Notes under the pieces: generated by a model | The model's database searches: none | The model's input: only the letters and a program-made list of their open reading frames with translations | Told to the model about the DNA's origin: nothing | Shown: positions 1 to 64,000 of the stretch, piece by piece | How positions within the stretch are numbered: position 1 is the first letter of the stretch | How the letters are laid out: every line of letters begins with the position of its first letter | Translations under genes and position numbers: made by a program | Source of the DNA: Psammoneis japonica | Taxonomy: Eukaryota | Direction of reading: 5' to 3' | Assembly (NCBI GenBank): GCA_008632985.1 | Contig: QPGO01000009.1 | Span: 682,001-746,000, forward strand | DNA length: 64,000 nucleotides

Positions 1-228
1 AGCGTTGGCACAAGGGAACTGAACGATTGCGGGCTCGCATCTCAAAACATTGTGAGACTTCGTAGAGCGGGGGATGGTGCAAACCGAGACGATCAGCATC
101 GTGAGGTACTAGAATTCAGATTAGAAAGTCATTATATTAACAAGAGTGTCCTAGTCGTAATTTTCCCATCTTATGATTGTAGAAATCAGGCGTTGTCGGC
201 TAAAGCAAGTACTAGTATTTCGTTAGTG

Positions 229-2154
229 TTAACGATATTGAGCATGCCACCTTTTTTTATACAGAGTGTGCGACTCTCGGATGACTCTCGCAACGGCGCG
301 TCCTAGATTCAGGGGTACAGCATTGCCAATCTGTGCATTCTTCTGTGTCATGTTTCCTGAAAACTGAAAGTCATCCGGAAATGATTGGATGCGAGCTCGT
401 TCTCGGAGAGTCAAGCAGCGCTCGTGCCTGTAGTGCTTCGCAGGATTGTTCCTACGGATAGTCGCGACAGGCTGGTCCGAGAGAAGAAGCTGCATGATAC
501 CACTTTCTTTCAATTCAATCCCCTGTTTGGAGTGGTCCTTAATTCTTTTCCCTTTCAACATGATATGACCATAGTCTGTTGGGTCAATCTCCGCGAGATC
601 TCCAAGGACGTCCGCGTCTCCGGCACATTGATATGGTTGAAGACCTTCTCCATGGGTTGGCTTTGGAAAATGAGGGAGAGGGACGTCCTTGCGAGAGACA
701 ACTAGAAAGACGCGTGGCCTATCCTGAGGGTCTCCATAGTCGCTGGCTTTTAGGACCATAACTCGACTCTGATAGCCAAGTATCAACAGATCGCCATGAA
801 GCTTGTCAAAGTATTCGCGCTTGTTTTTTGAGCTGTTCTTATCTAAAATACCGAGTACGTTTTCAAGCGACCCAGTCAAAGGCTTGAAGAATCGAATCAA
901 CTCGACAAATTCCTCTACCAATCGATTATTGGCTTTGTCATTCTTCCCATTGCCTGTATTGACTCGGGAAAAGCCATCGCACGGAGGACTCGCATGAATA
1001 TGATCAACCGATTTTGGATAACCCTCTTTAGCGTCAACAGCGTTTCGTCGAAACACTTTTACACACTCCTCGTAGATCTCTGTACCGGGAAAGTTGATTT
1101 TTAGAGCAGAAATAGCATGATCATTATTCTCCACTTTATACAAACTCTGAAAGCCTTCTTGATCAAACGCCAAGGACGAAAGTCCACATCCTGCGAATAC
1201 ATCTAGGCAGCGGGGCTTGCCGTCGTGTGGCTCCGTCATGGGCATTGCCAAATCCTTGTAGCGGTAAGCACACGTAAACCCTGGCACCGATTCTTTGATA
1301 GACTTTTTAGGATCATCAGACTGGGGACCAAAGTAACCCTGTTCGTACACTACCATTGGCTTTCCAGGCCACGCTGGATGTCTGTCTGTGAGAGATTGTA
1401 GAGGAACTCGACCTTGATTCAAGACACCCATGGTGTTTGCCAGGGTGACCTTGTCTGGCTGTAGCAGACCTTGAGATTTCCAGGCTTCCGACACTCGCTT
1501 GGCCTCGGCCTCTCCTATAAATGTCTTATCCAACGACAAGGCAACTTCAACACAAACACCTTCCTTTACGCGTGTCTTATTTTGATGTATAAGCTTGGAT
1601 AGAGTGAAGAAATATCCCGGTTTCTGCTTGCAAGACCACGTCTCTCCACTTTTGTAAAGCCGTCTTTTACAGAACATTTTCGTTGAATCTTCCTTAATCT
1701 TGTGATGACTCGTGTTTTGTGAATCTGAGAGGAACACTCGAATGCTCGGTTGTTTCTGTTTAGAGACCTGTTGTTGCTTCGTTTCCTTCGTGTCTTCCCG
1801 CTTGGCACGTTTAGCGGCCCTTTCAGGATCATCGGCATCGGCTTTAGATTCCTCAAATTTATCTAGGACCTCCAAGTAAGCATCATCATTATCGTCATCG
1901 AGAAGTTGAGCAGCTTCGATTTCTTGCCAATCAAACTCAACCTGAGAGAGCTGTTTCTGGCATTGATCGCTCAAAGTTTCGCTTTCGGTACTGCTCTCCT
2001 CATCCATGTCAATACTTCTATGAACGATTTCTTCGGTAACACGTCGACTGTTCACGTTGAAAGCGATGCTGGGCGATGAGTCGTCAAAACAAATAGTGTT
2101 TCTCGCCGGCTCCTCTGTCGTGGAGTACATCTTGTTGTTGATGTTTTTCGCCAT
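229..2154 (-). CDS. C5 cytosine DNA methyltransferase, RID/Masc1 (DNMT4)-like
   Basis: Intact ORF with all catalytic motifs: I LDVFAGCG, IV HASPPCDGFS, VI ENV, VIII PQDRPRV, IX LTLRERARIQSFPD, X QIGNAVP. 'VDHIHASPPC..FS...GKND.AN' resembles the RID/Masc1 motif IV region. Likely ATG at 2154 (the ORF track extends to 2322 from a non-ATG start). Subfamily call is inferred from motifs. Confidence 0.92.
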   Translation of the reverse strand: MAKNINNKMYSTTEEPARNTICFDDSSPSIAFNVNSRRVTEEIVHRSIDMDEESSTESETLSDQCQKQLSQVEFDWQEIEAAQLLDDDNDDAYLEVLDKFEESKADADDPERAAKRAKREDTKETKQQQVSKQKQPSIRVFLSDSQNTSHHKIKEDSTKMFCKRRLYKSGETWSCKQKPGYFFTLSKLIHQNKTRVKEGVCVEVALSLDKTFIGEAEAKRVSEAWKSQGLLQPDKVTLANTMGVLNQGRVPLQSLTDRHPAWPGKPMVVYEQGYFGPQSDDPKKSIKESVPGFTCAYRYKDLAMPMTEPHDGKPRCLDVFAGCGLSSLAFDQEGFQSLYKVENNDHAISALKINFPGTEIYEECVKVFRRNAVDAKEGYPKSVDHIHASPPCDGFSRVNTGNGKNDKANNRLVEEFVELIRFFKPLTGSLENVLGILDKNSSKNKREYFDKLHGDLLILGYQSRVMVLKASDYGDPQDRPRVFLVVSRKDVPLPHFPKPTHGEGLQPYQCAGDADVLGDLAEIDPTDYGHIMLKGKRIKDHSKQGIELKESGIMQLLLSDQPVATIRRNNPAKHYRHERCLTLRERARIQSFPDDFQFSGNMTQKNAQIGNAVPLNLGRAVARVIRESHTLYKKRWHAQYR

Positions 2155-2199
2155 TGTAGTGTTGCATGTGTCGGCACTTATTTTTTTATTCGTCCATGT

Positions 2200-2414
2200 C
2201 AATTTGGGGGGCGTCTTTGGAAGTGAGATCGTCGAAGGCGGTCTGATCGCCAGTGCGTTTGGGGTTTTCCCAGTACAATTTGTACGCAAAAAAAACACGT
2301 AGGATCTGTCCAGAGGTCCCAAATACCCAATCGCACTGATTGACAGACTGTTTTAGTACAAATTCTACGTAACTTTCTTCGACAGTCTCACTTCCAAAGA
2401 CGCCCCCCAAATTG
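2200..2414. repeat. 38-bp inverted repeat pair (MITE-like or hairpin) between the divergent DNMT and ankyrin genes
   Basis: 2200-2237 caatttggggggcgtctttggaagtgagatcgtcgaag versus 2377-2414 cttcgacagtctcacttccaaagacgccccccaaattg (reverse complement, 2 mismatches). No clear TSD. Confidence 0.85.
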
Positions 2415-2751
2415 TGGTCGTCGAACCGAACGTTGGTCGAAGATGACAACATTGACCGTTAAACGGAAATATAGCATACGTCCTGGATGATTTAAATGTT
2501 TACATGACAATATCCAGGTCTGCATCTCGATCATAAATTTGGAAAATATCGAATTGACGAATGGGCCCGTGTGCTACTATGAGTCCGTCCGTCTATCCGC
2601 GACTGCACTGTCATCGCCTTTGCAGGCACGTTATCCGTCACCGGTGTCGTCCGCAATGATCACAAAAAGCAAACGCCGCCCCGGGTCTCTCTCTCTCTCT
2701 TGCGCTTGGTCCTGGGGACACATCGATCTGATGACACTACCTTATTACCGT

Positions 2752-5224
2752 ATGGAACCACGCACCAAAAGAAAAAAGACGGAGCCCAAGTCGGACATGG
2801 AGGCATTCGAAGAACTGGGTCAGCTCTGTTGCGGAGATTCTCTCTCGTTGGATCTTCTTCGTGAGAAAATTGAAGCGTGTCCCAAGGAGATCATTCAAGA
2901 ACAACTTTACGGCACCGAAACACTTCTTCATGTCGTCTGCAGAAACAAGAATGTAACATGTGACATTGTCAAGTGTGTCGCGGAGTTGCTTCCGGCGGAC
3001 GTGGCACTGCGGCGGTGCGCCGACGGAGACGCGAGCAACCCACCAGTGCACCTAGCATGCCTGAACGATCATTGCCCGAGCCCCGTGATGCACTTTCTCA
3101 TGTCTCAGCATCGAGAATCTCTGGAAGTGTCGAATCAAGAAGATGGGTTGCCGCTTCATTGCCTGATGAAGAGGACGCACCATGTGGATGTGGAACTCGT
3201 CAGGATGCTCGTTGATCAGCACCGTCCGGCACTTACAAATCAAGCTAACGAGTTCGAGAGTACCCCGTTTGACGTTCTCATTTGCCAGGACAATCCTTCA
3301 GTCGAAATCCTTCAGCTTCTTGTCGATGGTGAACATGGAGTTCTTTCTGAGCTCACAAACACTGATGGTCGTCTTCCCATTCATGAGATGGTTTTACTAG
3401 ATCGAACAACCCTGCCACCGATTGATGTTGTCAAGTTTCTTATTAATGCCAGTCCTCAGGAGGTGCTTGCAGCGCGCGATGATTTGGGCTCTACAGCATT
3501 TCAGACAGCTTGTACAAACCGAAGCATTTCCGTCGATTTCCTCCGCTTGTTTGTCCAGAAGAGACAGGATGTGATTTCGGAACGTACGTTACGCGGAGAG
3601 CTCCCACTCCACCTTCATTGCTCAAGACAGTTCAACCTCGACCCTCGTGTGTTAGAATTTTTGCTTTCAAGCTGTCCACAGGCGGTTCACTGTAAAGGTT
3701 TCGGTGGGAAACTTCCTCTTGCCCTTGCAGCAGCAAAGAACGCAGAAGCGGTGAAAATGCTGATCGACCGACACCCTGGCTCAGTTCGAGTTCTCGATCA
3801 TGGCGGAAGGACCCCCTCATTTTTGGCTTGTGGTGGACGCAAACTTAAATTGATAGAGCACCTTTACAAGGAGCATCCCGAGGCACTTTCCCTGAAGTCA
3901 ACGAATGGGGATCTGCCGATGCATCATGCGGCACACCACGGGTCAAGGGAAGTCATTGAGTTCCTCATTGAAAAGCACCCTTCAGAGTCTAAAAACAGGA
4001 ATGATGGGGGCGATCTGCCACTTCATTGCATCTGCAGTCGTGACGATGTTGACCTGCTTTTGTGCGCCAAACTGTGCGAGGCATTTCCTCCAGCCATTCA
4101 TGTCAAGAACGAAAAGGGTGAACTGCCTTTACACATCGCATGCCAGAACGCCAATGTTTCAGAAGACGTTCTCGACATCTGTGCAAAAAGCTGCCCGACG
4201 GAATCAAAGCTTCTGACAATGAAGGACGATTGCCTCTTCACATGGCAGCTGTTCGACGGAAGCGCTTCCTGGTGACGTCTCAAAGGGAAAGCAACTGTCG
4301 TCTCTTGAAATGGCTCGTAGACCGCTGGCCAGAGGCTGCAGGCATGAGCAGCCCGATTCACGGGCTGCCCACTCACTGCGTCTGTAAGACCCCGTCCGTC
4401 ACGTCATCGGCAGATCTCGAATCCGCCAAATGTCTCATCTCGATTTATCCAGAATCGATCAACAAATCTCATCCTTCTCCAGGCCTGCCTTTGGAGTGCG
4501 CCCAGTCATCAGCAGGCACGCGCTCGATTTTTGAATGCCTTGCATTTGAACGCTACGACAGAAACGCTTTGCCATTGCACTCTATCTTGAAGGATTCTGA
4601 CCTTCAAGATGAGGAGGCTGCTGCTTTGTTCTTTGTGGAGAGCTTTCCAGAGCATGCAGATGACATTGACGTGGATGGACAATTTCCATTGCATCTTGCT
4701 GCCCACTCAGTGCGGCGGCGTTCCCTGCTTGAAAGGCTTTTGGAGTTGAATCCACGGGCTGCTAGAGAGAAGGACAAGCTTGGACAACTTCCAGTGCACA
4801 TCGCGCTTGAGAATCCGTACCTCGTGCAATGCCATGTTGCAGCTGAGTTGGTTGAAACATGCAACGAAGGTTTGGGCATCGTTGACAACAAAGGGCAGAC
4901 GCCACTGCATGTTGCATGCAAGCACGGCGCTTCACTGCGGCACGCAATTGTGCGTTTGGTGGAGAGAAACCCTTCTGCTTTGGCCGCGAGGGACAAACGT
5001 CGTGAGCTCCCTCTCCACAAAGCCTGCAAATCAGGCAACGTGCCCATTGCTCGCCACCTTGCCGAGCAGCACGCACCGGCGATTTTTAAAAAAGATTCTT
5101 CATTCATGCTTCCATCTTACATTTGGCAGGTCAAGACCGCGAGAGCACCACAGAATCTGTTGACGCCATCTTCCATCTGCTGAGGCAACACCCCTTGGCC
5201 GTGCAGTCTGGTGTTGGAAGCTGA
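2752..5224 (+). pseudogene. Long ankyrin-repeat protein, frameshifted (about 4180 and 5115)
   Basis: Repeated G.LPLH.AC motifs across ORFs 2539..4275 and 4140..5183; a third frame gives the C-terminal VDAIFHLLRQHP ending at TGA 5222-5224. Tyr-poor. Confidence 0.8.
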
Positions 5225-5249
5225 AGCAATCATGCGATGCCTCCATGGG

Positions 5250-7150
5250 TTGATGAATCGAACAGAGTAAATTGAACTCTGTTGCAAGACAACGTGCTTT
5301 AGTGAGAGGCATGGCCCATCCACTTCTGTTCTAAATTGTCGCCGTCCGACTGCGTCAAAACCGCGAAAGGACCAGGCGGCATCCACACAGAACACTTCCA
5401 CACAATGCTTGCACACCACGCACCTGAGTCTACACCGCGCGTGCCGATGACCAGCTTTCACACCTCGTCATGTCTCTCTTGGACACCAAACTCGATTGGC
5501 AAGTAGTTTGTGCCAAGATTGCTCAACAGAGTGGCCATCCTGAAGCCAACAAAGGTTGCAAAGGCACGCAATCCCAAAGTCCGCGATGCTTTGACAACCG
5601 AGTCATCCTTTGCATGGAGCTGTCTGTTTCTAACTCCGGCAGCTCTTGAGGCATGTCGAGGTGGTCACTTCCAATTGAAACGGCAATGCACCGGCAGGGA
5701 TGCTTTTCCGCAGTGACGCAAAAGATGCAAAAAGATTCAGCAATTTGACTGGGATGGTCAGTCGGGTCAATTCATTGCCACAAAGACGCTTGAGATGCAA
5801 CAGAGAGCAGGAAGCCATAAATTGAGTAGAAGTTGCAACGAGCTCCTTCCAACAGTCTAAGTCTGAAAGCTGTTGTCCTTTTGTTTTTTCAGAGTCTTTC
5901 CTCCGCTGCTTGGCATGCTGACTCGGCGTTTCTTGCCTTCCCAAGCCATTCAGAAAAAAGCCATTGGGGCCTTGTTGTCAGGGCACTCCTCCATCATCAA
6001 GAAGGTTGTCAATGTTGCATGGGTAGCTGCACATCAGCTGCAAGGGGAGCTCTTGTCCTCAGTCAAGACCTGCCACAAGCAGTTGCAGCCAAGAGACAAA
6101 GAGCAGCTTCTCCTTCTGACACCACCAAAGGAGACCCCTTGCCTGCTCATGGTGGCAACAAAACTTGAACATTGGCAACACATGTGCACCAACAGAGAAT
6201 TGCCACCACCTTGTCCTCGAACAAAAAATTGTCACCTTCACTGGACACAAGATCACTCTCCAGTTGAAGACATTCATCTCCTTTTGGCTTCAGTTGTTTT
6301 GCAAAATTTCCAACCAGCATCTGCTGTGCTCCCCAAGATTCCTTGCTTCTGCAAAAGCACAGTGTTCAACTGGTTTGATGACAACTCTGATTTTTCCCAA
6401 GTTTTTTGATGTCACAGCCCATGACCCGTCTCCACAACTCACCCAACATGCTCTGGAGAAAGTTTCTTTAAAATTTTGCCTGTGACACAAATGAGAGCAA
6501 GCAACACCACCAGGCTCTCATCTCTGTGTAATTTTTGTCTCCACAAAACTTGAAACTGTCAACCGATGGCTTGCACTGATGGAAGGCCTCTTGCTGATGC
6601 TGTTTTTTCACTCGCAGGCCTTGTTGCAGATGGATGAACACTGGTCGGCTGACAAATCAAACATTCAAATCAATGTGATGAGGGAGATGGAGTCTTGCCC
6701 CAAAAACTTGTCACAGCCATGATGCATGGAGGCATGATTTGCTCTGCGGCGGCAGCCCATGCTTTGCCAGCCAAAGAAACATTGAGGCACAATTGTTGCC
6801 CGGGTTGTCAGCCCCATCTTCAAGGATGCATTGGAATGGCTCTGGAGGGAGTTGATGAGGGAACGGCATGGTCACGATGATGTTGTTGGACAGACAATTG
6901 TGAGAGCAACTGCTAAAACAACAACAAGTGCTGATCAAAGATGGAAGATTTCGGATGTCGGGGCGTGGACAGCGAATCGTGACTCTTCAGCATTTGACTT
7001 GTGTGCTGTAAGCTGGGCTGTCTGTCTGGCTGGCCGGCCGTCTCGACATCTTGCTCGTCACTGCATCGCAATCATTGCTCTCCGATCTTAAATCTAAAAA
7101 GCTCACGCAAAATCTTTGTCACCCCGTTGACAAATTGTGGTGGCGCAAGA
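5250..7150. other. TpA- and CpG-depleted domain with a degenerate, unidentified coding or TE relic
   Basis: Almost no TA and few CG over about 1.9 kb, with a TG/CA excess; normal composition resumes near 7240. Confidence 0.75.
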
Positions 7151-7590
7151 GAAGGAGAGGAACAAAAAGGACGGAAGCGGAAGCAGGCAGCCCGTTCTGA
7201 CTGACTCGACCAAAAGGTTGGCGCGAAACCTCCTGCGACCTTTACGACTACAACGGTCTACGACTACCTACGTGATCATAGATTTGATTGCCAATTCCCA
7301 CGCGGGGGCACTGTCTTCTGTGTAATTGCTATGGTCTGATCCTTCCGTCGGAGTTGACAAGGTCTGCGCATCGTCATGTACATTAGACACATGATGTGGA
7401 AAGTCTAGGTAGTCTAGCTAGTAGAGAATCAGCAACGTCATTCAACGATCGTCCAGCACACCTTTTACACGATGCTACAGTACATTGGCGGAGTCTGACA
7501 CTCCCTCGACAAACGTGGCACTAGGGCCTAGCCCTCTAGAGTCTACGTCATCCGCAACTGCGACCACCCATTTCAGATATTGCCGCCTGA

Positions 7591-7883
7591 GCTCCCGCGC
7601 GGGAGCAATTTCTTCGATGTCTACTATGGCCTCTTGATCCTGCATCGTACTGTAGCTAGTCTCCCCGTTCTATTACTAAGCTTTTTGTTCATTGGACAGT
7701 CGAGAGCAATGACTTGCATTAAGATGGTCATTCAAAGCTTTAAATGATTTGCCAGTATGAACTAAGTATGAAGATACTGACAACTCCCGCTCGGGAACCT
7801 GAATAGCTCACAAAATGCATAAGGACTCCCGCGTGGGAACCTGTTTAGCTCACAAATTCTAAACAAAATGGTCGCGCGGGAGT
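7591..7883. promoter_or_regulatory. Cluster of palindromic CTCCCGCGCGGGA(G) motifs upstream of a secreted-protein gene
   Basis: Perfect 16-bp palindrome gctcccgcgcgggagc at 7591-7606; variants near 7783 and 7825 (inside a ~42-bp tandem duplication) and a partial copy near 7873. Regulatory role is inferred. Confidence 0.45.
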
Positions 7884-8098
7884 ACAATGATGGACTAGTG
7901 CCGGGAATTTGCAATTACGACTACAGTCTATCTCTAGCCGATCTCGAAAATGTACCAGGGCTGTTCATTTTCTACGCGGACTTTTCGCTGAGGACCAAAC
8001 CGAACGCACCTCGAGAGCAAATCACTTTTCTCCTCTAAACGTCTCACAATCAAAGAAACTCCCAAAAGTTCACTCAAAGTCCTTTCAAGCCTTCCAAA

Positions 8099-8590
8099 AT
8101 GAAGTTCTCTACCATCTTCTCCATCGCCGTCCTTGCCATGGCTACTCCCAACGCCGTCTCGGCCAACTTCGCCATGTATGAGGGAAGCATCTTCATGGTC
8201 AGCGAGACCGATGCGGAACTCACCGCCTCTGACACTCTCTACCTCGACATGACCGTCAAGGATGCCTACAACGAGGCTCATACCGGCGGTGACTTTACCG
8301 CCGAGGTTGCTGTGGTGAGCGACATTGATCTCGTAAGCCGCCGTGCTCTCAACGAGAACGGAGAGCGCAAGCTTCCCAACAGCGGAGGCTGGGCCGGTGT
8401 CGTTCAGGTCGGAGGACAATGCTACTTGTGTGGTGGGGGTCGCCGTGGCCTCAAGGGAGGAGAAGAGAAGCGCCGTCAGCTCGACGATGCCGTCATGGGG
8501 GCGATCTTGTGCAACAAGCTCGCTACGGGCATCAACAGCAAGTTCCATGGCGTGTCTGACTGCCAGGTCAGCCTCATCCTTGTCGAGTAA
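8099..8590 (+). CDS. Small secreted hypothetical protein (163 aa)
   Basis: Signal peptide MKFSTIFSIAVLAMATPNAVSA; strongly C-ending codons; Cys pairs (CYLC, C-terminal Cys). Confidence 0.8.
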   Translation: MKFSTIFSIAVLAMATPNAVSANFAMYEGSIFMVSETDAELTASDTLYLDMTVKDAYNEAHTGGDFTAEVAVVSDIDLVSRRALNENGERKLPNSGGWAGVVQVGGQCYLCGGGRRGLKGGEEKRRQLDDAVMGAILCNKLATGINSKFHGVSDCQVSLILVE

Positions 8591-9328
8591 GCGCCGCCTC
8601 TTCGCTTAGCGGTAGCTCAGGACCTTCTACGGATATAGATTTGAGCACGGCGGTCAGTACCACAAGTTCTTGTCTGTTGGGCGCCCATTGTATTCCGTGG
8701 GTTGATGTCTTATTGTAGTGGTGTATTCATTAGGTCTCTGGTCAGATCTACCTTCAAGGGAAGAAGTTTGGCGGTGATTTGTTACAGGGTAACTTTTAGA
8801 ACAATGAATAATGCGTGTTCAGTGTGGTATTGGTAGTTTTGCGGCGTAGAGCATTGGTGTCTGCTTTCCGTCTTGAAATGATTCGTGAATTTCCTTCCAG
8901 ATACACATTCATCTGCAGCTACTACTTCAGAACTCTTGCCACGTCAGGTAACGACCCTGCACCCAGAAAAAGGCCATCATATAATCTTGCTATGGGTGCC
9001 GCGACTCTTCTGAAACTGTGACACATTCACTGGCGCATCTCTTTCGTAAAGCCTCCATGCTGCTGTCTGTCTTCGTACTGCTGGCTTTGATGACTCTTGT
9101 AAATTATCGCTAGAGTGACTTGGCTGAGAGTGCCACCGCAACGGTAGATTCGTTCTTCAACTGCGTACGGCGAGCATTCTGCCACAAAACTCGACACGAT
9201 GAATTGGTGGCTTGCATGGAGAATACGTCACTCCAACTCGTCGTTTATCATCATTCTGTCGTCCATACCGCGTAGATAACCAGCAACCTGCCGGAAAAAG
9301 TGCTGCAAGTATACCTAGCACACCTCAT

Positions 9329-10630
9329 TCATGCATCACGTTCCTGTACATTTTGAATGACTGGAGGTAGCCTTTCCCCTGCCTTGACCCAACGCCTGGA
9401 AAGCGCATAATTCATCTCGGCAACCAAAACGTCTACTCGAATGTTTTGGCCAGGATATCCCTCATCTCCAAACGGATCAAGAAACGATTTGGATAATTCC
9501 AGAAGCCCCTTGAAGAACAGAGCGAATAGTGCTGTCAATGGAGTACACACGGCGCCGAGCTGATCCACGAGAGCAAAGGGCGCAAGGTACACCAACCAAT
9601 CAATTAGAATTTGGACCAGCTGTACATATGCCAAAGGCATTCGCCCCGCCTTGTAATCCCCAATGTTAAAGTACTCAGCACGCAAAGCCGTAAACTGCTT
9701 TAGCAAGTTCTCCTCAAGGCCGACTTGGTTAGAACTGCTCAAACTACTTTCTCTCAAACCCTCCATGGCATACACTCCGACCCACTCAAACAGGATATAC
9801 GGGTATTGCGTTGAAGGAAGGCCAGTATGCTCCAATGATTCCAGCTCTTCTCTTGTAAGTTGTCCCTGATCCACAAGCCTCTCGAGACCTTGAGGGCTAA
9901 GCAGTCTCTCGCCATGCTTTACAAAATCGTCTCCGCCGCGATCCGTGCTGGCCGACGTTGGCGTTGCTGCCCAAAAGAGGACATGACTCACACGCAATAA
10001 TCTTGTACACACATCTAGCAGATTCTTAGCCTCGTCCGTAAAAGTTGAATCCTTTCGCTCTGCTCCAAGCACGAGAAGCAAACAAATGTCATTGATGCGG
10101 CCCTGAATAGCACGTGTCGTGCCGTAAACTTTTTGCCAGTGAGCGTAGGCTTGCGACGTGAAGAAGGACAAAATTAATGTGCAGAGAGTCAAAAGATACT
10201 CCCAGGGAGTTTTGAGAATGTCGAGTTGTTGAATCACATCGTCGTCTGCCCACACCATGATGGAAATGTTGATTGCAATCGTAAACACCACCGGAGTAAT
10301 GGCGATCTTTCTCACGCTGCCATCCCATCTAGTCCACAACCACCATGCGTCTGGCTTGTATTCACGGATAACTGGGCGACTGGCTTCTGTCTTTGTAACC
10401 CAATCAACAAGACGTTCCAATTCATAGTCGTCCTGCTGACTGTTGGACTTTGGCTTTGAAGAGAGGACGTGACGACTCGCTGAACAGACATACTTCAGTG
10501 ATGGACCATGAGCAGGCTTATTCAACACGAACGATCTAACACATGGTTCTTGGAACAACAAGAACGCTACGATGAACCTCGCAACCTTGCTCATGGCACT
10601 GACAAAGACGATGTACGGTAGTGTGCTCAT
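9329..10630 (-). CDS. Bestrophin-family (UPF0187-like) anion channel, probably plastid-targeted
   Basis: FFTSQAYAHW, RMPLAYVQLVQ and LLELSKSFLDPFG motifs; hydrophobic N-terminus followed by VRSF. Confidence 0.8.
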   Translation of the reverse strand: MSTLPYIVFVSAMSKVARFIVAFLLFQEPCVRSFVLNKPAHGPSLKYVCSASRHVLSSKPKSNSQQDDYELERLVDWVTKTEASRPVIREYKPDAWWLWTRWDGSVRKIAITPVVFTIAINISIMVWADDDVIQQLDILKTPWEYLLTLCTLILSFFTSQAYAHWQKVYGTTRAIQGRINDICLLLVLGAERKDSTFTDEAKNLLDVCTRLLRVSHVLFWAATPTSASTDRGGDDFVKHGERLLSPQGLERLVDQGQLTREELESLEHTGLPSTQYPYILFEWVGVYAMEGLRESSLSSSNQVGLEENLLKQFTALRAEYFNIGDYKAGRMPLAYVQLVQILIDWLVYLAPFALVDQLGAVCTPLTALFALFFKGLLELSKSFLDPFGDEGYPGQNIRVDVLVAEMNYALSRRWVKAGERLPPVIQNVQERDA

Positions 10631-10812
10631 TATGATGTACCGGTATGTCGGATGTCGGGCGTTTTTGGCGGGGCAAATCGATCGCCAATCATGTCACGCT
10701 GACGTCATCCTCATTCAAATGCATTCTCGCGCGGTGACTCGCGCGATTTTCAAAATGGCGTCTGTCGCCGTCGACGCCCGCCACGAGCAGATCTTTCTCA
10801 CTTTCTCCGCCC

Positions 10813-12855
10813 ATGATGAGGTTGTGGTGGCCGTTGTTGCTACTCATTGCTCTTGAGTTTGTAAAGCCTATTTTTGGGTTTGGAATACCCATTCGTCGAA
10901 ATCGTGGGGTATCTTTAATTCCTCTTGATGAAACAAACGACAGCAATTTTGATAATCCTCCCGACAAGGAGGAGTCTTCAGGCGGAATAAGCGACAGCGA
11001 CGTCGGTAGCAAAAACGAGGAACTGCTTTCGCTTTCGGAATTTTTAGAAATTGCAAATGCAGCGAAATCTCCGTTGGAAGAAGAATCGCCTGGCAATTCA
11101 GTGAAAGAGGAAAAATTGGATAGCCAGGACTACCAGACATCTCTGACGGTGCATCAACAATTGAGAATGAGCATGATGTTCCAGAGCCAGAGGATCCATA
11201 CAGAGTAGCAGCTACGAGTGAAAGCAGCCAATCTGAACGAGGCCCTGCAGACTCTGTGCAAGACATTACGGTAGGAAAAGAGGAATTCCTTGGCACCGCA
11301 CAAGAAGCTGCGGCGCTGGAAGTGGTCGCAGATGCAGTATCAATCAATGGCGAAACTTTGGAATCGCTGGAGGAGTCGACCGGAGTACCATTGGCTGCGA
11401 GTGAAACCTCTCCATCTGAAAGAGAGTTTACAGATGCTGAAGAAGCGATTATGTTGGACAAAGACGAGGAATTGATTGACACTACCAACGAATGGGTTGC
11501 AATGGAAGAAGAAGCGGCAGACGATGACTTCGTGATCGCGCTTGATGCCGAGATGCCAGATTACGATTCAGTTGTGGGTTCTCTCGACATGGCAGTAGGC
11601 ATAGCTGGGGACAAGAGTCTATTAGAATCGGAAGCAAGCTCTGTTGAGCCGATTGTTGACAATGCTGTAGCGAGTGAAAGCGATGAAAATATCAAGCCAG
11701 ATGATGCGAGCAGAAATGACGGGGCGATTTTCTCCTCGGGGAAAGACGTTCCAGTGCCAATCATGGTTGATTCTGAAAGTCTTGATAAAGAACCGTTTGA
11801 AGAACCCGCAGCAACAATATACGAGGAAGAGCTGCCGGTATCATTAGAGACGGATGGTGACGCCGCCTCGAAGTCCATAACGCCACAGAACACGGATAAC
11901 AGTCTCATTGGAAAAGAGGTCGTGTCCGACTTTGATAGTCGAACTGGAGAGCAAACCGAGGAACCTGCAACAGCAATCGATGAACAATGCCGTCGGTATT
12001 GCTTGAGAAAGCATCTTCGGCACCAGATATGGATATAAGTCGCACTGAAAAGGAGGAGATTGAGTCGGCGGTGGGGGCCATCCCTCCACCAGTCCTGGTC
12101 GACTCTGTTAGCCGCATCACAGAGCAATTTGAAGAACCTGTAGCAACGAAGGGTGAGGAAGCTGGTGACGCTATTGAGAAAGCCTTGTCGCCGCAAGGTT
12201 TGGATGGTAGTAGCACAGAATCATCTTCGGCTGTAAACGACGCTGCTGAGGAAAGTCGCAGAAATGCTGAATTACTCAAGGAGTCTGGAGAGCAATTGGC
12301 CAAGGCGGCGGTCGCGACCGGCAAAGCTGCTGCGGCCGCCACTCTTTGGGGTGTCAAGAGCGCCTCGGCGGCGGCCAAGTGGGCCAAACAACAGCAAGAC
12401 CAAGCCAAGGAACGCAAGAGAATCTTGGAGGAGCAGAAGCGGAAGCAAGAGGAGAAGCGACGAATCGAAGAGGAAATCAAATTTAAGAAGGACCGATTGG
12501 AAGAATCATATCAAGAAGCCAAGATCAGAATTGATGAGAAGCGCATGGAAGAAGAGAAGGCCGCCCTGGACAAGTTAGATCGAAAAGCCGAAGCTGAGAG
12601 AAAGGAGATTGAAGAGCAAATGCATCCGTCAAGGCAAAAGCTCTCGATGAGATTCGTAAGCGAGCAGAGCAAGAGAAGGAGCGCCTCTTGAGTCAGATAT
12701 CCGTGAGTATGACGGATGAAGAACTTGATGACCTCCTCGCTGGCTTTACACTAGCAGATACTGCGCAAGATGCAAATGCTGCTGCCGAAGCACCATCAGA
12801 GACACAATTGGGCTCGCCAAAATCTACACCGCTTTTCTTTGTCGACGATGCGTGA
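10813..12855 (+). CDS. Acidic, low-complexity/coiled-coil protein with signal peptide, split by about 3 frameshifts
   Basis: Consecutive E/D/S/A-rich ORFs 10813..11208, 11256..12038 and 11987..12691, with a tail ending PLFFVDDA* at 12855. Frameshifts are either assembly errors or pseudogenisation. Confidence 0.6.
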
Positions 12856-13453
12856 GCATAGAAATTAAGAATGAATGACACACTGCGCGATTGGTGAACA
12901 AAGCTTGGGGAAAATTTGTCCAGCCTCAAGAATGCTGTGTCGGTCATGGTGGCCAAAAAGCATTTAGGGCACTCGTACTGCAGTAAAGAGTTGAAAACTA
13001 TAGAATATAGGGATTGTAATTATGCATAAATAATTTTCCTCTTTACTAGGCTAACAGCGCCATCACGAACAAAACCGCATGACGGTCGGGCATCATGACA
13101 GCACATTCTACCACTAACAATCGAGATTTCTAGATTCGTAACGCTGATACGACGTTGACTCACTTTTTTTTAAATGATGATTCACCATCATCTGTCGCCT
13201 TCGAAGGTAGTGAATCATGGCGCATGGCTCAGCGACCAGCGACACCGGAACCACGAGCGCGAAACCCAGGTCAGTCGGGCGAGTCAGCCGCGTTCAAGAC
13301 TGACTCACCCGTACATTTGTACGAGATTCTACGCTTGAGTCGTGTGCTGACGAGGGAATTGATTCAGTGCTTCAACAACAGCTTCATTTGACGGTTTTGT
13401 TGCCGATTGTCTCACAAATCGCAAAAGCAAACACAACACAAACCTGATACACA

Positions 13454-14386
13454 ATGAAATTCTCCGCAGCAGCAGCACTCGCCCTCCTTTCGGCATCTAC
13501 GGTGTCGGCGTTTACACCGAGCAGCTCTTCGTCCAGAGCCGCCTCCTCTTCGGCGGTGAAATCCTCAATTGGTCGTATGGAGCAAGAGACACAACCGCAA
13601 CAACCACAAGACAACAGACCAATCTATGACCCATTCGGTCTCTACCCTGAAGACGCCGCGGAACGTATTGAAGGCAGGGTACAACCTCTTGAGCCCCCAG
13701 TCGATCCAGACCGAACAGTGAAGGACCCATTGAACTTGTACAGGGACAGTTCTGTCGTTGACGACAAACCCATGTCTGCGTCGCTTCCATTTCTTAAGCG
13801 CCCAGCAATGCTCGAAGGCGTTCCTGGTGATAGAGGCTTTGATCCTTTTAACTTTTCATCCAATCCGAATGCTCTCCAATGGTACCGAAACGCCGAGATC
13901 AAACATGCTCGTTTGGCAATGTTGGCGGCGGTTGGTTGGCCACTCTCGGAACTCTTTGACAAGAACCTTGCCTCCATGTTTGACTTGAAGCCACTCTTAG
14001 TCTTTCAGGACCGCGTTCCTTCTGTATTGAACGGCGGACTCGACCGAACGCCGCCTGCCTACTGGGCAGCCGCCTTGGGAATTGCATTCGCCATTGAAAC
14101 TCTTGGATTCGTGAAAGAGCAACAGGCTATGGAACAAGGCAAGTTTGCAACACCAGGCGATCTTGGTTTTGATCCTCTTGGTTTGGCTGGTGACTCGGTG
14201 GACCGACGCAAGTATATGGCAGAGGCTGAAATTTTCAATGGACGATTGGCAATGATGGCTATTACGTCTTTTGCTCTTCAGGAATGGTGGTTCGAGAACT
14301 CGATTGTAAATCAATTCCCAATCTTCTTCAAGCCTATCAACGTTGCCCTTGAACAATTGCAAGACCAGGCCGCCGGTCCTTTCTAA
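13454..14386 (+). CDS. Light-harvesting (fucoxanthin-chlorophyll a/c binding, Lhc family) protein
   Basis: Bipartite presequence ...VSAFTP; PGDRGFDP, AEIKHARLAMLA, PGDLGFDPLG and EIFNGRLAMMA motifs. Confidence 0.95.
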   Translation: MKFSAAAALALLSASTVSAFTPSSSSSRAASSSAVKSSIGRMEQETQPQQPQDNRPIYDPFGLYPEDAAERIEGRVQPLEPPVDPDRTVKDPLNLYRDSSVVDDKPMSASLPFLKRPAMLEGVPGDRGFDPFNFSSNPNALQWYRNAEIKHARLAMLAAVGWPLSELFDKNLASMFDLKPLLVFQDRVPSVLNGGLDRTPPAYWAAALGIAFAIETLGFVKEQQAMEQGKFATPGDLGFDPLGLAGDSVDRRKYMAEAEIFNGRLAMMAITSFALQEWWFENSIVNQFPIFFKPINVALEQLQDQAAGPF

Positions 14387-14699
14387 GCGCGATTTTCAGT
14401 TTGAGTTTAGGTGGCACTAGAATATGAACGAATAAAATTAGACTTTATATATCAAACTAAGAAGAATCTTGTCGTTTCTCTAGCAATCGCAACCCGAGTG
14501 AACTTGTTTTATCATATTGTTGTTGTCAGAAGACATGTAGTTAAGCCGTACTCATACAGTGCTGTGCGAAAACGCTGTTGCTAGCTATTCTAAATTCGAC
14601 GGTGCTTCGTCGGCCAAACGCGTCGCGGTTCGCGCGTGCTCGCGATTTCTTGGACAAGGGGCGGCGTCTGCGATTGGCACGGGCCAAAGTGGAGGGCGC

Positions 14700-16850
14700 C
14701 CCACCTCGTTGGACACCCAGCAGTCGATCAAGCCACCGTGGTGGGACAAGCGCACGACATCGAGGACAATCGATTTGTGCCTTTGGCATGCTCACAGTGG
14801 GCTGCAAAGAGATGGAAACCCTGGAGAAGGAATTGTGTCAACAAGTGGGGCACACACCGAGATTGGGGGGGAGGCTTTGCCTCGACGGACGGGATTTGTG
14901 TGACGCCCTCTCTCTGCCCATGACAAGGAGTGGAAAGATTGTGTGCACCACATTTCATGCAAAATTGTCACTGGTGAAGTGGGGTCCTTGGGTGATGTGA
15001 ATGCCCTGGTGGACCTGTCCATTGTTGACACCTTGATTGAAAAGATGAGCACACCAAATGAGCGGGCAAGAAGCAAGAGAAAAGGCTGTGCATGGGTGAG
15101 AGGGCAGCAAAGCAAGAGACTGTCTCCCATGGAAACAAGAGAACAAGCTGCATCAGCACTCAAGTGGGTTTGTGAGGTCTCCTGTGGTCAAATCATTTTT
15201 GTCAGGAAAAGTCGTCGTCGACCCCCCGAGAGGAGAGCAGTGTGATGAAGTCACAACTGGCACAAAACAGCTGTTGATTGCTGACAAAGTTGCAGCACAG
15301 CATTGCCTTGCTCCTTGGAAAAGACACTGGGTTTCTCCATGATGACACAATGAAAAATGTCAGGGTTGTTTTGAGCTTGTGTCAAAATGTTGGTGGCCCA
15401 AAGAGCATCTGGCACTGAGTCATCCCCAAACAACTTGAGGACATTTTGTTGAATCTTTTGGTGGTCCTCAATTTCTGCCTGGAGGTCATCCCTCAGCCAG
15501 TGCAAACCACAAATTGCATGTCTCAATGGCAGTGTTTTGCTTCATGCCTTGCACCCAGACATCCACCCCATCTTTGCCAAAGCAGTTTCCATGGGTGTTC
15601 AACCATTTAAGAGTTTTCTTGCCTCTGGGCATTGGGCTGGTGCCATGGCTCATTTGTCTCCAATGGAGAATCTGACAGATTTTGCTGTTCTGTTGAACTG
15701 CAGCCGTGCTCCAGTGCAATCTTCGCCTTGATCTCCAATGCTGTTCAAGAAGGCGAGGTTTTTTTGTTGTTGTTTGAGGCTGGCTCAATGTTTTGAACAG
15801 ATCTTTTGTGCCATCTGAGCCAACCCCACAGGCTTGCTCTGTTTGGCATGTTGAACTCCTTCAAATTTGATTGTTTTGAAATTGAAAGGTGGGTGCATGC
15901 ACAAAAAAAAGTTTTGTGCATCACACTTGCCCTTGTTCAACTTGGGAAAAAATTGAATTTGAGCAAGAGTGATGGGAGTCGAGCCTGTGCGCATCACCTG
16001 GAGCTGGAACAGGCCAAAACAAGTGAGATCTAAACAATGGGTCAATCACTTGAGAGAAAAAAAAAGGTTTTTTTCAACAAACATGCAGTGTGCCTTCGCT
16101 TCCAATCAGGCCTTTTTTTGTCATTGTCGCAGAAGCACAGAACGTCAGGACTCTCAGCTCTGGAAGAAACAAGAGTGTGCTTCAGACAAAAGCACAACAC
16201 CCTCTTGGTCAATCTTGGCCTGTTCCAGCTCCAGCTGAAGCACAATCCATGGCATGAGAGGCCAATTTTTGGTGCAGTTTGGCACGTTGAGCTTCTTCAA
16301 ATTTGATCGTTTCAAAAATCGAAAGGTGAGCCTGCACAAAAAAATGAAATTTTCATGCACACGCGTCCTTCAATTTGGGAAAAATGATTTTGAGTGAGTT
16401 TGTTGTGCCAAATCATGCAAAAGTGGGTGCCGGTGATGGGAGTTGAGCCGGCGCGCATCACCTGGAGCTGGAAGAGGTCTCTCATTTCCATGCAGACAAA
16501 GCTCTGAAACAATGCATTCTTGATGAAGGATGGAAGTTTTCAGCACAAGTTCTTGAGTTCAGCTGTCTCAGGAATGCTTGTCTTGTGACTGACCCAACCA
16601 ACCTCTCAATCGGCGAGACAGCCCTTGGCTCATTGTCTTCCTTCCGGACGCTGTCCTCCAGATGATCTCTGAGAGACTCTCTCATGATGATTTTGCTTGG
16701 GATTCAAAACCACACCAACAGTCGATGGTTGGGATGAAATGGGAGAGCTTTCAGTGCTTGATCGAGTTTTGGGTTTTGGTGTTGTGAATGCGAAGAATTT
16801 TTCCAGTCGTGACTGTGCCACAGCAGGACTTCATCGCCGCAGGGCATCCA
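14700..16850. mobile_element. TpA/CpG-depleted repeat domain with nested direct and inverted repeats (probable DNA-transposon relic)
   Basis: Direct repeats 15845-15911 vs 16281-16346 and 15969-16010 vs 16433-16474; perfect 20-bp inverted pair 15998-16017 vs 16215-16234; TA almost absent. Confidence 0.55.
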
Positions 16851-17048
16851 CTGCACCCTGATTGTCAAAGGAACCAAGTCGTTTTCGTTGAAAGAACCGA
16901 CACACCAACACGCCGATCGATTGCACTCACGAAAAAAACGAGAAACGCCAAGGGCGAAGCAGATGTCGAAGAAGACGATGACACTCGCGCAAAGCACAAC
17001 ACTAAACGCATCCAACCAATGAAATAGCACAACAGTGAAGGCATCACC

Positions 17049-17732
17049 ATGTCCATCCGACAAGTAGTACGCCGATATGAGCTTGAGTTTAATCCGCAAA
17101 AGGAATTTCAGGGGTCCATTCCAGAAGCCATGCTCGAGGATGAGTCGTCGGACGAGCGTCACCGAATCCATCGGCAGTGGGCACAATTCACCGTTTCGGT
17201 CAACGCCATGCGCAAAACGAGACGAAAACGAATGGTAAACAAGAACTTACACAAGGCGATCTTTTTGACAGGCATGGAAAACCTTTGTAAAAGCTTTTCG
17301 AGACGGCATTTGAACATCAAGGTGGAATTCAAGAAACATACGTCAAACCGCAAGTTGTATAAATTGGAGCTGGTGAGAATGTCACAAGTTCCTGAATCGA
17401 GTCTGAATGCTCCATATTATGTAGCCGATATACCTCAACTCGTACCTGAAATCGAAGTCGAAGCCGAGCTTATAATTGGAGACGAGGAGGGTGAGAGGCG
17501 CTCCGAATCCCGAGCAGTCTCAGAAGGTTTGGTGACGGCTCAGATTCTTTCGATGACAACAGTGGACGAGCCAATCGTTAGAATTGTTAGCGTAGAGGAA
17601 TCGGAAGCCGGTTCCCAGACGCCCTTTGCGTTTCAAGTGTTAAGAATAGAGGATGAAAAGGACGGGCACGACAATCCCGAGGACGACTCGACTCCTCTGA
17701 TGAGAGTAGTCCTCGATCCCACGAGCTCCTGA
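17049..17732 (+). CDS. Hypothetical protein, possibly the 3' part of a gene whose 5' part (16788-17027) is separated by a stop
   Basis: 227-aa ORF of normal composition, in frame with upstream ORF 16788..17027 across a TAG. Confidence 0.5.
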   Translation: MSIRQVVRRYELEFNPQKEFQGSIPEAMLEDESSDERHRIHRQWAQFTVSVNAMRKTRRKRMVNKNLHKAIFLTGMENLCKSFSRRHLNIKVEFKKHTSNRKLYKLELVRMSQVPESSLNAPYYVADIPQLVPEIEVEAELIIGDEEGERRSESRAVSEGLVTAQILSMTTVDEPIVRIVSVEESEAGSQTPFAFQVLRIEDEKDGHDNPEDDSTPLMRVVLDPTSS

Positions 17733-18234
17733 AGGCAATTCCAAACAATCGAAGGCAGCAGTCTTGCTATAGACTTTGCTCTAGTAGAATCGGAGCCCTC
17801 CGTTCTCACAGAAAACATACCTCCCGATGTATACTATTCAGAAATTTGAACATCGACTATGAAATATCACATGGATAGCTTGTTGTGACGAGTGCGCCTC
17901 CGATTGCTTCACTAAAAGAAAAATTACTCGTTCCCTGGTTATTGCGCTTCGCTTTCCAACTGGACAAGGAACATACCCGGACAGAGGTCGAACGTATATA
18001 GCTGCCATGCGAGCGAACCGTGTGGAGCGTTCTCCCGCAATCCAGACCGCGTCTGATCTTTGCTGTCCGCCTCGAGACCTGGAGGCACAATGAACTCATC
18101 CTCAAGATACCGAGGTACATAAGTTGTGCAGTTGTAGGAGCATACCCAAAGAACAAAAGAGAGTAAAAGATCCATTTGAAGCGTTGCCAAAACACTAGCT
18201 CAATCGCCCTTTTTAAATTCTTAGAAAATAACTC

Positions 18235-18693
18235 TTACATTATTTCACAGCCATCTTGTTGAAACGATATGGCTGGTGCATGCTGTTCCTCCGGCGCAAG
18301 CATGGTTACTTGTAAACCACCGTGTCCAGCAACGACAAGATCATTATGTTGCAAATCAATAATACCCTTGTACTTCCGCAACTGATCTAATCCCAATAAC
18401 AGTAACTGTTGTTGAGTCACACCGAGCACGGTTTAATCCATAAGAAATTCGACATTGGCCAGCTGTACAATGACACCAAAAATCTTTCCAACAAACCTCG
18501 CTTGTCCGACACCATTGGCAACTCCGACGTGTCGATTGTCAATGCGTGATTCCCATTGCAACCGTTTGGCCAAATCCAACGAAATCACAGACGAACACGC
18601 ACACGAATCCACCATCAATTCGACACAAATGCCACGAATCACACACGGGACCATGCACATGTGACTTGGTTGTTGCTGTTGCATGGAGCCCAA
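18235..18693 (-). pseudogene. DDI1-like retroviral-type aspartyl protease domain with an in-frame stop
   Basis: MCMVPCVIRG.CVELMVDSCA.SSVIS...GVANGVGQARFVGKI and LLLGLDQLRKYKGIIDL; in-frame TAA at 18433-18435; DSG motif changed to DSC. Confidence 0.7.
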
Positions 18694-19902
18694 AAGGGAA
18701 GAGAGTGAGGAGGGAACAAGGTGCTGTTTCGAGAATATGGCTCTTGACGACGACGAGACGCTGCTATGGAAGAAGCATCGTGCTGCACCACATAATTGTT
18801 GTTGCTGTTTCTTCTAATGGCTTGATGATGATGATCATTGGCTACTAGAAAAGGCGTGGAATCGGAAAAGTATCATCGTATTATTGTTGTCAGACGACAT
18901 GTAGCTACTTCTACCAAAACGCTGTTGCTCGCTAGTCGACTCACTCACTCCTCCCAGATCCTTCGTGCGACGACGGCCGAACAAGAGTCTCTGCGGTGCT
19001 ATTGGGTACTAGAAAAGGCTTGGAATCGAAAAAAAGACCGTGATAACGTAGATTTTGGCAATTTCCCAACTTCTAACAAGGCAGAAAAACCACCCCTACC
19101 TCTCATTTTCATACAACCACGCATTCCCTTCCCTCCCTCGATTACAACTCGGCACGTCTGTCTCGTGTTGGCCCTTGCCGAGGATCGCTGACGACAAAAT
19201 CGTGAGTTTTCTGCATTTTCACATGTCATGTAACCCAAAAACGCCCATAAAACGGGTTATTTGACCCGCAAGGACGCTGCCTTTGCCCATTGCACTGCCA
19301 TCGCTGAATCGGGCGTAACAAACTTAGTCGAAAACGACCCTGAGTTAACCGAGATCGGTCAAAAATGATTACGATATCCAAAAAGTACTTAAGCCTATTC
19401 AAGCCTATTCAAGCCTACTTTGGTGCATGGGATGGTGCGAGGCCGGAAGAGACGGCTGAAAGCACAGGTGTCGCCATGGTTTTTCGCGTCGAGTTTTTCT
19501 GGATCGTTTCTTCAGCTTCATTCACGTGGGAGCTCGTGACGACCTCGTACGTAATTTCCTACGCGATCTACGTACCGTACTGTATGTACAAGGATGGGCA
19601 TGCTTCGCAATGCGCGCTGTCGCGCGACTTCTTCGCAACTGGCGTCTGCCTGCTACCCGATTTTCAAAAACAAAAACATTCCGGAACATTCGAATCCGCA
19701 TGCATGATGAATCAATTTTTGGAATTGGCATCCGTCATCTATCCCACGTGTTAGTTGGGTGTTGGGTGTGACATACCATACAATGCTGTTCGTCAGCGCA
19801 ACAAGTCGATGAGCACATACATACGATTGACAAATCTAAAGACAACAGCGTCGTTTCACCCAAGCCTCGTATTAAGGTTAGGTTAAATTGATTTTGTTCA
19901 AG

Positions 19903-21556
19903 ATGGCTGAAAATAACAACAATGAGAGCATAGCACTGTCTCAAGCAGAAATCACGCCGGTTCCAAGTCCGGTGGTTTCCCCGAAAAAGACGGTGGGCAA
20001 TGCCAATAGCAGTAGCAGCAGTTTAAGAGAAGCCATGTCTGAGATAGGTACTCCCCTTCCTGGTCCACGCAAAGCGATGAGTGGTGAAGCTGTAGCCAAG
20101 GATGAAAGCCGACGCACAAAGATTCTTGTTCGGGTCTTTTCTGGAGCTCTCATGGTACGTAAGATCGTGTATGTGTCGACTTGAAGCACTCGCCACGACT
20201 TAATAATGTTTGGCCTTGTGTCGTGTAGGTATTGACCTTTGCAGCTCTCTTGTACAGTGGGCATATTTATGTATGTGGGCTTGTTGCACTTTCAGAGTTA
20301 CTTTTGGTAAGTCCTCTGAAGTCTGATTTGAAGTGCCGAAAGTGAGCGTAGTCCCTCATCTCTGATGTTCTTTTTTTTAGTTTCGTGAATTGGTTCGGGT
20401 TCGATACAATACATATTTCAATACCATTCAAGATACAATCCCTCTCTTTCGAACGACTCAGTGGATGTGGTTCTTTGTAGCAATCTTTTACACCTACGGC
20501 GACTTTGTTTCAGACATGATCAAATCCAACACGGCACTGCACAAGCTCAGCTTTTATGCACAGTTCAGCATTCCCTTTGCCTTTATTCTCTACAGCGGCG
20601 CCTTTGTGTTGACGATTGCAACCATGCAGACGGGGCATATCAAGTTTCAATTGAATCAACTGTGTTGGACAATTGTGGTTTTGTGTTTAACCGTCGGGCA
20701 GCTCAAGTACATTATGCACAATATTTACAATGGGCTCTTTTGGTTTGCCTTGCCCATTTTGTTGGTGGTGACCAATGACATCATGGCCTATGTGTCGGGC
20801 ATGACGTGTGGACGTAAGTTTATTCAGCGACCCTTTATATCGTTTAGTCCCAACAAAACGTGGGAGGGTTTTATCGGGGGCGGCATTTGTACCATGATTG
20901 CAGCGTGGTTCTTGTCACGGTACTTGGCGCAATTCACGTGGATGACGTGTCCCACGAACGAGTTTACACTTTGGTCGGATGTTTTGGAGTGTGACTTGGA
21001 TCCCATCTTTCATGAGTCTTACAATATCTTTCCGCCGCAAATGTTTGAGCTGCTGCCGGATGCGTTGGTGAGGATGATTCCTGGTATTGTGGAGATTTGT
21101 TCGGTCCATAGCGAGGATGGTGGTGCAGATTCCTTTTTGACGGCGTGTGTTTCGGGAAACCCGAGTCATTCGCATGATCACTTTGAACTCGTCATTAAAA
21201 ATGTCTATCCCGTGCAAATCCACGCTCTGAGTTTGGCACTCTTTGCTTCCCTCGTGGCTCCCTTTGGCGGATTCTTGGCTTCGGCCATTAAGCGTGCCTA
21301 TGGTATCAAGGACTTTGACTCCATCATTCCTGGTCACGGCGGTGTCATGGACCGAATGGATTGCCAGTTTCTCATGGCGCTGTGTACGTGGGTGCACTAC
21401 AATACCTTTGTGAAAATGGCAACCGTCAGCGTGCCGAAGATGCTGTACATGTATAACTTGCTGAGTGAACAGGAGCAAGTGGAATTCCTGGAGCAGATAT
21501 CCAAGGTTGCGGCGGCTAACAAGAAATTTATGAACGTGGAAGAGTATGCATTTTAA
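19903..21556 (+). CDS. CDS1: Phosphatidate cytidylyltransferase (CDP-DAG synthase), 3 exons (about 19903-20154, 20229-20306, 20381-21556)
   Basis: SPNKTWEGFIGG, FGGFLASAIKRAYGIKDF and IPGHGGVMDRMDCQ motifs; GT-AG introns visible. Confidence 0.95.
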
Positions 21557-21939
21557 AGCACAACAACACAGTAGGGTAGGAATGGGGACGAGTATTACAC
21601 GCGAGGTTAACGAAGGCAGTACGACGGGAAGAAATAGCGCACTCAAACAAAATCATAAAATCTAATACAGCGACACAAAAAGACTGTACTGATCTTTCAC
21701 TTAGAGAATTTCTTATGCTGCCGTACGACTTCTTCTCACTCAAAGTCTTCTGCGGTAGCTAGCTAGCAAGCTAAGCAAGCTTAACCTTGATGTCTGCCGA
21801 TCTTCCGTGTCGGCGGCAATTTTCAATTTCAAAAAAGTCAAAATCAAAATTGGACGCAGGACAGCGCATGACCAGAGCAAAAGCCTGACAAGTGGCAAAA
21901 GGATCCGGCGAAAACCAAACTTTCATGTGAAGACCCACC

Positions 21940-22956
21940 ATGATGAAAGCTTGGTTTATGCTGCTGGTCTTCTGTAATGGTACTACTTGTGCCTTTACCC
22001 CGACGCAGAGTCAGCAAAGGTTCCAGAGAGACAGGGTAGAATGCGCATCGGTGGGCAAAATCGCTTCGGTTGTCGCAGTGGCTCTCGCAATCCCATCAGG
22101 TGTTAAGTTGGTGCGCCAGGGTGATGTTGCACTGGTGGAGCGATTGGGAAAGTACCAGAAATCCCTCGAACCGGGTCTTCACTTTATTATACCTTTTGTT
22201 GATCGCATCCGCAAGCGAATCACCAAACGAGAGCAGGTTTTTGATATTCCGCCGCAGCAGTGCATCACGAGCGACAATGCGCCCTTGACAGCGGATGCAG
22301 TTGTGTACTGGCGTGTCTTTGACGCCACCAAGGCAACCTATTCTGTTGTTGACTTATCTCTTGCCATTCAAAACTTGGTTCTTACACAGCTACGCGCAGA
22401 AATTGGCAAACTCACCTTGGACGAAACCTTTTCGGCTCGTGAACAAATCAACGCGGTCTTGTTAAAAGACTTGGATGTGGCGACGGATCCTTGGGGAATC
22501 AAAATTATGCGAGTCGAAGTTCGTGATATTATTCCCAACAAGGATATTATGCAAGCCATGGAGCTTCAAATGGCCGCCGAGCGCACCAAGAGGGCTTCCG
22601 TGATAAAGTCAGAGGGGGAACGCGAGGCTGCCATCAACGCGGCGCAGGGTGTAGCTGAATCTCGAGTCATTGACGCCAAGTCCAAGGCAGAGGCAACCAA
22701 ACTGCAAGCCGAAGCGGAAGCGACAAAGCTAGAAAAAGAAGCAGAGGGTGTTGCGAGAGCGCTGCAGGCAGTAAATGCAGAGCTCGAAAATCCAAATCAG
22801 GCGTCTCAGTTTCAACTCATGCGAGAATACATTGCTGCCAAACGAGACTTGTGGACTAGCGAGAATGCCAAGGTGGTTGTGACTTCGGATCCAACTAGTG
22901 ATATTCTAGGGAAAGCTTTGGCCTTTTATGATTTGAAGGAAGACGGATTGAAGTGA
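21940..22956 (+). CDS. SPFH/stomatin-like (band 7) protein, probably plastid-targeted
   Basis: VERLGKY..LEPGLHFIIPFVD, Q.CIT.DN, LRAEIGKLTLDETFS.RE.IN, AMELQMAAER.KRA; N-terminal TCAFTP. Confidence 0.92.
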   Translation: MMKAWFMLLVFCNGTTCAFTPTQSQQRFQRDRVECASVGKIASVVAVALAIPSGVKLVRQGDVALVERLGKYQKSLEPGLHFIIPFVDRIRKRITKREQVFDIPPQQCITSDNAPLTADAVVYWRVFDATKATYSVVDLSLAIQNLVLTQLRAEIGKLTLDETFSAREQINAVLLKDLDVATDPWGIKIMRVEVRDIIPNKDIMQAMELQMAAERTKRASVIKSEGEREAAINAAQGVAESRVIDAKSKAEATKLQAEAEATKLEKEAEGVARALQAVNAELENPNQASQFQLMREYIAAKRDLWTSENAKVVVTSDPTSDILGKALAFYDLKEDGLK

Positions 22957-23000
22957 CAGTAGCGATGTCAGCAGATTTCCTCCTACTGATTGTAACGCAA

Positions 23001-23052
23001 AAAATGCGTCTGACGATTCCCTAGTCAAAATGCGTCTGACGATTCCCTAGTC
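23001..23052 (+). repeat. Perfect 26-bp tandem duplication
   Basis: aaaatgcgtctgacgattccctagtc x2. Confidence 0.9.
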
Positions 23053-23297
23053 TATTCTCAATTACGCAACGATAAGAAGCTTTATTGCAAGCTCTAGTTG
23101 CTCGTCTAAGAAATCTTTCGCGAGAAGGGATCACGGTCTTAGGATCTCGACGCGTCGTCCCTGTGGACCTACGGAAATGCCCACTCGTCCGTTGCTTTCT
23201 TGTGAATCCCAATAGCACAACGGTAGGAAAGATGGGAAGAAACAAAATATCTACTACTCCTCATCTGAGCTCCAAAGTCTCTACATCACTGGAGGAA

Positions 23298-24413
23298 TCA
23301 TCCGCTCGGAAAAATGTACTCAATCTTTGGTGATCCGCGCGCGAGTTCATCAACAGGTTCCCATCCTGAAATCGGTGGGAACGCAATGTTGCTACTGTAT
23401 GGAATTTTCCACAGAATTTTGATATCGGGTTCTCCATCCTCATTTTCCTGTTCGGCCTCTCCATCAATCACCCAGTCACCATTGAATTCCTTGCCAATAA
23501 AGACAGTGCGGCTGACATCATCACCATCCAAGATTCTTCTGTCGGATCGAAATTCTCCAGGATCAACCAGAACTCGGTGAAACACACCATCTGCTCCGCA
23601 TCCAGAGCCAGAGAGTCTTAATCCATCAACACCATGTAGCCTTGTGTGATAATCTTTGCAGCAGAGGACAAAGTATTCTGGAAACACTGCCAGAAAACAA
23701 AAAGAAGCACACGAACAGTTTAGGTAATATCAATAACATCTCGTAAAGGCAAACACAAAGTACATACTAGGATTCATAATCTCTTCATTGGACCAACGTT
23801 TGCCCGCCACTAATCCCGAAAGGAAACGCTTTTCCACAATAAGCGGCACCAGCTTCTTGATCTGGTCCGCCGAGAACATTATTCTTCCATAACGATCAAG
23901 GGAAGTCAGAGCATTGCGGAAGTAAGTTTCTCCATGCTCAATGGCGCCGTTGAGATTTGCGGCATTGGCCGCAAGAAACGCATCGATCAACAAGTCCAAG
24001 TCATGACTTGGCTTTTTTTCCAACCGAAATAAGTTGCCACAATTCTGCTCAAACAGCTCCGTTATCACTTCATCACACATCTTGAGTCCTTGCTCAAAAC
24101 TGTACTTGTCGTAGACTGGCGCTAGTTCAACGGCGTTTTCAATCGAAAGGTGTCGAGCTTCTACTGGATAGAGCACTTTCATCATGAGTTCCCAAATTTC
24201 GGGAGTCAGATCCGGAAAGGTCAGCTGGCGTGACTGACTTTCCTTCATGGGAGTGGCAAGCATAGTGTCAATATAACTGGAGTGAGTTGCCAGCACTTGC
24301 GAATGATAGCGATACTCCTTGACATTGTCACCAGCGCCAACCGTGACGGACAAATCGGGCTCTGATGATCGCAGCCTCTTTGGCTCTGGTTCTTCTTCGT
24401 TTTCAGCAGACAT
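23298..24413 (-). CDS. BTB/POZ-domain protein, 2 exons (intron about 23690-23763)
   Basis: PDLSVTVG...YHSQVLATHSSYIDTML..PMKES BTB motif; second exon 23298..23687 ends with PP.SGW. Confidence 0.8.
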
Positions 24414-25107
24414 CTCGAGGTTCCTTCAATGCTACAAAATATGAATTTGATAATACTCCGTGGACTAGAGTAACGCCAGCAGTAGCAAGTAGTCTTCCTC
24501 TCCAGCAACAAGCGACAAAACGTGTTGCATGCGTTCATGATCCATGATCATACCAGCCATAGCCATACCAGCCATGGCGCATAGCGCATGGCTTACGCGT
24601 CGAAGAGAAGCACAAAAGCCAAACACCGATCGTGACATCATGACGCACGTCGGCGTTGCCGCTACGTAGTGGACGAATACGAGTGGATCTCGTGGTTGGA
24701 CAAAAATTACTTGTTATTGTATTTCAAATGAAATTATAATAACAAATATGACATCAGCAACACCTTTGATAAGAATAAAAATGCGCGCGCCGCCGATCAA
24801 TCTCGCATGTTGAATGTCGCACCCAAAGTCCCAGAAGTTTCGGTGTTGTTGTTTTGTTCTGTGAATTCTGTGAAGCAGCAAGTGTGTTTTTCTAGCAAGC
24901 CCAAGCTTATCCAACTTGTTGGGGTCTATCCATAACGACTTCCTTAGTGTGGATAAGTTTGATTATCGAAAAAAGGCCGTAACTTTCGTGAGAATTTCTC
25001 TCCGATTGATTCTTGACGCTTTGGCGTGTCAGAACAAGAACAAATTGACGAAAATACCTGATTCATTCATTCGTATTCCATAAATTCTCGCCTTTTCTCG
25101 GAAAGTC

Positions 25108-27282
25108 ATGAGAGCAGCCATGGATATGTCTATTAGTGGCGATGCTGCAGCATCAGAGGAGCCTACGGCCGACGTGTTTCCCGATGAAGTGGAATTATCC
25201 GTGCCGGGTACGTTTGTCGTGTTTCAAGGAATTCCCGGAGACGGCATGTCCAATACCATTGATACAGCTCCCTTTTTAATGGAAGACTATGATCACTTGA
25301 TTGAAATGGAACAGCAAAATCAAGACGAAGATTCTTCTGGGTATCTCGTGGGTGCGTCTCACCATAGTACAGATCACGACGTGATTTCCTATGACGATTC
25401 GTCCTCGTCGGGAGAAGGACAACAACAACAGCAACAACGGCCGGCAGCAGCAACTACGACCATGACGGCACAAGCATCTCCCATGATGATGGGTGCGTAC
25501 AATAGTCTGTTACATACCAATCCTGGTAGTCCCGTACGAGGCGGTACCGCGGCTGCTGCTGCTGCGGCAAGTACAGCCATGGCTCCACTCGCCCTGACGG
25601 CTGCTGCTGCTGCTACTGCACCGCCCCCAGCAACGACAACACGCGTGGATTCTTCTTTTGTGGTTGTTACCGATGAGGATGAAAGCCAGCGAAGAGAGAG
25701 TGGCCTATCTCGTGTTCAATGGGACGCAATAGGGCATTGGGAAACGGAATGCCGGAATCGCGAAGTACGGGAACGAAAAGACTGGATGTCGTTGCAGACA
25801 GAAACGGAGAAGACATTATGTGGTGGCAATCGCAAGGTAGGTTAGCCGTCTTACAGACCTTACCTGTACTCGAAGAGGAAAATAGAGTTCAATGCGAGGT
25901 TTGTGGAAGTTTGGCACCCGGCTCGACCGTAGTGGGAGACCAGCTCATTACACTCGATAGTACAACCTTTGAAGAGATCAAGGATTCCACAAGACGGAAA
26001 AAGAAACAAAGCCATAAACACCCGCGTCTCTATCCTCGAGGCAAGAAGGGCGTGATTCAAATGCTACGAATCGAATCACCCATGATTGGATTTGTCGTTT
26101 TGAGTTTGGACGGGTACGCCTTTTTGGGCCCGGGCTTGCCTTCGATTTATGCGAGTTGGCACTCGTGGATGTGGCGTGTCACGTGTCCCGACGGAGCTTT
26201 TGTTCGTGACGGACTCGAGCTCACTAGCACTCATGTGGAAACGCTACCGTATGGATCCTTTCTTCGAATAAGCCGCAAGACGGTCAATTCCATGGGACTG
26301 TCGCGACTACGAGTTCATGCCACGGTGACGGACAATCGTGACGACGGTAGCACGGCTGCAGTAAGCCATGCCGTGGAGGGATGGATATCCGAAGAACTCA
26401 ATCCGCTTTCTGGACAACGAGGTTACATTGTTCAACCACTTCCGTTTCCCGTCCCCGTCTTGTATCGTGTACGACTGGCGGCTGGAGCGGTGATTCGCAG
26501 TGACGTCGAGTTGTCCTCTCCCGAAATTGGCCAAGCTCCGTTTGGCGCAATCTTGACCATTGTGGGTCGCGCCTTTTCACAGCATCCCATGGATCAGTGC
26601 ATTGAACGCTTTCAATTGGCGGGTTGTGGTGGATGGGTGAGTGTGCGACTCAACCGAGCCCCACCCAATAATGAATTGGTATTGGAAATGGTGGGTGTCG
26701 ATGGCAGTTTTGATCCCGAGTCGCCGGGAGTCTTTCATTTGAACGCACATGACAAGGTCAAGGCAGAACAACAACAAGATGCATCACCGGACAGTGTAGC
26801 TGCCATAAGCCCAAGAGATGTCTATCGCCGCGTCAGTTCCACGGGAGAACTCTCATCGATTAACGAAGAAACATCCTCTAGTTCGTCCTCCTCCTTGTCT
26901 CCCTTGGAATCCACAACATCCAATGCCGTCCCAACCCTCTATCGCCGTGGTGTGGGAGGCGGATCACGATCGAGTTCCTTGAATAAAATGGCAAGAAGAG
27001 ACCAAGACGAGCACTGTCTCATTTGCTTGACCGAAGACCGAAACTCCACCATTGTACACGGAGAGACGGGGCACATTGCGTGCTGTCTCAAGTGTGCGCG
27101 TATTTTGAAAGCACGAGGCGATAAGGTGTGTATATGAAAACATCTCTGTTGTTTGGGAGCAGTGTTGTGTTGTGTGGAAGGTAACTCATCTTCTGTTGCT
27201 CTTTCTCGTTGTTCTCTCGACATTGCAGTGCCCCGTATGCCGATTAAAAATTGATTCGGTGATTCAACACTTTTGGGCATAA
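25108..27282 (+). CDS. RING E3 ligase-like protein with SH3-like repeats and a C-terminal MDM2-type RING
   Basis: ORFs 25108..25845 and 25719..27137 (frameshift), intron 27126-27228, last exon CPVCRLKIDSVIQHFWA*; RING CLIC..IVHGETGHIACCLKCA..CPVCR. Confidence 0.8.
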
Positions 27283-27453
27283 CGAAACGATTGTACATAC
27301 AAATTAGGAAAATACATTTATGGAGAAGACTGTGGCTTCTCCGAGGACCATAAAATAAGAAATTGCTTTAGCTAGAGAGTATCGGTTACACACCACACTA
27401 CCGACTCGCTTTGTACTGTCTATCCGCAGGGCTTTTGCAATCTTTCATTAGAA

Positions 27454-28259
27454 TCATGCACTGATTGCATTATGACGTCTACGAAAGTTAGAGTGATCAT
27501 CATGCTGAGGAATAAGTGGCATGTACTCATCAATGTAGCCCGGCGAGCACGGCGCTTGCAATGATTCGCTCTTTTCTTGTTGCATCGCTTGTTCAAAAGC
27601 TTCTTCTCCCGCACTCAGCATGGCTACAATTTTATCCTTGTCCTTGCAATTGACATGCTTGATTAGTTTTAATGGCGTGCTTCCCTTTTCCGTGTGCTTG
27701 GTAACCGACTTGGGATAGGCCTCGACCAACATTTTGATCACGTCGTAGGATGCTCCGTAAAAGCACGCGACATGCAGCGGTGTCCAGCCATGCAAATCGC
27801 GTACGGCCGCTCCATGCTTGTACGCACCCAACAAGGACTCAATGACTGCGGCGATGCCCCGTTCGAACAGGCATAATGCAGTGGAACGCGATCGAGTAAA
27901 TCCCGTTCCATGGCAGAATCGCAATCATAGGAAAGCAAGAGTTGAATGTCATCGAGCGAATCGGAAAATTGAAGCGCAATGTGAATTGGAAGTCGCTTAA
28001 AGGAACTCTCCTTGCACCGGACACCATGCGGATAGGCTTGTATAATGGCGTCGAGTGCTTTTAGGGGAGGACGGAGAGAAACGGCTTGATGAAGGGGTAA
28101 CACTTGAGAATCGTGCTCGCCGTCAAAAAAGCCCTTGCGGGTCGACCACGCTTTCGCTTCGTGTGGATGAGCACCACAAATCGCAATCACAGCATTCCAG
28201 TCTTCGGCGAGAATGCTCTTGGTGAGTTCGTTGGGACCAAAGATATTCAAAAAGTGCAT
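27454..28259 (-). CDS. Short ankyrin-repeat protein, frameshift near 27850
   Basis: LPLHQA, LPIHIAL, VPLHYAC and TPLHVAC motifs with intact AYP linkers in ORFs 27738..28259 and 27454..27924. Confidence 0.8.
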
Positions 28260-28520
28260 TTGTTATTGTTGTTGACGAGTAGTTTGTAGTTGTCGTAGTT
28301 ACAGTGTAGTTCTCTGTCTTTGGTATCGTGTTGTGACACAAACGAGAACGATTGATGGGTTCGGCGAAAGAACGCGAAGCGGTCGTGTCACAGTGACGTC
28401 CATCTCCGTGCCTCCAGTATTGCTTCTACAGTACAGTTTATGAATACTTGAGTCGTGTGCCGGGATCGCCGCCGCGCGAATCGAAATTCCTTTTTTTGCG
28501 GTTGGGTGGCGCCGAACAGG

Positions 28521-28899
28521 TGCACTGTGCTCGAAGAACGAGTGTAAACGAAAGTAGAACGAAGTTCAAAAAGTGAAAATTATGAGAATTATTTCTACGC
28601 AATCATTTTGGGTTTCTCCGAACGGGTTCTCAATAGCCTAAACCTTTTGTACTGCTCCTACAGACAAAAGGCCTTTCGGAGAATATGATCGTGACAACAG
28701 ATTGTCCAGATGCGATTGATGTTGACACATGAGATGTCAACATCATCGTACGATCGCATTTGCGATTCTTGACATCCGATCACTTCTGTGTGACCGATCT
28801 GTACTTCGTACGAACCCACGATTGACGTACGATTGAAATGTGCTTTTATTTAACACATGGGTGAACACACATGATGCACACATGACAACGCACATTGCA
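28521..28899 (-). repeat. 3' LTR
   Basis: Aligns without gaps to 33325-33703 and 63369-63747; adjacent to the PPT. Confidence 0.97.
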
Positions 28900-28925
28900 C
28901 TCGCCTCCCCAATTGCACATTAGAG

Positions 28926-30019
28926 TCAGTCGTTAAACGGCATTATCCAACGAACATTGACAGTGTCAATAACGTCACCACGTTTGATCTGTGCTGTGCC
29001 ATTGGCATGTGCCGTTGTCATTGCGTGCGGTCCAACACAGGGCTGTTCTAATTTTTGCGAGTCTTTCTCGAGCAGTGTCTTTTCTCCTGCTCTGTGCGTG
29101 TGAGGAGTGCGTCGAGCATTCTCTCGAGCGTCATTTTTATTTGTGATTTCTTGTTTTCGCTGCTGGGTTGATTTCCAGTCTGCGACATGTTGGACGTCAA
29201 ATGTCATGTCTCCATTGAAGACCAGTTGTCCTGGTGCAGCTTGCGCAGTGGCATGACACGCAGAACGCACCGCAAATGCTGCCGCTGATGGCATTCCAGC
29301 GAAAGGATCCTCAGCATCTAGAGGTGCATGTTGCAAATCAAATGTGCGGAGCATGTTCCCCAGTGCTTGATGTGTGCGTTCAATGGCTGCGTTTGCTTGT
29401 GGATTTTGTGTGGTTGTGGGCTTGACTTCAATGCCACAATCATCTTGCACCATTTCTCTAAATTGGTGTCCGACAAACTCACTTCCACGGTCACATGTAA
29501 TTAACGATGGCCAAGGACATCTGCCCAACCATGTTCGTTCTAGGGCCCCAGCAGTCCAGCTGCAGTTGTGGACTCCTCACTTGGGATTTCCACAACTTCA
29601 AACCATCCGGTTGCTGAATCGATCATTGTCAAACATTTCAGGACTGGGGGTTCTTTCTTTCCCTTACGACACATTTTGTATGGCCCAATGAGGTCCACAC
29701 ATGGTCGTTCCCATGGCGCGGATTCTGCGCACTTGGGAGGTAAATGTCCACATTTCTTGTGTTTCTTTTTGAATTTTTGGCACGTCTCACATCTCGACAC
29801 GTATTTTCACATGTCTTCACGCAAGGTGGACCACCACAGGTGTTGTGAGATTGTTTCTTCTGTTCGATTTATGCCAGGGTGAAGAAGGTGCGCATGATGC
29901 CAATCCATCACTGCCTTTTGTGACGTCCTCGGGACAACAATTTTGTCCTTGTGACATGTGAGCAACCGGTCTCGCTCGCCTCCACGAAAAGTCTTCGTGT
30001 GAAACGTCTCATTTGACAA
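28926..30019 (-). pseudogene. Gypsy integrase, frameshifted
   Basis: WHHAHLLHPG..CETCQ (HHCC), VDLIGP, DRGSEF and NPQANAAIER spread over three ORFs. Confidence 0.92.
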
Positions 30020-30034
30020 TTGGGAGAGAATGTC

Positions 30035-32137
30035 TTAGTCCCGTTTTTGTTCACAATCAAGAACTTTGTAATTTAATGGAAAGACATTGTCGTGGGATTT
30101 TGGTGGGACCTTTTCAGCTGGCTCTTCTGTGCTGAGGGTTTCCACAGGTTCTATTTTCTTCACAGCAAGTCGGCCAATCGCATCTGCGACAATGTTTGCC
30201 TTGCCCTCAAGGCACATTGTTTTGGGACTGTGTTCTTCTGTCATTAGACGCCAACGCATGACTCTGTCCGTTGTGAAATTTTTGTGTGTGAGATTTTTGT
30301 GATCCGCACACATGTTTGTCTGTTGGCCAAACAGCACATTGCGGAACTCTTTTAATGTCTCCACTGTGGACAACAGTTCTTTTTCCGTTGCAGTGTGATG
30401 CGTCTGCGCTCCATTCAGCTTGCGGCTGTAGAAGGCAATTGGTCGGTTTTTCTGAGCAATGACCGCCCCCAATTGAGAATTGCTGGCATCGGCACATGTC
30501 TCAAAGGGTGTGTTAAAATTCGGGCATGACAACAGCATGTCTTTGGAGATGATGCGCTTCACATTTTCGAAGGCTTTTTGTTCTGTTTCGGTCCATTGCC
30601 ACTTTGCTTGGGCAGAAGTGAGTTTGGCTAAAGGAGCTAAAACATGAGATCGTCGAGGCCACATGTCTCGATGGCAGTTGATCATGCCGACAAAGCGTCG
30701 CAATTCCTTGCGAGTTTTAGGAGTTGCGATCGCGTGAATCGCTTCTACTTTTTTTGGAATCGGACTGATGCCCTTGCGGGTGACATGAAAGCCTGGATGG
30801 TCTGCTTCGGGTTTAGCGAAAAAGGACTTCTCGGCGTTGACCTTCAATCCGGCTTGTTCCAGGCGTAAGAACACCGTTTCAAGCTTCTTGAGGTGGTCTT
30901 GAAAATCACCTTTTGTGAGACACAATGTGTCGTCAATGTGAGTTCTGACGAACTCCAGACCTGCCATGAGCTCACTCATGTGCTCTTGGAAAACATCTGG
31001 AGCTCCACAGATTCCCATCGGGAGTCTACAGTGCTCATGTTTGCCCCAAGGCATGACGATCGTGCACAAGCGACGTGCGTGCGGCGTCAATTTGACATGA
31101 TGGCATCCCATGTTTAAATCTAGGGACGTTGCATGCATGAAGCCTTCGAGCTTCTGCAGCATGTCCTGAACATTGGGCAGAGGAAACGGAGTGCGAATCA
31201 ACCTCTTGTTTGGCTCACGAAAGTCGGACAAGAACCGAACTCTGCCATTTTTCTTGGGTTGAATGAAGGTTGGAGCCGCCCATTCAGAACAGTTTGTTTT
31301 TCTTGAGACTTTCAACTTGCACAGTCTTTCAACCTCCTTACGAGCAGTCGCCTCCAAGGCTTGTGGCGCGGGAAATGGTTTGGCATGGTGCGGACTCACG
31401 CCCGATTTCAACTTCAAATCCACCGGTTTCCCGGTCAATTTGCCCAGAGAACCATCGAAAAGGTTTTCAAATCTTTTTAAGAGGAAGTTCAGCTGCTTCT
31501 GCTCTTCAGGAGTTAGATGAGCAGCTGCTGCAGTCACATTGTTGAGGTTTGCAGCGTGACAGTCTGAGTCAAGGATCCGATTGACCCTGTCATTGAGACC
31601 AATCACTGCATGAGATTCCTCAATGTGATCGGCAATCAACTTAAAAACATCGGCATCGAAGAGTGCATCAACATTCTTCATGGGAGCAGCTGCATCTTCC
31701 CATTTAATCTCTTCATTCGAGAAGTCCAACATCATCCCAAGACTTGACATTAAGTCGCGTCCCATGATCACATCACAACGACTCGAAGAAGAAGGGGAGT
31801 TGTCAACATTTGCCGTTGTTTCGATCATCTTGTGTTTGTCAAATTCGGGCAAGGAGAATTGGATCTTACATCGACCATCAGTCGTAAAGAGCCCTCCTTT
31901 GGTTTCCCAGAGTTTGGTGGCGGATGCTTTGGTTCTGAGTTTCCGCATGAATTTGCGCAAAATTATAGTTGACGATGTTCCGCCATCGAGGAGAATGCGC
32001 AGAGGCTCATTTTTCGCTTTGCCCAATGAAGCATTGTACAGGCGACGACTGCTGGACCAGTGCGAATTACTTTGGCCCTTTTTCTGGGCTTCCCAATGTC
32101 CAGCAGAGCGCAAGACTCCTCTTGCGGTGCAAGTCAT
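30035..32137 (-). pseudogene. Gypsy pol (protease, RT, RNase H); catalytic YxDD mutated to HIDD
   Basis: LLDGG, WAAPTFIQPKKNG, LDLNMG, RLPMG, HIDD, DAS, EKELL and DHKNL motifs; only 3 Tyr in 700 aa. Confidence 0.95.
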
Positions 32138-33324
32138 TCCTCAGAGTCACTGCGCATCATTTTTTCAAACTGACAATTCTCCTCGTCAAGGGCATCAGAA
32201 TCACAATCTTTGTTCTTGTGCTTTTTGTCATTGTTCGAGGAACTCGCTTTGAGTGTTTTTTGAACTGCTTGGATCGCCATGGCATTCAACTCTTCTTTGC
32301 GAGCGGCGTTGTCGTTGTCGCGACGAGACCACGTGCGATTGCCATTTGAATGGCACCGTCTCGGGTCGGGTTCACAGTTCCCACGGCATTCTTTCACAAG
32401 TCTTTTGATCGACCAGCACTTGTCCGTGTTGTGAGTGGATTTCTCGCACAAAATGCACCACTTCTCGGACTGAGATTTTTCGGCACCATGTTGGTGACCA
32501 TTTTTGGAACCACGTTGGGAACCACTCTTGGCTTTTGATGCAGCACCACCACTGCCATCAGCCTTGGCATGAATGCCATCGAACATGTCTTCTGCGACCT
32601 CTGGGCGCTCCAAGAACTCAACCAACTCGTCACAGGTGTGTTTCAAAATTTCGAAACCCTGGACGGTCGACTGACGCTGCCACTTTCGAGGTGCAAGATT
32701 GAAGAGGATGTCCTTGAGCTCATCGTCCTCAATCTTCTGATCCTTCCCAAAGGGAGGATGGAACTTGAGGTCTTCGTTGACTTCCTGGACCCAAGCAGCA
32801 ATTTTGCGTACTTTCATGGACTCCGGCTTCTTGAGATCACGACGCAAATAACGTTTCTGCACCGAAAGTGCGCTCTTGGGAAACACATGCCTCGTGAGAT
32901 GTTGCAGGCATTTCTCGAAGCTTCCTTCTGCAGATTCGTCTTCAAGGTTCGCTGCCGCATTCTCGAAAGCACGTAGAGCGTCTCCTTGGAGTAACATGCG
33001 CATGAGACGAAACTTGTCAGATTGCTTCCTGACACTCTGGCCCACTGGAAGTTGATCGTAGCTCTTGAGAAATTCGATGAACTTGGGGACACCTTGTTTC
33101 TTGTAGCACTCGACATTGATGGTGCAGGTGCGGCTGTCCTTCTTCTCGGGATGAAAACGTTGCTCCATCTTGAGGTGCTGGCTCGGTTTGAGGCTCTTCG
33201 GCTCGGAGTTCGATTCCAGCGGTTGAGGAACGATTTTCTCCTGCCTTGACGAAGTTTTGGCGTTGGTTGCATGAGGTGAAAGCTTCATCTTGAACTTATT
33301 GCCTTCTGTGGTGTGCACACACAA
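32134..33324 (-). CDS. Gypsy gag with CCHC zinc knuckle
   Basis: QKRYLRR and CILCEKSTHNTDKC (CX2CX4HX4C); lies immediately inside the 5' LTR. Confidence 0.85.
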   Translation of the reverse strand: MCVHTTEGNKFKMKLSPHATNAKTSSRQEKIVPQPLESNSEPKSLKPSQHLKMEQRFHPEKKDSRTCTINVECYKKQGVPKFIEFLKSYDQLPVGQSVRKQSDKFRLMRMLLQGDALRAFENAAANLEDESAEGSFEKCLQHLTRHVFPKSALSVQKRYLRRDLKKPESMKVRKIAAWVQEVNEDLKFHPPFGKDQKIEDDELKDILFNLAPRKWQRQSTVQGFEILKHTCDELVEFLERPEVAEDMFDGIHAKADGSGGAASKAKSGSQRGSKNGHQHGAEKSQSEKWCILCEKSTHNTDKCWSIKRLVKECRGNCEPDPRRCHSNGNRTWSRRDNDNAARKEELNAMAIQAVQKTLKASSSNNDKKHKNKDCDSDALDEENCQFEKMMRSDSEE

Positions 33325-33703
33325 TGCACTATGCTCGAAGAACGAGTGTAAACGAAAGTAGAACGAAGTTCAAAAAGTGAAAATTATGAGAATTGTTTCT
33401 GCGCAATCATTTTGGGTTTCTCCGAACGGGTTCTCAATGGCCTAAACCTTTTGTGCTGCTCCTGCAGACAAAAGGCCTTTCGGAGAATATGATCGTGACA
33501 ACAGATTGTCCGGATACGATTGACATTGACACATGAGATGTCAACATCATCGTACGATCGCATTTGCGATTCTCGACATCCGATCACTTCTGTGTGACCG
33601 ATCTGTACTTCGTACGAACCCACGATTGACGTACGATTGAAATATACTTTTATTTAATGTATACATAAACATATATAATACGTACATAACAACGCACATT
33701 GCA
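33325..33703 (-). repeat. 5' LTR
   Basis: Direct repeat of 28521-28899, followed by the TSD. Confidence 0.97.
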
Positions 33704-33952
33704 CAGGACGGCATAACTGAGAGCAAAGCACCGTAGACTGTGGGCTTCAATCCCCGTTCTTGAGACAGTTTTCATCATTGTCGTGGCTGTGACTTTCACT
33801 CCCTTCATTGTTTTTCGTTCCTCCGTTTTCGTCTGGTGTCGTTCACTTCCCTCCTTTTCCTTTTCTTGCAGAGAGGGCAATCTCTCTGGCGGGGCTCTGC
33901 TCTGGCTCTAGAGAGCCAGCCAGTCTGACACTCCCACCCAACATCCAAGCTG

Positions 33953-36788
33953 CTTCATCCGGCAAGTGACAATTGTCCATGAGGAAACACCGTGTCATTT
34001 TTTGGGTTGTGCAATGCAGTGCTGTTTCCACATGTTTTTTGTTCACGCGCCATTTCGTGCCACCTTTCGTGCTGCCACAAAAACCTGCTGTGGACGGCCC
34101 CATTGAACCACTTCTTTTGGCCCAACCACAGCATCAAATGCCAATTTGATTCAATGGCATGACAGTGCAGATGCTCCAGTGCCGACTCCAAGTGCACGCT
34201 CCTGTCAATTCTCTGCCAGAGATGGCACCTTCACTCCAAAAGAACAGAGATGCTCCAGGGGTGCTTTGGCACCGAACAGCTCCCGACTCTGTTCTGGCTC
34301 TGCCCTGAGACACACTTCAGCATCCTCACATGATTGGCCCACATTGTTTGCCAACATTGAAAACTCATTCTCACTCAAAAAATCTGCTGGATTGCACCCA
34401 TCCCCAATGGCGTCTGGCTTTTGGGTGCCGCAGATTCTGTTCGCTCCTTCCCCGGATCAAGGTGCTCAGTCACCTCCACTCCCACGGGATTCTGCATCTC
34501 TTCTGAGTCAGAAACACACTAAAAAAACTTCCAAATTCCACAGTGAAGTGATTGTGAATCCTTTGTGAAAAATCATCCCTCCCACCACACTCAAAAAAAC
34601 AGTGTTCGCCACTTGACTGTGGTGCACAAACGACCGGGCAATGCCTCCCTCTGGACAGCAATCACAAACACAACAAATGGATGCCCACAGTTGCTTCCCT
34701 TGCAAACGTCAACCACTGTTTTCAAGCCCTTGGTCTTCAGTGACCATCTTGGCCATTGCTGGAAAGAGCATGCATCCTCAATGTTGGCCAGTGGGAAAGC
34801 TCCCAACCATGCTGAGTGAATTCATGATCAACGCAGGCCAAGAGAACTGAGTCAATGTGTGGCATTGCATTGTCACACCGGAGCTGAAGATGCACTTGTT
34901 TCCCAACATTGTTCTCCACCCTCTGAGACAGTGCTTCCATCTTTGTTAACAGAACATTGCAGAAGTGATGCAACAGCTCAAACTTTAGATTTTGTTGCAT
35001 CCCTGAGTTTGATCCAGCAACTCTTGGATGACAGAATGATCCATCAACTCTGTGCACATGGCAATGCAAGCAATTCTTTGTTTTCAGCTTTCCACTGGCA
35101 CAAGCACAATTGACCTTGTGCGTGTGGCCCCCTTTCTGAAAATCATTTTTGGCAGGCACAAATGCTGTGGTTGCAAGTGCCAAGACCTCACCAACATGAT
35201 GTTTGTGGTGCACTGCATGTGGCTCCGGAATGCATCCAAGGAAGAGAACAGTTTTGTTGTGTTGGCAAACCACCAATGAGTGTGACCACTTTTTGTTCAT
35301 GTGCAAAACAAGAACTTGAGTTGTCAAAGCTGTCATCTTGGTCCCATGCCAAAAGACATGCCGCACAATTGACCAGCACTGCTTTTGTGTGTTGTCGAGT
35401 GCAAGCAGCAGTGAGCACAGGGAGGGCCCAAGTGCTGGCGCATGATGATTCTGGTGGGGACTTTGCAAAACACATCAACATGACATGTGCTGCAGGTTTC
35501 ACATTTGTGTTTCTGCCAACAACCTGACAAAGCAAGCTTTCTCTGTGTTGTTCTTCATCTGTTTGTCTTCCTCAAAATTTTTCCTGCCTTGCCTGTCAAA
35601 ACAACCCAGTTTGCCATTTCAACATTTCAGCTCCTTGGACAAATGGCAGATGGCTCTCTGCAGCAAGTGACTCAAAGGGTTGTTTCAACTCAATGTCATC
35701 ATCAAACCATTCCCCATGATTGTTGTTGGCTCTTTGGCACCACTTGAGAAGTGCTCACATGGTGTGTGGACCTGACCCTGCTTGTTGTCCAAGTTCAATG
35801 CTGTCACACCAGTGCCACACCGCTTCTTCTTTGACATGTCATTGTTTTGCTTGAGAACCCATTTGTGCATCCTGGGTGCCAGTCATCTTTTTCATCACAC
35901 TCCAAGCAGGTGCATGATCAATGAGTGGATTTGCCCCCCTTTGTGGATTTCACTTGGTGTCAATGCATTTGCAACATTTTGGGTGTCACACAGCAGCCTT
36001 CTCACTGGTGACAGCAGCTGAGATTTTGGCTTTGGGTGCAGACAACTGGCAGCAGAAGCCACTGCCTGGTGAACCCACCCTTTCTCCTTCACTTCACCCT
36101 GTCTGGGGTGTTTCAACATGGCACTTCTTTCCAATCCCACTCATGACCCAATCTTCTTTTGCCTTTAGAAGCAGACCTGTGGTGCCTTTTGGTCTTTGTT
36201 GTGTTTCTGTTGTGCCCACAGTTTTGCTGCCAATGCTGTGGAATCAAGCTTGTTTGTTGTGTTCTGTCGTCAATGTCGTCAATGGCCGTTCAGCTTCAAA
36301 TTTGTCAATTGCTGATGAACACTTGTAAAGAGCCACCAATGCTGCAGGAGAGAGTCTCCTTGTGACAATGTCAAGACTGAGTCTGTTGTTGAATGCATGC
36401 AATGCATTTGCTTGACCATTGGCAGCATTGAAGCCCATGGCAAAGCCAACTCGACCTTTGCTGTCAGGTCATCCCGGCAGCACAGCATTGCGGCATGCCA
36501 CACTGCACCCCGCCAATGCACACCAGCTGAGTGGATGCTTGGATGTGGTGGAGAAAGAGGGTCCATGGTGCCGAGGCACATCATCACATCAAGCAGCAGT
36601 TGATGGCATGAGCAACACATCTGATTGTCACTGCAGCAGCTCCATGTGCTCTGATGGTGGTGGGCCATGGATGAACTTTTCCCTCCAAGAAAATTTCTTG
36701 CTGCACAGCAGAAGCATGACTGCACTGCATGGCCCAAAACAAACAACATGGCATTTTGTCATGGACAATTGTTGCTTGCCAGAGGAAG
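33953..36788 (-). mobile_element. Tc1/mariner-superfamily DNA transposon relic with Stowaway-like TIRs
   Basis: TIRs: cttcatccggcaagtgacaattgtccatga at 33953 versus the reverse complement of the right end cttcctctggcaagcaacaattgtccatga (to 36788). Decayed DDD motifs on the minus strand: HMNKKW (from H.DEKW), CDNAMPH, NIEDACSF. Flanks TG and CA are consistent with a mutated TA TSD. Confidence 0.8.
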
Positions 36789-38229
36789 CACCTGCTGGCA
36801 GCTGGAACAATCAACAAATGACAATGGGAGGTGCGCGTCACTGGACAAAGACGACTCCCATCAGATTCGACTCTCAGACTGACTGACATGCCAAAAGTCA
36901 TTTCGACAGAAAGCAAACGCTTCAAGCCAAGGCTGTGGCTGATTTGTTTGCAAGTCTCAAAGTCTCAGGTGCCACCCCAAAGAAAACACAAGCAAGCTCA
37001 GTGTGTGGATGGGGCAAGCAGTGCGGTCTGACCACAACCAACCCAGAAAACCACTGTGTGGTTGCCATGATTTTGGGTGTGGATCTGCACTTTGATGTTG
37101 ACGAGAGAAAAAGGTGTGGTTGCCATGAGCATTGCTGCAGACTCCAACTCTGACAGCAACAAAGGGAATCCTGGTGGGTTTCTTGACATTGATGTTGTTG
37201 CAAAGCAACGTGACACAATTTTTGGGGACTTGAGAAGTGGTGGCAGTGGCGCCTCAGTGCAGCAAAGTGCAGCAAAGCACCGAGCGCAGATGCAGTGCCA
37301 TGCTGCATCATGGTTGAGTTTGCTCATGCTCTTTTTCAGACAAGAGAGAATGAACATGTGAGGCATTCAATGCATTTGACATTCATTGTCATCAATTAAA
37401 ATGTGAGTGTGCAGATGAAGAGGAAATCCGGGCCACACCAATCATTTGGTTGGTGGGAAGCATGGTCCAAAGCACATGGACAAAACTGTGGATCCATGGT
37501 CTCGCCGACTGCACTGCGCTTTTTTGTGCTCCATTGGCTTGGTGCCTCAGTTGCATTGAAGGCATGTTTCAAAAACACATGGGTGCAGTTGATGCAGGCT
37601 TGCACAAATGTTCTGGTCATTCTGCAGGAGTCATCACCACCTGCACAGCTAAAACCCAGAAAGACATTGTCGTTTTGCCAGGTGTTGGATGTGCTTGCTA
37701 GATCCAGCTCAATGACCACTTCCACAAGATCATTTTGTGTTAGCATGATGCTGTAGCAACTGCGCGTTGTTGCCCTTGCCGGCCATCTGTGTTTCCAACA
37801 AGTGACCTCTGTGTCAATGTTGTTGCGTGCACGTTCAATGTTTGGCTTGCTGTTTGTAAGGCTCTCTAATGGATGCTGGAACATGGATTGATTGTGGAGT
37901 TCCACCACAGCGTTGCTTCTTTTGTCTTCTTTGAATGGTCCTTGCTTCACTTGCTGCTTTCTCAGTTGTTGCCATGGTGTCTTAAAACTGAGGACAAACT
38001 GGAGTGAAGTGGGTGTGCAACAATGGACATTTGAACAATCAACATCCTCTGCTCTTGCAGCCACTTCTGTGGTCCCAGCTAAGTCCTCTGCCAACTGCAG
38101 CCATGAGATCATGCTTTGATTGTCTTTCAATGCTGCCATTGCCATGTCCGCCATGGTTTGCCTTTTGTGCTGCCAGCCCTGAGCAAGTCAACCCCACCAG
38201 AAACAGCGTTCAGTCGCCACAAAAGCTTC

Positions 38230-39725
38230 CATTAAGAGTCACCTGGCAATTCACACTCTTCCAGATCAACCACAATCGGTTTTGTTCTTCTGAACTCATC
38301 ACGAAGCATCATGTGATTGCAAAAATTTGGTCCCCGGTCATCGCCATCCACATCCAAATGACGAAAGCCACACTTCTCTTCAAGCTCCCACAACACTTCA
38401 CCCTAATCTTCAAGACGAGCACATTGAGGCGGTGCCTCCACCATTTGCATGCCAAAATAGATCACACCAAAACCTTCGGCAATGAACTTTGGTTCCAGAA
38501 CAAGTCGACCCCATGCATCCTTCAAATGTTCACAAGCATTGATCTCTCGTTCAAACGCTTTCATGCCATTGTTCTTGCAAGTGTCAAAGAGTTTCAGCGC
38601 AACTGTTTCTCCCTTCCACGTCCCACTGAATGTTGTCCCATGACGGCCATGCCCAATTGGCTTGCCCACTTCAAAATGCCGAGAGTCACCGCAGAGACAA
38701 TTCCTGCAGCGTGAGACCGAGATTTTGATTTTCTTCCACCTGTCCTCCAAGATTTCCTTCAAGAACTGGAAGAGTTTCTTTTTTTAGAATTGCTCTGATT
38801 CAGTCGAGGATGGAGCTTCGCTTTCAATTTGTCCGGCGTGCCTTCAAGCCAGGTCCGAGCAAGAGCAGCCTTGTCAAGAGGTGGCTGAGTGTCATCACGT
38901 CCACTTGCGTAGAAGAAAGCCCATGCGCAGAGGCAGTTCTCTTGCCCGACAAACCATGCATCACTTGTGTGCACCTTCTCTCCCCCAGTTTCGGCATCCC
39001 GGTGCATGAGAACAAAACAAGTTCTCGCTCCACTTGTGAGAACACCATGTCGACAACTGTCAAGCACCATGTGTCTGAGAATTTGTGAGACGGGGTGACA
39101 AACATGAGACCACCCCAGGGGGCGTCGCTGTCTGTCAGTTCTGTCTTCCGACGTTTGATCAACAACCTCTCTTGCATGGTTGCATTGCGCGACCACTTCT
39201 TGCACTGTCATTGGCAGGGGCAAGTCATGTGTTGACTTGGATGCCCCCACAACTGTTGGTTGGGTTGCCTGCCATTCTGTTGAGAAGTCAGGGGCACCCT
39301 CGCGATTTCTCGAACCCCTGACTAAATTGCCGATTGGGCCCAACTGCTGGAGCGGTTGCAGTGCGAATCTTGCCAAATGATTCTCCTCATCCCTCTCGTC
39401 ATGGCACTCAATGTCATCCGCAAGACTTTGCTTCATCCCACTCACCATGTGACATCCCACTCTTCCATCTCCATTGGCACTGAAACTCGTCACTGGTTCT
39501 GCAAATCCGCGCCAGGTTTCGATCCTCAGTGGACAATGTCAATTGGCGTGACCCTCAGATGCCGGACTGTGGCACAATGCGAGTTCATCACTGGCAAGGA
39601 GACAGGGTGAGGCAACGCAAAGCGACAAAAACTCCTCGTGTGTCAGCTCTCGAAATGGAGAGACTTCATCAAGGCAACACAAGGCGATCTGTCTCTTTCT
39701 CTCTTGCCGTGCCGCACGTTCATTG
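38230..39725 (-). pseudogene. Crinkler-like nuclease-fold + protein-kinase gene relic
   Basis: HPVSQILRHM..RHGVLTS..RTCF followed by IGHGRHG..WKGETVALKLFD..FEREI.ACE.L..WG.LV, D.RGPNF and VVDLE; frameshifted, with Tyr replaced by His/Cys. Confidence 0.6.
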
Positions 39726-41073
39726 ACTTCATCATCAGCAAGAATGATTCTTTGCTCACTGTTTGTGCTGACTCCCAAATCTGATCGTTGTGACAGATCA
39801 AGATTCAGGACGATCCCACTGTTGCTGTTCTCCTGAAAATGGACATGGAAATCGGCAATGGCGCCCGCAAGCTCTGACTGTCCGAATCATCCATGTTTTG
39901 CGTCCTGATCACCACATGCCAGTGCGCGATCGATTGATGTTTTACTGAGCGAGATGTGAGAAGAAGCGAGGAATCATCGCTGTGGCGGCGCCGAGCGGGC
40001 GGTGAGGCTCACGATCACTCTCCAGCCATCATGACTGTCCTCAACCCGTGACTCAAGGGTGCATGAGGTGTGCCCAGGATTTTCAGTCACGAGTTAAGAC
40101 ATCAGAACCTGTTGATATGAAACTGGGACAAACACGTCTGAATGGCCTCTTTTCTTCTACAGCACCGGCAAAACACCCTGCAATTGTGAAATCTGAACTC
40201 TGGGAGCATTTTCACGGGTGACAGAGAGCAAAACAGACTGAAGAAGCAAGGGGTGGATGTGTCCTTCAGTCCCCGTTCTCAAGACAGTTTTCATTGTCGT
40301 TGTGCTTGTGACTTTCGTTCCCTTCATTGCTTCTCGTTTCTCTGTTTCCTCAGCCAGAGTGAAGGTGCGAGTGGCGCTGCAAGGGAAGATTCAAACTTTC
40401 AGTTGTCAAGGCAGAGGGCACTTGCACTCCCGCCCAACATCCAAGCTGCCTCTCTGGGGCCCTGCTCTCTAGCTGCTAGCTCTAGAGCAACAAACAAGTG
40501 ACAGTGGGAGGTCCATCACTGCTAGATGCCTCCTCAGTGGCAGGTGAAGACGACTCCTCCCACCGGATTCGACGACTCTCAGACTAACGAACAGACACCG
40601 GCGGCATAAATCCAAATGGAGAGTCATAGAAGAGTCATTTCGATAGAACAATCTTCATTGTCTTTCCCTAAGTTAGTCCGAAAATGTCACGGCACTGACA
40701 ATTGTCCTAAATGTCATTCCTCCGGGGTCTTTGTAGATGACTTAAAGACGGTGTCAAAAAAGTGTTTAAATCGGTCATCACCACAAAAACAATCGCATTC
40801 TCACTAATTGACAATACCGTTAGTGACCTCCCCTAAGTGATCGCCAAGACATTTCCATTGTAGATTTGTCCGATTACGATCACAATTTGAGGCACAAAAC
40901 ACTCCAAACGCAACCGGTTGTGCCAGCAGAGAACCGCAACAGAGCTCTCCGAACGCGTTGCAGTCATAATCCGGTTGGAGCAGAGCTTTAGCAGCATCCT
41001 TGCTGTTTGTTTGTTGCCATTTACTTCGTCCTTTGACAATATACAGAAAAGCTTCTCCTTCCGGTTTACCAGG

Positions 41074-41949
41074 ATGCAGTCGGCAACTCCTCGTCCCGGT
41101 GCAACTAGCAGCGGCGAGTCTCATTTCTTTGAGAACAAGTCCAATAGTCAGTTGCATTCCCCACACGACCTCCTCAGTCAGCTTGAAGGCATTGGGGATC
41201 AAGACTTGAAAAGCATTGAAGATGCCATGAAGGCAGAATACGGAGAAGACAACCGTCTCATTGATCAACAAGTGCCTCTATCAAGCTCTGAAGCCAAACT
41301 TCTTGACAGTGTTAGCAAGGACACAAGCAAGGCTTCCAGTTCGAACCTTCCAGAAGAAAATGACAAGATTGAGGAGGAGTTCATTCCCTCGTCCTTCTTC
41401 AACGACGAGGACGACGATGACGAATTCGATCTCTTTGACGGCCAACTTGACCGTCCATCAAAACTTCCTCGTCTAGTATCTCCTCTCAAATCGGACATCA
41501 AGATGTTGCACGACGAGCGACGGATGATAAGCCGCTCCGTCCTTGATAACGTGGTGGATTGGAATGACAGTTTGGGGTCACTGAGCGGCCTAGCAGACCT
41601 TGAAGAAAACTATGGCACTCCGTTACGTGATATGAAGGCCAAAATGAGACGGGTCAGCCTTGACCTGTTGAATCAGAGCTTGTTTCCCGACGAAGGAATG
41701 GTGCCAACGGAGTTTGAAACTAAAAGCGATGATACCAACGAGGGAGAATCGCCATCTAAGCAGGCAGTAACGGTTGATCAAGTTCTCTCCTTGTCAAGTG
41801 CGATCAACAAAAGTCAAGATAGTCAACGCTACATTCAAGATTGGGATCAGAAAATGGGGTTGAAGCGTTCTCACAGCAGAACCATGATCTTGTCTTCGAG
41901 ATCACGAAAGCGGGTGTTGGCCTTATTGAGCAAAACGGGGTCTCGCTAG
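41074..41949 (+). CDS. Hypothetical acidic protein with C-terminal SQ..IQ.WD.KMGLKRSHS.TM..S.RSRK motif
   Basis: Intact ORF of normal composition; likely ATG at 41074. Confidence 0.7.
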   Translation: MQSATPRPGATSSGESHFFENKSNSQLHSPHDLLSQLEGIGDQDLKSIEDAMKAEYGEDNRLIDQQVPLSSSEAKLLDSVSKDTSKASSSNLPEENDKIEEEFIPSSFFNDEDDDDEFDLFDGQLDRPSKLPRLVSPLKSDIKMLHDERRMISRSVLDNVVDWNDSLGSLSGLADLEENYGTPLRDMKAKMRRVSLDLLNQSLFPDEGMVPTEFETKSDDTNEGESPSKQAVTVDQVLSLSSAINKSQDSQRYIQDWDQKMGLKRSHSRTMILSSRSRKRVLALLSKTGSR

Positions 41950-42069
41950 AGACGTCATGTCACCAATGTAACGTTGGGGACCAGAACAACGGCAGTATCT
42001 AGCTACAGTAATAGAAAAACGACACGCACTTTTGCTGCTACTCTTTCTTCTAGAAGACTCCGCGCTCAG

Positions 42070-42720
42070 TTAGTTATTGATCGTGCTCAACGACTTGACG
42101 CTTGCCTCGACCCGTTTCCTCGTCCTTTCCGACGTTTCTTTCTTGTAGTCGTAAAAATCTCCACGGAATCGAGTCGCATGACCTTCGCCGACGACCCATA
42201 ACTCACGGCACGTGTTTGTGATGAAGAACTGGTCGTGACTGACCACCATGAGTCCACCGCGATAGTCTTTCACAGCCTCGACTAAAGCATCAATACTCTC
42301 CATGTCCAGGAGCTATATGACGAAGAGAAAGCAAACGAGGGTCGTCAGAGAAAACCCCAACAACGAGAAACGATCATACCTCGTAGTTTCCCGCACTCTT
42401 ATCATATCATCCACCCCCTGCTATCGTCTGTACTACTCACACTCCATTCTTTCCCACCAACCCATATCATCGTTTATACGCCAACTTGAGTTCCCCATGA
42501 TCCAACAGGGACGTTCCACTATCCAATGACAAGGACACATTACACACTTGAATGTCTCGTTCGTTCCTCCCGCTACTGTACCGTAATCCGGCAGGACCAT
42601 GTTGGACACGACGGAACTACCCGTATTCTCTTCTTCTTCTTGTTTTAATTTCTGCTGATACTCGTTTCGCGCCTTTTCCAATTCTTGTCGCTGTTTGGCC
42701 ATGGGCGTGGAGCTCAAGTA
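42070..42720 (-). pseudogene. ABC-F (GCN20/ABCF3-like) pseudogene with a large internal deletion
   Basis: NBD1 start (RDIQV.NVSLSLDSG.SLLD.GELKLAYKR*YGLVGKNGV, with a frameshift and a TGA) lies about 130 bp from the NBD2 end (LDMESIDAL..GGLMVVSHDQFFI..LWVV). Confidence 0.85.
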
Positions 42721-42724
42721 CAAA

Positions 42725-43533
42725 CTCCCGTCGATTTCATTCGAGAGCTATGATACATGAAACGGGACTTGACGACGCAACGTTCCAAGGAATCAAGCTC
42801 TATCCCCCATGCGGATACCATCCGGATGATCCTGCTCTCCAGGATATCTGGAAGTATGTTATTGATAACAAACTTCCCTTCATATCTCACTGCAGTAAAG
42901 GCGGGACCTACAACCGAAAGGGTGGGGTCTTTTTTCGGAATCCTGAATTGGGGGCGAAACGAAAGACTCTTCTCCAGTACACGCAGCCCAGTAGCTATGT
43001 CAACGTCCCTGCACGACCATCCCGACATGCGGCTCTGTCTCGCGCACTTTGGCGGGGACGAAGAAAGGAACAAGTATCTGAACAAGATTGATCGGCCGGA
43101 TGGCGCGGCGACGATCCATAGCAATCTTCTTGACCCGGATTATTTCCGAAGCGATGAGTTTGTCAACCAAAACTGGGTCCTCCGAATCGTGGAGATGTTA
43201 GTAAGCGGTCATTTTTCCAATCTCTATGTCGACACGTCGTACACGTTCTTCCAATCCGAATAGCATAACGGACTTCTACATTTGATGCAGAAATACGATA
43301 CTGTTCGTGATCGAGTACTGTTTGGATCCGACTACTACATGAGTGTGCAGGAAGACAACGAAACCGACTTTGTGAGTGAATTTCAATGCGCTCTTTGCCA
43401 GAATGACACAGATTATTTTCGACAGAATGCGATTACGAATCCGAGACGGTTCTTGGGATTTGGAAACAAGCAGTCTTTGGGAATCGAAGAGAAAGCGAAA
43501 TGGTCATTCAACGTGCCATTGGTCTCGGACTAG
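42725..43533 (+). pseudogene. Amidohydrolase_2 (TIM-barrel metallohydrolase) fragment, 5'-truncated
   Basis: FQGIKLYPPCGY, SHCS.GG, LCLAHFGG, NLYVDTSY and RVLFGSDYYM; frameshift near 43005 and in-frame TAG at 43261. Confidence 0.8.
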
Positions 43534-45045
43534 CTAGTAGGCGATCATAACCAGAAGCCATCCACGAAGATATATAACAAGTGAAACACAGAGTGCGTGT
43601 TGGTATTGACATCTAACAGGTAGAACTCTCTCGTATGATAGGATCAACAAACGATACCGTAACTTTCTTTCCAAAATACAGCCACTAAAAAACACATAAA
43701 CAGGCATTGCAACCAGGAACGTACAAGGGTTTCCCAGTGATACCCAACAAGTCGATACCAGTAGAAACATAACGGGTAAAATGGTGGTCGTCGTCTTACT
43801 GGCTCTGGACGTATCGCCATCAGCCGCACAGTCAAACTCGCAACCGAGAGGAACAAGCGCCGAAAAGAAACATTCCGTGTATTCCTCAAACTCGTCCTCA
43901 CACGAAAGACATTCGTCGTCACATTGGTTGATGAAGAAGCACATGCGGCTATTGGCATCGGTACAGTTGGTAGGAGCAGGCTCTGTGCTGACAATGGAGT
44001 CCACAGCGGAAGTGATGCAGGCATCACATGCCGATGCCTGGTTGATGGAGAGTTCGTTCCGAACACAGCCATCGGTGGCATTGTACCGATCCTGACATTG
44101 CGAAGGAATCGCAGGCACCGAACAGTCAAAGTCGCAATCTCCACTGTAGAGGGACTCCAGATAACACTCGCGATACGTTTTGACGTCATTGGCGCATGTC
44201 CCACAGGCGGCATCGCATTGACGGAACAGCGAGCAAGCATTCGTGTGGGCTTCCCAACAAGAAGCCGTATTAGGATCCGTATCGGTCAAAATTGCGTCCG
44301 TCGCATCGTTGTAGCAACTGAGACACTCGAGCACCTGCGGTGTGGAGAGACTGGATTCTGTACACGCATCGGCGACATTCAGCTCGTCTCGACACTCGGC
44401 GGGCACACACGAGTCGGCCGTGTAGTCGTCAATGGTCGAAAAGTAGAGGGCCTGTAAAAAGACAAACGGCCCTTCGACCGTGGATGCATCGCAATAGTTC
44501 ATGCTGCTCCCGTACCCTGCATTCGAACAGTCAATAAGAGGAACGTCATAGCCGAGCGACGGACATTCCACGAAGTCCGTCGAGGCGCATTTCTGAGCCC
44601 ACACGTAGTAGTCGTAGGTCGGCGGGTTTGCCGTGTAATCTTCGATACGGCAAACTCGCACTTGTCCGTATGCCTCGTCTTGGAGCAGATCACATGCGGC
44701 CAGGTTCGTGACAAACAAGTCGGAATTCAATTCGAAACTGGATGAAAAGATGGAGCATGTTTCGTCCCGACAGTAGGTACAATAATCCGTACACCGAACA
44801 GAATAGCCTCCCGTGCTGTCATTGGGCGTGCAGGTGCAGCTTGTCTGAAACTTTTCGGGAAATCCTTCAAAGTACCAATTCTCCAGGACGCTGTCGCATA
44901 CTTCTTCGGCAGTGGTGCCGTTGAAACCGAAATCCTCTTGCAAGCGACGAGCTGAGGCGAGGCCATGATGTACGGCGGCGCCATTTGGAACGGCAGCGGC
45001 GGCCAAGTGGAGGACGCCGAGAAGAAGGATAGGAGACTGATTCAT
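43534..45045 (-). CDS. Secreted or surface cysteine-rich protein with a duplicated Cys module and hydrophobic C-terminus
   Basis: Signal peptide MNQSPILLLGVLHLAAAA, RRLQE site, two P..C.D......C..CD..C..C......Y.EC..C.FDC modules. Confidence 0.8.
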   Translation of the reverse strand: MNQSPILLLGVLHLAAAAVPNGAAVHHGLASARRLQEDFGFNGTTAEEVCDSVLENWYFEGFPEKFQTSCTCTPNDSTGGYSVRCTDYCTYCRDETCSIFSSSFELNSDLFVTNLAACDLLQDEAYGQVRVCRIEDYTANPPTYDYYVWAQKCASTDFVECPSLGYDVPLIDCSNAGYGSSMNYCDASTVEGPFVFLQALYFSTIDDYTADSCVPAECRDELNVADACTESSLSTPQVLECLSCYNDATDAILTDTDPNTASCWEAHTNACSLFRQCDAACGTCANDVKTYRECYLESLYSGDCDFDCSVPAIPSQCQDRYNATDGCVRNELSINQASACDACITSAVDSIVSTEPAPTNCTDANSRMCFFINQCDDECLSCEDEFEEYTECFFSALVPLGCEFDCAADGDTSRASKTTTTILPVMFLLVSTCWVSLGNPCTFLVAMPVYVFFSGCILERKLRYRLLILSYERVLPVRCQYQHALCVSLVIYLRGWLLVMIAY

Positions 45046-45376
45046 CGCTTCTGGTGAGGCAGGCCATTTACAAACTGACAACCATTGCTGATGGTCATCA
45101 GAGAGGGATGATATGAATAAGAAACATTCTTCTTCGCTTTCCAAGATTGGAGTTTGGATTTGCGTCGCCAAAAATTGAAAATGGCAGCGGGCGTTAGTTA
45201 ATGAAGCCTCTATCTTCTTTACAGTACTACTTTACTTTGATTCGATTCAAGCGTCTGTCCGTCATCGCGTGGCGTTGTTTCGATGATGATGCGAAACAGG
45301 CGGATTCCTTGAACCTAAGCAACTGCTACTAGTAATGGATGCTAATCAGCTTTAGGTTGTCGCCTTCACTTCGTAC

Positions 45377-46513
45377 TCAAGATAAAAACTCCTTGGGGCA
45401 CGATTGATTTGCCCATGTTGCCCAGGAAAATGACGTTCTGTTGCTCCCATCAAGATCAATACCACAAGTATGATACGATGCAGACATTGTTTTGTCTTTT
45501 TCGATTGCATGCAGATTCGTAGCTCGGTTGACAATGTCCTGGTACACTGCAATATCGTTATGAATAATACAGCACAGCACCCTCGCACCTTGTCTCGAGA
45601 CTCCGGTTGTCAAGGTAAATTTCTCGCTCCCATGCGTCACTGTCCTTCGCAGAAACGACAGTCTGCCGCCCATCCACCGATCAAGTCGAATAATATCGTG
45701 TTCCAATTCCTCTAATCGAACGGCTAGCACTTCTATGTTGTTGCTTGCCTCCTTGTATATCGTCTGGTTGGCATAGAGCATGTAGTTAGCATACATGTGC
45801 ATTACTATTCTGGGTCTTTGCCCTCGTAGCGCGCGAAGGCCCATTTCCCGGCAATGCTCTGTTGTTACATTTTCAGTGTTTTCTACCACGTGATATATAT
45901 CACTGCCACTTACGGCCATAGTCAAATCTGTAATGGACGGGAAACAGTAATGATAGAACGCATAGATATCGCCTCCAGTCTTTGCCTGCCGTGCACCGTG
46001 GTGCTCGTTGTTGATGTAGTGATTGAAATTAAAAGATGACACGAGCCGAGAGATCGGCTCTCGAATAGAAAAGAGATAGCTCGTAAGAGTCGCGTCAACT
46101 TCCAATTCCCTCACAAAGATGTGATGACAAGACTGAATCGCTTTGGAGAGACCACCAAACGCAACACTTCTTGGATCCATCATTCCAAAGCTGCACTTTT
46201 TTCTTGGCAACTTTAAGCTGAGCATGATCGTCGTGCCGCCAGCTTTACCAACGTGAACAAAAGAAATGTTTCGAAATAGACTCGTATCAAAGGCATCGGG
46301 TGGTTCTGATGTTTCTCTGGAAACTGTTGCTCGCCTCTCGGAAAATGATTGCTTTGTAGTGCGTGCAAAGTCATCGGTATTTTGTTTCAGCAACACTTGC
46401 CTCTCAACGGCGAGCCGTACAAGAACCAGCACAAATACAGCCGCAACAAACGCCACTATAGGACTTCCGCAACGCTTTCGATGCATCTTTTCTACCGCTC
46501 GTATACCGCCCAT
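45377..46513 (-). CDS. Type II membrane sulfotransferase-family protein
   Basis: N-terminal TM segment; FVHVGKAGGTT (5'-PSB) and IREPISRLVSSF (3'-PB) motifs. Confidence 0.8.
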   Translation of the reverse strand: MGGIRAVEKMHRKRCGSPIVAFVAAVFVLVLVRLAVERQVLLKQNTDDFARTTKQSFSERRATVSRETSEPPDAFDTSLFRNISFVHVGKAGGTTIMLSLKLPRKKCSFGMMDPRSVAFGGLSKAIQSCHHIFVRELEVDATLTSYLFSIREPISRLVSSFNFNHYINNEHHGARQAKTGGDIYAFYHYCFPSITDLTMAVSGSDIYHVVENTENVTTEHCREMGLRALRGQRPRIVMHMYANYMLYANQTIYKEASNNIEVLAVRLEELEHDIIRLDRWMGGRLSFLRRTVTHGSEKFTLTTGVSRQGARVLCCIIHNDIAVYQDIVNRATNLHAIEKDKTMSASYHTCGIDLDGSNRTSFSWATWANQSCPKEFLS

Positions 46514-46749
46514 GATGCTCTGTCAATGTGAATGTCATCGTCGATTTTCAATTTCAGTGTGAGGCCAGAGGCCAGAGTCGTGAGGCGTGAGGCGTGAGGC
46601 CGCAGGTTAAAGGCTACAATACCGGAGTCAATTGTTAATTTCGAATAAAGGAATTATGAAGATTTCGTATTCGTGTTCCATAAAGAAAAGGTGACCCTCT
46701 CAACAAAACGAAAGTGGTGCAATGCGATACCAACCAAAATCCTCACCCA

Positions 46750-48560
46750 AGAAATGTTGACAGAGTGCCTGATGTTATCCACACTTCCCCAATGCACGGC
46801 AACAAAATGTGCCCAAAACAGCGTGGCTTGTTGGGGCCCTGAAAAAAATTCACAGGGACCAAATCCCACCAAACTGCACACTTGGGCTTGTTGGGGCTGC
46901 GTCATGTCAAGGAACATGGCTGGGCAGGTGAATCTGCCAAACTGCAGAAAAGAGGTGCAACACCTCTTGCAAGATGCCACAGCAGTGATGGAGTCTCACC
47001 ATGCTCCTCTCTCCTGGATCACAGCTGACTCAACTGAAAACACTCTTTGAAGATTTTGAGTGCTTTGCGGGTGCTGCACGCCACCATGGCAGGAGTCCAT
47101 TTCCTTTTTGATGTGTTGCGACATTGCCAGTGCATCAACACCAAAGATCCAAAAGCCCAACCTGCAAAACTGTGCTGGTGCAGTCTGGGCATTTGCATCC
47201 ATCAGACACTCATCTCTCCACTCTTGCTTTTTGTAATGCAACTTTGCTTGCCAAAATTTTGTGCATTTGAAATTGAAACAATTTGATCCTCAAGAGGTTG
47301 TGAGTGCCCCACAGGTGACTGCTGAAGTCAGGCACTTGCATCCACTGCTCTTTTTGTCACAAGTTGGGGAGATGCTCAACAGCTGCAAAACCTTGCCAGC
47401 ATCGTTTGGGCACATGTGCAGCCATCTTGCACACTTGTTTTCTTTGCTTGTTGACACACACCATTGCCAAAGAATCCATTTTGAAACTGGATGAGTTCAC
47501 ATCCCAAGCCATTTCCAACACAGCTGGAACACATGGTGGTGTGCAATTGGAAAGCTTTTTTTGTTGCTTTTCAGTCAGCCCAAAATTGCAGATGTGTCAT
47601 TGTCGAAGCAAGCTGGCACAGCTCAAGCCTCACGACTTTGCTTTTTTAAGTGTCTTGTGGGCATTTGCTGCTGACAGCCACTCACCCATCTTTTCTGCTT
47701 CTTGGCAATGTTGCAAATGAGTCAGATCAAAAAAAATGATGTGACAAGCAAACAACCAGTGGCAGGTCTCTGTGTCCCCTCTTGTGGGCAATTGTCTGGA
47801 ACGACAATTTGCAGCAACTTTCTTGATGCTGGCTGTGTCTAGACCAGCATGTGTTTGGAATGAGACAAACAGAACTCAGCACATGATTGGAGCAACTTGA
47901 CTGCCAATCAAGCTCCATTCAACATCCATCAATTGGCTGCCCTCTTGTGTTGACATGGTGAAACCCCAGTTTTTGGAAAATGCCCAGAAGCACTTGTGCC
48001 AGCAATCCTTTGTTGCCCTGTGCTGCAGTGCCCATCTCCCTGTTTGTCTCATTCAAACAGCTGTAACTTGGCTTGGAGCAGAAAAAGAAAATCATCCCAG
48101 CTTGCATTGCCAGTCTCCTTGTTTGTGTTCTCCAAGCCCCTTGTCTGCCAACCCCAGCAACTGGAGATGGGTTTTGACACCATGTTTGTGAGAAGAATCT
48201 GCAATTTCAAAACCAAGGCCATGACAACTCTCTGCATTGTTGTTGTTCCTTGAAGCTCCCTGTGCATGGCACAACACAAGAAATCATGGAGTTTTTGCCC
48301 TGCAGACCCCTCACAGAGTTGCGGGTTGGAGCAAAGCTGCACTTTCGGTGAATCAGACAACAAGTTCCTCTGGATGGCCACTTTTTGTCTCTGTCAAGTG
48401 TGCATGCCATTGGGGCAAGGTGAGCTGTGATGGAATGCATCTCTCTCCAGAATGACACTTGTGCGTGCTTGGCAGCCAGGGCCAGGTGAGTTGTGATGAT
48501 GGACTGCCGGTGGCCCTGCTGCACGCTGCACCTTTTGCCACTTGCGCACGTGCGGCACAC
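46750..48560. other. TpA/CpG-depleted domain, content unidentified
   Basis: Near-absence of TA and CG, with an abrupt return to normal composition near 48580. Confidence 0.75.
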
Positions 48561-48775
48561 ACAAGAGAGTCTTGCTGTTTACCTCTTGCGACAGTCGAAT
48601 GTAAAGAGAGGAAGTTGTCGTTATCTTGATACTTCTCATAGTTGTAGATTCCTTCACAAGAGTAGTTTCCCCCTTGAATCAAAAAATTACCCCGTTCCTC
48701 CATTCAAAGTTTAATCATACAACAACCACAACACGACTTTACAAAAGCCACTAATTTCAACAAAACACGCGCTAG

Positions 48776-49278
48776 CTATACTACTGCTACTACTACTACT
48801 GCTGGTCTCCAAAAGACCTTTTTGTATTGTCCTCCTTGCAAATACGCCACTGGCTTTTGTCCACCTGCCATGAACCATTTGTTCATTTCCACCACTGCCA
48901 CTCCACCCTTGCGTACTTTCTTGACGATGCCCTGTCCATACACACTGCTAATGGTATCCCCACACGCGCCCACGCACTGCTCATGGCCACCATATCCTTG
49001 GCATCCGCTTCATTGGCTTGACCAATTGCATTTTTGCGACAATCCAATGCCATCCAATATGCCGTACACAACCTTTTCCAAAACAATGTGTAAAAATGCA
49101 ACACAGGCGTCAAACTGGAATCCATAATTTGTTGACAAATTTGTACACCAAACTCCACGTCAAACGTTTTGCAGCCATCGTCTTGGAGCGAGTCCATCTT
49201 GTCATTGAGCCACGTGGGCACGCGTGTTTTGTAAAATTTCGTCCTTATCGAAAATCCCGGATAAGCGATGATGCACAT
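48776..49278 (-). pseudogene. Fragment of a hypothetical gene (SVYGQG.V..VR...VVEM..W.MAGGQ...AYL)
   Basis: Protein-like motif in 48776..48973; the upstream frame is interrupted. Confidence 0.35.
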
Positions 49279-49325
49279 GAGACCGAGAACAATGGGGAGC
49301 CGCTAACAGCAATTTTGTAAGATCT

Positions 49326-50878
49326 GAACAAAGTATTCGTGACCTTTGTCACTCTTCCCGCTGACTGGTATGTTTTGGAGACACTCTGTTGGGTACGAAT
49401 GGCTGAGCGGAGGGTACTGAGAAGGGTAGGAGGGATCTGCGTTCTGTGACTCAAGGAATCAACTGCCCTGACCATACCATAACGTTCGCTCCCAACGCAA
49501 CGTGACTGGCGCAATCACCGCTGCAAGTCCCAGGCGAAGCTGCTCTGTCGCCTTCTTGCAACTGCGAGAACTTAGCTGTTGCGCTGCTGGTGGTCTATTG
49601 TTGACATCGCTGTCCCGACGTTTATTACACCTCGGCACACTGCGACGACGTTTTTTAATGCCGTTGTTGGTACAAGAGATTCTAGGGATGCCTTGAATAA
49701 TTTCATGTATGTGTGCTCACCTCGTAACGCTTGACAAAATTGTCGTACTTTCCAAATAATGCATGTGTAAGGTGGGGACACCACCGGTCGTAACAAACAA
49801 TGTTTCTGGTTGACATTCACAGAGAGAGACTACGTTTCTTTGCCTTCTTCTGCTTTCTTAACGATCCTTCTCAGCGTCTCAACGTAGTAGTGGCCTATTT
49901 CTTCTTCAACCTGAGCACTTAAGGCGGCTTCAAACGACGAACGACAACACCATGAAATTATTCTGGAGAAAGGATCTGATGGTAGAAACGCGATGGTCCA
50001 ACCAATTGTGCACGAAGATCTTTTACTGTCACTGGAAGTCTCAGTAGGTTGAATGGTGAATGTGAATGTTTGGCATCCCAGAGGCGTCCATTTACTGGAT
50101 TCCATCATTTCTACGCCAGCATTCACCGAGTAGTACGGCTCCTCATCGATTTGTGTAATTGTTTTGCGCAAAACAATTTCACCACCTCGAAAGGTGCGCC
50201 GTTCATCCCAACAAGCCCCAACAGTCGATGGCTCACCCCTCACAAACTCGACCGATAGCAGGTGTGGAACAAACTCAGGTGCGGAAGTTATGTCTCGGAA
50301 CGTGGCTCTTGCCATCTCTGGAGTAACATCTGGAAATTCAAAAGATCCGCTAACGATGAATTCTCGACATGTTGAAGCGAGAGGTCCCATTGTAGTTTCG
50401 AGTAAATTTGCTCGTTAATTTGCAGCTGTTCCAAACGACAATAGTTCTGCTGCTTTTTGGTGCTGCAGTTTGGCAAAGCGACGGTTTTAATGTAAGGATT
50501 GCAGCAGTGACTCATGTAAAGCATCAAGCACCAATTAGTCCGTTAAGCAATCTGCTCGTGTCCAGATGAACAACAAAGGCTGCGTACAGTTCTTTTCTCT
50601 ATGGATATTGTGCGTAGATCAGCAGAACACGTCCGGGTCGTCAAGGTCCGAAAATTCCATGTGCATGAACATGAACCAGGTGTGATATATCCATAGTAGT
50701 TAGAATAACTGAGAGCAAGACAAGACCTGAATGGTTCCAACGTGTTGTCTTCATCGTCACCGACAAAAGAGTGTGGTTACCTTGTGGTTGCCACTGCTCT
50801 GACAAGCTGTAATTACACCATTTCGCGCAGCAGTGCAGAAACTCCGACGTGTCCGCGCCCAACGCAAAACAACCCGTG
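49326..50878 (+). repeat. Segmental duplication, copy 1 (copy 2 at 61829-63368)
   Basis: About 1.55 kb colinear and highly similar, starting gaacaaagtattcgtgacc and ending cgcaaaacaac.cgtg. Confidence 0.95.
49830..50390 (-). CDS. SRPBCC/START-like (polyketide cyclase) domain protein
   Basis: 186 aa; P.LLSVE...VGA.W.E.R.F.G pattern and a C-terminal helix. Confidence 0.75.
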   Translation of the reverse strand: MGPLASTCREFIVSGSFEFPDVTPEMARATFRDITSAPEFVPHLLSVEFVRGEPSTVGACWDERRTFRGGEIVLRKTITQIDEEPYYSVNAGVEMMESSKWTPLGCQTFTFTIQPTETSSDSKRSSCTIGWTIAFLPSDPFSRIISWCCRSSFEAALSAQVEEEIGHYYVETLRRIVKKAEEGKET

Positions 50879-50949
50879 ACAATGCGTGAAACACCGTCGG
50901 CATTTTGTGACGATGGCGCCACCCTTTGCCACACTTTATGTCGCTGCAA

Positions 50950-53900
50950 TAGACCCACATGTCTGACAGGTGATGTTGTTTCAATTGAAGCAAGTGCGTT
51001 GAAGATGAAGTCCAAGTCAAAAGCTGTGTTGTCATCACAACTTGCTCACAGGAGCTAAATTCAGTCGCTGGACCAATCAAATTGTTGGATGCAGACACAA
51101 AAAGTTGGGATTTGGTGATTTGAAGACTCCTCTGGGTGGATGCTCCTTCGTGCATGATTGTTCTGACATGCCCTTTTGCTGGCAGCAGTGGGTTGCAAAT
51201 GACTGCTGAGTTGAGTGCCATTGGTGAATCAAGGGTGACACTGCCATGACTCATTCACCATTTCTTGAATGTGCACGGACGCAAGGATGGCATCTGCGCA
51301 TGAGAGAATCTGAGAAATGGGAAGCAAAGCCAGAAGACAAAAGTCAGGTGAAAGCTGGGCATGTGAAAAAAACATTGTCTTTGCTGTGTTTTTGTTTGGG
51401 TGCTGCTCACACTCCCTCTCCAATGAAGAAAGAGTGCCAATGATGTGATCACAGGAATCAGTTTCATCTTCAGCTCAATGTTGACAGCAAAGATTTGTGG
51501 GATGTGGCACCACAGCTGGCAAGAGGACAATGTTTGCACTGCAAACACAGTGATGCTGCAAAACAAAAGTCTGTCATGACAAGCATTCTGGCCAATCATT
51601 CAACAATGCTGCCTTCATTCTCAGGTGCAATGCCTTGATCACTCAGCCTGAGCTTCTGCTCTCTTCTTTGCTTTGCGCCATTGTGAGTTGAGAGCAAATC
51701 ACTCCATCTGAGCCACCCTCTGCTGACAGACAGAGAAGTTGAAGTTTTGCCCTCCTGCGCACCACAAGTTCAATCTCTTTGTCACTCACATCCAACTTTG
51801 CTTTCTGCTGGCATGTCTGCCACACAGCAATTTGCTCAACAGACTGTGTTGCCCAGCTCAAGATCCCACTCATGAGATGGATGAGTTGTGTGCTCAATTT
51901 CTCTCAAGCACGAGCCATTTGTGGCCCTTCCATTGCCTCAAACATTCATGCCACAATGCCAAATGTTCTGTGTTTAAACCACATGATTCACCAGATTTGT
52001 TTTCATTCACCAGCTTTGGTCAGCAAAAAACAACCATGGCCACAATGCTGCTGAACAAAAGCAAACACACTGCGTGTGACACAAAAAAGCTGCTGGGATG
52101 TCAAAGTGGCAGAGACAGAGAACAAATCTGAGTGAAAGCACAAATGGGAACAATGTGAGCACACCAAAAGCAAAAAGTGGCAGAGTCAAAGATGGTGGGC
52201 ACCACCATGTTGTCAGATGTGATCCCACCATGCTTTGCCATGCTTTTTTTTGTTAAAGGTCAGAGGCAGGAGTTGGAAAGCACCCCAAATTTCTGCATGG
52301 CTTTGGATGCAAAATGGCGCCAAATGGAAATTTCCCTTCAGAAGTGAACAAAGGTGCTTCACATGCAAAAAGTGATGAGTGTTCAGCAATTTGCAGCAAT
52401 GAACATCAACACATGAGGTGTGTGATGGGAAGGATGTCTGAGGTTGAGGGCCCAAGGTCTGATGCTGCAAGATGAGGTTGGGCTCTCACTTTGTGATGCT
52501 GGTTGAGGCTGCCAGTGCTCTCTGGCAGCAAGCAGAGAGACAGACTCTGCCTGGCACAGCACTGTGCTCAAATGCATCAGCAGGCATGTGTTTCCCAGTT
52601 GATGACCAGCTGACAGACCAGTGACTGACAACTGCTTTTGTCGCACACTTCTGTCATCAGTTTGTTTTGCTGAGAATGGCTGGGCATGACTGAGCACAAC
52701 CAATGCTTGCCAGCTCCTGTGTGCTTTCAATGATTGCCTCTTCCTGCACATGTGATCAACACCTGCCAGTTCACACTGCATGTGCATGTGAAAACACAAG
52801 AACATGTGAGGCAAAAAATGACCCACTCTCAACAAAATCTGGAGACATCAATTTCTTGACATTCATTTCACACTCACATTGCACTGCCATGCCTGTGACA
52901 CAGCAACATCCATCAGCTTACCATGAATGTGAGCTCCACATTTTGTGCACTCTCACAAATGAAGCAACTGCATCTCTCACAGAAAAATTGTGTGGGATCC
53001 CTGGAAAAAAGCAAAGCATTGTGCTGCTGGAGAGCACAGTAAAAAAGAAACATTGTGCAGCTCAAGCTGAGCATGCAAAGGCCACACAGTGAGAAGAAGC
53101 TTCCCTCTGCCAACACTGTGGTGCTTTAAAAAAAATGCTTTTCTTGTTGTTTGTTGTGCTGCAGAAGAAGAGCGAGAGCCAAAGGAGCTGGTGTCCAGAG
53201 AGCTTTTGCATGGGGGTGGGGCAGAGATTTGCTTGACTGGGTGGTTGCTGATGCTCTCACCCTCTTGTCAGCAAGCTCAGCCACCACAAGCTTTCTCAGA
53301 ACATTCTTTGTGGTGCTGAGAGAAAGCAAACCAGCCAGCCAGAATCTCCTGCACTGCTGGGCTAGAGAGTGCTTCAACAACCACTGGGCTTTCCAGCAAA
53401 GACATGACTTTGCACATGCATCACCAACAAGGCAACTCAAGTGCACAGTGCTCTGTCCACCACAAAGACATGTTGCAAAATTCTAATTTGACAAGCAGTG
53501 TGGTGGCGAAGCAGGTTGTTGCACTCTGGTGGTGCATGGCAGCAAATGTTCTTGAGAGCACTGCCCATTGGCACAGGCAACTCCAGGAGTGCCTCACACA
53601 ACTTCTTGGCTTTGGTTCTCTGCCTCATGACACCTTGCCAGCCTCTCAAACTGAAATTGTGCAAGGTGGGAACCCACATTGCAGGCAGAGCCTGTGCATC
53701 TTTTTGCCATCTTGTGTTTTCTCAGCGGACTGCCTCAGTGCCTCTGTGCAGTGATGGCCCATTTCTTCTTCAACATGAGCAATCAAGGTGGCCTCAAAAG
53801 ACAAATGACAACAACATGAGGTCCCTTCTGAGAGCTTGTCTGATGACAGAAACACACTGCCCCAGCTGGATTTTTAACAGCAGGCAGAGCTGTGAATGCA

Positions 53901-56900
53901 AGCATTTGGCTTCACAGTGGCAAGCACTTGCCAGATTGTGTCACTTCTTTCTTTTTGCTCAAGCACTGGCAGAGCAGCATGGTTTCCCTTCCATTTGTGC
54001 AGCTGTTTTGTGCTCTGCTGTCTTCTTGCCAAAAAAGATGTGTCTTTCACCCCAACATGCTCTGACTGTGGACTCAGTTTTTTGCCAAATCACAATTTTT
54101 TTGCTGCCAGACCCACCATCAAGAATGGCGGGCATGTCACTGTGTGATGCATGCACAAAACAGCACCCTCACTGACTCAACAAGCATGGCTCCATTTCAG
54201 CATGAGTTTGCAAATGTTGCAGATGAAAACCACCAAACCACATCACCATGGCAACTTTGTGGTCACTTTTTCTCAACAACATCACCTTCAAGTGCTGCAG
54301 CAATCAACAGCACATTGCACCTCTGCCTGAACTCACTTGAGATTGCCAAATGTTGACTCGTGCATTTCAGTTGATTTCTCTGCAATCAAATGACTTCAAT
54401 GCACAGCAAGGCATGCACACACATGACACAAATTGTGTGCCATTGAAATTTGTCAGTTTCATGGTGAGTTTGTTGTTGTTGATGGAGTGTGTTGCATTTG
54501 TGGCTGCAATTGTTTTGAGGCAGTTCACAAACTTTTGGTGTTTGTGTGTGACCTTTGACACACAACAAATTAAAAATGTACGAGAGTTGACAGAGGGCCC
54601 CCATCCATCATGGACTTGCAGCTTGCTGTTTTCACCATGGTGAAGCATGGTGGAATTCAAAAAAATCATGCAAATCACATGCTGTTGGGCCAAAAAATTT
54701 TAAGCTGAAAACAGCAGCAAACAACCCCTCTCAATGCACAAATGCTGACATTTGGATTGCTGCCAGCAAAAAAAAATTGATGTTTGGCAAAAGAAAAACA
54801 GCAGGTTGGGACTTTGGGTGGCTGGCTCCCCACAAATTCAACTGAGACAAGGTGCAGACAAACTCTGGTGTGGGTGCAATCCATGTGACAGAAAGTTGCT
54901 CTTGCTGTCTCTGGAGCAATGTCTGGAAATTCAAGAGATTTTCCAAAGATGAAGCGGCAGTGTGGGCTGTCAAAACGGTTGTGCCACAACTTCAAGCAGA
55001 GTCACATGAGCTGCTTTTTGGTGGTTTGGCATGAAACAAGGCAGAGCTTTGGTCTGTGGTGATGCTGTGCATGCCAGTCCAAAGTCTGCACAGCACATCA
55101 GGAGGAAACACTCTGTCCTCACTTCTTGTTGCCACACCCACCAAGGGCTTGCAAGACTGCACCAGGGTGCAAATGCAAGCTGTGCAGAGCCTGTGCTGCC
55201 ATGCATGGCTGCAAGTGCTCAAGCAATCTTGACTGCACAAACAGCATGCAACATGGCACAAATTGGATGTGTGCAAAGAGCAAAAGTTCTGGCTTTTGTT
55301 GTGGTTTGTGCAGCATGCATGCACAAGCTCCACAAGACACTTGTCTTCCTCCACCTGTCAGAGGAACTTTTGCTCATGTGCAGTGTTGACATTGAGAGTT
55401 CATCACATCAGAAGCCTGAGGTGGGCTTCTGCAAAACCCAGCACAAACTGCACTGGTGCTCACACTGTGCATTGCAGCACAAATCCTTGGCACCCACCCC
55501 ATCACCCAGCCATCAACCAGCACCGTGACCAAGTTTTGTGCTGAATGTTTGTCTGGCAATGGCTGGGTGTAGATTTTCAGAGTGGTGCAGCTCTTCTCTG
55601 GAGGGGATGGTTTGGCTGCCTTTTGGTCTCACTGGGGGGTTGCATTGCTCACATGGGGGGCAAAATCTCTCTTTGCCCCACCGGGATTTTGTGCAGGTTC
55701 TGTCATGTGAGTCAAAGAGGAGAGAAGAGAGACACAAACTTCTGGAGGAGGAGAAAGAGCCAGAGAGAAGGGAGGGGGGGTTCTCATCCACACTTGGCCC
55801 TGGTGACACAAACTCACATCACAGCAGCAACGACAGCAAAACTGAACTAAACTGTGAGCTGGCAATGAAAACACCTCCTGGTCTGGTTGTTTGGCTGGCT
55901 CTGCTGCTGAAAAGAGGGAATGCAGCCACCAGTGCTTGTGCCAAGGAGAACAATGAAGAGGCCAGATGCCATGGCACACTCCTGCTCACCAGGAAACTGT
56001 CAACAAATGCTTCAAGAGCTGCAGAGTGCTGAGCAAGAGAAATTCCAAAATGCCACCTGGCCAAGCATGCCAGCATCTTTTGGCTCTGCAGCTGTCCATC
56101 CAGTGTGAGCAGTTGGGTGTTGTTGATGTTGCAGTGCTCTGGCTTGGTTTTTGTTGGACAGTCTGCTGTGAACTTCTCTGGCAAACTCTCTCTGTGTTTG
56201 ACAAAACCCAAGATCATCAAGCAGTGGCAAGCATGTCTCACACAGCAAACAATGACTGGAGCACAGGCAGGTCTGTCATGCAATGAGAGTGACTGTGTCA
56301 TGTGCAGCACACCTTTCTGCATTTGCTGCTGATTCTGCTGTGCATTTTCACAATGATGTGGTCAACATGTTGCAGCTCTTGTTGCAGCAGCTTCATGATC
56401 TCCTGCAGCATTTGTTGCACTGAGAGCAGACTGGGGAACAGCCACCCAGCTGCAGCTAAAAACAACAGCTGGGCTCTCCACACTCAAGGGTTGCCAGCTC
56501 TCTCAGCCAAAGCTGGAGAACTGTGCTGTTGTGTGAATGCCATTTTGGGAGTGGGGGTGAGTGTTGGCAAAAAGGACTCATCCACAAAATCTGTTTGGGA
56601 GCTCCATCTCATCCTGTCATCTCTTGAGGCTTGGTTTCATGATCTACACTGGTTTGTGAGTTGGCTGTCCATCCCATGCTTCATCTGCTGTGGAGAGCTC
56701 AGTCAGACATTGGCTGCTGCCAGTTGTTCAATGGTCAATTTTTTGCCCTTTGGAGCACCTTTCAGGAGCTGCATCTCAGAGAGACTGGCCTTCTGGAACA
56801 ACACAAAAAGGGAAACTGTCCTCCCATGGTTTGGACAGTGTAGATCAGATCATGCATTTGGACTTCATGGTGGGAATTGTGGGAAGAGCACAACAAGGCA

Positions 56901-57240
56901 ATGCATTGCATGGTGTGGACTCACTGAAAGCATCCCAATGTCGGTGGACAGAAGCTGAACTTGCAGCCATCCATGACAAATGCCAAGAACACCTGGCAAA
57001 GGACAGAGAGGCTTTGTCAGATTTCCTTGAAGATCCCATGTCCAGCTCTGCATCCAGGGCTCAGAATTGGGTCACCATGGTCAATCCACATGATCCAAAG
57101 GAAAGCATCAAGAAAGTGAAGAGCCCCACACTTCACAGCACTCCCACAGTCACCAGCTGTGGATTCACTCGCAAGAAGGTTCAAGCTACCTGCATCATCT
57201 ACACAATTTGTCCACAACATTCACGTGTGTTTTGAAATGA
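50950..57240. other. 6.3-kb TpA/CpG-depleted domain with decayed gene relics
   Basis: TA and CG both nearly absent; contains an SRPBCC paralog relic and weak LRR- and PPR-like traces. Confidence 0.85.
54810..54990 (-). pseudogene. Hypermutated SRPBCC paralog fragment
   Basis: FIFGKSLEFPDIAPETARATF...HLVSVEFVGSQPPKV aligns to FIVSGSFEFPDVTPEMARATF...HLLSVEFVRGEPSTV (49830..50390). Confidence 0.75.
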
Positions 57241-57307
57241 AAAGGAGATAGCCAGAATGCTACAACATATCCGTCTTGCTGACTAACAACCGCCTCTTAC
57301 GGTAGAA

Positions 57308-57724
57308 GTGCGCATGTGTGAGCTAGCAGCGGCAAGTAGTAAACACTTTATTATTACTAGGTCAATGGATGAATATGCGGTTCTTAGACGTGTTTTAGCC
57401 AATCGTCAACCATACGGTATGCTAATCGCAAGGAAGGGTTGGCCTTACAATTACGTTTTGAGCTGTGCCGCCAATGCTATTGGTAACAAGGAGGACAAGA
57501 TCGTCGCTTTCCAGGAGGCTACAACGACCTATCAAGAGTTGCGTAGCTCGAAAACTCTTTCGCCAGACAGTTTTACGTATGGCTTTTGGATAAAAGCGTG
57601 CAACAACCTTCTGCCTACTAGCGGCGACCTACATGCTAAATGTGTGGGCTTGGCATTTGAACAATGCAAACAAGATGGTCTCGTCAGGATGAGGTCTTGT
57701 ATCGACTGCAGTCTGGTGGACTAA
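57308..57724 (+). pseudogene. PPR-protein C-terminal fragment
   Basis: YNYVLSCAA..AF..A..TY.EL..SPDSFTYGFWIKAC..AFEQCKQDGLV, then a frameshift. Confidence 0.7.
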
Positions 57725-58639
57725 ATTCTGAAGCGATATGTTCATTGCTAAATACGACGGTGGGTTACCGACATGCCAAACAAGAAGATTTACCAGAAAG
57801 CTGGAGCCGAAACACAAGACGCAAAAAAGCTGGAGCCTAAACACGAGACTCAAAAAAACTAGATGACGACATAGCGATCTAGCGCAAGGTTGGAAGTCTT
57901 TACTAGGCTAAGAAGTCGGACGCAGTGTACCTCGATAGGCGGGCTTACCGGGCTCTTTGCTCGGAACGAGAATTCACTGCAGAAACGGAAATGAGGCACT
58001 GTTCAAAACGTCGCGCTACCACAAGTACTACGAAGAGTCATGTCATCGTTGAATTCAGGGAAGTTCTGGTCCACAACATGCACGTGTGTTTTGCAACGAA
58101 AAGGAGATATGTGCGAGCTAGCAGTAGAACTAAGGTATTGTATAGAATTGCAAGTGGACGTTTTAGGAACTAAATTTTCTATTCCTTTTATGTGATACGT
58201 GTTTTTATTGTCTCTCTAGAGAGGTATGATTTGTTTTTTTATCAATGGGAGCCTTGTGAAAATCTTGCCCCCAATGAATGCTCTATTCTCTTCCGTCAAT
58301 GTTTCAACAACAAGCTTGACTTCCGAAGCGACACGACTTACATGATAGCAATGCGAGCCTGAAATAGAGTGTGGTCAATGAATTCTCTTTCGTCAATGTT
58401 GCCTCTCTGTTTCAACGTGACGTCCGAAACGGCCTCGGCTTACAGTACTGCGAGCCTGAATTCTTGAGCTGTAAAAGCGAACCGAATGGTGGCATTTCTC
58501 TGATAGATTGCAAAGTTCTTGGACCGACTGTGTCATCAACATTCCGAGTACTAGCCTTCATATGGTCTGACATGGTCACCGGATGTCATAAACACCTCTT
58601 TGGAAGGACTTGTTGGTGGAACAGGTGGGGGCATCTGGT

Positions 58640-59260
58640 GAGTTTTAGCTACTGCTTCGAGACTACCACACATGTAGCCCTACTAGGCAACCCCACGACT
58701 GACGTAATGCCCCCATTGGTGAAGACGTTGGCGAGTGTTGCGCTACTGCTTCGTGACTATCGGTAAAGGCTGATTGCCCGGTCCGCCGATGCCCTATTAG
58801 GTAGCCCCGTCTAACGTCCACCTTGCCTTTGCGGCAAAATTCGTTCTTCTCCCAACCAATGGACATGCGTGCGAGTTGTTGTGCCACTGCTTCGTGACTA
58901 TGAATAATTGACGAGAGACTGAAGCCTTCACGTCTACTCATGCCCTAATAGGCGGCCCCGCAATCTAACATTCCGTACTGTGAATTCGTGTGCGAGTTCG
59001 CGTTACTGCTTCGAGTCTGGATAATTGACAAGAGGCCGTCTCGGGTTGCGAGACTGAGTGCCACGTCTATCCAAGTCCTAATGAGTAACCCCGCTTCCAC
59101 GTTCACGCCGCCCCATGGCAGCAAAAGCCACAACAAGTCAAGTACGAGATTTTGCTACTGCTTCGGGTAGAGCAATTGACAAGAGGCCGTCTCTTATTCC
59201 AACGTTGTTGGGAGACTGAGTGCCACGTCTGCTCAGTCCTAATGGGTAGCCTCGCATTGC
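58640..59260 (-). repeat. Five degenerate ~95-150-bp tandem units, possibly an ankyrin-repeat relic
   Basis: Recurrent (c/t)actgcttcg core near 58649, 58743, 58884, 59003 and 59155; minus-strand SHEAVAQ and KGKVDV resemble ankyrin GHEAVV motifs. Confidence 0.5.
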
Positions 59261-61828
59261 TGCTGTACTTTTCAAAACGTCCTTCTTGGTGAATCCAATC
59301 CCAAACCACAATCAGTACATCGCCTCGTCTTGAAGATCCGATCCCAGACCGCCGTGCCGCAACCTAGACACGAGCACCTCAACGTATCCGCTTCTTGCCC
59401 ACAACCACGGTGAATGATAATTCTGTCTCTGTGTACGTACAAGAAGGCAAGAGCGAGTTGAGTGGATGAAATACAAAAGAAAAAGGAACAACACGATACA
59501 CGATCACGACAAGAACACACGTACCTTACTCTGCAACGACAAAGCCGGCAGCAAGCAGAACGCCCATGGCCACCGCAAAGAGCGCCATGGTCAAAAGAGA
59601 AACACAATCAACTCCTCCATTTTACTGCCGTGTTGTTTGAGTTGATTGTCAGAATTATGAGCGAATCAAGAGCGAACAGATTTCTGCATCGGATTGTTCT
59701 TGTACCAGAAGCACGTAAAATCCACGGAGCCTCAGTCCTCGGTCTTCCACGACTCGTGTGCTCTCGGTGCCTGGCAGGTTTCGACAACTTATCCTCTAGT
59801 GGGATCAGATATTTTCAAAAATGTCGGAACCGGTACTGGCATGCCGAATCTTCCAAAAACGAGCGGCAAATCGATCGCGAGCGTCATGGTGAAGTTTCTC
59901 GTTCTTTGATTTTGATTTGATTGTTGTTGTGTTGTCGCGCGTTGGGCGTTAGTCCTCAGATCTTTGCGGACGCACATCAGACGTAGTCTAGATTTCAAAC
60001 ATACATTTCAGAATTTATGAGCGAGCATGAATGTTATTTTTGTCTTGATATCTTCCGGATCTTCCAGATCTTCCATCTCGTGGAATGACAAAAATAAACG
60101 TTGCTGCATTGATCTTTACCGAGCTGTTCTATTGGGAAAGAGGCTAGTGGTCCCGTGCAAACAGATTTCCATGTGGAAGGAGGTCCGCGGCGCTGTGTGT
60201 TCGGGGATGGAGCCTGCGAGACACGATCTGTCTTTGTTTCTAGCTCCTTCTACTTCAAGATCGCACTTGGCCTAAAACAGCTCTTGTCTATCTTTTGTGT
60301 TGTAAAAGATCTTTTTTTCAACGGGATCTCTAGTGATAAGAAAAAAACTAACAAAGATTACAGTAGACAAGTAGTGTTAGCAGCTGCTATGGCATCGGAT
60401 GCTTTTAGGCAATGTTCTTGAATCATTTTGTAGTTGCAATCGCCTGCCTGGTATGGAATGCTAGATACGCTCGCAGTTGTTTTCTTCTGGCAATGTCTTA
60501 TCAGAGAGTATGCACATAGTCTATCTAGAGATGTCTCAGGATAACCTCATGCGTCAACCTCGCAAGTTGAGTGACTTCCTTATCAAAATTCGTCTTGACC
60601 CGAAGGAAACCGTTTGGTAATACTGCAAAGGCGATTGCATCAACATCCAACCAAAAAAACATACTGCAACAGTCTTTTCTCACCAAACTAATAGGCAAAC
60701 GATGCGACCACATTTGTCATGAAAACGTTATCCACTGATTCTTCCTTGTCCAAGGCCGAGAGAACCATTCCCACAATACAACAAACTTGCCACAGGGCTC
60801 CTCCACCCGTGCCATCTAGACTATAATATCAATGCTCATATTTTCAAAAAGTGTGTGATAAAAGCCACATAGTGCATTTTGAATACTGGGGATGGAGAGA
60901 TAGGTCCGCTCGACGATGTCGGATCCTCCGTGATCTTACACAGATCCAAAAGTAGTGGCATCATTGATGGCTCGAACGGTATTCTTCTACCCCGAATCTT
61001 GCCTCTTGAAAGAAGGATGTCAGCAAATCGTAAAAGTACGGGGCTAATCACGCAGAGACAGAGACCATCATCTGTCGTGAAGTTCCCTTAAATGGGCCCG
61101 ATCCGTTAGACCGGGCTATCCGTCATCATGGCTTTCCTTTCTTTTAACCGCTCCAGGTACTCAATTGCCGCCCAAATAGATCGGTTACGACCCCCCCCCC
61201 CCCCNCCCCCTCCCCAAATAGATCGGTGGTGAATAGAATAGTCATGTGTGCATAGGAGAAAAGGAGGCGCGAGCTCAAGCCGCCTCCCGGAGCGCCACGC
61301 ACATCGACAATATTTCCGCTGAGAAGCCTTTTCTCTTTTCAAATGTCCCTTAAATATACCGTGTGACCAAGAGAAATACAAGTGGAAGCCCCCACGAGTC
61401 GACACGGTGGACCAACTAGATTCTCGTTGTTTTTCGAGGTTTAAGTCCGTCATCACCATTGAAAACTTGTCCATGCTGTCCCCGACGATCCTTGTTGCTG
61501 CTGCAAGCTTTGATGCCTCGTTGCCTCCATGTCGTCGACAAGCATATTATTGATGTCATGAAATGATGATACGGCTGAGATGAGGAAGATTGTGTCAAGA
61601 TAAGGTCGTTCGGCAATCATCATTTGCTCGACACATCGAAGCTCCTGTACGGTAGCATTTATGACCGCGGCGAATTTGATCAGCTAAAAGGTAGCACCGA
61701 GTGATTAAAAGTCAACGAAGAAGTTTGAGATTGTCGTATGCATTCGAAACCTCGCCCATAAAGGTGTTCATCGTATCCAGAAATATGCAAACAAGGAAGC
61801 TATGCGACTCGTCAATAAGGTCCTCTTC

Positions 61829-63368
61829 GAACAAAGTATTCGTGACCTTTGTCACTCTTCCCGCTGACTGGTATGTTTTGGAGACACTCTGTCGGGTACG
61901 AATGGCTGAGCCGAGGGTACTGAGAAGGGTAAGAGGGATCTGCGTTCTGTGGCCCATGGAATCAACTGCTCTCACCAGACCATAGCGTTCGCTCGCAACT
62001 TGACTGGCGCAATCACCGCTGCAAGTCCCAGGCGAAACTGCTCTGTCGGAATAGAGCGAACTGCTGCGAGTGCTTGGTATGGTTGTTGCGCTGCAGGTGG
62101 TCGGTCGTCGACTTCGCCGTCCCGACGGTCATCACACCTCGGCGCACTGCGGCGGCGTTTTTGAATGCTATTGCTGGGACAAGAGATTCTAGGAATGCCT
62201 TGCATAATTTCTTGGATGTAGTACTCCACCTCGTAATGCTTGACAAATTTCGTCGCCCTTTTCAAATAATGCATGTGTTAGGCGGGAATACCCCCGGTCG
62301 TGACGAACATTTACAGAGAGAGCCTACGTTTCTTTGCCATTTTCTGCTTTCTTAACGGTCCGCCTCAGCGCCTCAACATAGTAATGGCCTATTTCTTCTT
62401 CAACGTGAGCAATCAAGGCGGCCTCGAACGATGAACGACAACAAAATGAAATCATTTTGGAGGACACGGCAGATGGCAGGAACACAATGGTCCAACCAAT
62501 TTTACACGAAGATCTTTTGCTGTCACTGGAAGCATCAGTAGGTTGAATGGTGAATGTGAATGTTTGGCATCCCAGAGGCGTCCATTTACTGGATTCCATC
62601 ATTTCTACGCCAGCATTCACCGAGTAATACGGCTCCTCATCGATTTGTGTAATTGTTTTGCGCAAAACAATTTCACCACCTCGAAAGGTGCGCCGTTCAT
62701 CCCAACAAGCCCCAACCGTCGATGGCTCACCCCTCACAAACTCGACAGATAGCAGGTGCGGAACAAACTCAGGTGCGGAAGTTATGTCTCAGAACGTGGC
62801 TCTTGCCATCTCTGGGGTAACATCTGGAAATTCAAAAGATCCGCTAACGATGAATTCTCGACATGTTGAAGCGAGAGGTCCCATTGTAGTTTCGAGTAAA
62901 TTTGCTCGTTAATTTGCAGCTGTTCCAAACGACAATAGTTCTGCTGCTTTTTGGTGCTGCAGTTTGGCAAAGCGATTGCAGCAGTGACCCATGTAAAGCA
63001 TCAAGCACCAATTGGTCCGTTAAGCAAGCTGTCCATGTCCAGATGAACAACGAAGGCTGCGTGCAATTTTTTCTAGAGGGATGTCGTGCGTACTGTAGGG
63101 CCCTAGATCAGCGATCAGCAGAACACGTCCGGGTCGTCACGGTCCGAAAATTCCATGTGCATGAACATGAACCAGGTGTGATAGTTAGAATTACTGAGAG
63201 CAAGACAAGACCTGAATGGTTACCAACGTGTTGTCTTCATCGTCGCCGACTGTACGGTAGTCTAGCTAGCTAGTCTTACCTTGTGGTTGACAACTTCTCG
63301 CGCATGCAGCGCAGTGCGATGAAACCCAGTCCGACCCCGCCACGCCCCTCCTCGCAAAACAACTCGTG
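61829..63368 (+). repeat. Segmental duplication, copy 2
   Basis: Matches 49326-50878 and is cut at the LTR insertion. Confidence 0.95.
62324..62884 (-). pseudogene. SRPBCC duplicate with a premature stop
   Basis: Same 561-bp span as 49830-50390, with CGA(R)->TGA at 62789-62791. Confidence 0.85.
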
Positions 63369-64000
63369 TGCACTATGCTCGAAGAACGAGTGTAAACGAA
63401 AGTAGAATGAAGTTCAAAAGGTGAAAATTATGAGAATTATTTCTGCGCAATCACTTTGGGTTTCTCCGAACGGGTTCTCAACAGCCTAAACCTTTTGCAC
63501 TGCTCCTACAGACAAAAGGCCTTTCGGAGAACATGATCGTGACGACAGATTGTCCGGGTGCGATTGACATTGACACATGAGATGTCAACATCATCGTGCG
63601 ATCGCATTTGCAATTCTCGACATCCGATCACTTCTGTGTGACTGATCTGTACTTCGTACGAACCCACGATTGACGTGCGATTGAAACATGCTTTTGTTTG
63701 ATGTGTAGATGTGTGTGTGCAATGCGTGCATGACAACGCACATTGCATTCGCCTCCCTAATTGCACATTAGAGTCAGTCGTTAAACGGTGTTGTTCGACG
63801 AACATTGACAGTGTCAACAACGTTGCCGCGTTTGATCTGCACTGTGCCATCAGTGTGTGCCGTTGTTGTTGCACACGGTCCAACATGGGGCTGTTCTAAT
63901 TTTTGCGAGTCTTTCTCGAGCAGCATCTTTTCTCCCACTCTGTGCGTGCAAGGAGTGCGTCGAGCATTCTCTCGAGCGTCATTTTTATTTGTGATTTCTT
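63369..64000 (-). mobile_element. Second copy of the Gypsy element (3' LTR 63369-63747, PPT, integrase end), truncated by the window edge
   Basis: Colinear with 28521-29150. Confidence 0.95.

What the first reader, a model, noticed from the sequence alone, without database searches (positions are those of the whole stretch)
229..2154. Intact RID/Masc1 (DNMT4)-like methyltransferase in a genome with RIP-like repeat mutagenesis
Seen: a complete C5-MTase with an N-terminal acidic region, a possibly BAH-derived segment and a motif IV context 'VDHIHASPPC..FS' like RID/Masc1. Established: RID is required for RIP and Masc1 for MIP in ascomycetes, and DNMT4-type genes occur in diatoms. Inference: it is a natural candidate for marking repeats that are then hypermutated. 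Proximity (about 3 kb from the first depleted domain) is weak evidence in a eukaryote, and a C5-MTase would not directly produce A->G.
Basis: partly seen in the sequence, partly recalled or inferred. Interest (0 to 1): 0.7.

Follow-up and report, generated by a model that had tools for sequence, protein, structure and literature searches.

The report
Diatom DNMT4-type cytosine methyltransferase gene
This is an intact, conserved DNA cytosine methyltransferase of a known diatom family that is a probable cousin, but not a member, of the fungal RID/Masc1 enzymes, and nothing ties it to the unusual loss of TA steps in this genome's transposons, which runs opposite to fungal RIP.

Summary
The ORF is real (229-2154, minus strand, 641 aa): disordered acidic N-terminus, a BAH-fold domain that Pfam misses, and a complete C5-methyltransferase domain, under purifying selection against a dead duplicate 65 kb away. 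It nests in the diatom 'DNMT4' family (99/95). It is not RID/Masc1: motif VI is ENV, not EQT/EET, and grouping it with RID-type proteins is rejected (AU p=0.002). The two families are sisters in the best tree (97/89; 90/80 without retrieval columns), but RID+DNMT1 is not rejected (p 0.23-0.49). The link to repeat mutagenesis is unsupported: the erosion is TpA to TpG/CpA, opposite to RIP; it precedes CpG loss (20 retroelement copies: TA 18-98, CG 62-72); three 85-95% duplications, this gene's included, are spared; Bigelowiella natans shows the same hypermutation with no DNMT4 in two published tables; 46 of 128 bins of the window are depleted, so proximity means little. The genome holds three apparently intact paralogs (one with a chromodomain), a DNMT5-like gene and several eroded dead copies. 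This scan noted the TpA erosion many times elsewhere in this genome, but not this gene. Verdict: new member of a known, functionally untested family.

The parts
229..2154 (-). DNMT4-family gene, single open frame, 641 aa
   Evidence: dN/dS 0.43 against its dead duplicate
1702..2154 (-). Acidic, predicted disordered N-terminus (residues 1-151)
   Evidence: pLDDT <50
1240..1701 (-). BAH-fold domain (about residues 152-305), conserved T-F-[LI]-G motif
   Evidence: not detected by Pfam
280..1212 (-). C5-cytosine methyltransferase domain (residues 315-625) with short target-recognition region
   Evidence: PF00145 E 2e-48; model matches M.HaeIII 1dct at Z 33.5, rmsd 2.4 over 291 residues
1168..1197 (-). 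Motif I (FAGCGLSSLA), SAM binding; L325 and A329 replace near-invariant glycines
976..1008 (-). Motif IV (VDHIHASPPCD) with catalytic Cys392; D393 instead of Q
856..864 (-). Motif VI, canonical ENV (RID/Masc1 have EQT or EET)
   Evidence: PMC6709928 and PMC6572847 passages
2200..2414 (.). High-copy MITE-like element with 38-bp inverted ends, 45 bp upstream of the start codon; absent from the duplicate locus; keeps its TpA
2746..5183 (+). Neighbouring ankyrin-repeat gene in two frames, duplicated together with the methyltransferase; TpA-eroded in both copies
5700..7000 (.). Nearest domain depleted of both TpA and CpG (5.4 TA/kb, 17.7 CG/kb against 40 and 52 in the gene)
   Evidence: only itself matched in a genome DNA search

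Best explanation
A functional member of the diatom DNMT4 family, a stripped-down DNMT1-superfamily enzyme (one BAH domain plus catalytic domain, no RFTS, short target-recognition region). Most likely it docks on chromatin through the BAH domain and methylates cytosine by the standard C5 mechanism (Cys392 nucleophile, Glu431, Arg479/Arg481, SAM), as a minor de novo or stage-specific methylase beside a DNMT5-like enzyme that accounts for bulk CpG methylation and CpG decay of transposons. It is a bystander to the TpA erosion, which is a separate process acting on adenine or thymine (best guess: a TadA/ADAT-type DNA adenine deaminase aimed at silenced DNA). Shown: ORF, fold, family, selection, direction and independence of the TpA change. 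Inferred: catalytic activity, nucleosome binding, division of labour with DNMT5, identity of the mutator.
For: Inside the diatom clade at 99/95 with named Cylindrotheca, Thalassiosira and Bacillariaceae proteins. BAH fold. Purifying selection: dN/dS 0.43 over the gene, 0.38 in the catalytic domain; where one copy keeps the family residue the dead copy has lost it 20 times and the window copy twice; a neutral ORF stayed open in 0.1-2% of 1000 simulations. C392, E431, R479, R481 intact. DNMT5-like gene at L025 (Tudor plus methyltransferase with SC for PC; family label from my reading); DNMT5 loss alone removes CG methylation in P. tricornutum, which lacks DNMT4 (PMC9998398). TpA erosion: at 91 sites of 20 retroelement copies TA, TG and CA all occur, so TA is ancestral; TA 18-98 per copy with CG 62-72; A followed by a pyrimidine is hit more (0.30-0.35 against 0.18). 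Duplications spared. B. natans precedent without DNMT4.
Against: No activity or expression data. L325, A329 and D393 are unusual and 16 of 89 conserved columns deviate (family median 10, range 1-25, n=120), so activity may be weak or altered. TpA and CpG loss coincide in the most eroded domains, so both act on the same silenced DNA and a methylation mark upstream is not excluded. The two tables for B. natans are imperfect: one rests on transcriptomes, the other misses the T. pseudonana DNMT3/4/5 that the first lists. Copies are related, so site counts are not independent events. The deaminase is only a guess: the genome searches show single ADAT2-like and TadA-like genes and no expansion.
Confidence: 0.6

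Rival explanations
1. One reading: this enzyme, or its family, marks transposons and so licenses a separate A-to-G mutator, a RID-like trigger coupled to a different effector.
For: Family is sister to RID-type proteins in the best trees (97/89; 90/80) and shares HxSPPC, the Cys-to-Glu spacing and a short target-recognition region. ESM Atlas nearest clusters are ascomycete methyltransferases of 576-753 aa. BAH is a chromatin reader fold, and a paralog on C34 has a chromodomain. TpA and CpG loss co-occur in old domains. The family is expanded in this genome.
Against: B. natans does it without DNMT4 and on a single-copy region in clonal lines. TpA loss without CpG loss in young copies. No further cytosine context was depleted beyond CpG (CC 0.86 in both depleted and control DNA). 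TG-versus-CA swaps, the mark of independent hits: 0 in 1702, 0 in 1807 and 0 in 1472 columns of three duplications, 29 in 2943 in the ankyrin pair. Proximity is expected by chance (46 of 128 bins have TA o/e <0.25). If any paralog has this role, the chromodomain copy is the better candidate.
Confidence: 0.12
2. A developmental or scaffold protein with little measurable DNA methylation, like Podospora PaRid, acting at a few loci during sexual reproduction.
For: PaRid needs its catalytic Cys for fertility (0 of 89 and 0 of 55 C403S transformants complemented; PMC6709928 passages). Non-CG methylation is scarce in diatoms and DNMT4 function is unknown. Odd motif I and IV residues are old, shared in kind with the duplicate, and kept under selection.
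Against: ENV, lost in RID/Masc1, is kept. No expression data either way.
Confidence: 0.2
3. A recently acquired bacterial or viral restriction-modification methylase.
For: Single open frame; prokaryotic proteins not used to build the family profile score 245-295 bits on it, above RID-type (up to 237) and DNMT1 (235-269) proteins.
Confidence: 0.03

Closest known systems
Diatom DNMT4 (Hoguin et al. 2023, PMC9998398; T. pseudonana Thaps3_11011 type)
   Same: Diatom-restricted family, 1-3 copies per species, some with an N-terminal chromodomain, moderately supported relation to RID, function unknown.
   Different: The paper describes most members as a lone catalytic domain; here a conserved BAH-fold domain precedes it. 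This copy has L325, A329 and D393 at conserved positions. Direct orthology to Thaps3_11011 was not tested.
Fungal RID/Masc1/DmtA
   Same: HxSPPC motif IV, 39-residue Cys-to-Glu spacing, short target-recognition region, similar size; sister group in the best tree.
   Different: ENV instead of EQT/EET; outside the clade (AU p=0.0019); no detectable similarity between the N-terminal domains by profile comparison; genome signature opposite to RIP.
DNMT1/MET1/CMT (ZMET2)/DIM-2
   Same: BAH domain packed before the catalytic domain; best structural matches (Z 34-37 over about 420 residues).
   Different: One BAH only, no RFTS or CXXC, no large target-recognition insertion, no chromodomain inside the catalytic domain; outside the DNMT1/DIM-2 clade (98/98; CMT not in the tree).
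TpA hypermutation of Bigelowiella natans (Mettrop et al., bioRxiv 10.64898/2026.01.13.699255)
   Same: Same change (TpA to TpG/CpA), local, aimed at foreign or mobile DNA; closest known system for the genome signature.
   Different: Reported for integrated viral DNA in a rhizarian listed with only DNMT2 and DNMT6; here in retroelements, an ankyrin gene and dead DNMT4 copies, often followed by CpG decay.

Membership tests
RID/Masc1 (fungal DNMT4) | EQT or EET instead of ENV in motif VI | tested here: not met
   ENV at 431-433; 117 of 124 family rows ENV, 0 of 124 with QT or ET; definition from PMC6709928 and PMC6572847 passages
RID/Masc1 (fungal DNMT4) | Falls within the RID clade | tested here: not met
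   13 EQT/EET proteins form a clade at 100/100 without it; forcing it to join them is rejected, p-AU 0.0019. The EQT/EET set is from unnamed metagenome contigs, taken as fungal from the triad and from neighbours
RID/Masc1 (fungal DNMT4) | Short target-recognition domain | tested here: met
   98 residues from motif VIII Arg to motif IX Arg; continuous profile match as in RID-type rows, against a 200-residue gap in DNMT1
RID/Masc1 (fungal DNMT4) | Catalytic Cys in HxSPPC(Q) motif IV | tested here: met
   HASPPCD, Cys392; D for Q; same context in 107 of 112 retrieved loci, which the search pattern required
RID/Masc1 (fungal DNMT4) | Needed for RIP or MIP, or for sexual development | not testable with these tools
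   needs knockouts and crosses
DNMT4 in the wide sense (diatom DNMT4 + RID as one clade) | Monophyly of the two groups | tested here: inconclusive
   97/89, 90/80 without the retrieval columns; RID+DNMT1 not rejected, p-AU 0.234 and 0.493; RID stem is long (about 1.0)
Diatom DNMT4 (Hoguin 2023) | Clade with diatom C5-methyltransferases distinct from DNMT1, RID and prokaryotic enzymes | tested here: met
   21 rows, 99/95 and 100/96; named members; most rows are unnamed
Diatom DNMT4 (Hoguin 2023) | Some members carry an N-terminal chromodomain | tested here: met
   3 of 61 scanned hits and the C34 paralog, E 2.5e-5, just under the Pfam cut-off; not this copy
Diatom DNMT4 (Hoguin 2023) | Reciprocal best hit to T. 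pseudonana Thaps3_11011 | not tested
   that sequence was not among those returned
DNMT1/MET1/CMT/DIM-2 | BAH domain before the catalytic domain | tested here: met
DNMT1/MET1/CMT/DIM-2 | RFTS domain, second BAH, large target-recognition insertion, place in the clade | tested here: not met
   CMT itself was not in the tree
Repeat-induced point mutation | C-to-T change, CpA/TpG consumed and TpA gained | tested here: not met
   depleted domains: TA o/e 0.05, CA 1.77; TA ancestral at 91 sites; definition PMC2621366
Repeat-induced point mutation | Hits duplications over 400 bp and about 80% identity | tested here: not met
   three linked pairs of 1.4-1.8 kb at 85-95% show flat spectra (transitions/transversions 105/106, 31/25, 70/46) and no TG-versus-CA swaps; the duplicated ankyrin gene is hit; three pairs only
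Repeat-induced point mutation | Acts in the premeiotic stage of the sexual cycle | not testable with these tools
   no data; the B. natans process ran in clonal lines
Prokaryotic R-M C5 methylases | Groups with prokaryotic or phage enzymes, no chromatin domain | tested here: not met

The most novel reading that the evidence does not exclude
Diatom DNMT4 enzymes are the sister family of RID and do RID's upstream job: through a hidden BAH domain (and a chromodomain in some paralogs) they pick out and mark mobile DNA, but here the downstream effector is an adenine-directed mutator that erases TpA, a 'reverse RIP' whose victims include the family's own extra copies.
Probability: 0.1. Interest if true: 0.85.

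Novelty: new member of a known kind. Interest (0 to 1): 0.3.

Why it matters
Diatom DNMT4 is a widespread family (31 of 60 species in Hoguin's table) whose function nobody has tested. Two small additions come from this work: the family has a BAH-fold domain that places it architecturally with DNMT1/CMT and suggests nucleosome reading, and it lacks the RID motif VI signature, so it should not be used as evidence of RIP in diatoms. The striking biology in this genome is the TpA mutator, not this gene; a genome with three intact DNMT4 paralogs, DNMT5 and an active mutator would let one ask directly whether cytosine methylation guides A-to-G hypermutation.

Tried and rejected
Pfam finds no BAH in the protein or in 61 relatives; only the family profile and the fold search do. 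Profile comparison of the diatom BAH region with the N-terminal region of the EQT/EET proteins gave nothing (probability 0.08); inconclusive, as it is also weak against DNMT1 BAH (at most 13.5 bits). No named RID/Masc1, CMT or Thaps3_11011 sequence came out of the protein searches; 2 EQT proteins looked up were unnamed; an Atlas query with a truncated EQT protein returned phage clusters and says nothing on its origin. A first tree lost all RID rows through a faulty cut and was discarded. Expression: no RNA holder listed. Tet_JBP search of the genome was blank with no control ringing, and earlier notes of this scan report TET/JBP-like genes in this genome's transposons, so thymine oxidation remains an untested rival for the mutator. 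Prokaryote genome scan: 27 pattern matches, none a relative. Search for a second depleted cytosine context: none beyond CpG-containing words. Literature: no paper on TpA erosion in diatoms or on DNMT4 function (open-licence library only); bioRxiv supplements of Mettrop et al. were not seen; 10 of 23 supplements of PMC9998398 were not searched. Rejected: proximity as evidence; the gene as a decaying copy (selection); polymerase-eta-type WA mutagenesis as the main source (recalled signature; LTR pair has 18 TA changes and 0 AA changes).

Full report
1. Observation. The minus strand holds one open frame from ATG at 2154 to TAA at 229, 641 aa. Pfam gives PF00145 at residues 315-625, E 2e-48, and no other family above cut-off. 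The AlphaFold model (118-row alignment, mean pLDDT 80.7) is disordered over 1-151 and confident afterwards. Residues 152-305 form a beta-rich domain: the family profile aligns it to the BAH of maize ZMET2 and weakly to DNMT1 BAH1; the whole model aligns to DNMT1 and ZMET2 from their BAH domains onwards (Z 34-37, about 420 residues); folded alone (pLDDT 88) its 17 best matches among 48,161 chains all carry BAH domains (ORC1, PBRM1, EBS, ASH1L, DNMT1, AIPP3 and others; Z 5.5-8.5, rmsd 3.3-6.2; that these entries carry BAH is from their titles or, for a few, recalled). Z values are middling, but the agreement of the rows and the profile match make the call firm. Catalytic residues C392, E431, R479, R481 are present. 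Three positions are odd: L325 and A329 in motif I and D393.

2. The gene is maintained. The window is G000:C10:682001-746000 in a 91 Mb genome. About 65 kb away lies an inverted duplicate of the methyltransferase, the ankyrin gene and 1.8 kb of flank, plus a second fragment. The duplicate methyltransferase is 85% identical and dead (7 stops, several frameshifts); dN/dS between the two is 0.43. At 22 sites where only one copy keeps the family residue, the dead copy is the deviant 20 times. No RNA run was available.

3. Family. A search with the catalytic part returned 215 clusters at E up to 1e-30; the best 150 were listed. Where named, close hits are diatoms: Seminavis, Cylindrotheca, Thalassiosira, Skeletonema and Bacillariaceae; the host is therefore inferred to be a diatom. 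Three of 61 scanned hits have a chromodomain, as Hoguin et al. describe for diatom DNMT4 (PMC9998398, passages; Supplementary Data 3 whole). The genome search for PF00145 gave 27 matches. DNMT4-family loci among them: three apparently intact (this one; C59, 753-aa frame with EMV; C34, with introns and a chromodomain) and dead copies on C10 (two), C297 (three), C301 and C28. Other matches look like DNMT2, DNMT3, DNMT5 and DNMT6 (labels from my reading of their motifs).

4. Relation to RID/Masc1. The published hallmark is EQT or EET for ENV in motif VI (PMC6709928 and PMC6572847, passages). This protein has ENV, as do 117 of 124 family rows; none has QT or ET. No named RID came from the protein searches, so I scanned metagenome contigs for H-x-S-P-P-C-Q followed at this protein's spacing by E-[QE]-T: 112 loci, 107 of which translate into methyltransferases scoring 43-237 bits on the family profile. 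Of 29 neighbouring ORFs scanned, 10 had Pfam hits: eukaryotic or general housekeeping families, including chitin-synthesis CHS5, and one second exon of the gene itself. I treat these as RID-type; they are unnamed. An IQ-TREE mixture-model tree of 58 chosen rows and 287 columns (21 diatom-family, 13 RID-type, 10 DNMT1/MET1/fungal DNMT1-DIM-2, 14 prokaryotic or viral; no CMT, DNMT2, 3, 5 or 6) gave four clades, with the window protein inside the diatom one (99/95) and diatom plus RID-type as sisters at 97/89. Dropping the 10 columns fixed by the retrieval pattern lowers this to 90/80. AU tests reject the window protein joining the RID-type clade (p 0.0019) but do not reject RID-type with DNMT1 (p 0.234 and 0.493). 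This matches the literature: moderately supported sisters, paraphyly not excluded; Sarre et al. confine DNMT4/RID to fungi (PMC12344493, section 5), though their table misses the T. pseudonana enzymes. The Atlas placed ascomycete methyltransferases of 576-753 aa nearest. Verdict: diatom DNMT4, probable cousin of RID, not a member.

5. The genome signature is not RIP. In 46 of 128 bins of 500 bp TA o/e is under 0.25. Pooled depleted domains have TA 0.05, CG 0.25, CA 1.77, against 0.59, 1.03, 1.15 in control DNA. RIP consumes CpA/TpG and makes TpA (PMC2621366, passages). In the 20 best of 43 listed matches (277 candidates) of a retroelement from this window, TA ranges from 18 to 98 per 1.5 kb while CG stays at 62-72; at 91 sites TA, TG and CA all occur, at 13 sites CG, TG and CA. 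So TA is the ancestral state, either strand is hit, and TpA loss comes before CpG loss. A followed by C or T is changed more often (0.35, 0.30) than A followed by A or G (0.18, 0.18); copies are related, so this is a tendency, which fits the recalled UAC preference of TadA-type deaminases. Simple duplication does not trigger it: the methyltransferase pair, the 95% flank pair and a pair at 49326/61829 have flat spectra and no TG-versus-CA swaps in 1702, 1807 and 1472 columns, while the ankyrin pair has 29 in 2943 (control GT-versus-AC 4) and the C297/C301 copies 63 in 7346 (control 6). A MITE with at least 40 copies at 95-100% keeps its TpA, though it is short. The nearest fully depleted domain matched only itself (such a search can miss eroded copies). 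Against my reading: the duplicated ankyrin gene is eroded in both copies, and high-copy elements are the main targets, so some dependence on repetition or silencing is real.

6. Is the enzyme involved? A C5-methyltransferase has no chemistry for A-to-G (established). For an upstream role the best natural test is Bigelowiella natans: mutation-accumulation lines show 230 of 231 changes in two viral inserts as A:T to G:C, all at TpA, one insert single-copy (Mettrop et al., parts 1-3 of 5 read; supplements not seen). B. natans is listed with DNMT6 only (Hoguin Supplementary Data 2 row) or DNMT6 and DNMT2 (Sarre table row). So the process can run without DNMT4, if the two processes are the same. 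In diatoms bulk CG methylation of transposons depends on DNMT5, and a DNMT5-like gene is present, which suffices for the CpG decay. No other cytosine context is depleted. The family's own extra copies on C297, C301 and C28 are victims (4.5-5.8 TA/kb against 27-46 in the intact genes and the C10 duplicate; C28). Proximity carries no weight: over a third of the window is depleted and the other two intact paralogs also have depleted DNA within a few kb.

7. Mechanism and odds. Most likely (0.6) an active BAH-guided cytosine methyltransferase of minor or stage-specific role and a bystander to TpA erosion; 0.2 a PaRid-like developmental factor with little bulk activity; 0.12 the upstream marker for the mutator; 0.03 a prokaryotic import. 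Activity, expression and chromatin binding are inferred, not shown.

8. Novelty. New member of a known, untested family. The BAH fold of diatom DNMT4 was not seen in the papers returned (Hoguin et al. describe mostly lone catalytic domains); those searches are narrow. Interest 0.3.

Noticed in passing
window 2200-2414: MITE-like element with 38-bp inverted ends 45 bp upstream of the start codon; 40 scored of 187 candidates are 95-100% identical; contig depth about 12,700 against about 50; absent from the duplicate locus, so it may have rewired this gene's promoter.
   Followed up: partly
L035:4385-6776 (G000:C34): DNMT4 paralog with introns, canonical motif I and a chromodomain (E 2.5e-5); a better candidate than the window's gene for heterochromatin-linked methylation.
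   Followed up: partly
L031, L032, L033 (G000:C297, C301): DNMT4 copies sit in 7-10 kb repeated units (87-99% alike) with several long ORFs lacking Pfam hits, all stripped of TpA and tyrosine; possibly cargo of a large mobile element.
   Followed up: partly
window 2746-5183: Ankyrin gene with TpA falling from 17 to 10 per kb along its length in this copy, and the same gradient in the duplicate, although the duplicate is flanked by undepleted DNA; it lies in two frames, and one contig of run X1 has a one-base insertion at 4175.
   Followed up: partly
window 4074, 4232, 4271, 4274: Single contigs of run X1 read TA where the window reads TG, with letters unlike the duplicate copy: a hint that erosion differs between haplotypes.
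   Followed up: partly
window depleted domains (5700-7000, 15001-17000, 34001-40500, 47001-48500, 51001-57000): Surviving TpA sites are mostly TTAA, CTAA/TTAG and CTAG; ATAN/NTAT sites are almost gone.
   Followed up: partly
L042:1351-1953 (G000:C26) and L039:1327-2055 (G000:C38): Single ADAT2-like and TadA-like deaminase genes, candidates for the TpA mutator; no expansion seen in two family searches.
   Followed up: no
L003:211-2469 (G000:C59): Intact paralog with EMV in motif VI, a variant shared with two database relatives.
   Followed up: no
window 49326-50764 and 61829-63250: Direct duplication at 86% identity, 12.5 kb apart, with a 194-codon frame of unknown kind; not TpA-eroded.
   Followed up: partly

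Follow-up and report, generated by a model that had tools for sequence, protein, structure and literature searches.

The locus described here raises the question of how a transposon can lose nearly all of its conserved tyrosines and keep long open reading frames. The original prediction was a directional hypermutation of TpA to TpG or CpA in a Gypsy element of the window, the whole 64-kb stretch of DNA that was analysed. This observation was confirmed for the element, which we call copy A, and the interpretation attached to it was partly supported.

TpA hypermutation of a Ty3/Gypsy retrotransposon

Copy A (28521..33703, minus strand) belongs to the Ty3/Gypsy LTR retrotransposons, as shown by an LTR pair and Pfam matches to RVT_1, RT_RNaseH_2 and RT_RNaseH; a protein homology search returned 950 homologues at E ≤ 0.001. 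The predicted ends of the element turned out to be exact: the 5' LTR (33325..33703, minus strand) and the 3' LTR (28521..28899, minus strand) are each 379 bp long with TG..CA ends, and a 4-bp target-site duplication (CAGG on the plus strand) lies at 28517-28520 on the left and at 33704-33707 on the right. The interior carries a presumed gag ORF of 411 aa with 4 Tyr (32137..33369, minus strand), for which the Pfam search gave no match, and a pol ORF of 701 aa encoding reverse transcriptase and RNase H (30038..32140, minus strand). The integrase region (28929..30034, minus strand) consists of three frame-shifted open pieces (29810-30034, 29543-29806 and 28929-29576), contains 2 Tyr in 379 aa and aligns with the integrase part of the consensus of intact homologues. 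With a His in the YxDD box of the reverse transcriptase, which reads HIDD at 30929-30940, and the integrase region split over three frames, copy A is, judged by its sequence, hypermutated and non-functional.

All 11 peptide motifs on which the prediction was based were recovered from the translations: HIDD, MGCHH, KHEH, MINCHR, LSCP, EEHSP, FREPN and EADHPGF in the pol ORF, and KCGHLP, ITCDRGSEF and PCVGPH in the integrase fragments. The pol ORF contains only 3 Tyr, as had been claimed, besides 29 His and 17 Cys. The observed/expected ratio (o/e) of TpA is 0.26 for the whole of copy A, compared to a background mean of 0.59 (sd 0.09, minimum 0.40) over 29 1-kb bins of the window, and the left flank of the element is normal (TA o/e 0.54). 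The claim that many CpG survive is correct, since the CpG o/e of copy A is 0.83-0.90. The interior of the element (TA o/e 0.18) is much more depleted than its 3' and 5' LTRs (0.50 and 0.71, respectively), and part of the interior loss may predate the insertion, if the source copy itself was already mutated.

Direction and strand symmetry of the change

The pol protein was aligned with 40 homologues (40 of 120 listed matches; 48-59% identical), which gave 308 columns conserved to at least 80%. At the 17 conserved Tyr columns, copy A retains Tyr in 2 and has His in 9 and Cys in 6, in line with the predicted replacement of conserved Tyr by His or Cys (15/17); at the 21 conserved Ile columns it has Ile in 10, Val in 6 and Thr in 3. 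These columns, together with those for Leu, give the direction of the change as A:T>G:C. A change of TA to TG or CA accounts for 33 of the 58 substitutions at conserved columns, being the sole explanation for 29 and acting alone or together with CG for 4; the others comprise one CG>CA change and 24 that involve neither TA nor CG. All 12 A>G changes at first codon positions were preceded by a T ending the previous codon. On the sense strand, 18 events were TA>TG and 15 were TA>CA, from which it follows that both strands are targeted. The Tyr fraction of the protein is 0.004 compared to 0.028-0.053 in 120/120 homologues among the matches listed, and 18/18 related Gypsy loci from metagenomes have a TA o/e of 0.50-1.18. 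Three proteins among the best 150 library proteins are free of Tyr, stem from three different other sources, and carry His or Cys at 10/10, 10/12 and 12/17 conserved Tyr columns.

Outgroup parsimony with copy B, a second member of the family (see below), failed to orient the changes, because the sites mutated in copy A are mutated in copy B as well. At 40 places copy A disagrees with almost all read contigs; only 6 of these places are TA>TG/CA, compared to 11 CG>TG/CA and 7 sense-strand A>G changes at ApA. Such private A>G changes occur just once on the other strand, and those on the sense strand may reflect a separate process acting before integration.

Timing of the change and its distribution over the LTRs

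The two LTRs of copy A differ in 27 of 380 columns, and 26 of the 27 differences are transitions. Among the shared pyrimidine-purine (YR) steps 23/103 differ, compared to 2/174 of the other sites. These differences between the LTRs of a single insertion place the change at the DNA level and after integration. Copy B (63369..64000, minus strand), consisting of an LTR and the integrase end and cut by the end of the window, is 89% identical to copy A at the nucleotide level and 99.84% identical in purine/pyrimidine space; 43/170 YR steps differ between the two compared to 8/292 other sites, with 20 TG-versus-CA double differences. Generally, identity in purine/pyrimidine space was 99.7-99.8% where nucleotide identity was 89-93%, in a comparison that took in copies A and B of a family with about 100-200 other copy-equivalents. 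As a control we used the duplicate C1/C2, a host-like pair of 1.4 kb segments, 12 kb apart and 86% identical. Here, 11.6% of the YR steps and 11.3% of the other sites differ, with 75 transitions and 48 transversions and no TpA-type bias.

The losses are distributed over the LTR pair in a polar manner. Compared with the 3' LTR, the 5' LTR has lost 5 TA, all at LTR positions 240-309; conversely, the 3' LTR lacks 16 sites that the 5' LTR has kept (13 TA and 3 CG), of which 15 lie at positions 16-192 and one, a TA, at 373; in total, 18 TA and 3 CG were lost. For positions 1-200 this amounts to 15 losses in the 3' LTR versus 0 in the 5' LTR, and for positions 201-379 to 1 versus 5 (Fisher p=0.0003, for 21 events in one element and a cut point picked post hoc). 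Apart from the loss at 373, the losses are confined to the halves that face the interior of the element, a pattern that would match the expected transcript span of copy A. The original prediction of a 'reverse-RIP' system was supported with regard to a directional A:T>G:C change at TpA on both strands, separate from CpG decay, but repetition as the trigger found no support: the C1/C2 pair is untouched, and the high-copy LTRs are affected on their interior-facing halves only.

TpA-poor blocks and flank preference

About 26 of the 64 kb of the window lie in sharply bounded TpA-poor blocks, with borders that resolve to 250 bp or less, and the older blocks are depleted in CpG as well. Copy A lies at the edge of one of these (33701..40600; TA o/e 0.07, CG 0.41), at whose ends direct repeats (near 33739-33828 and near 40258-40347) diverge by 11% in purine/pyrimidine space. 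The oldest-looking block (50801..57200; TA o/e 0.05, CG 0.11, TG+CA 1.89) includes a decayed copy of the C1/C2 segment, and another one (46701..48600) has a TA o/e of 0.05 and a CG o/e of 0.20. A TpA-free block with a CpG-poor core (14601..17100; 8 TA in 2.5 kb) has borders that are sharp within 250 bp. In the TpA-poor zone at 2751..7200, the part with ankyrin-repeat ORFs (2751-5750; TA o/e 0.06-0.35) is near-normal in CpG and the subzone 5751-7000 has lost both TpA and CpG. The stretches 16751-17000 and 39501-40000 are likewise TpA-poor but CpG-normal. Overall, CpG loss within the window is confined to TpA-poor domains, where it forms a narrower core, and TpA loss is earlier and broader. Blocks without any recognised retroelement share the same TpA loss. 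In a comparison of all 16 dinucleotides, only TA and CG were decreased and only TG and CA increased, with balanced strands in the old blocks (1952 TG, 1938 CA) and a conserved fraction of YR steps (0.228-0.246 in blocks vs 0.244). The window also contains a gene for a C5 DNA methyltransferase and a host gene whose named relatives are from diatoms and which makes a diatom the most likely host.

The loss depends on the neighbouring bases. Relative to background density, TA was retained to 0.58 in TTAA, 0.36 in CTAA, 0.22 in CTAG, 0.05 in GTAC, 0.03 in ATAT and 0.02 in ATAC, which gives the order of loss TAT > TAC >> TAG > TAA. A pyrimidine follows the mutated A in 28/34 oriented events, and the TA sites still present in copy A are biased likewise (p=3e-4). 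The rule is not evident among the Tyr>His events, just 4/9 of which have the favoured flank.

Proposed process and alternative explanations

Our explanation, which we consider probable, is a process of the host, most likely a diatom, by which transposons and other inserted, discrete blocks have their chromosomal DNA changed from TpA to TpG or CpA, a process of the kind shown de novo in Bigelowiella natans (Mettrop et al., 14 April 2026, bioRxiv 10.64898/2026.01.13.699255). It would act after integration, on either strand, with a per-base rate about 25-fold above that at other sites and inside sharply bounded domains, with TA before a pyrimidine mutated fastest. In the young copy A, the hit zone would comprise the interior together with the 3' LTR on its U3 side and the 5' LTR on its U5 side, the stretch that the element's own transcript is expected to cover. 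Proteins would lose their function through missense changes (Tyr>His/Cys, Ile>Val/Thr, Leu>Pro/Ser); given the codon table, TA>TG/CA is unable to create a stop codon, and long ORFs therefore persist. CpG would decay more slowly in the same domains and to the same products, most simply by deamination of 5-methylcytosine, until hardly any TA or CG is left and TG/CA have doubled. We regard the signature and its timing, its symmetry between strands, its confinement to bounded domains and its flank preference as established here at the sequence level, and adenine deamination, presumably to hypoxanthine by a TadA/ADAT-like enzyme, as the leading guess for the chemistry; guidance might come from transcription or RNA.

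Since TpA is self-complementary, every A>G is at the same time a T>C on the opposite strand, and counts cannot tell which base is damaged. The same domains might thus be targeted by a thymine lesion, in which the T of TpA is oxidised to 5-hydroxymethyl- or 5-formyluracil by a TET/JBP-type enzyme, mispairs with G and yields T>C. A purine immediately before the mutated T describes the flank rule equally well, and the enrichment of 5-hydroxymethyluracil at TpA in dinoflagellate DNA and the mutagenicity of 5-formyluracil towards T>C would fit. We nevertheless consider such a lesion unlikely, as the window shows no sign of such an enzyme or base and the B. natans authors prefer adenine deamination, naming an ADAT2-like candidate (Mettrop et al.). 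If one enzyme system, e.g. a dual A/C polynucleotide deaminase, acted on both the A of TpA and the C of CpG, the blocks would owe their CpG loss to this one process instead of methylation decay. The restriction of CpG loss to TpA-poor domains is compatible with this, CG steps of the young copies differ about five times more often per base than other sites do (3/50 CG site-copies vs 2/348 base-copies), and ADAT2 enzymes acting on A and C in DNA are cited in the preprint. Such a system appears quite unlikely in view of the TpA-poor zones with normal CpG, of the related Gypsy loci L004, L015 and L016, which lost CpG (0.05, 0.10 and 0.08, respectively) without TpA loss (TA o/e 0.60-0.63), of the C5 DNA methyltransferase gene, and of the B. 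natans mutations, nearly all of which are at A:T pairs. Error-prone repair synthesis of the Pol eta type, drawn to T:G mismatches from 5-methylcytosine deamination, had been the first candidate of the original prediction. CpG loss does occur in transposon blocks, and TA>TG fits the WA>WG signature of Pol eta. However, the ApA loss that it predicts is absent (AA/TT o/e 1.26/1.20 in old blocks, 1.23/1.24 in copy A and 1.15/1.12 in the background), TpA is lost earlier and more widely than CpG, also where CpG is intact, TA losses outnumber CG losses in the LTR pair and strand bias is absent, so that we consider this reading very unlikely.

An assembly or base-calling artefact, with modified bases in silenced DNA miscalled such that TA and CG read as TG/CA, is highly improbable. 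Of 5164 read contigs, 806 are at least 99% like copy A, which gives the predicted alleles read support, but this support is partial, as one accurate-read run contains just 0.49 of the sampled words of copy A. Of the 40 places where the majority differs from copy A, 34 keep a depth of 36-748 without the majority letter, at a single-copy flank depth of 57-65, and 6 have no depth left for the window's letter; of the TpA-poor stretches, this read comparison covered copy A. Against an artefact also speak the preponderance of transitions where the read contigs of different family copies vary (685 of 769 variable places), the other sources of the three Tyr-free relatives, the divergence between the terminal repeats of the older block, as expected from real age, and the B. 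natans mutations, which were called from Illumina reads. Finally, the retrotransposon transcript could have undergone ADAR-like A-to-I editing that was fixed by reverse transcription. The favoured 5' neighbour (U) is ADAR-like, as the preprint states (Mettrop et al.), and the sense-strand excess of private A>G changes at ApA could point the same way. RNA editing is contradicted, however, by the LTRs of copy A, which were identical at integration and now differ at TA sites, and sense-strand T>C is about as frequent as A>G (15 vs 18). With the same loss in blocks without a recognised retroelement, and a 3' neighbour order (T>C>>G>A) unlike the preference of ADAR for G, we regard it as extremely improbable.

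Comparison with known systems

Contrary to the original prediction, which knew of no such system, the same TpA>TpG/CpA signature is described for integrated NCLDV and virophage DNA of B. natans (Mettrop et al.). In mutation-accumulation lines of this alga, 230/231 mutations in two viral regions were A>G or T>C, those all on TpA. As here, the product is TpG or CpA depending on the strand, the targets are discrete foreign-derived regions, and TpA-poor, CpA+TpG-rich 1-kb windows are clustered; reverse transcriptase and DDE domains are overrepresented among coding sequences poor in TpA. The host, however, is a chlorarachniophyte (Rhizaria), compared to the diatom relatives of a host gene here, and the change could be followed de novo in viral inserts present as single copies, whereas we deduce it from a high-copy LTR retrotransposon and older blocks. 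Depletion is deeper here (TA o/e 0.03-0.07 vs Rho 0.45 in the B. natans NCLDV region). As the terms 'CpG', 'trinucleotide', 'flanking' and 'diatom' do not occur in the available preprint text, the diatom host, the flank preference, the accompanying decay of CpG within the TpA-poor domains and the polarity of the LTR losses would be additions to it. Going by this text, the TpA mutator mark has so far been reported in one other alga only, B. natans.

RIP of Neurospora and other fungi is likewise a DNA-level, transition-only and dinucleotide-specific process that ruins transposons in bounded domains, and here, too, the mutations adjoin decay of the cytosine-methylation type. RIP is opposite in that it changes C:G to T:A, for the most part at CpA, and gives rise to TpA and to stop codons, whereas here TpA is destroyed and stops are impossible. 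Its hallmarks are duplication dependence, a premeiotic stage and a RID-type enzyme; here, the 86%-identical 1.4-kb duplicate is untouched. Decay of 5-methylcytosine resembles the CG>TG/CA change in the older blocks (CG o/e 0.11-0.41) and occurs alone in L004, L015 and L016, but it is unable to remove TpA, and here it lags behind the TpA loss in a narrower core. ADAR editing of viral and retroelement RNA in animals shares the A>G change and the U/T favoured 5' of the edited A, but acts on RNA, on one strand and before integration, whereas here both chromosomal strands are changed after integration with another 3' neighbour preference. We know of no natural TadA/ADAT that mutates chromosomal transposon DNA as a defence. 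TadA and ADAT2 deaminate the A after U33 in the anticodon loop, which reads U-A-C-G in bacterial tRNA-Arg, and evolved TadA in adenine base editors modifies DNA, where it initially preferred Y-A-C; these contexts resemble the T-A-pyrimidine rule found here.

Loss of tyrosine and TpA from a complete Gypsy element

Copy A, the Ty3/Gypsy element at 28521-33703, is a complete LTR retrotransposon on the minus strand. Its LTRs, 379 bp each with TG..CA ends, occupy 28521-28899 and 33325-33703 on the same strand and are bordered by a 4-bp target duplication (CAGG on the plus strand) at 28517-28520 and 33704-33707. A presumed gag ORF of 411 aa is followed by a pol ORF of 701 aa with the Pfam domains RVT_1, RT_RNaseH_2 and RT_RNaseH, in the order reverse transcriptase (RT), RNase H, integrase. 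The integrase region is split over three frames and contains the motif DRGSEF; a Pfam scan of its pieces gave no match, and the homologues have rve (PF00665) after RNase H. Word depth in one public run was about 57-65 on the flanks compared to 5600-12000 on the interior, which suggests a family of about 100-200 copy-equivalents. There was no RNA run among the public runs listed as containing the element. Copy A is integrated exactly at the border (33704) where normal host DNA meets an older element of 6.6 kb, whose terminal direct repeats (33739-33828 and 40258-40347) have diverged, and this position suggests nested or edge-targeted integration; the observed/expected ratio (o/e) of TA in its left flank is 0.54.

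According to the original prediction, hypermutation from TpA to TpG or CpA had converted almost every conserved Tyr of pol to His or Cys, and all 11 peptides quoted in support were indeed found in translations of copy A. Only 3 of the 701 pol residues are Tyr (fraction 0.004), compared to 0.028-0.053 in all 120 homologues listed. In an alignment of pol with 40 of these 120 homologues, which are 48-59% identical to it, 308 columns were conserved at ≥80%. Tyr was kept at 2 of the 17 conserved-Tyr columns and replaced by His at 9 and by Cys at 6, and conserved Ile was kept at 10 of 21 columns, with 6 Val and 3 Thr. The change TA>TG/CA accounts for 33 of the 58 pol substitutions at conserved columns (29 by this change only and 4 by TA alone or TA plus CG), one is CG>CA, and the remaining 24, which fit neither, are ordinary divergence from relatives that are about 50% identical. 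At first codon positions, A>G was preceded in 12/12 cases by the T ending the previous codon, and thus the context is a DNA dinucleotide and not a codon.

The nucleotide composition agrees with this signature: TpA o/e in the interior of copy A is 0.18, compared to 0.59 ± 0.09 (minimum 0.40) in 29 background 1-kb bins, with a CpG o/e of 0.83. Since TpA o/e lies between 0.50 and 1.18 in 18/18 related Gypsy loci (from metagenomes and one metagenome-assembled genome), low TpA is not a trait of this Gypsy clade. Selection against UpA, or the composition of a source genome, was rejected as an explanation, because the catalytic Tyr of the RT is lost, the TA context spans codon borders and all 18 related loci are normal.

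It is also unlikely that the TG and CA letters of copy A are artefacts of assembly or base calling: 806 of 5164 read contigs are at least 99% like copy A, 36-748 of the depth is without the majority letter at 34 of the 40 places where copy A disagrees with the majority, and 685 of 769 variable places among the read contigs are transitions. The majority letter itself was not a clean proxy for the ancestor, as most copies are themselves mutated (judged on 40 listed of 784 variable places). Relative to the read majority, copy A has seven private A>G changes in an ApA context on its sense strand, at 28768, 29580, 29653, 31690, 32360, 32873 and 33035, and one on the other strand; these may reflect a separate, strand-specific process before integration (reverse-transcription error or RNA editing) or subfamily variation. 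The window contains a single N, at 61205.

The changes occurred in DNA, on both strands and after integration

The two LTRs of one element are identical at integration. Those of copy A now differ at 27 of 380 columns, 26 of which are transitions, and the differences are concentrated in pyrimidine-purine (YR) steps: 23 of 103 shared YR steps differ compared to 2 of 174 other sites, 18 of them as TA versus TG/CA, 3 as CG versus TG/CA and 2 as TG versus CA. Calculated from these step counts, the change per base is about 27 times that of other sites at TA and about 5 times at CG. Between copy A and copy B, a truncated member of the same family at 63369-64000 (minus strand), 43 of 170 YR steps differ compared to 8 of 292 other sites, and 20 of these are TG-versus-CA double differences, i.e. 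one ancestral step has ended as TG in one copy and as CA in the other. The copies are 99.7-99.8% identical in purine/pyrimidine space, compared to 89-93% at the nucleotide level.

On the sense strand of pol, TA>TG (18) and TA>CA (15) are balanced; combined with the divergence of the LTRs, this rules out that the RNA genome was edited. RNA hypermutation of the ADAR type, which predicts A>G on the sense strand only and before integration, was rejected accordingly, given 15 T>C besides 18 A>G and LTRs that diverged after integration. As a control, we compared a duplicated host-like pair, C1 and C2 (49323-50764 and 61826-63250; 1.4 kb, 86% identical), in which the divergence is 11.6% at YR steps compared to 11.3% elsewhere and comprises 75 transitions besides 48 transversions. 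This segment encodes a weak SRPBCC/Polyketide_cyc2-like ORF (E 2e-4), and TpA is normal in both copies. A third, decayed copy, C3 (53514-55034), lies within a TpA/CpG-poor block. Its comparison with C1/C2 was dropped as a polarised spectrum, since at 63% identity about 8/9 of the TA were lost with a background change that is itself 20-40%. Parsimony with copy B as outgroup was dropped as well, because copy B is mutated at the same TA sites and parallel losses would read as CA>TA.

Flanking bases and extent of the mutated zone

Survival of TA in the TpA-poor blocks of the window, relative to background density, depended on the flanking bases (chi-square p=7e-20 for 153 TA of the blocks compared to 1555 of the background): it was highest for TTAA (0.58), CTAA (0.36), CTAG (0.22), GTAA (0.22) and CTAC (0.14), and lowest for ATAA (0.07), ATAG (0.06), GTAC (0.05), ATAT (0.03) and ATAC (0.02). 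The six mixed contexts are reproduced by a hand-fitted model in which the nucleotide following the A determines the rate on each strand (T > C >> G > A). When the events between copies were oriented on the mutated A, a pyrimidine was found at +1 in 28/34 and a purine at -2 in 23/34. The TA survivors of copy A show the same flank bias relative to the related loci (p=3e-4); the rule is not evident in the Tyr>His events (4/9).

The losses are distributed in a polar manner over the two LTRs. Taking TA as the older state, there are 15 losses (12 TA, 3 CG) in the 3' LTR and none in the 5' LTR at positions 1-200, whereas positions 201-379 show 1 loss in the 3' LTR and 5 in the 5' LTR (21 events in one element; Fisher p=0.0003, and p≤0.006 at all four cuts tried). 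Thus, the hit zone comprises the interior, the U3 region of the 3' LTR and the U5 region of the 5' LTR and, as far as 21 events in a single element can indicate, would coincide with the span expected for the transcript of the element. U3 of the 5' LTR, although next to an old depleted block, is untouched, which speaks against simple spreading from that neighbour. The outer LTR halves are spared despite their higher copy depth, an argument against sensing of homology alone. The LTR of copy B is mutated over its whole length (TpA o/e 0.34) and is followed by about 100 bp (63271-63368) matching the leader after the 5' LTR of copy A, so that one LTR seems to be common to two tandem elements there.

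TpA-poor blocks across the window

Merging of 400-bp windows with a TpA o/e below 0.25 gave seven blocks covering 26.0 of the 64 kb, with borders that are sharp to within 250 bp. Of all 16 dinucleotides, just two are depleted in the blocks (TA and CG) and just two enriched (TG and CA), with AA/TT unchanged; the YR-step fraction (0.228-0.246 compared to 0.244) is conserved as expected from transitions solely within YR steps. TG and CA are balanced in the four older blocks pooled (1952 and 1938). TA and CG o/e are 0.07 and 0.41 in the block at 33701-40600, whose terminal repeats are 11% diverged in purine/pyrimidine space, and 0.05 and 0.11 in that at 50801-57200, where TG+CA o/e reaches 1.89. 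In a zone of ankyrin genes at 2751-5750, TA o/e is 0.06-0.35 per 250 bp and CG is near normal. With the interior of copy A (0.18 and 0.83) at one end and the block at 50801-57200 at the other, these regions can be arranged as a series. Two ankyrin-repeat ORFs, at 2491-4272 and 4122-5180 (Ank_2, E 8e-32 and 3e-18), have 1.1-1.2% Tyr; either host-like genes were hypermutated here beside a dead block (5751-7000), or the zone itself is foreign DNA.

A tblastn search of the window with 7 intact Gypsy homologues found nothing beyond copies A and B, and a Pfam scan of 50 of the 54 block ORFs of at least 110 aa gave only noise at E≤0.05 (the remaining four lie in the ankyrin zone, and two of these were scanned separately). 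Mobile identity is thus assigned to copies A and B only, and the other blocks are without a recognisable domain. By the codon table, TA>TG/CA creates no stop codon and erases TAA and TAG, so many long ORFs persist in the blocks; such ORFs are not evidence of genes, and gene finders will call false genes there.

Occurrence in other assemblies and lineage of the host

Three of the 150 best (of 106,550) library representatives matching pol are Tyr-free, P0285 (NCBI), P0310 (ENA) and P0401 (JGI), with His or Cys at 12/17, 10/12 and 10/10 conserved-Tyr columns. The signature therefore exists in other public assemblies. A metagenome scan with P0401 and a genome scan with P0285 returned only relatives that were 27-65% identical, and not their own contigs.

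The window is most likely from a diatom genome, as judged from its host genes, which are long uninterrupted ORFs. The best relatives of the CDP-diacylglycerol synthase gene at 20381-21553 are 79% identical, and the named ones are from Attheya (72%), Seminavis (73-74%) and Nitzschia (67-68%); there was no protein of Bigelowiella natans among the matches listed, and the organism is not B. natans. This is of relevance, since a similar process was described for B. natans in a preprint (bioRxiv 10.64898/2026.01.13.699255). In 15 mutation-accumulation lines with 302 nuclear point mutations, 231 were located in integrated NCLDV and virophage regions, and 230 of these were A>G or T>C, all at TpA; the rate was about 6e-7 (1e-7 to 1e-6) mutations per site and generation, and only a part of the lines was affected. 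TpA-depleted coding sequences were enriched in reverse transcriptase and DDE domains, and the authors proposed an ADAT2-like adenosine deaminase.

As in B. natans, the changes found here are A>G and T>C at TpA, yielding TpG and CpA (18/23 YR differences of the LTRs and 33/58 protein substitutions), and they are confined to discrete regions (block borders within 250 bp, background TA o/e 0.59 ± 0.09). The lineage differs, however, with diatoms as the relatives of the host gene. The words CpG, trinucleotide, flanking and diatom are absent from the preprint text searched, and our results on these points are further features of the process. B. natans was the only organism for which TpA-directed hypermutation was reported in the full-text literature searched, which covers few subscription journals; for diatoms, there was no such report. 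The reverse-RIP process of the original prediction is hence of a real kind, observed here in another lineage, and its interpretation was largely right, apart from the suggestion that it had not been described before (bioRxiv 10.64898/2026.01.13.699255) and the implied triggering by repeats.

Mechanism and significance

What the data establish is the signature and direction of the process, its timing, its strand symmetry and locality, and its flank bias; its chemistry and targeting are inferred. Fungal RIP changes C:G to T:A at CpA/TpG, raises TpA and is triggered by sequence duplication. Here, on the contrary, TpA is reduced to an o/e of 0.03-0.26, TG and CA are raised and conserved Tyr codons (TAY) become CAY or TGY. 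With regard to duplication as a trigger, the observations point both ways: the family amounts to about 100-200 copy-equivalents, yet the C1/C2 duplicates are unaffected and the outer LTR halves are spared. The WA>WG signature of Pol eta, a candidate put forward at the outset, comprises A>G at both TpA and ApA. This polymerase is disfavoured, since ApA is not lost (neither the element nor the blocks show a shift in AA/TT o/e), TpA is depleted ahead of CpG and the changes have no bias between strands.

As TpA is self-complementary, the sequence is compatible with a lesion on A (deamination to inosine) as well as on T (oxidation). Adenine deamination would be the favoured chemistry, because the context of tRNA deaminases resembles T-A-pyrimidine: tRNA adenosine deaminases target the A after U33, and bacterial TadA targets U-A-C. 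It would also be in line with the plausible ADAT2-like enzyme found by the authors of the B. natans study (bioRxiv 10.64898/2026.01.13.699255). We put forward, as a speculation that is more probably wrong than right, that diatoms and chlorarachniophytes, and perhaps SAR algae widely, might share a transcript- or RNA-guided DNA adenine-deaminase defence that converts T-A-pyrimidine into T-G-pyrimidine over the whole transcribed part of transposons and integrated viruses. If true, such a defence would be nature's equivalent of the adenine base editors used in the laboratory and the mirror image of fungal RIP, killing by missense without stop codons.

In the literature searched, chromosomal DNA was described once before as undergoing targeted A:T>G:C hypermutation, in the 2026 preprint on one alga. 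The same signature in a probable diatom suggests that the process is not confined to one species, in agreement with the three Tyr-free Gypsy polymerases, and the phenomenon may be widespread in marine algae at large. Diatoms dominate ecologically, and the genetic tractability of some of them makes knockouts of candidate deaminases or base-modifying enzymes conceivable. The preference for a pyrimidine after TA and the transcript-like shape of the hit zone provide concrete predictions for biochemistry and targeting, and a natural DNA adenine mutator is of interest to base-editing research.

With regard to CpG, TpA-poor zones are broader than CpG-poor cores, and no bin of the window has CpG loss without TpA loss, which we read as a fast TpA process and a slower CpG decay within the same domains. 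In an ORF of 707 aa at 232-2352 (minus strand), residues 381-691 match the C5 cytosine DNA methyltransferase domain (PF00145, E 3e-47), behind an N-terminal part of 380 aa without a match; it has 19 library relatives, the best 40% identical, and one weak match is a fungal DIM-2-like protein. This putative methyltransferase could possibly be a player in the CpG decay of the adjoining blocks. Three of the related metagenomic Gypsy loci (L004, L015 and L016) have a CpG o/e of 0.05-0.10 and a normal TpA o/e (0.60-0.63), i.e. methylation-type decay without the TpA process.

Follow-up and report, generated by a model that had tools for sequence, protein, structure and literature searches.

Fungal RIP converts C:G to T:A, mainly CpA to TpA, and leaves TA-rich, GC-poor DNA behind; it targets duplicated DNA and depends on RID (DNMT4), a methyltransferase-like protein. 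Enzymes of the ADAR and TadA types favor a 5′ U or T, and very-short-patch repair in E. coli, which corrects T:G to C:G, has been proposed to deplete CTAG. We know of no base of the 5hmU or base J type in diatoms. In Crypthecodinium cohnii, the T that gives way to 5hmU is preferentially that of TA and TC dinucleotides, and transposons contain most 5hmU loci, which overlap 5mC, according to an excerpt of the published study (PMC11572971); DNMT4 genes are reported for diatoms in an excerpt of a second source (PMC9998398). The locus analyzed here, a 64-kb stretch of Psammoneis japonica DNA (the window), probably records a different process, one that acts at the DNA level, is regionally targeted and erodes TpA and, more slowly, CpG. 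The evidence base comprised this one window, three LTR copies, and one sequencing run.

The window contains a Ty3/gypsy-like LTR retrotransposon and part of a second copy, with the following features.

28517..28520, left target-site duplication CAGG, read from the letters and identical to the four bases past LTR B
28521..28899, minus strand, LTR A, the 3′ LTR in element orientation (379 bp, 16 TA)
28900..33324, minus strand, internal region of the Ty3/gypsy-like element (TA o/e 0.13-0.25 in its frames; Tyr 0-0.97%)
30035-32140, minus strand, RT plus RNase H frame of the element (Pfam RVT_1, RT_RNaseH and RT_RNaseH_2)
32134-33369 and 28926-29576, minus strand, other open frames of the internal region
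33325..33703, minus strand, LTR B, the 5′ LTR in element orientation (379 bp, 24 TA)
33704..33707, right target-site duplication CAGG, read from the letters
63369..64000, minus strand, LTR C (63369-63747, 379 bp, 10 TA) and 253 bp of internal region, a second copy running off the window

The three LTRs aligned without gaps, each starting with TG and ending with CA. Ty3/gypsy features present in the element were RT followed by RNase H (Pfam), direct LTRs, and the CAGG duplication, which a previous sequence-only reading had placed on both sides of the element and which could be read directly. Homologues numbered 945 at E ≤ 1e-30, and most of the best 120 of these 945 carried integrase domains, at identities of 50-58%. 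An integrase is expected downstream of RNase H; a Pfam search of the frame at 28926-29576 returned no match. The pol frame of the window copy stops at a private TAA where the family has AAA. When closer protein variants of the family were sought, the top match in the protein collection had 58% identity, so that the matches are outgroups rather than siblings, and a degenerate 28-nt LTR motif searched for extra family copies in JGI metagenomes gave 0 matches. Elsewhere, the window encodes a DNMT4-like (RID-like, single-domain DNMT) frame at 229-2352 and an LHC look-alike, and both of these resemble diatom genes. A dinoflagellate source was rejected: a spliced-leader motif had 0 matches when up to 3 mismatches were allowed, and the contigs of the sequencing run sum to 141 Mb, with single-copy depth close to 57.

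LTRs A and B (379 bp) differed at 27 positions (92.9% identity), by 26 transitions and one transversion. These comprised 14 TA<>TG differences, 4 TA<>CA, 2 TG<>CA double sites (4 positions), 3 at CG, and 2 others, and the computed alignment matched the earlier hand count of 22 at TA, 3 at CG and 2 elsewhere with no indels. The triplets quoted in that reading were also found as claimed: caaTAgcc/caaTGgcc/caaCAgcc at LTR position 114, ttgTActg/ttgTGctg/ttgCActg at 130, and gaTGttg/gaCAttg/gaCAttg at 200, together with three versions of the 32-nt end. When 27 substitutions were scattered at random over either LTR, 7.0 on average and 16 at most fell in TA, against 18 observed; 0 of 20,000 simulated trials reached 18 TA-linked differences, with transitions only and also at a ts:tv ratio of 2:1. 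Almost all of the differences (25 of 27) lay within the 206 positions that form YpR in all three copies. Total LTR divergence was 7.1%, against 2 differences in the other 173, non-YpR, positions, which bears out the earlier claim that LTR dating is inflated here, and by several-fold. Flanking-base specificity of TA loss was weak, with ATA least kept in the LTRs and GTA/TAC most kept in the window.

TA was missing from LTR B at 70-139, where LTR A has it, and from LTR A elsewhere, at 6, 191 and 319-363, where LTR B has it; this clustering of the TA-lacking LTR was strong (P = 0.0016), and the one transversion accompanies the 319-363 block. Because of this clustering, the A/B changes came as regional events or tracts and not in a clock-like manner, and most plausibly they are in-place changes that followed insertion and occurred in regional bursts. 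The clustering fits bursts and would equally fit stretches converted from other copies, or a very high-copy repeat assembled as a mosaic. Speculatively, TA loss might track the transcribed portions of each LTR. By count, TA was absent at 13 sites in LTR A, mostly through sense-strand T>C, and at 5 in LTR B, or 4 without LTR position 76, where the reverse change, a verified TG>TA gain, occurred in LTR A. LTR B's own changes were all T>C on the sense strand. On the plus strand, the split of 14 TA<>TG against 4 TA<>CA in the LTR pair (P = 0.03) indicates some strand bias there.

Inclusion of the third copy allowed the substitution process to be modeled. Extended into the internal region (632 bp), the comparison of A with C gave 71 differences, of which 70 were transitions, and 20 TG<>CA double sites. 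C carried the opposite dinucleotide at 8 of the 18 sites where A and B showed TA versus TG/CA, compared with 1 of 47 where both had the same TG or CA (Fisher P = 7e-5); such opposite states at A/B-variable sites are predicted by independent loss from an ancestral TA. A four-state model was fitted to the three copies at 170 YpR sites, with a single rate class and with the branches of A and B set equal. The full model (lnL -408.6) gave TA loss of 0.318 per direction, TA gain of about 0, CG loss of 0.032 and CG gain of 0.003. A C>T-only model (lnL -456.7), likewise with a single rate class, was rejected by about 94 AIC units. TA loss therefore outpaces CpG loss, as the sequence-only reading had held: about 10-fold in the model, and with TA o/e no higher than CG o/e in every island described below. 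In the model, the branch shared by A and B was almost nil (tX 0.07), and one third of YpR sites in the implied ancestor were TA, far richer than the host (window TA o/e 0.40). An ancestor this rich in TA requires either selection on active master copies or recent arrival. TG<>CA double changes were commoner than two independent steps predict (2 private sites; 20 between A and C).

Direction of change was established independently with outgroup proteins. For the RT frame, 30 homologous polyproteins defined 335 conserved columns, 268 of which were kept overall. Only 2 of 18 conserved Tyr residues were kept, 9 having become His, 6 Cys and 1 Phe; conversely, none of 5 conserved His and neither the single conserved Cys had become Tyr. 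Tyr content of this frame was 0.43%, compared with 2.84-5.35% in the best 120 of the 945 homologues. Of the 67 conserved columns that had changed, at least 33 did so by a single TA>CA/TG step, and codon-position-1 A>G replacements were preceded by T in 12 of 12 cases, against a background of 76 of 206 (P about 6e-6). The direction that had been proposed, from TA to TG or CA, thus holds both for the conserved Tyr codons, which became His or Cys, and for the model, with its TA gain of about 0 against a loss of 0.318. Both strands were affected, again as proposed, since the sense strand of the RT frame carried 18 A>G and 15 T>C. Two private TA>CA changes of the window copy fall on residues conserved in 19 of 30 and 30 of 30 homologues. 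The homologues could judge 5 sites where the change was non-synonymous or involved a stop, and at all 5 the window had the derived state.

Private changes were called against the family state where this made up at least about 89% of k-mer depth, using the best-supported 40 of 1058 variable places, a selection that under-samples hypervariable sites and from which no absolute rates are derivable. Among these best 40 of 1058, TA>TG/CA was seen at 6 of about 72 sites and TG/CA>TA at 2 of about 842 (P = 5e-6), whereas CG>TG/CA was seen at 13 of about 250. A>G or T>C made up 18 of the 37 private transitions in the same set, and T>C at TpT accounted for 6 of the 40 changes, which means that A:T>G:C also occurs beyond TpA.

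These data bear on whether cytosine deamination alone, RIP-like or as plain 5mC decay, could have produced the pattern, with CpG passing to TG/CA and then to TA as the end product. The differences are all YpR transitions, as this would predict, CG>TG/CA is real (13 of the 40 best-supported private changes), one TG>TA change was verified in LTR A, and the window carries a RID-like DNMT gene with a single domain. Nevertheless, the outgroups show Tyr codons lost and not gained, the C>T-only model was worse by 48 lnL units, and half of the private changes among the best 40 of 1058 were A>G or T>C. Moreover, CpG was intact in all three LTRs at 19 sites, beside others supposed to have decayed fully, and the most diverged copy, C, was the poorest in TA (10, against 16 in A and 24 in B), the element and islands likewise being TA-poor. 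Deamination alone is therefore highly improbable.

K-mer depth was also used to ask how the A/B differences relate to the wider family. Relative to the flank, depth was about 600-750x for the LTR and about 140x for the interior, a ratio that is not a copy number. At 23 of the 27 A/B differences, the family was less than about 89% uniform. This high depth, the variability of the family at these sites, and the arrangement of differences in blocks by LTR, with a transversion traveling with the 319-363 block, would suit an origin of the A/B differences by ectopic gene conversion with family copies, or by mosaic assembly or polishing, from variants that exist in the family. Within the 319-363 block, however, no copy of the three resembles another, the window base has some k-mer depth at most of the listed private sites, and the model put almost no branch shared by A and B. 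An origin of this kind would in any case still require TA>TG/CA mutation, moved elsewhere. We regard it as rather unlikely. That modified CpG and TpA were systematically miscalled, yielding false TG and CA, seems barely credible. Restriction of the changes to two palindromic dinucleotides and to certain regions is what modification-linked errors would give; the window base was absent from the run's contigs at 5 of the 40 listed places, and only 66% of sampled words from a 9-kb stretch were present in the sequencing run compared, two further runs containing almost none of that stretch. Some depth nevertheless supported the window base at 35 of the 40, the three copies carry different and internally consistent states, and random miscalls would hardly produce kilobases lacking TA with every phase open, or coherent Tyr>His/Cys replacement.

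The same signature extended beyond the element. About 19 kb of the window consisted of complex-sequence islands with TA o/e of 0.01-0.07 and CG o/e of 0.04-0.88, located as follows.

5901..7000, TA-poor island (TA o/e 0.05, CG o/e 0.28)
14601..17000, TA-poor island of complex sequence, with 2 TA in 2.4 kb (o/e 0.01) and CG o/e 0.52
33801..40100, TA-poor islands directly right of the element (33801-37600, TA o/e 0.02-0.03; 38501-40100, TA o/e 0.05)
46701..48600, TA-poor island (TA o/e 0.05, CG o/e 0.17-0.20)
51001..57200, TA- and CG-poor islands (TA o/e 0.03-0.07, CG o/e 0.04-0.10, CA and TG about 1.8-2.0)

The islands at 33801..40100 are bracketed by an 86-nt repeat pair whose bases are 81% identical and whose purine/pyrimidine code is 98.8% identical. 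Island YpR steps were almost all CA or TG, and G+C stayed near 48% (0.46-0.51 in element frames and islands). Across 64 one-kb bins, TA o/e rose with CG o/e (Spearman 0.71) and fell as CA/TG increased (-0.81). In the window as a whole TA o/e was 0.40; outside long open frames it was 0.44, and at the three codon junctions of host genes it was 0.41-0.66. Depletion was seen in 16 of 16 NTAN contexts of the window (0.29-0.60), and other intergenic stretches retained 0.5-0.7. The process is regional and not a general TA property of the genome, a point that goes beyond the sequence-only reading. None of 60 open frames of at least 110 aa overlapping the islands carried a retroelement domain in a Pfam scan with E up to 0.1. 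The Pfam cut-off was reached by one hit alone, an MTHFR fragment (48886-49302); the others, SRPBCC and sulfotransferase among them, were weak and at chance level. That the islands are microsatellites was rejected by reading the sequence, and Tandem Repeats Finder returned 3 short arrays, none in an island.

A duplication unrelated to retroelements provided a control, with two copies outside the islands and one within.

49326..50764, duplication copy 1, outside the islands, with TA and CG kept
61829..63250, duplication copy 2, with 121 differences from copy 1 (73 transitions, 48 transversions)
53514-53869 and 54799-55005, decayed third copy, inside the island at 51001..57200

Copy 1 lies to the right of the MTHFR fragment at 48886-49302 and overlaps a weak SRPBCC-like frame (49833-50414, below the Pfam cut-off). 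The outside copies have diverged by 8.7% and kept 70% of TA. The island copy, by contrast with what both outside copies share, has lost 11 of 11 TA (10 of them to TG/CA) and 13 of 14 CG. Erosion therefore also acts on sequence that is no retroelement.

If TA>TG/CA were simply the fastest neutral change everywhere in the genome, the islands would be old neutral DNA and genes would be protected by selection, with no targeting involved. Low TA o/e throughout the window (0.40, 0.44 and 0.41-0.66 for the classes above) and depletion in all 16 NTAN contexts are in keeping with such a bias. The duplication makes it improbable, because the outside copies retain their 70% of TA at 8.7% divergence, 48 transversions included, while the LTRs have lost about half at about 1% non-YpR divergence; relative to background, TA loss differs by an arithmetic estimate of about 30-fold between the two. 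The intergenic stretches with TA o/e of 0.5-0.7 also argue against it.

Editing before integration was considered in the same light. A UA/TA-preferring adenosine deaminase acting on element RNA and on single-stranded cDNA would produce copies that are born hypermutated. The minus strand of the 3′ LTR is single-stranded late in reverse transcription, which offers a model for LTR inequality, and LTR A, the 3′ LTR, is indeed the poorer, with TA missing at 13 sites, mostly by sense T>C, compared with 5 for LTR B. Very high per-copy TA loss over a low background (2 in 173 non-YpR positions) and clustering of the losses also suit editing of this kind, which would account for active masters remaining TA-rich. 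LTR B's changes, however, are all sense T>C, where a 5′ LTR would be expected to show the reverse, and the RT frame is balanced on its sense strand (18 A>G, 15 T>C). The signature is, in addition, present in the non-retroelement duplicate and across kilobases of island DNA that gave no retroelement domain match, and we consider such editing a quite unlikely source of the pattern.

Regionally targeted erosion at the DNA level, the reading we favor, takes TpA to TpG or CpA by A:T>G:C transitions on either strand and takes CpG to the same two products at roughly a tenth of that rate. Its targets would be the high-copy gypsy-like family and the neighboring islands, where it would have nearly run to completion, and the LTR differences would represent an early stage of the erosion seen in the islands. 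As to cause, we infer that silenced, CpG-methylated DNA carries a mark, or is acted on by an enzyme, that is mutagenic at TpA. The chemistry we would prefer is an oxidized thymine (5hmU/5fU type, from a TET/JBP-like dioxygenase) mispairing with G and, as second choice, an adenine deaminase acting on DNA; either specific chemistry is put forward tentatively. It is also conceivable, though we would not presume it, that diatoms or this lineage possess a silencing-linked mark or enzyme on palindromic TpA, parallel to 5mC on CpG, that hypermutates transposons and silenced DNA by A:T>G:C. A TpA mark of this sort might be a heritable thymine or adenine modification, or the agent might be a DNA A:T editor.

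No description of TA>TG/CA hypermutation or of TA-free islands in diatoms or other algae was found in the literature, judged mostly by titles and abstracts. If genome-wide, the process would constitute repeat-associated hypermutation of A:T at TpA, unlike RIP, CpG decay, APOBEC or ADAR, and would point to an unrecognized base modification or DNA editor in diatoms, which are major marine primary producers. Were the conceivable TpA mark or editor to exist, its action would be a mirror image of RIP, one that removes Tyr codons, signals of the TATA and AATAAA types and TAA/TAG stops at constant G+C, and the TA- and CG-free islands would be fossil heterochromatin. Such islands could give a sequence-only map of long-term silenced chromatin. 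In practical terms, removal of TAA and TAG creates long spurious open frames on both strands that will mislead gene callers, and dead transposon copies retain long open frames, so that an open frame is no sign of activity. Decayed copies will escape homology searches that count transitions; once recoded as purines and pyrimidines, repeats with a base identity of only 81% were recovered at 98.8% identity.

Among known systems, thymine hypermodification (dinoflagellate 5hmU, kinetoplastid base J) resembles the present case in target dinucleotide, transposon association and, putatively, coupling to CpG methylation, as far as the excerpt of the C. cohnii study extends (PMC11572971). It differs in that TA erosion is not described for C. 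cohnii in that excerpt (PMC11572971). Very-short-patch repair offers a precedent for a repair process tied to cytosine methylation that turns T:A to C:G and, as proposed, depletes a TA-containing word, but it is bound to the Dcm site context, and here 16 of 16 NTAN contexts were depleted.

APOBEC3 (C>U, cDNA) and ADAR (A>I, RNA) also inactivate retroelement copies by clustered, neighbor-biased transitions. Theirs are strand-specific, precede integration and are limited to retro-copies, whereas here a non-retroelement duplicate was affected. Strand-specific editing of the APOBEC/ADAR type did not describe the RT frame, with its 18 A>G and 15 T>C, and editing confined to reverse-transcribed copies did not fit an island duplicate that had lost 11 of 11 TA and 13 of 14 CG. 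The CG>TG/CA component has the substitution type of 5mC decay at CpG: it has a palindromic target, affects both strands, and is regional and correlated with TA loss; 5mC decay alone cannot convert TA, however, and TA loss was about ten times CG loss in the LTRs and was complete at 14601-17000 with half of CG kept.

RIP comes close in several respects: it too hypermutates repeats and transposons by transitions only, prefers particular dinucleotides, affects both strands, destroys coding capacity and makes LTR pairs look more diverged than they otherwise would be. The window also carries a RID-like gene of the DNMT4 type. The family affected here is high-copy. The outgroup-polarized changes, however, were mainly A:T>G:C at TA and the C>T-only model was rejected, which sets the locus apart from fungal RIP. 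Nor did the sequence show the TpA-rich, GC-depleted end state of RIP, TA o/e being 0.13-0.25 in the element and 0.01-0.07 in the islands at a G+C of 0.46-0.51. Where RIP leaves TpA, here A:T becomes G:C at TpA, TA vanishes, G+C is unchanged, and stop codons are removed instead of created.

Three 379-bp direct copies of a long terminal repeat (LTR) were located, the first two of which enclose a 5.2-kb Ty3/gypsy-like element that has CAGG on each side and carries a frame for reverse transcriptase and RNase H (RT frame) on the minus strand.

28521-28899: LTR A, one end of the element
33325-33703: LTR B, the other end of the element
63369-63747: LTR C, belonging to a second element that extends beyond the window edge

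All LTR strings quoted in the sequence-only reading were found in the window, and its estimate of about 27 mismatches without indels between the paired LTRs was matched exactly by our count (27, no indels). The differences between LTRs A and B comprised 26 transitions and were distributed as 14 TA<>TG, 4 TA<>CA, two double sites of the TG<>CA kind, 3 at CG and 2 elsewhere, with TA<>TG outnumbering TA<>CA. Pyrimidine-purine (YpR) dinucleotides held 25/27 of them, and the other 173 positions only 2. When 27 random substitutions were simulated 20,000 times, the number falling in a TA dinucleotide averaged 7.0 and reached at most 16, compared with 18 observed. Comparison of LTR A with LTR C, including adjoining interior sequence (632 bp in all), gave 71 differences, of which 70 were transitions. 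At 20 sites one copy had TG where the other had CA; such double changes are more frequent than two independent steps would give. We infer that all 27 LTR differences arose in this element after insertion. Missing TA sites fell into blocks (LTR B at 70-139; LTR A at 6, 191 and 319-363; P = 0.0016), a pattern that agrees with regional bursts and fits equally well with conversion tracts from many other copies or with assembly mosaics.

The sequence-only reading had TA changing to TG or CA. The opposite course, a RIP-like or 5mC-driven C>T path from CG through TG/CA to TA, was rejected by four lines of evidence (outgroup proteins, site pattern, a three-copy model and the family state), all of which uphold the proposed polarity. 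The first of these came from an alignment of the RT frame and 30 homologues (50-58% identity), in which a column counted as conserved when the same in at least 80%; 268/335 conserved columns were retained. Only 2/18 conserved tyrosines remained, the others being replaced by His (9, TAY>CAY), Cys (6, TAY>TGY) or Phe (1), and conversion to Tyr was seen at none of the five conserved His or the one conserved Cys of the frame. In all 12 replacements that require A>G in the first codon base (Ile>Val 6, Thr>Ala 3, Met>Val 1, Lys>Glu 1, Ser>Gly 1) the preceding base was T, against a background of 76/206. With the further TA-step replacements (Ile>Thr as ACA 3, Leu>Pro as CCA 2, Leu>Ser as TCA 1), single TA>CA or TA>TG steps account for 33 or more of the 67 conserved columns that were replaced. 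Tyrosine content was 0.43% in the RT frame, as opposed to 2.84-5.35% among 120 homologues.

Of the 18 sites where one of LTRs A and B has TA and the other TG or CA, 8 had the opposite dinucleotide in the third copy, 6 had the same one and 4 had TA. Where both LTRs agreed on TG or CA, the third copy was flipped at 1/47 (P = 7e-5). This excess of flips at variable sites is predicted by independent loss from an ancestral TA, not by gain of TA from TG or CA. A four-state model of the three copies (170 YpR sites, free root frequencies, one rate class) gave a TA loss of 0.318 per direction per LTR branch and a TA gain of ~0 (lnL -408.6), with CG loss and gain at 0.032 and 0.003, so that TA loss does outpace CpG loss as had been claimed. 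A C>T-only model reached lnL -456.7 on the same sites. Under the four-state model the ancestral sequence would have contained far more TA than the host genome does, a state that would need selection on active master copies or recent arrival.

To establish the family state, contigs of a public sequencing run were compared with the element (28300-33324), giving 4921 contigs, 1372 of them less than 90% alike. Summed k-mer depth, which is not a copy number, was ~57 in the flank and ~8,000 (5,000-12,000) across the interior, rising to 34,000-43,000 in the LTR; these depths suggest a family of very high abundance that includes many solo LTRs. Changes private to this element were counted at the best 40 of 1058 variable places, those at which at least ~89% of the k-mer depth disagrees with the window. 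These were CG>CA 10, CG>TG 3, TA>TG 4, TA>CA 2, the reverse TG>TA 2 plus one transversion, T>C ahead of another T 6, a double TG>CA change at two sites, and 8 of other kinds. Per site within this set, TA changed at 6/~72 and TG/CA at 2/~842 (P = 5e-6), with CG at 13/~250. At all five non-synonymous or stop sites that could be judged by homologues, the conserved state was the family state; two of these were private TA>CA changes, at Val (19/30 homologues) and Leu (30/30). LTR position 76 is a verified exception, with TG>TA in LTR A. The six TpT changes, at the first T on the plus strand and accompanied by one AA>AG for the other strand, form a second A:T>G:C class outside TpA. The excess of CG>CA over CG>TG on the plus strand places C>T mainly on the element's sense strand; this skew (10 versus 3) and that of the TA changes in the LTR pair (14 versus 4) may reflect a transcription-linked asymmetry, although the numbers are small. 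The pol frame of this copy stops at a private TAA (30035-30037) where ~90% of family depth has AAA (Lys). Downstream of it, the integrase part had no match in Pfam.

Beyond the LTRs, TA depletion is uneven and regional across the window, a wider pattern than the one first noticed. Observed/expected (o/e) ratios for the whole window were 0.40 for TA, 1.35 for CA, 1.37 for TG and 0.79 for CG. The TA ratio was 0.44 outside long open frames, 0.41-0.66 at host-gene codon junctions, 0.5-0.7 in host-gene regions (CG ~1) and 0.13-0.25 in the element (CG 0.8-0.9). It fell to 0.01-0.07 in islands totalling ~19 kb.

5901-7000: TA-poor island
14601-17000: TA-poor island
33801-40100: TA-poor island
46701-48600: TA-poor island
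51001-57200: TA-poor island
32001-32900: sixth TA-poor stretch, within the element (CG o/e 0.88)

The five islands have CG o/e from 0.70 down to 0.04, CA and TG near 2 and G+C of 0.46-0.51; they are complex sequence rather than simple repeats, and no retroelement domains were recognisable in them. Across 64 one-kb bins, TA depletion tracked CG depletion (Spearman 0.71) and CA/TG excess (-0.81). The island right of the element is flanked by an 86-nt repeat pair (33745-33830 and 40264-40349) with 81% base identity and 98.8% identity in purine/pyrimidine code, which may be what is left of the termini of an older element, the gypsy-like copy having inserted next to it.

An internal control was provided by a duplication unrelated to retroelements, with two copies outside the islands.

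49326-50764: copy 1 of the 1.4-kb duplication
61829-63250: copy 2
48886-49302, minus strand: MTHFR fragment (E 1e-9), just left of copy 1
49833-50414, minus strand: weak SRPBCC-like frame inside copy 1

The two copies differed by 121 substitutions (73 transitions, 48 transversions) and kept 70% of TA. Recoding of the window as purines and pyrimidines revealed a third, decayed copy at 53514-55005, within the 51-57 kb island. At 11 TA sites common to both outside copies, the island copy had CA (8), TG (2) or GA (1), and it retained one of 14 common CG sites. The erosion therefore operates in place and is bound to the region, and it also strikes DNA that never passed through reverse transcription. 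By our own arithmetic, once scaled to background substitution, TA loss in the LTRs exceeds that in the outside duplicates by a factor of roughly 30; these duplicates contradict a genome-wide neutral bias. Strand-specific editing of RNA or cDNA, a single-round form of which was excluded already in the sequence-only reading, is contradicted by this eroded non-retroelement copy together with the strand balance of the RT frame (A>G 18 versus T>C 15 on the sense strand). CpG decay accounts for the CG part only, and fungal RIP has the wrong direction and the wrong product.

The DNA of the window (G+C ~48%) is nuclear and from a photosynthetic eukaryote.

229-2352, minus strand: 707-aa frame carrying a single, complete C-5 cytosine methyltransferase domain (residues 381-691); nearest Atlas clusters ascomycete DNMT-only
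2491-5183, plus strand: two ankyrin-repeat frames
13448-14386: light-harvesting-protein frame; known members of the nearest clusters mostly Bacillariophyta

The distance from the methyltransferase frame to the hypermutated element is 26 kb. In the part of the survey concerned with this family (PMC9998398), diatoms are the only surveyed marine eukaryotes with a single-domain, fungal-RID-related DNMT4, of unknown function there, and the predicted protein fits that family. Given this frame and the light-harvesting-protein frame, we regard the source organism as diatom-like. The ankyrin-repeat frames (TA o/e 0.31 and 0.17, Tyr ~1.1%, His+Cys 9%) are nearer to the eroded transposon frames than to the rest of the host genes, so the erosion may have reached a repeated gene family as well. 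TAA (419) and TAG (420) are each ~3 times rarer than TGA (1362); this rarity leaves many long stop-to-stop frames (33 of at least 200 aa, several overlapping on both strands, e.g. 10868-12691), and open frames in the window are therefore weak gene evidence. A single N is present, at 61205.

The probable account, in our view, is an erosion of TA and CG to TG/CA that operates on DNA and is targeted to particular regions; any specific chemistry behind it we consider rather doubtful. A palindromic YpR target, transitions only, on both strands, regional and coupled to CpG loss, has the look of a mutagenic base modification placed on silenced DNA. Oxidised thymines mispair with G. Alternatively, a DNA adenine deaminase could act in place of a modified base, or T:G mismatches on heteroduplexes between copies could be repaired with a bias. 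Our literature search, mostly at title and abstract level, returned no description, for diatoms or any other algae, of TA>TG/CA hypermutation or of islands free of TA. For a mutagenic modification, the nearest precedent in the material we drew on is 5-hydroxymethyluracil in dinoflagellates, which the relevant part of PMC11572971 describes as preferring TA and TC, lying mostly in transposons and overlapping 5mC. The erosion belongs with repeat-associated hypermutation; should a TpA-directed mark or editor lie behind it, it stands a real chance of being a new category altogether.
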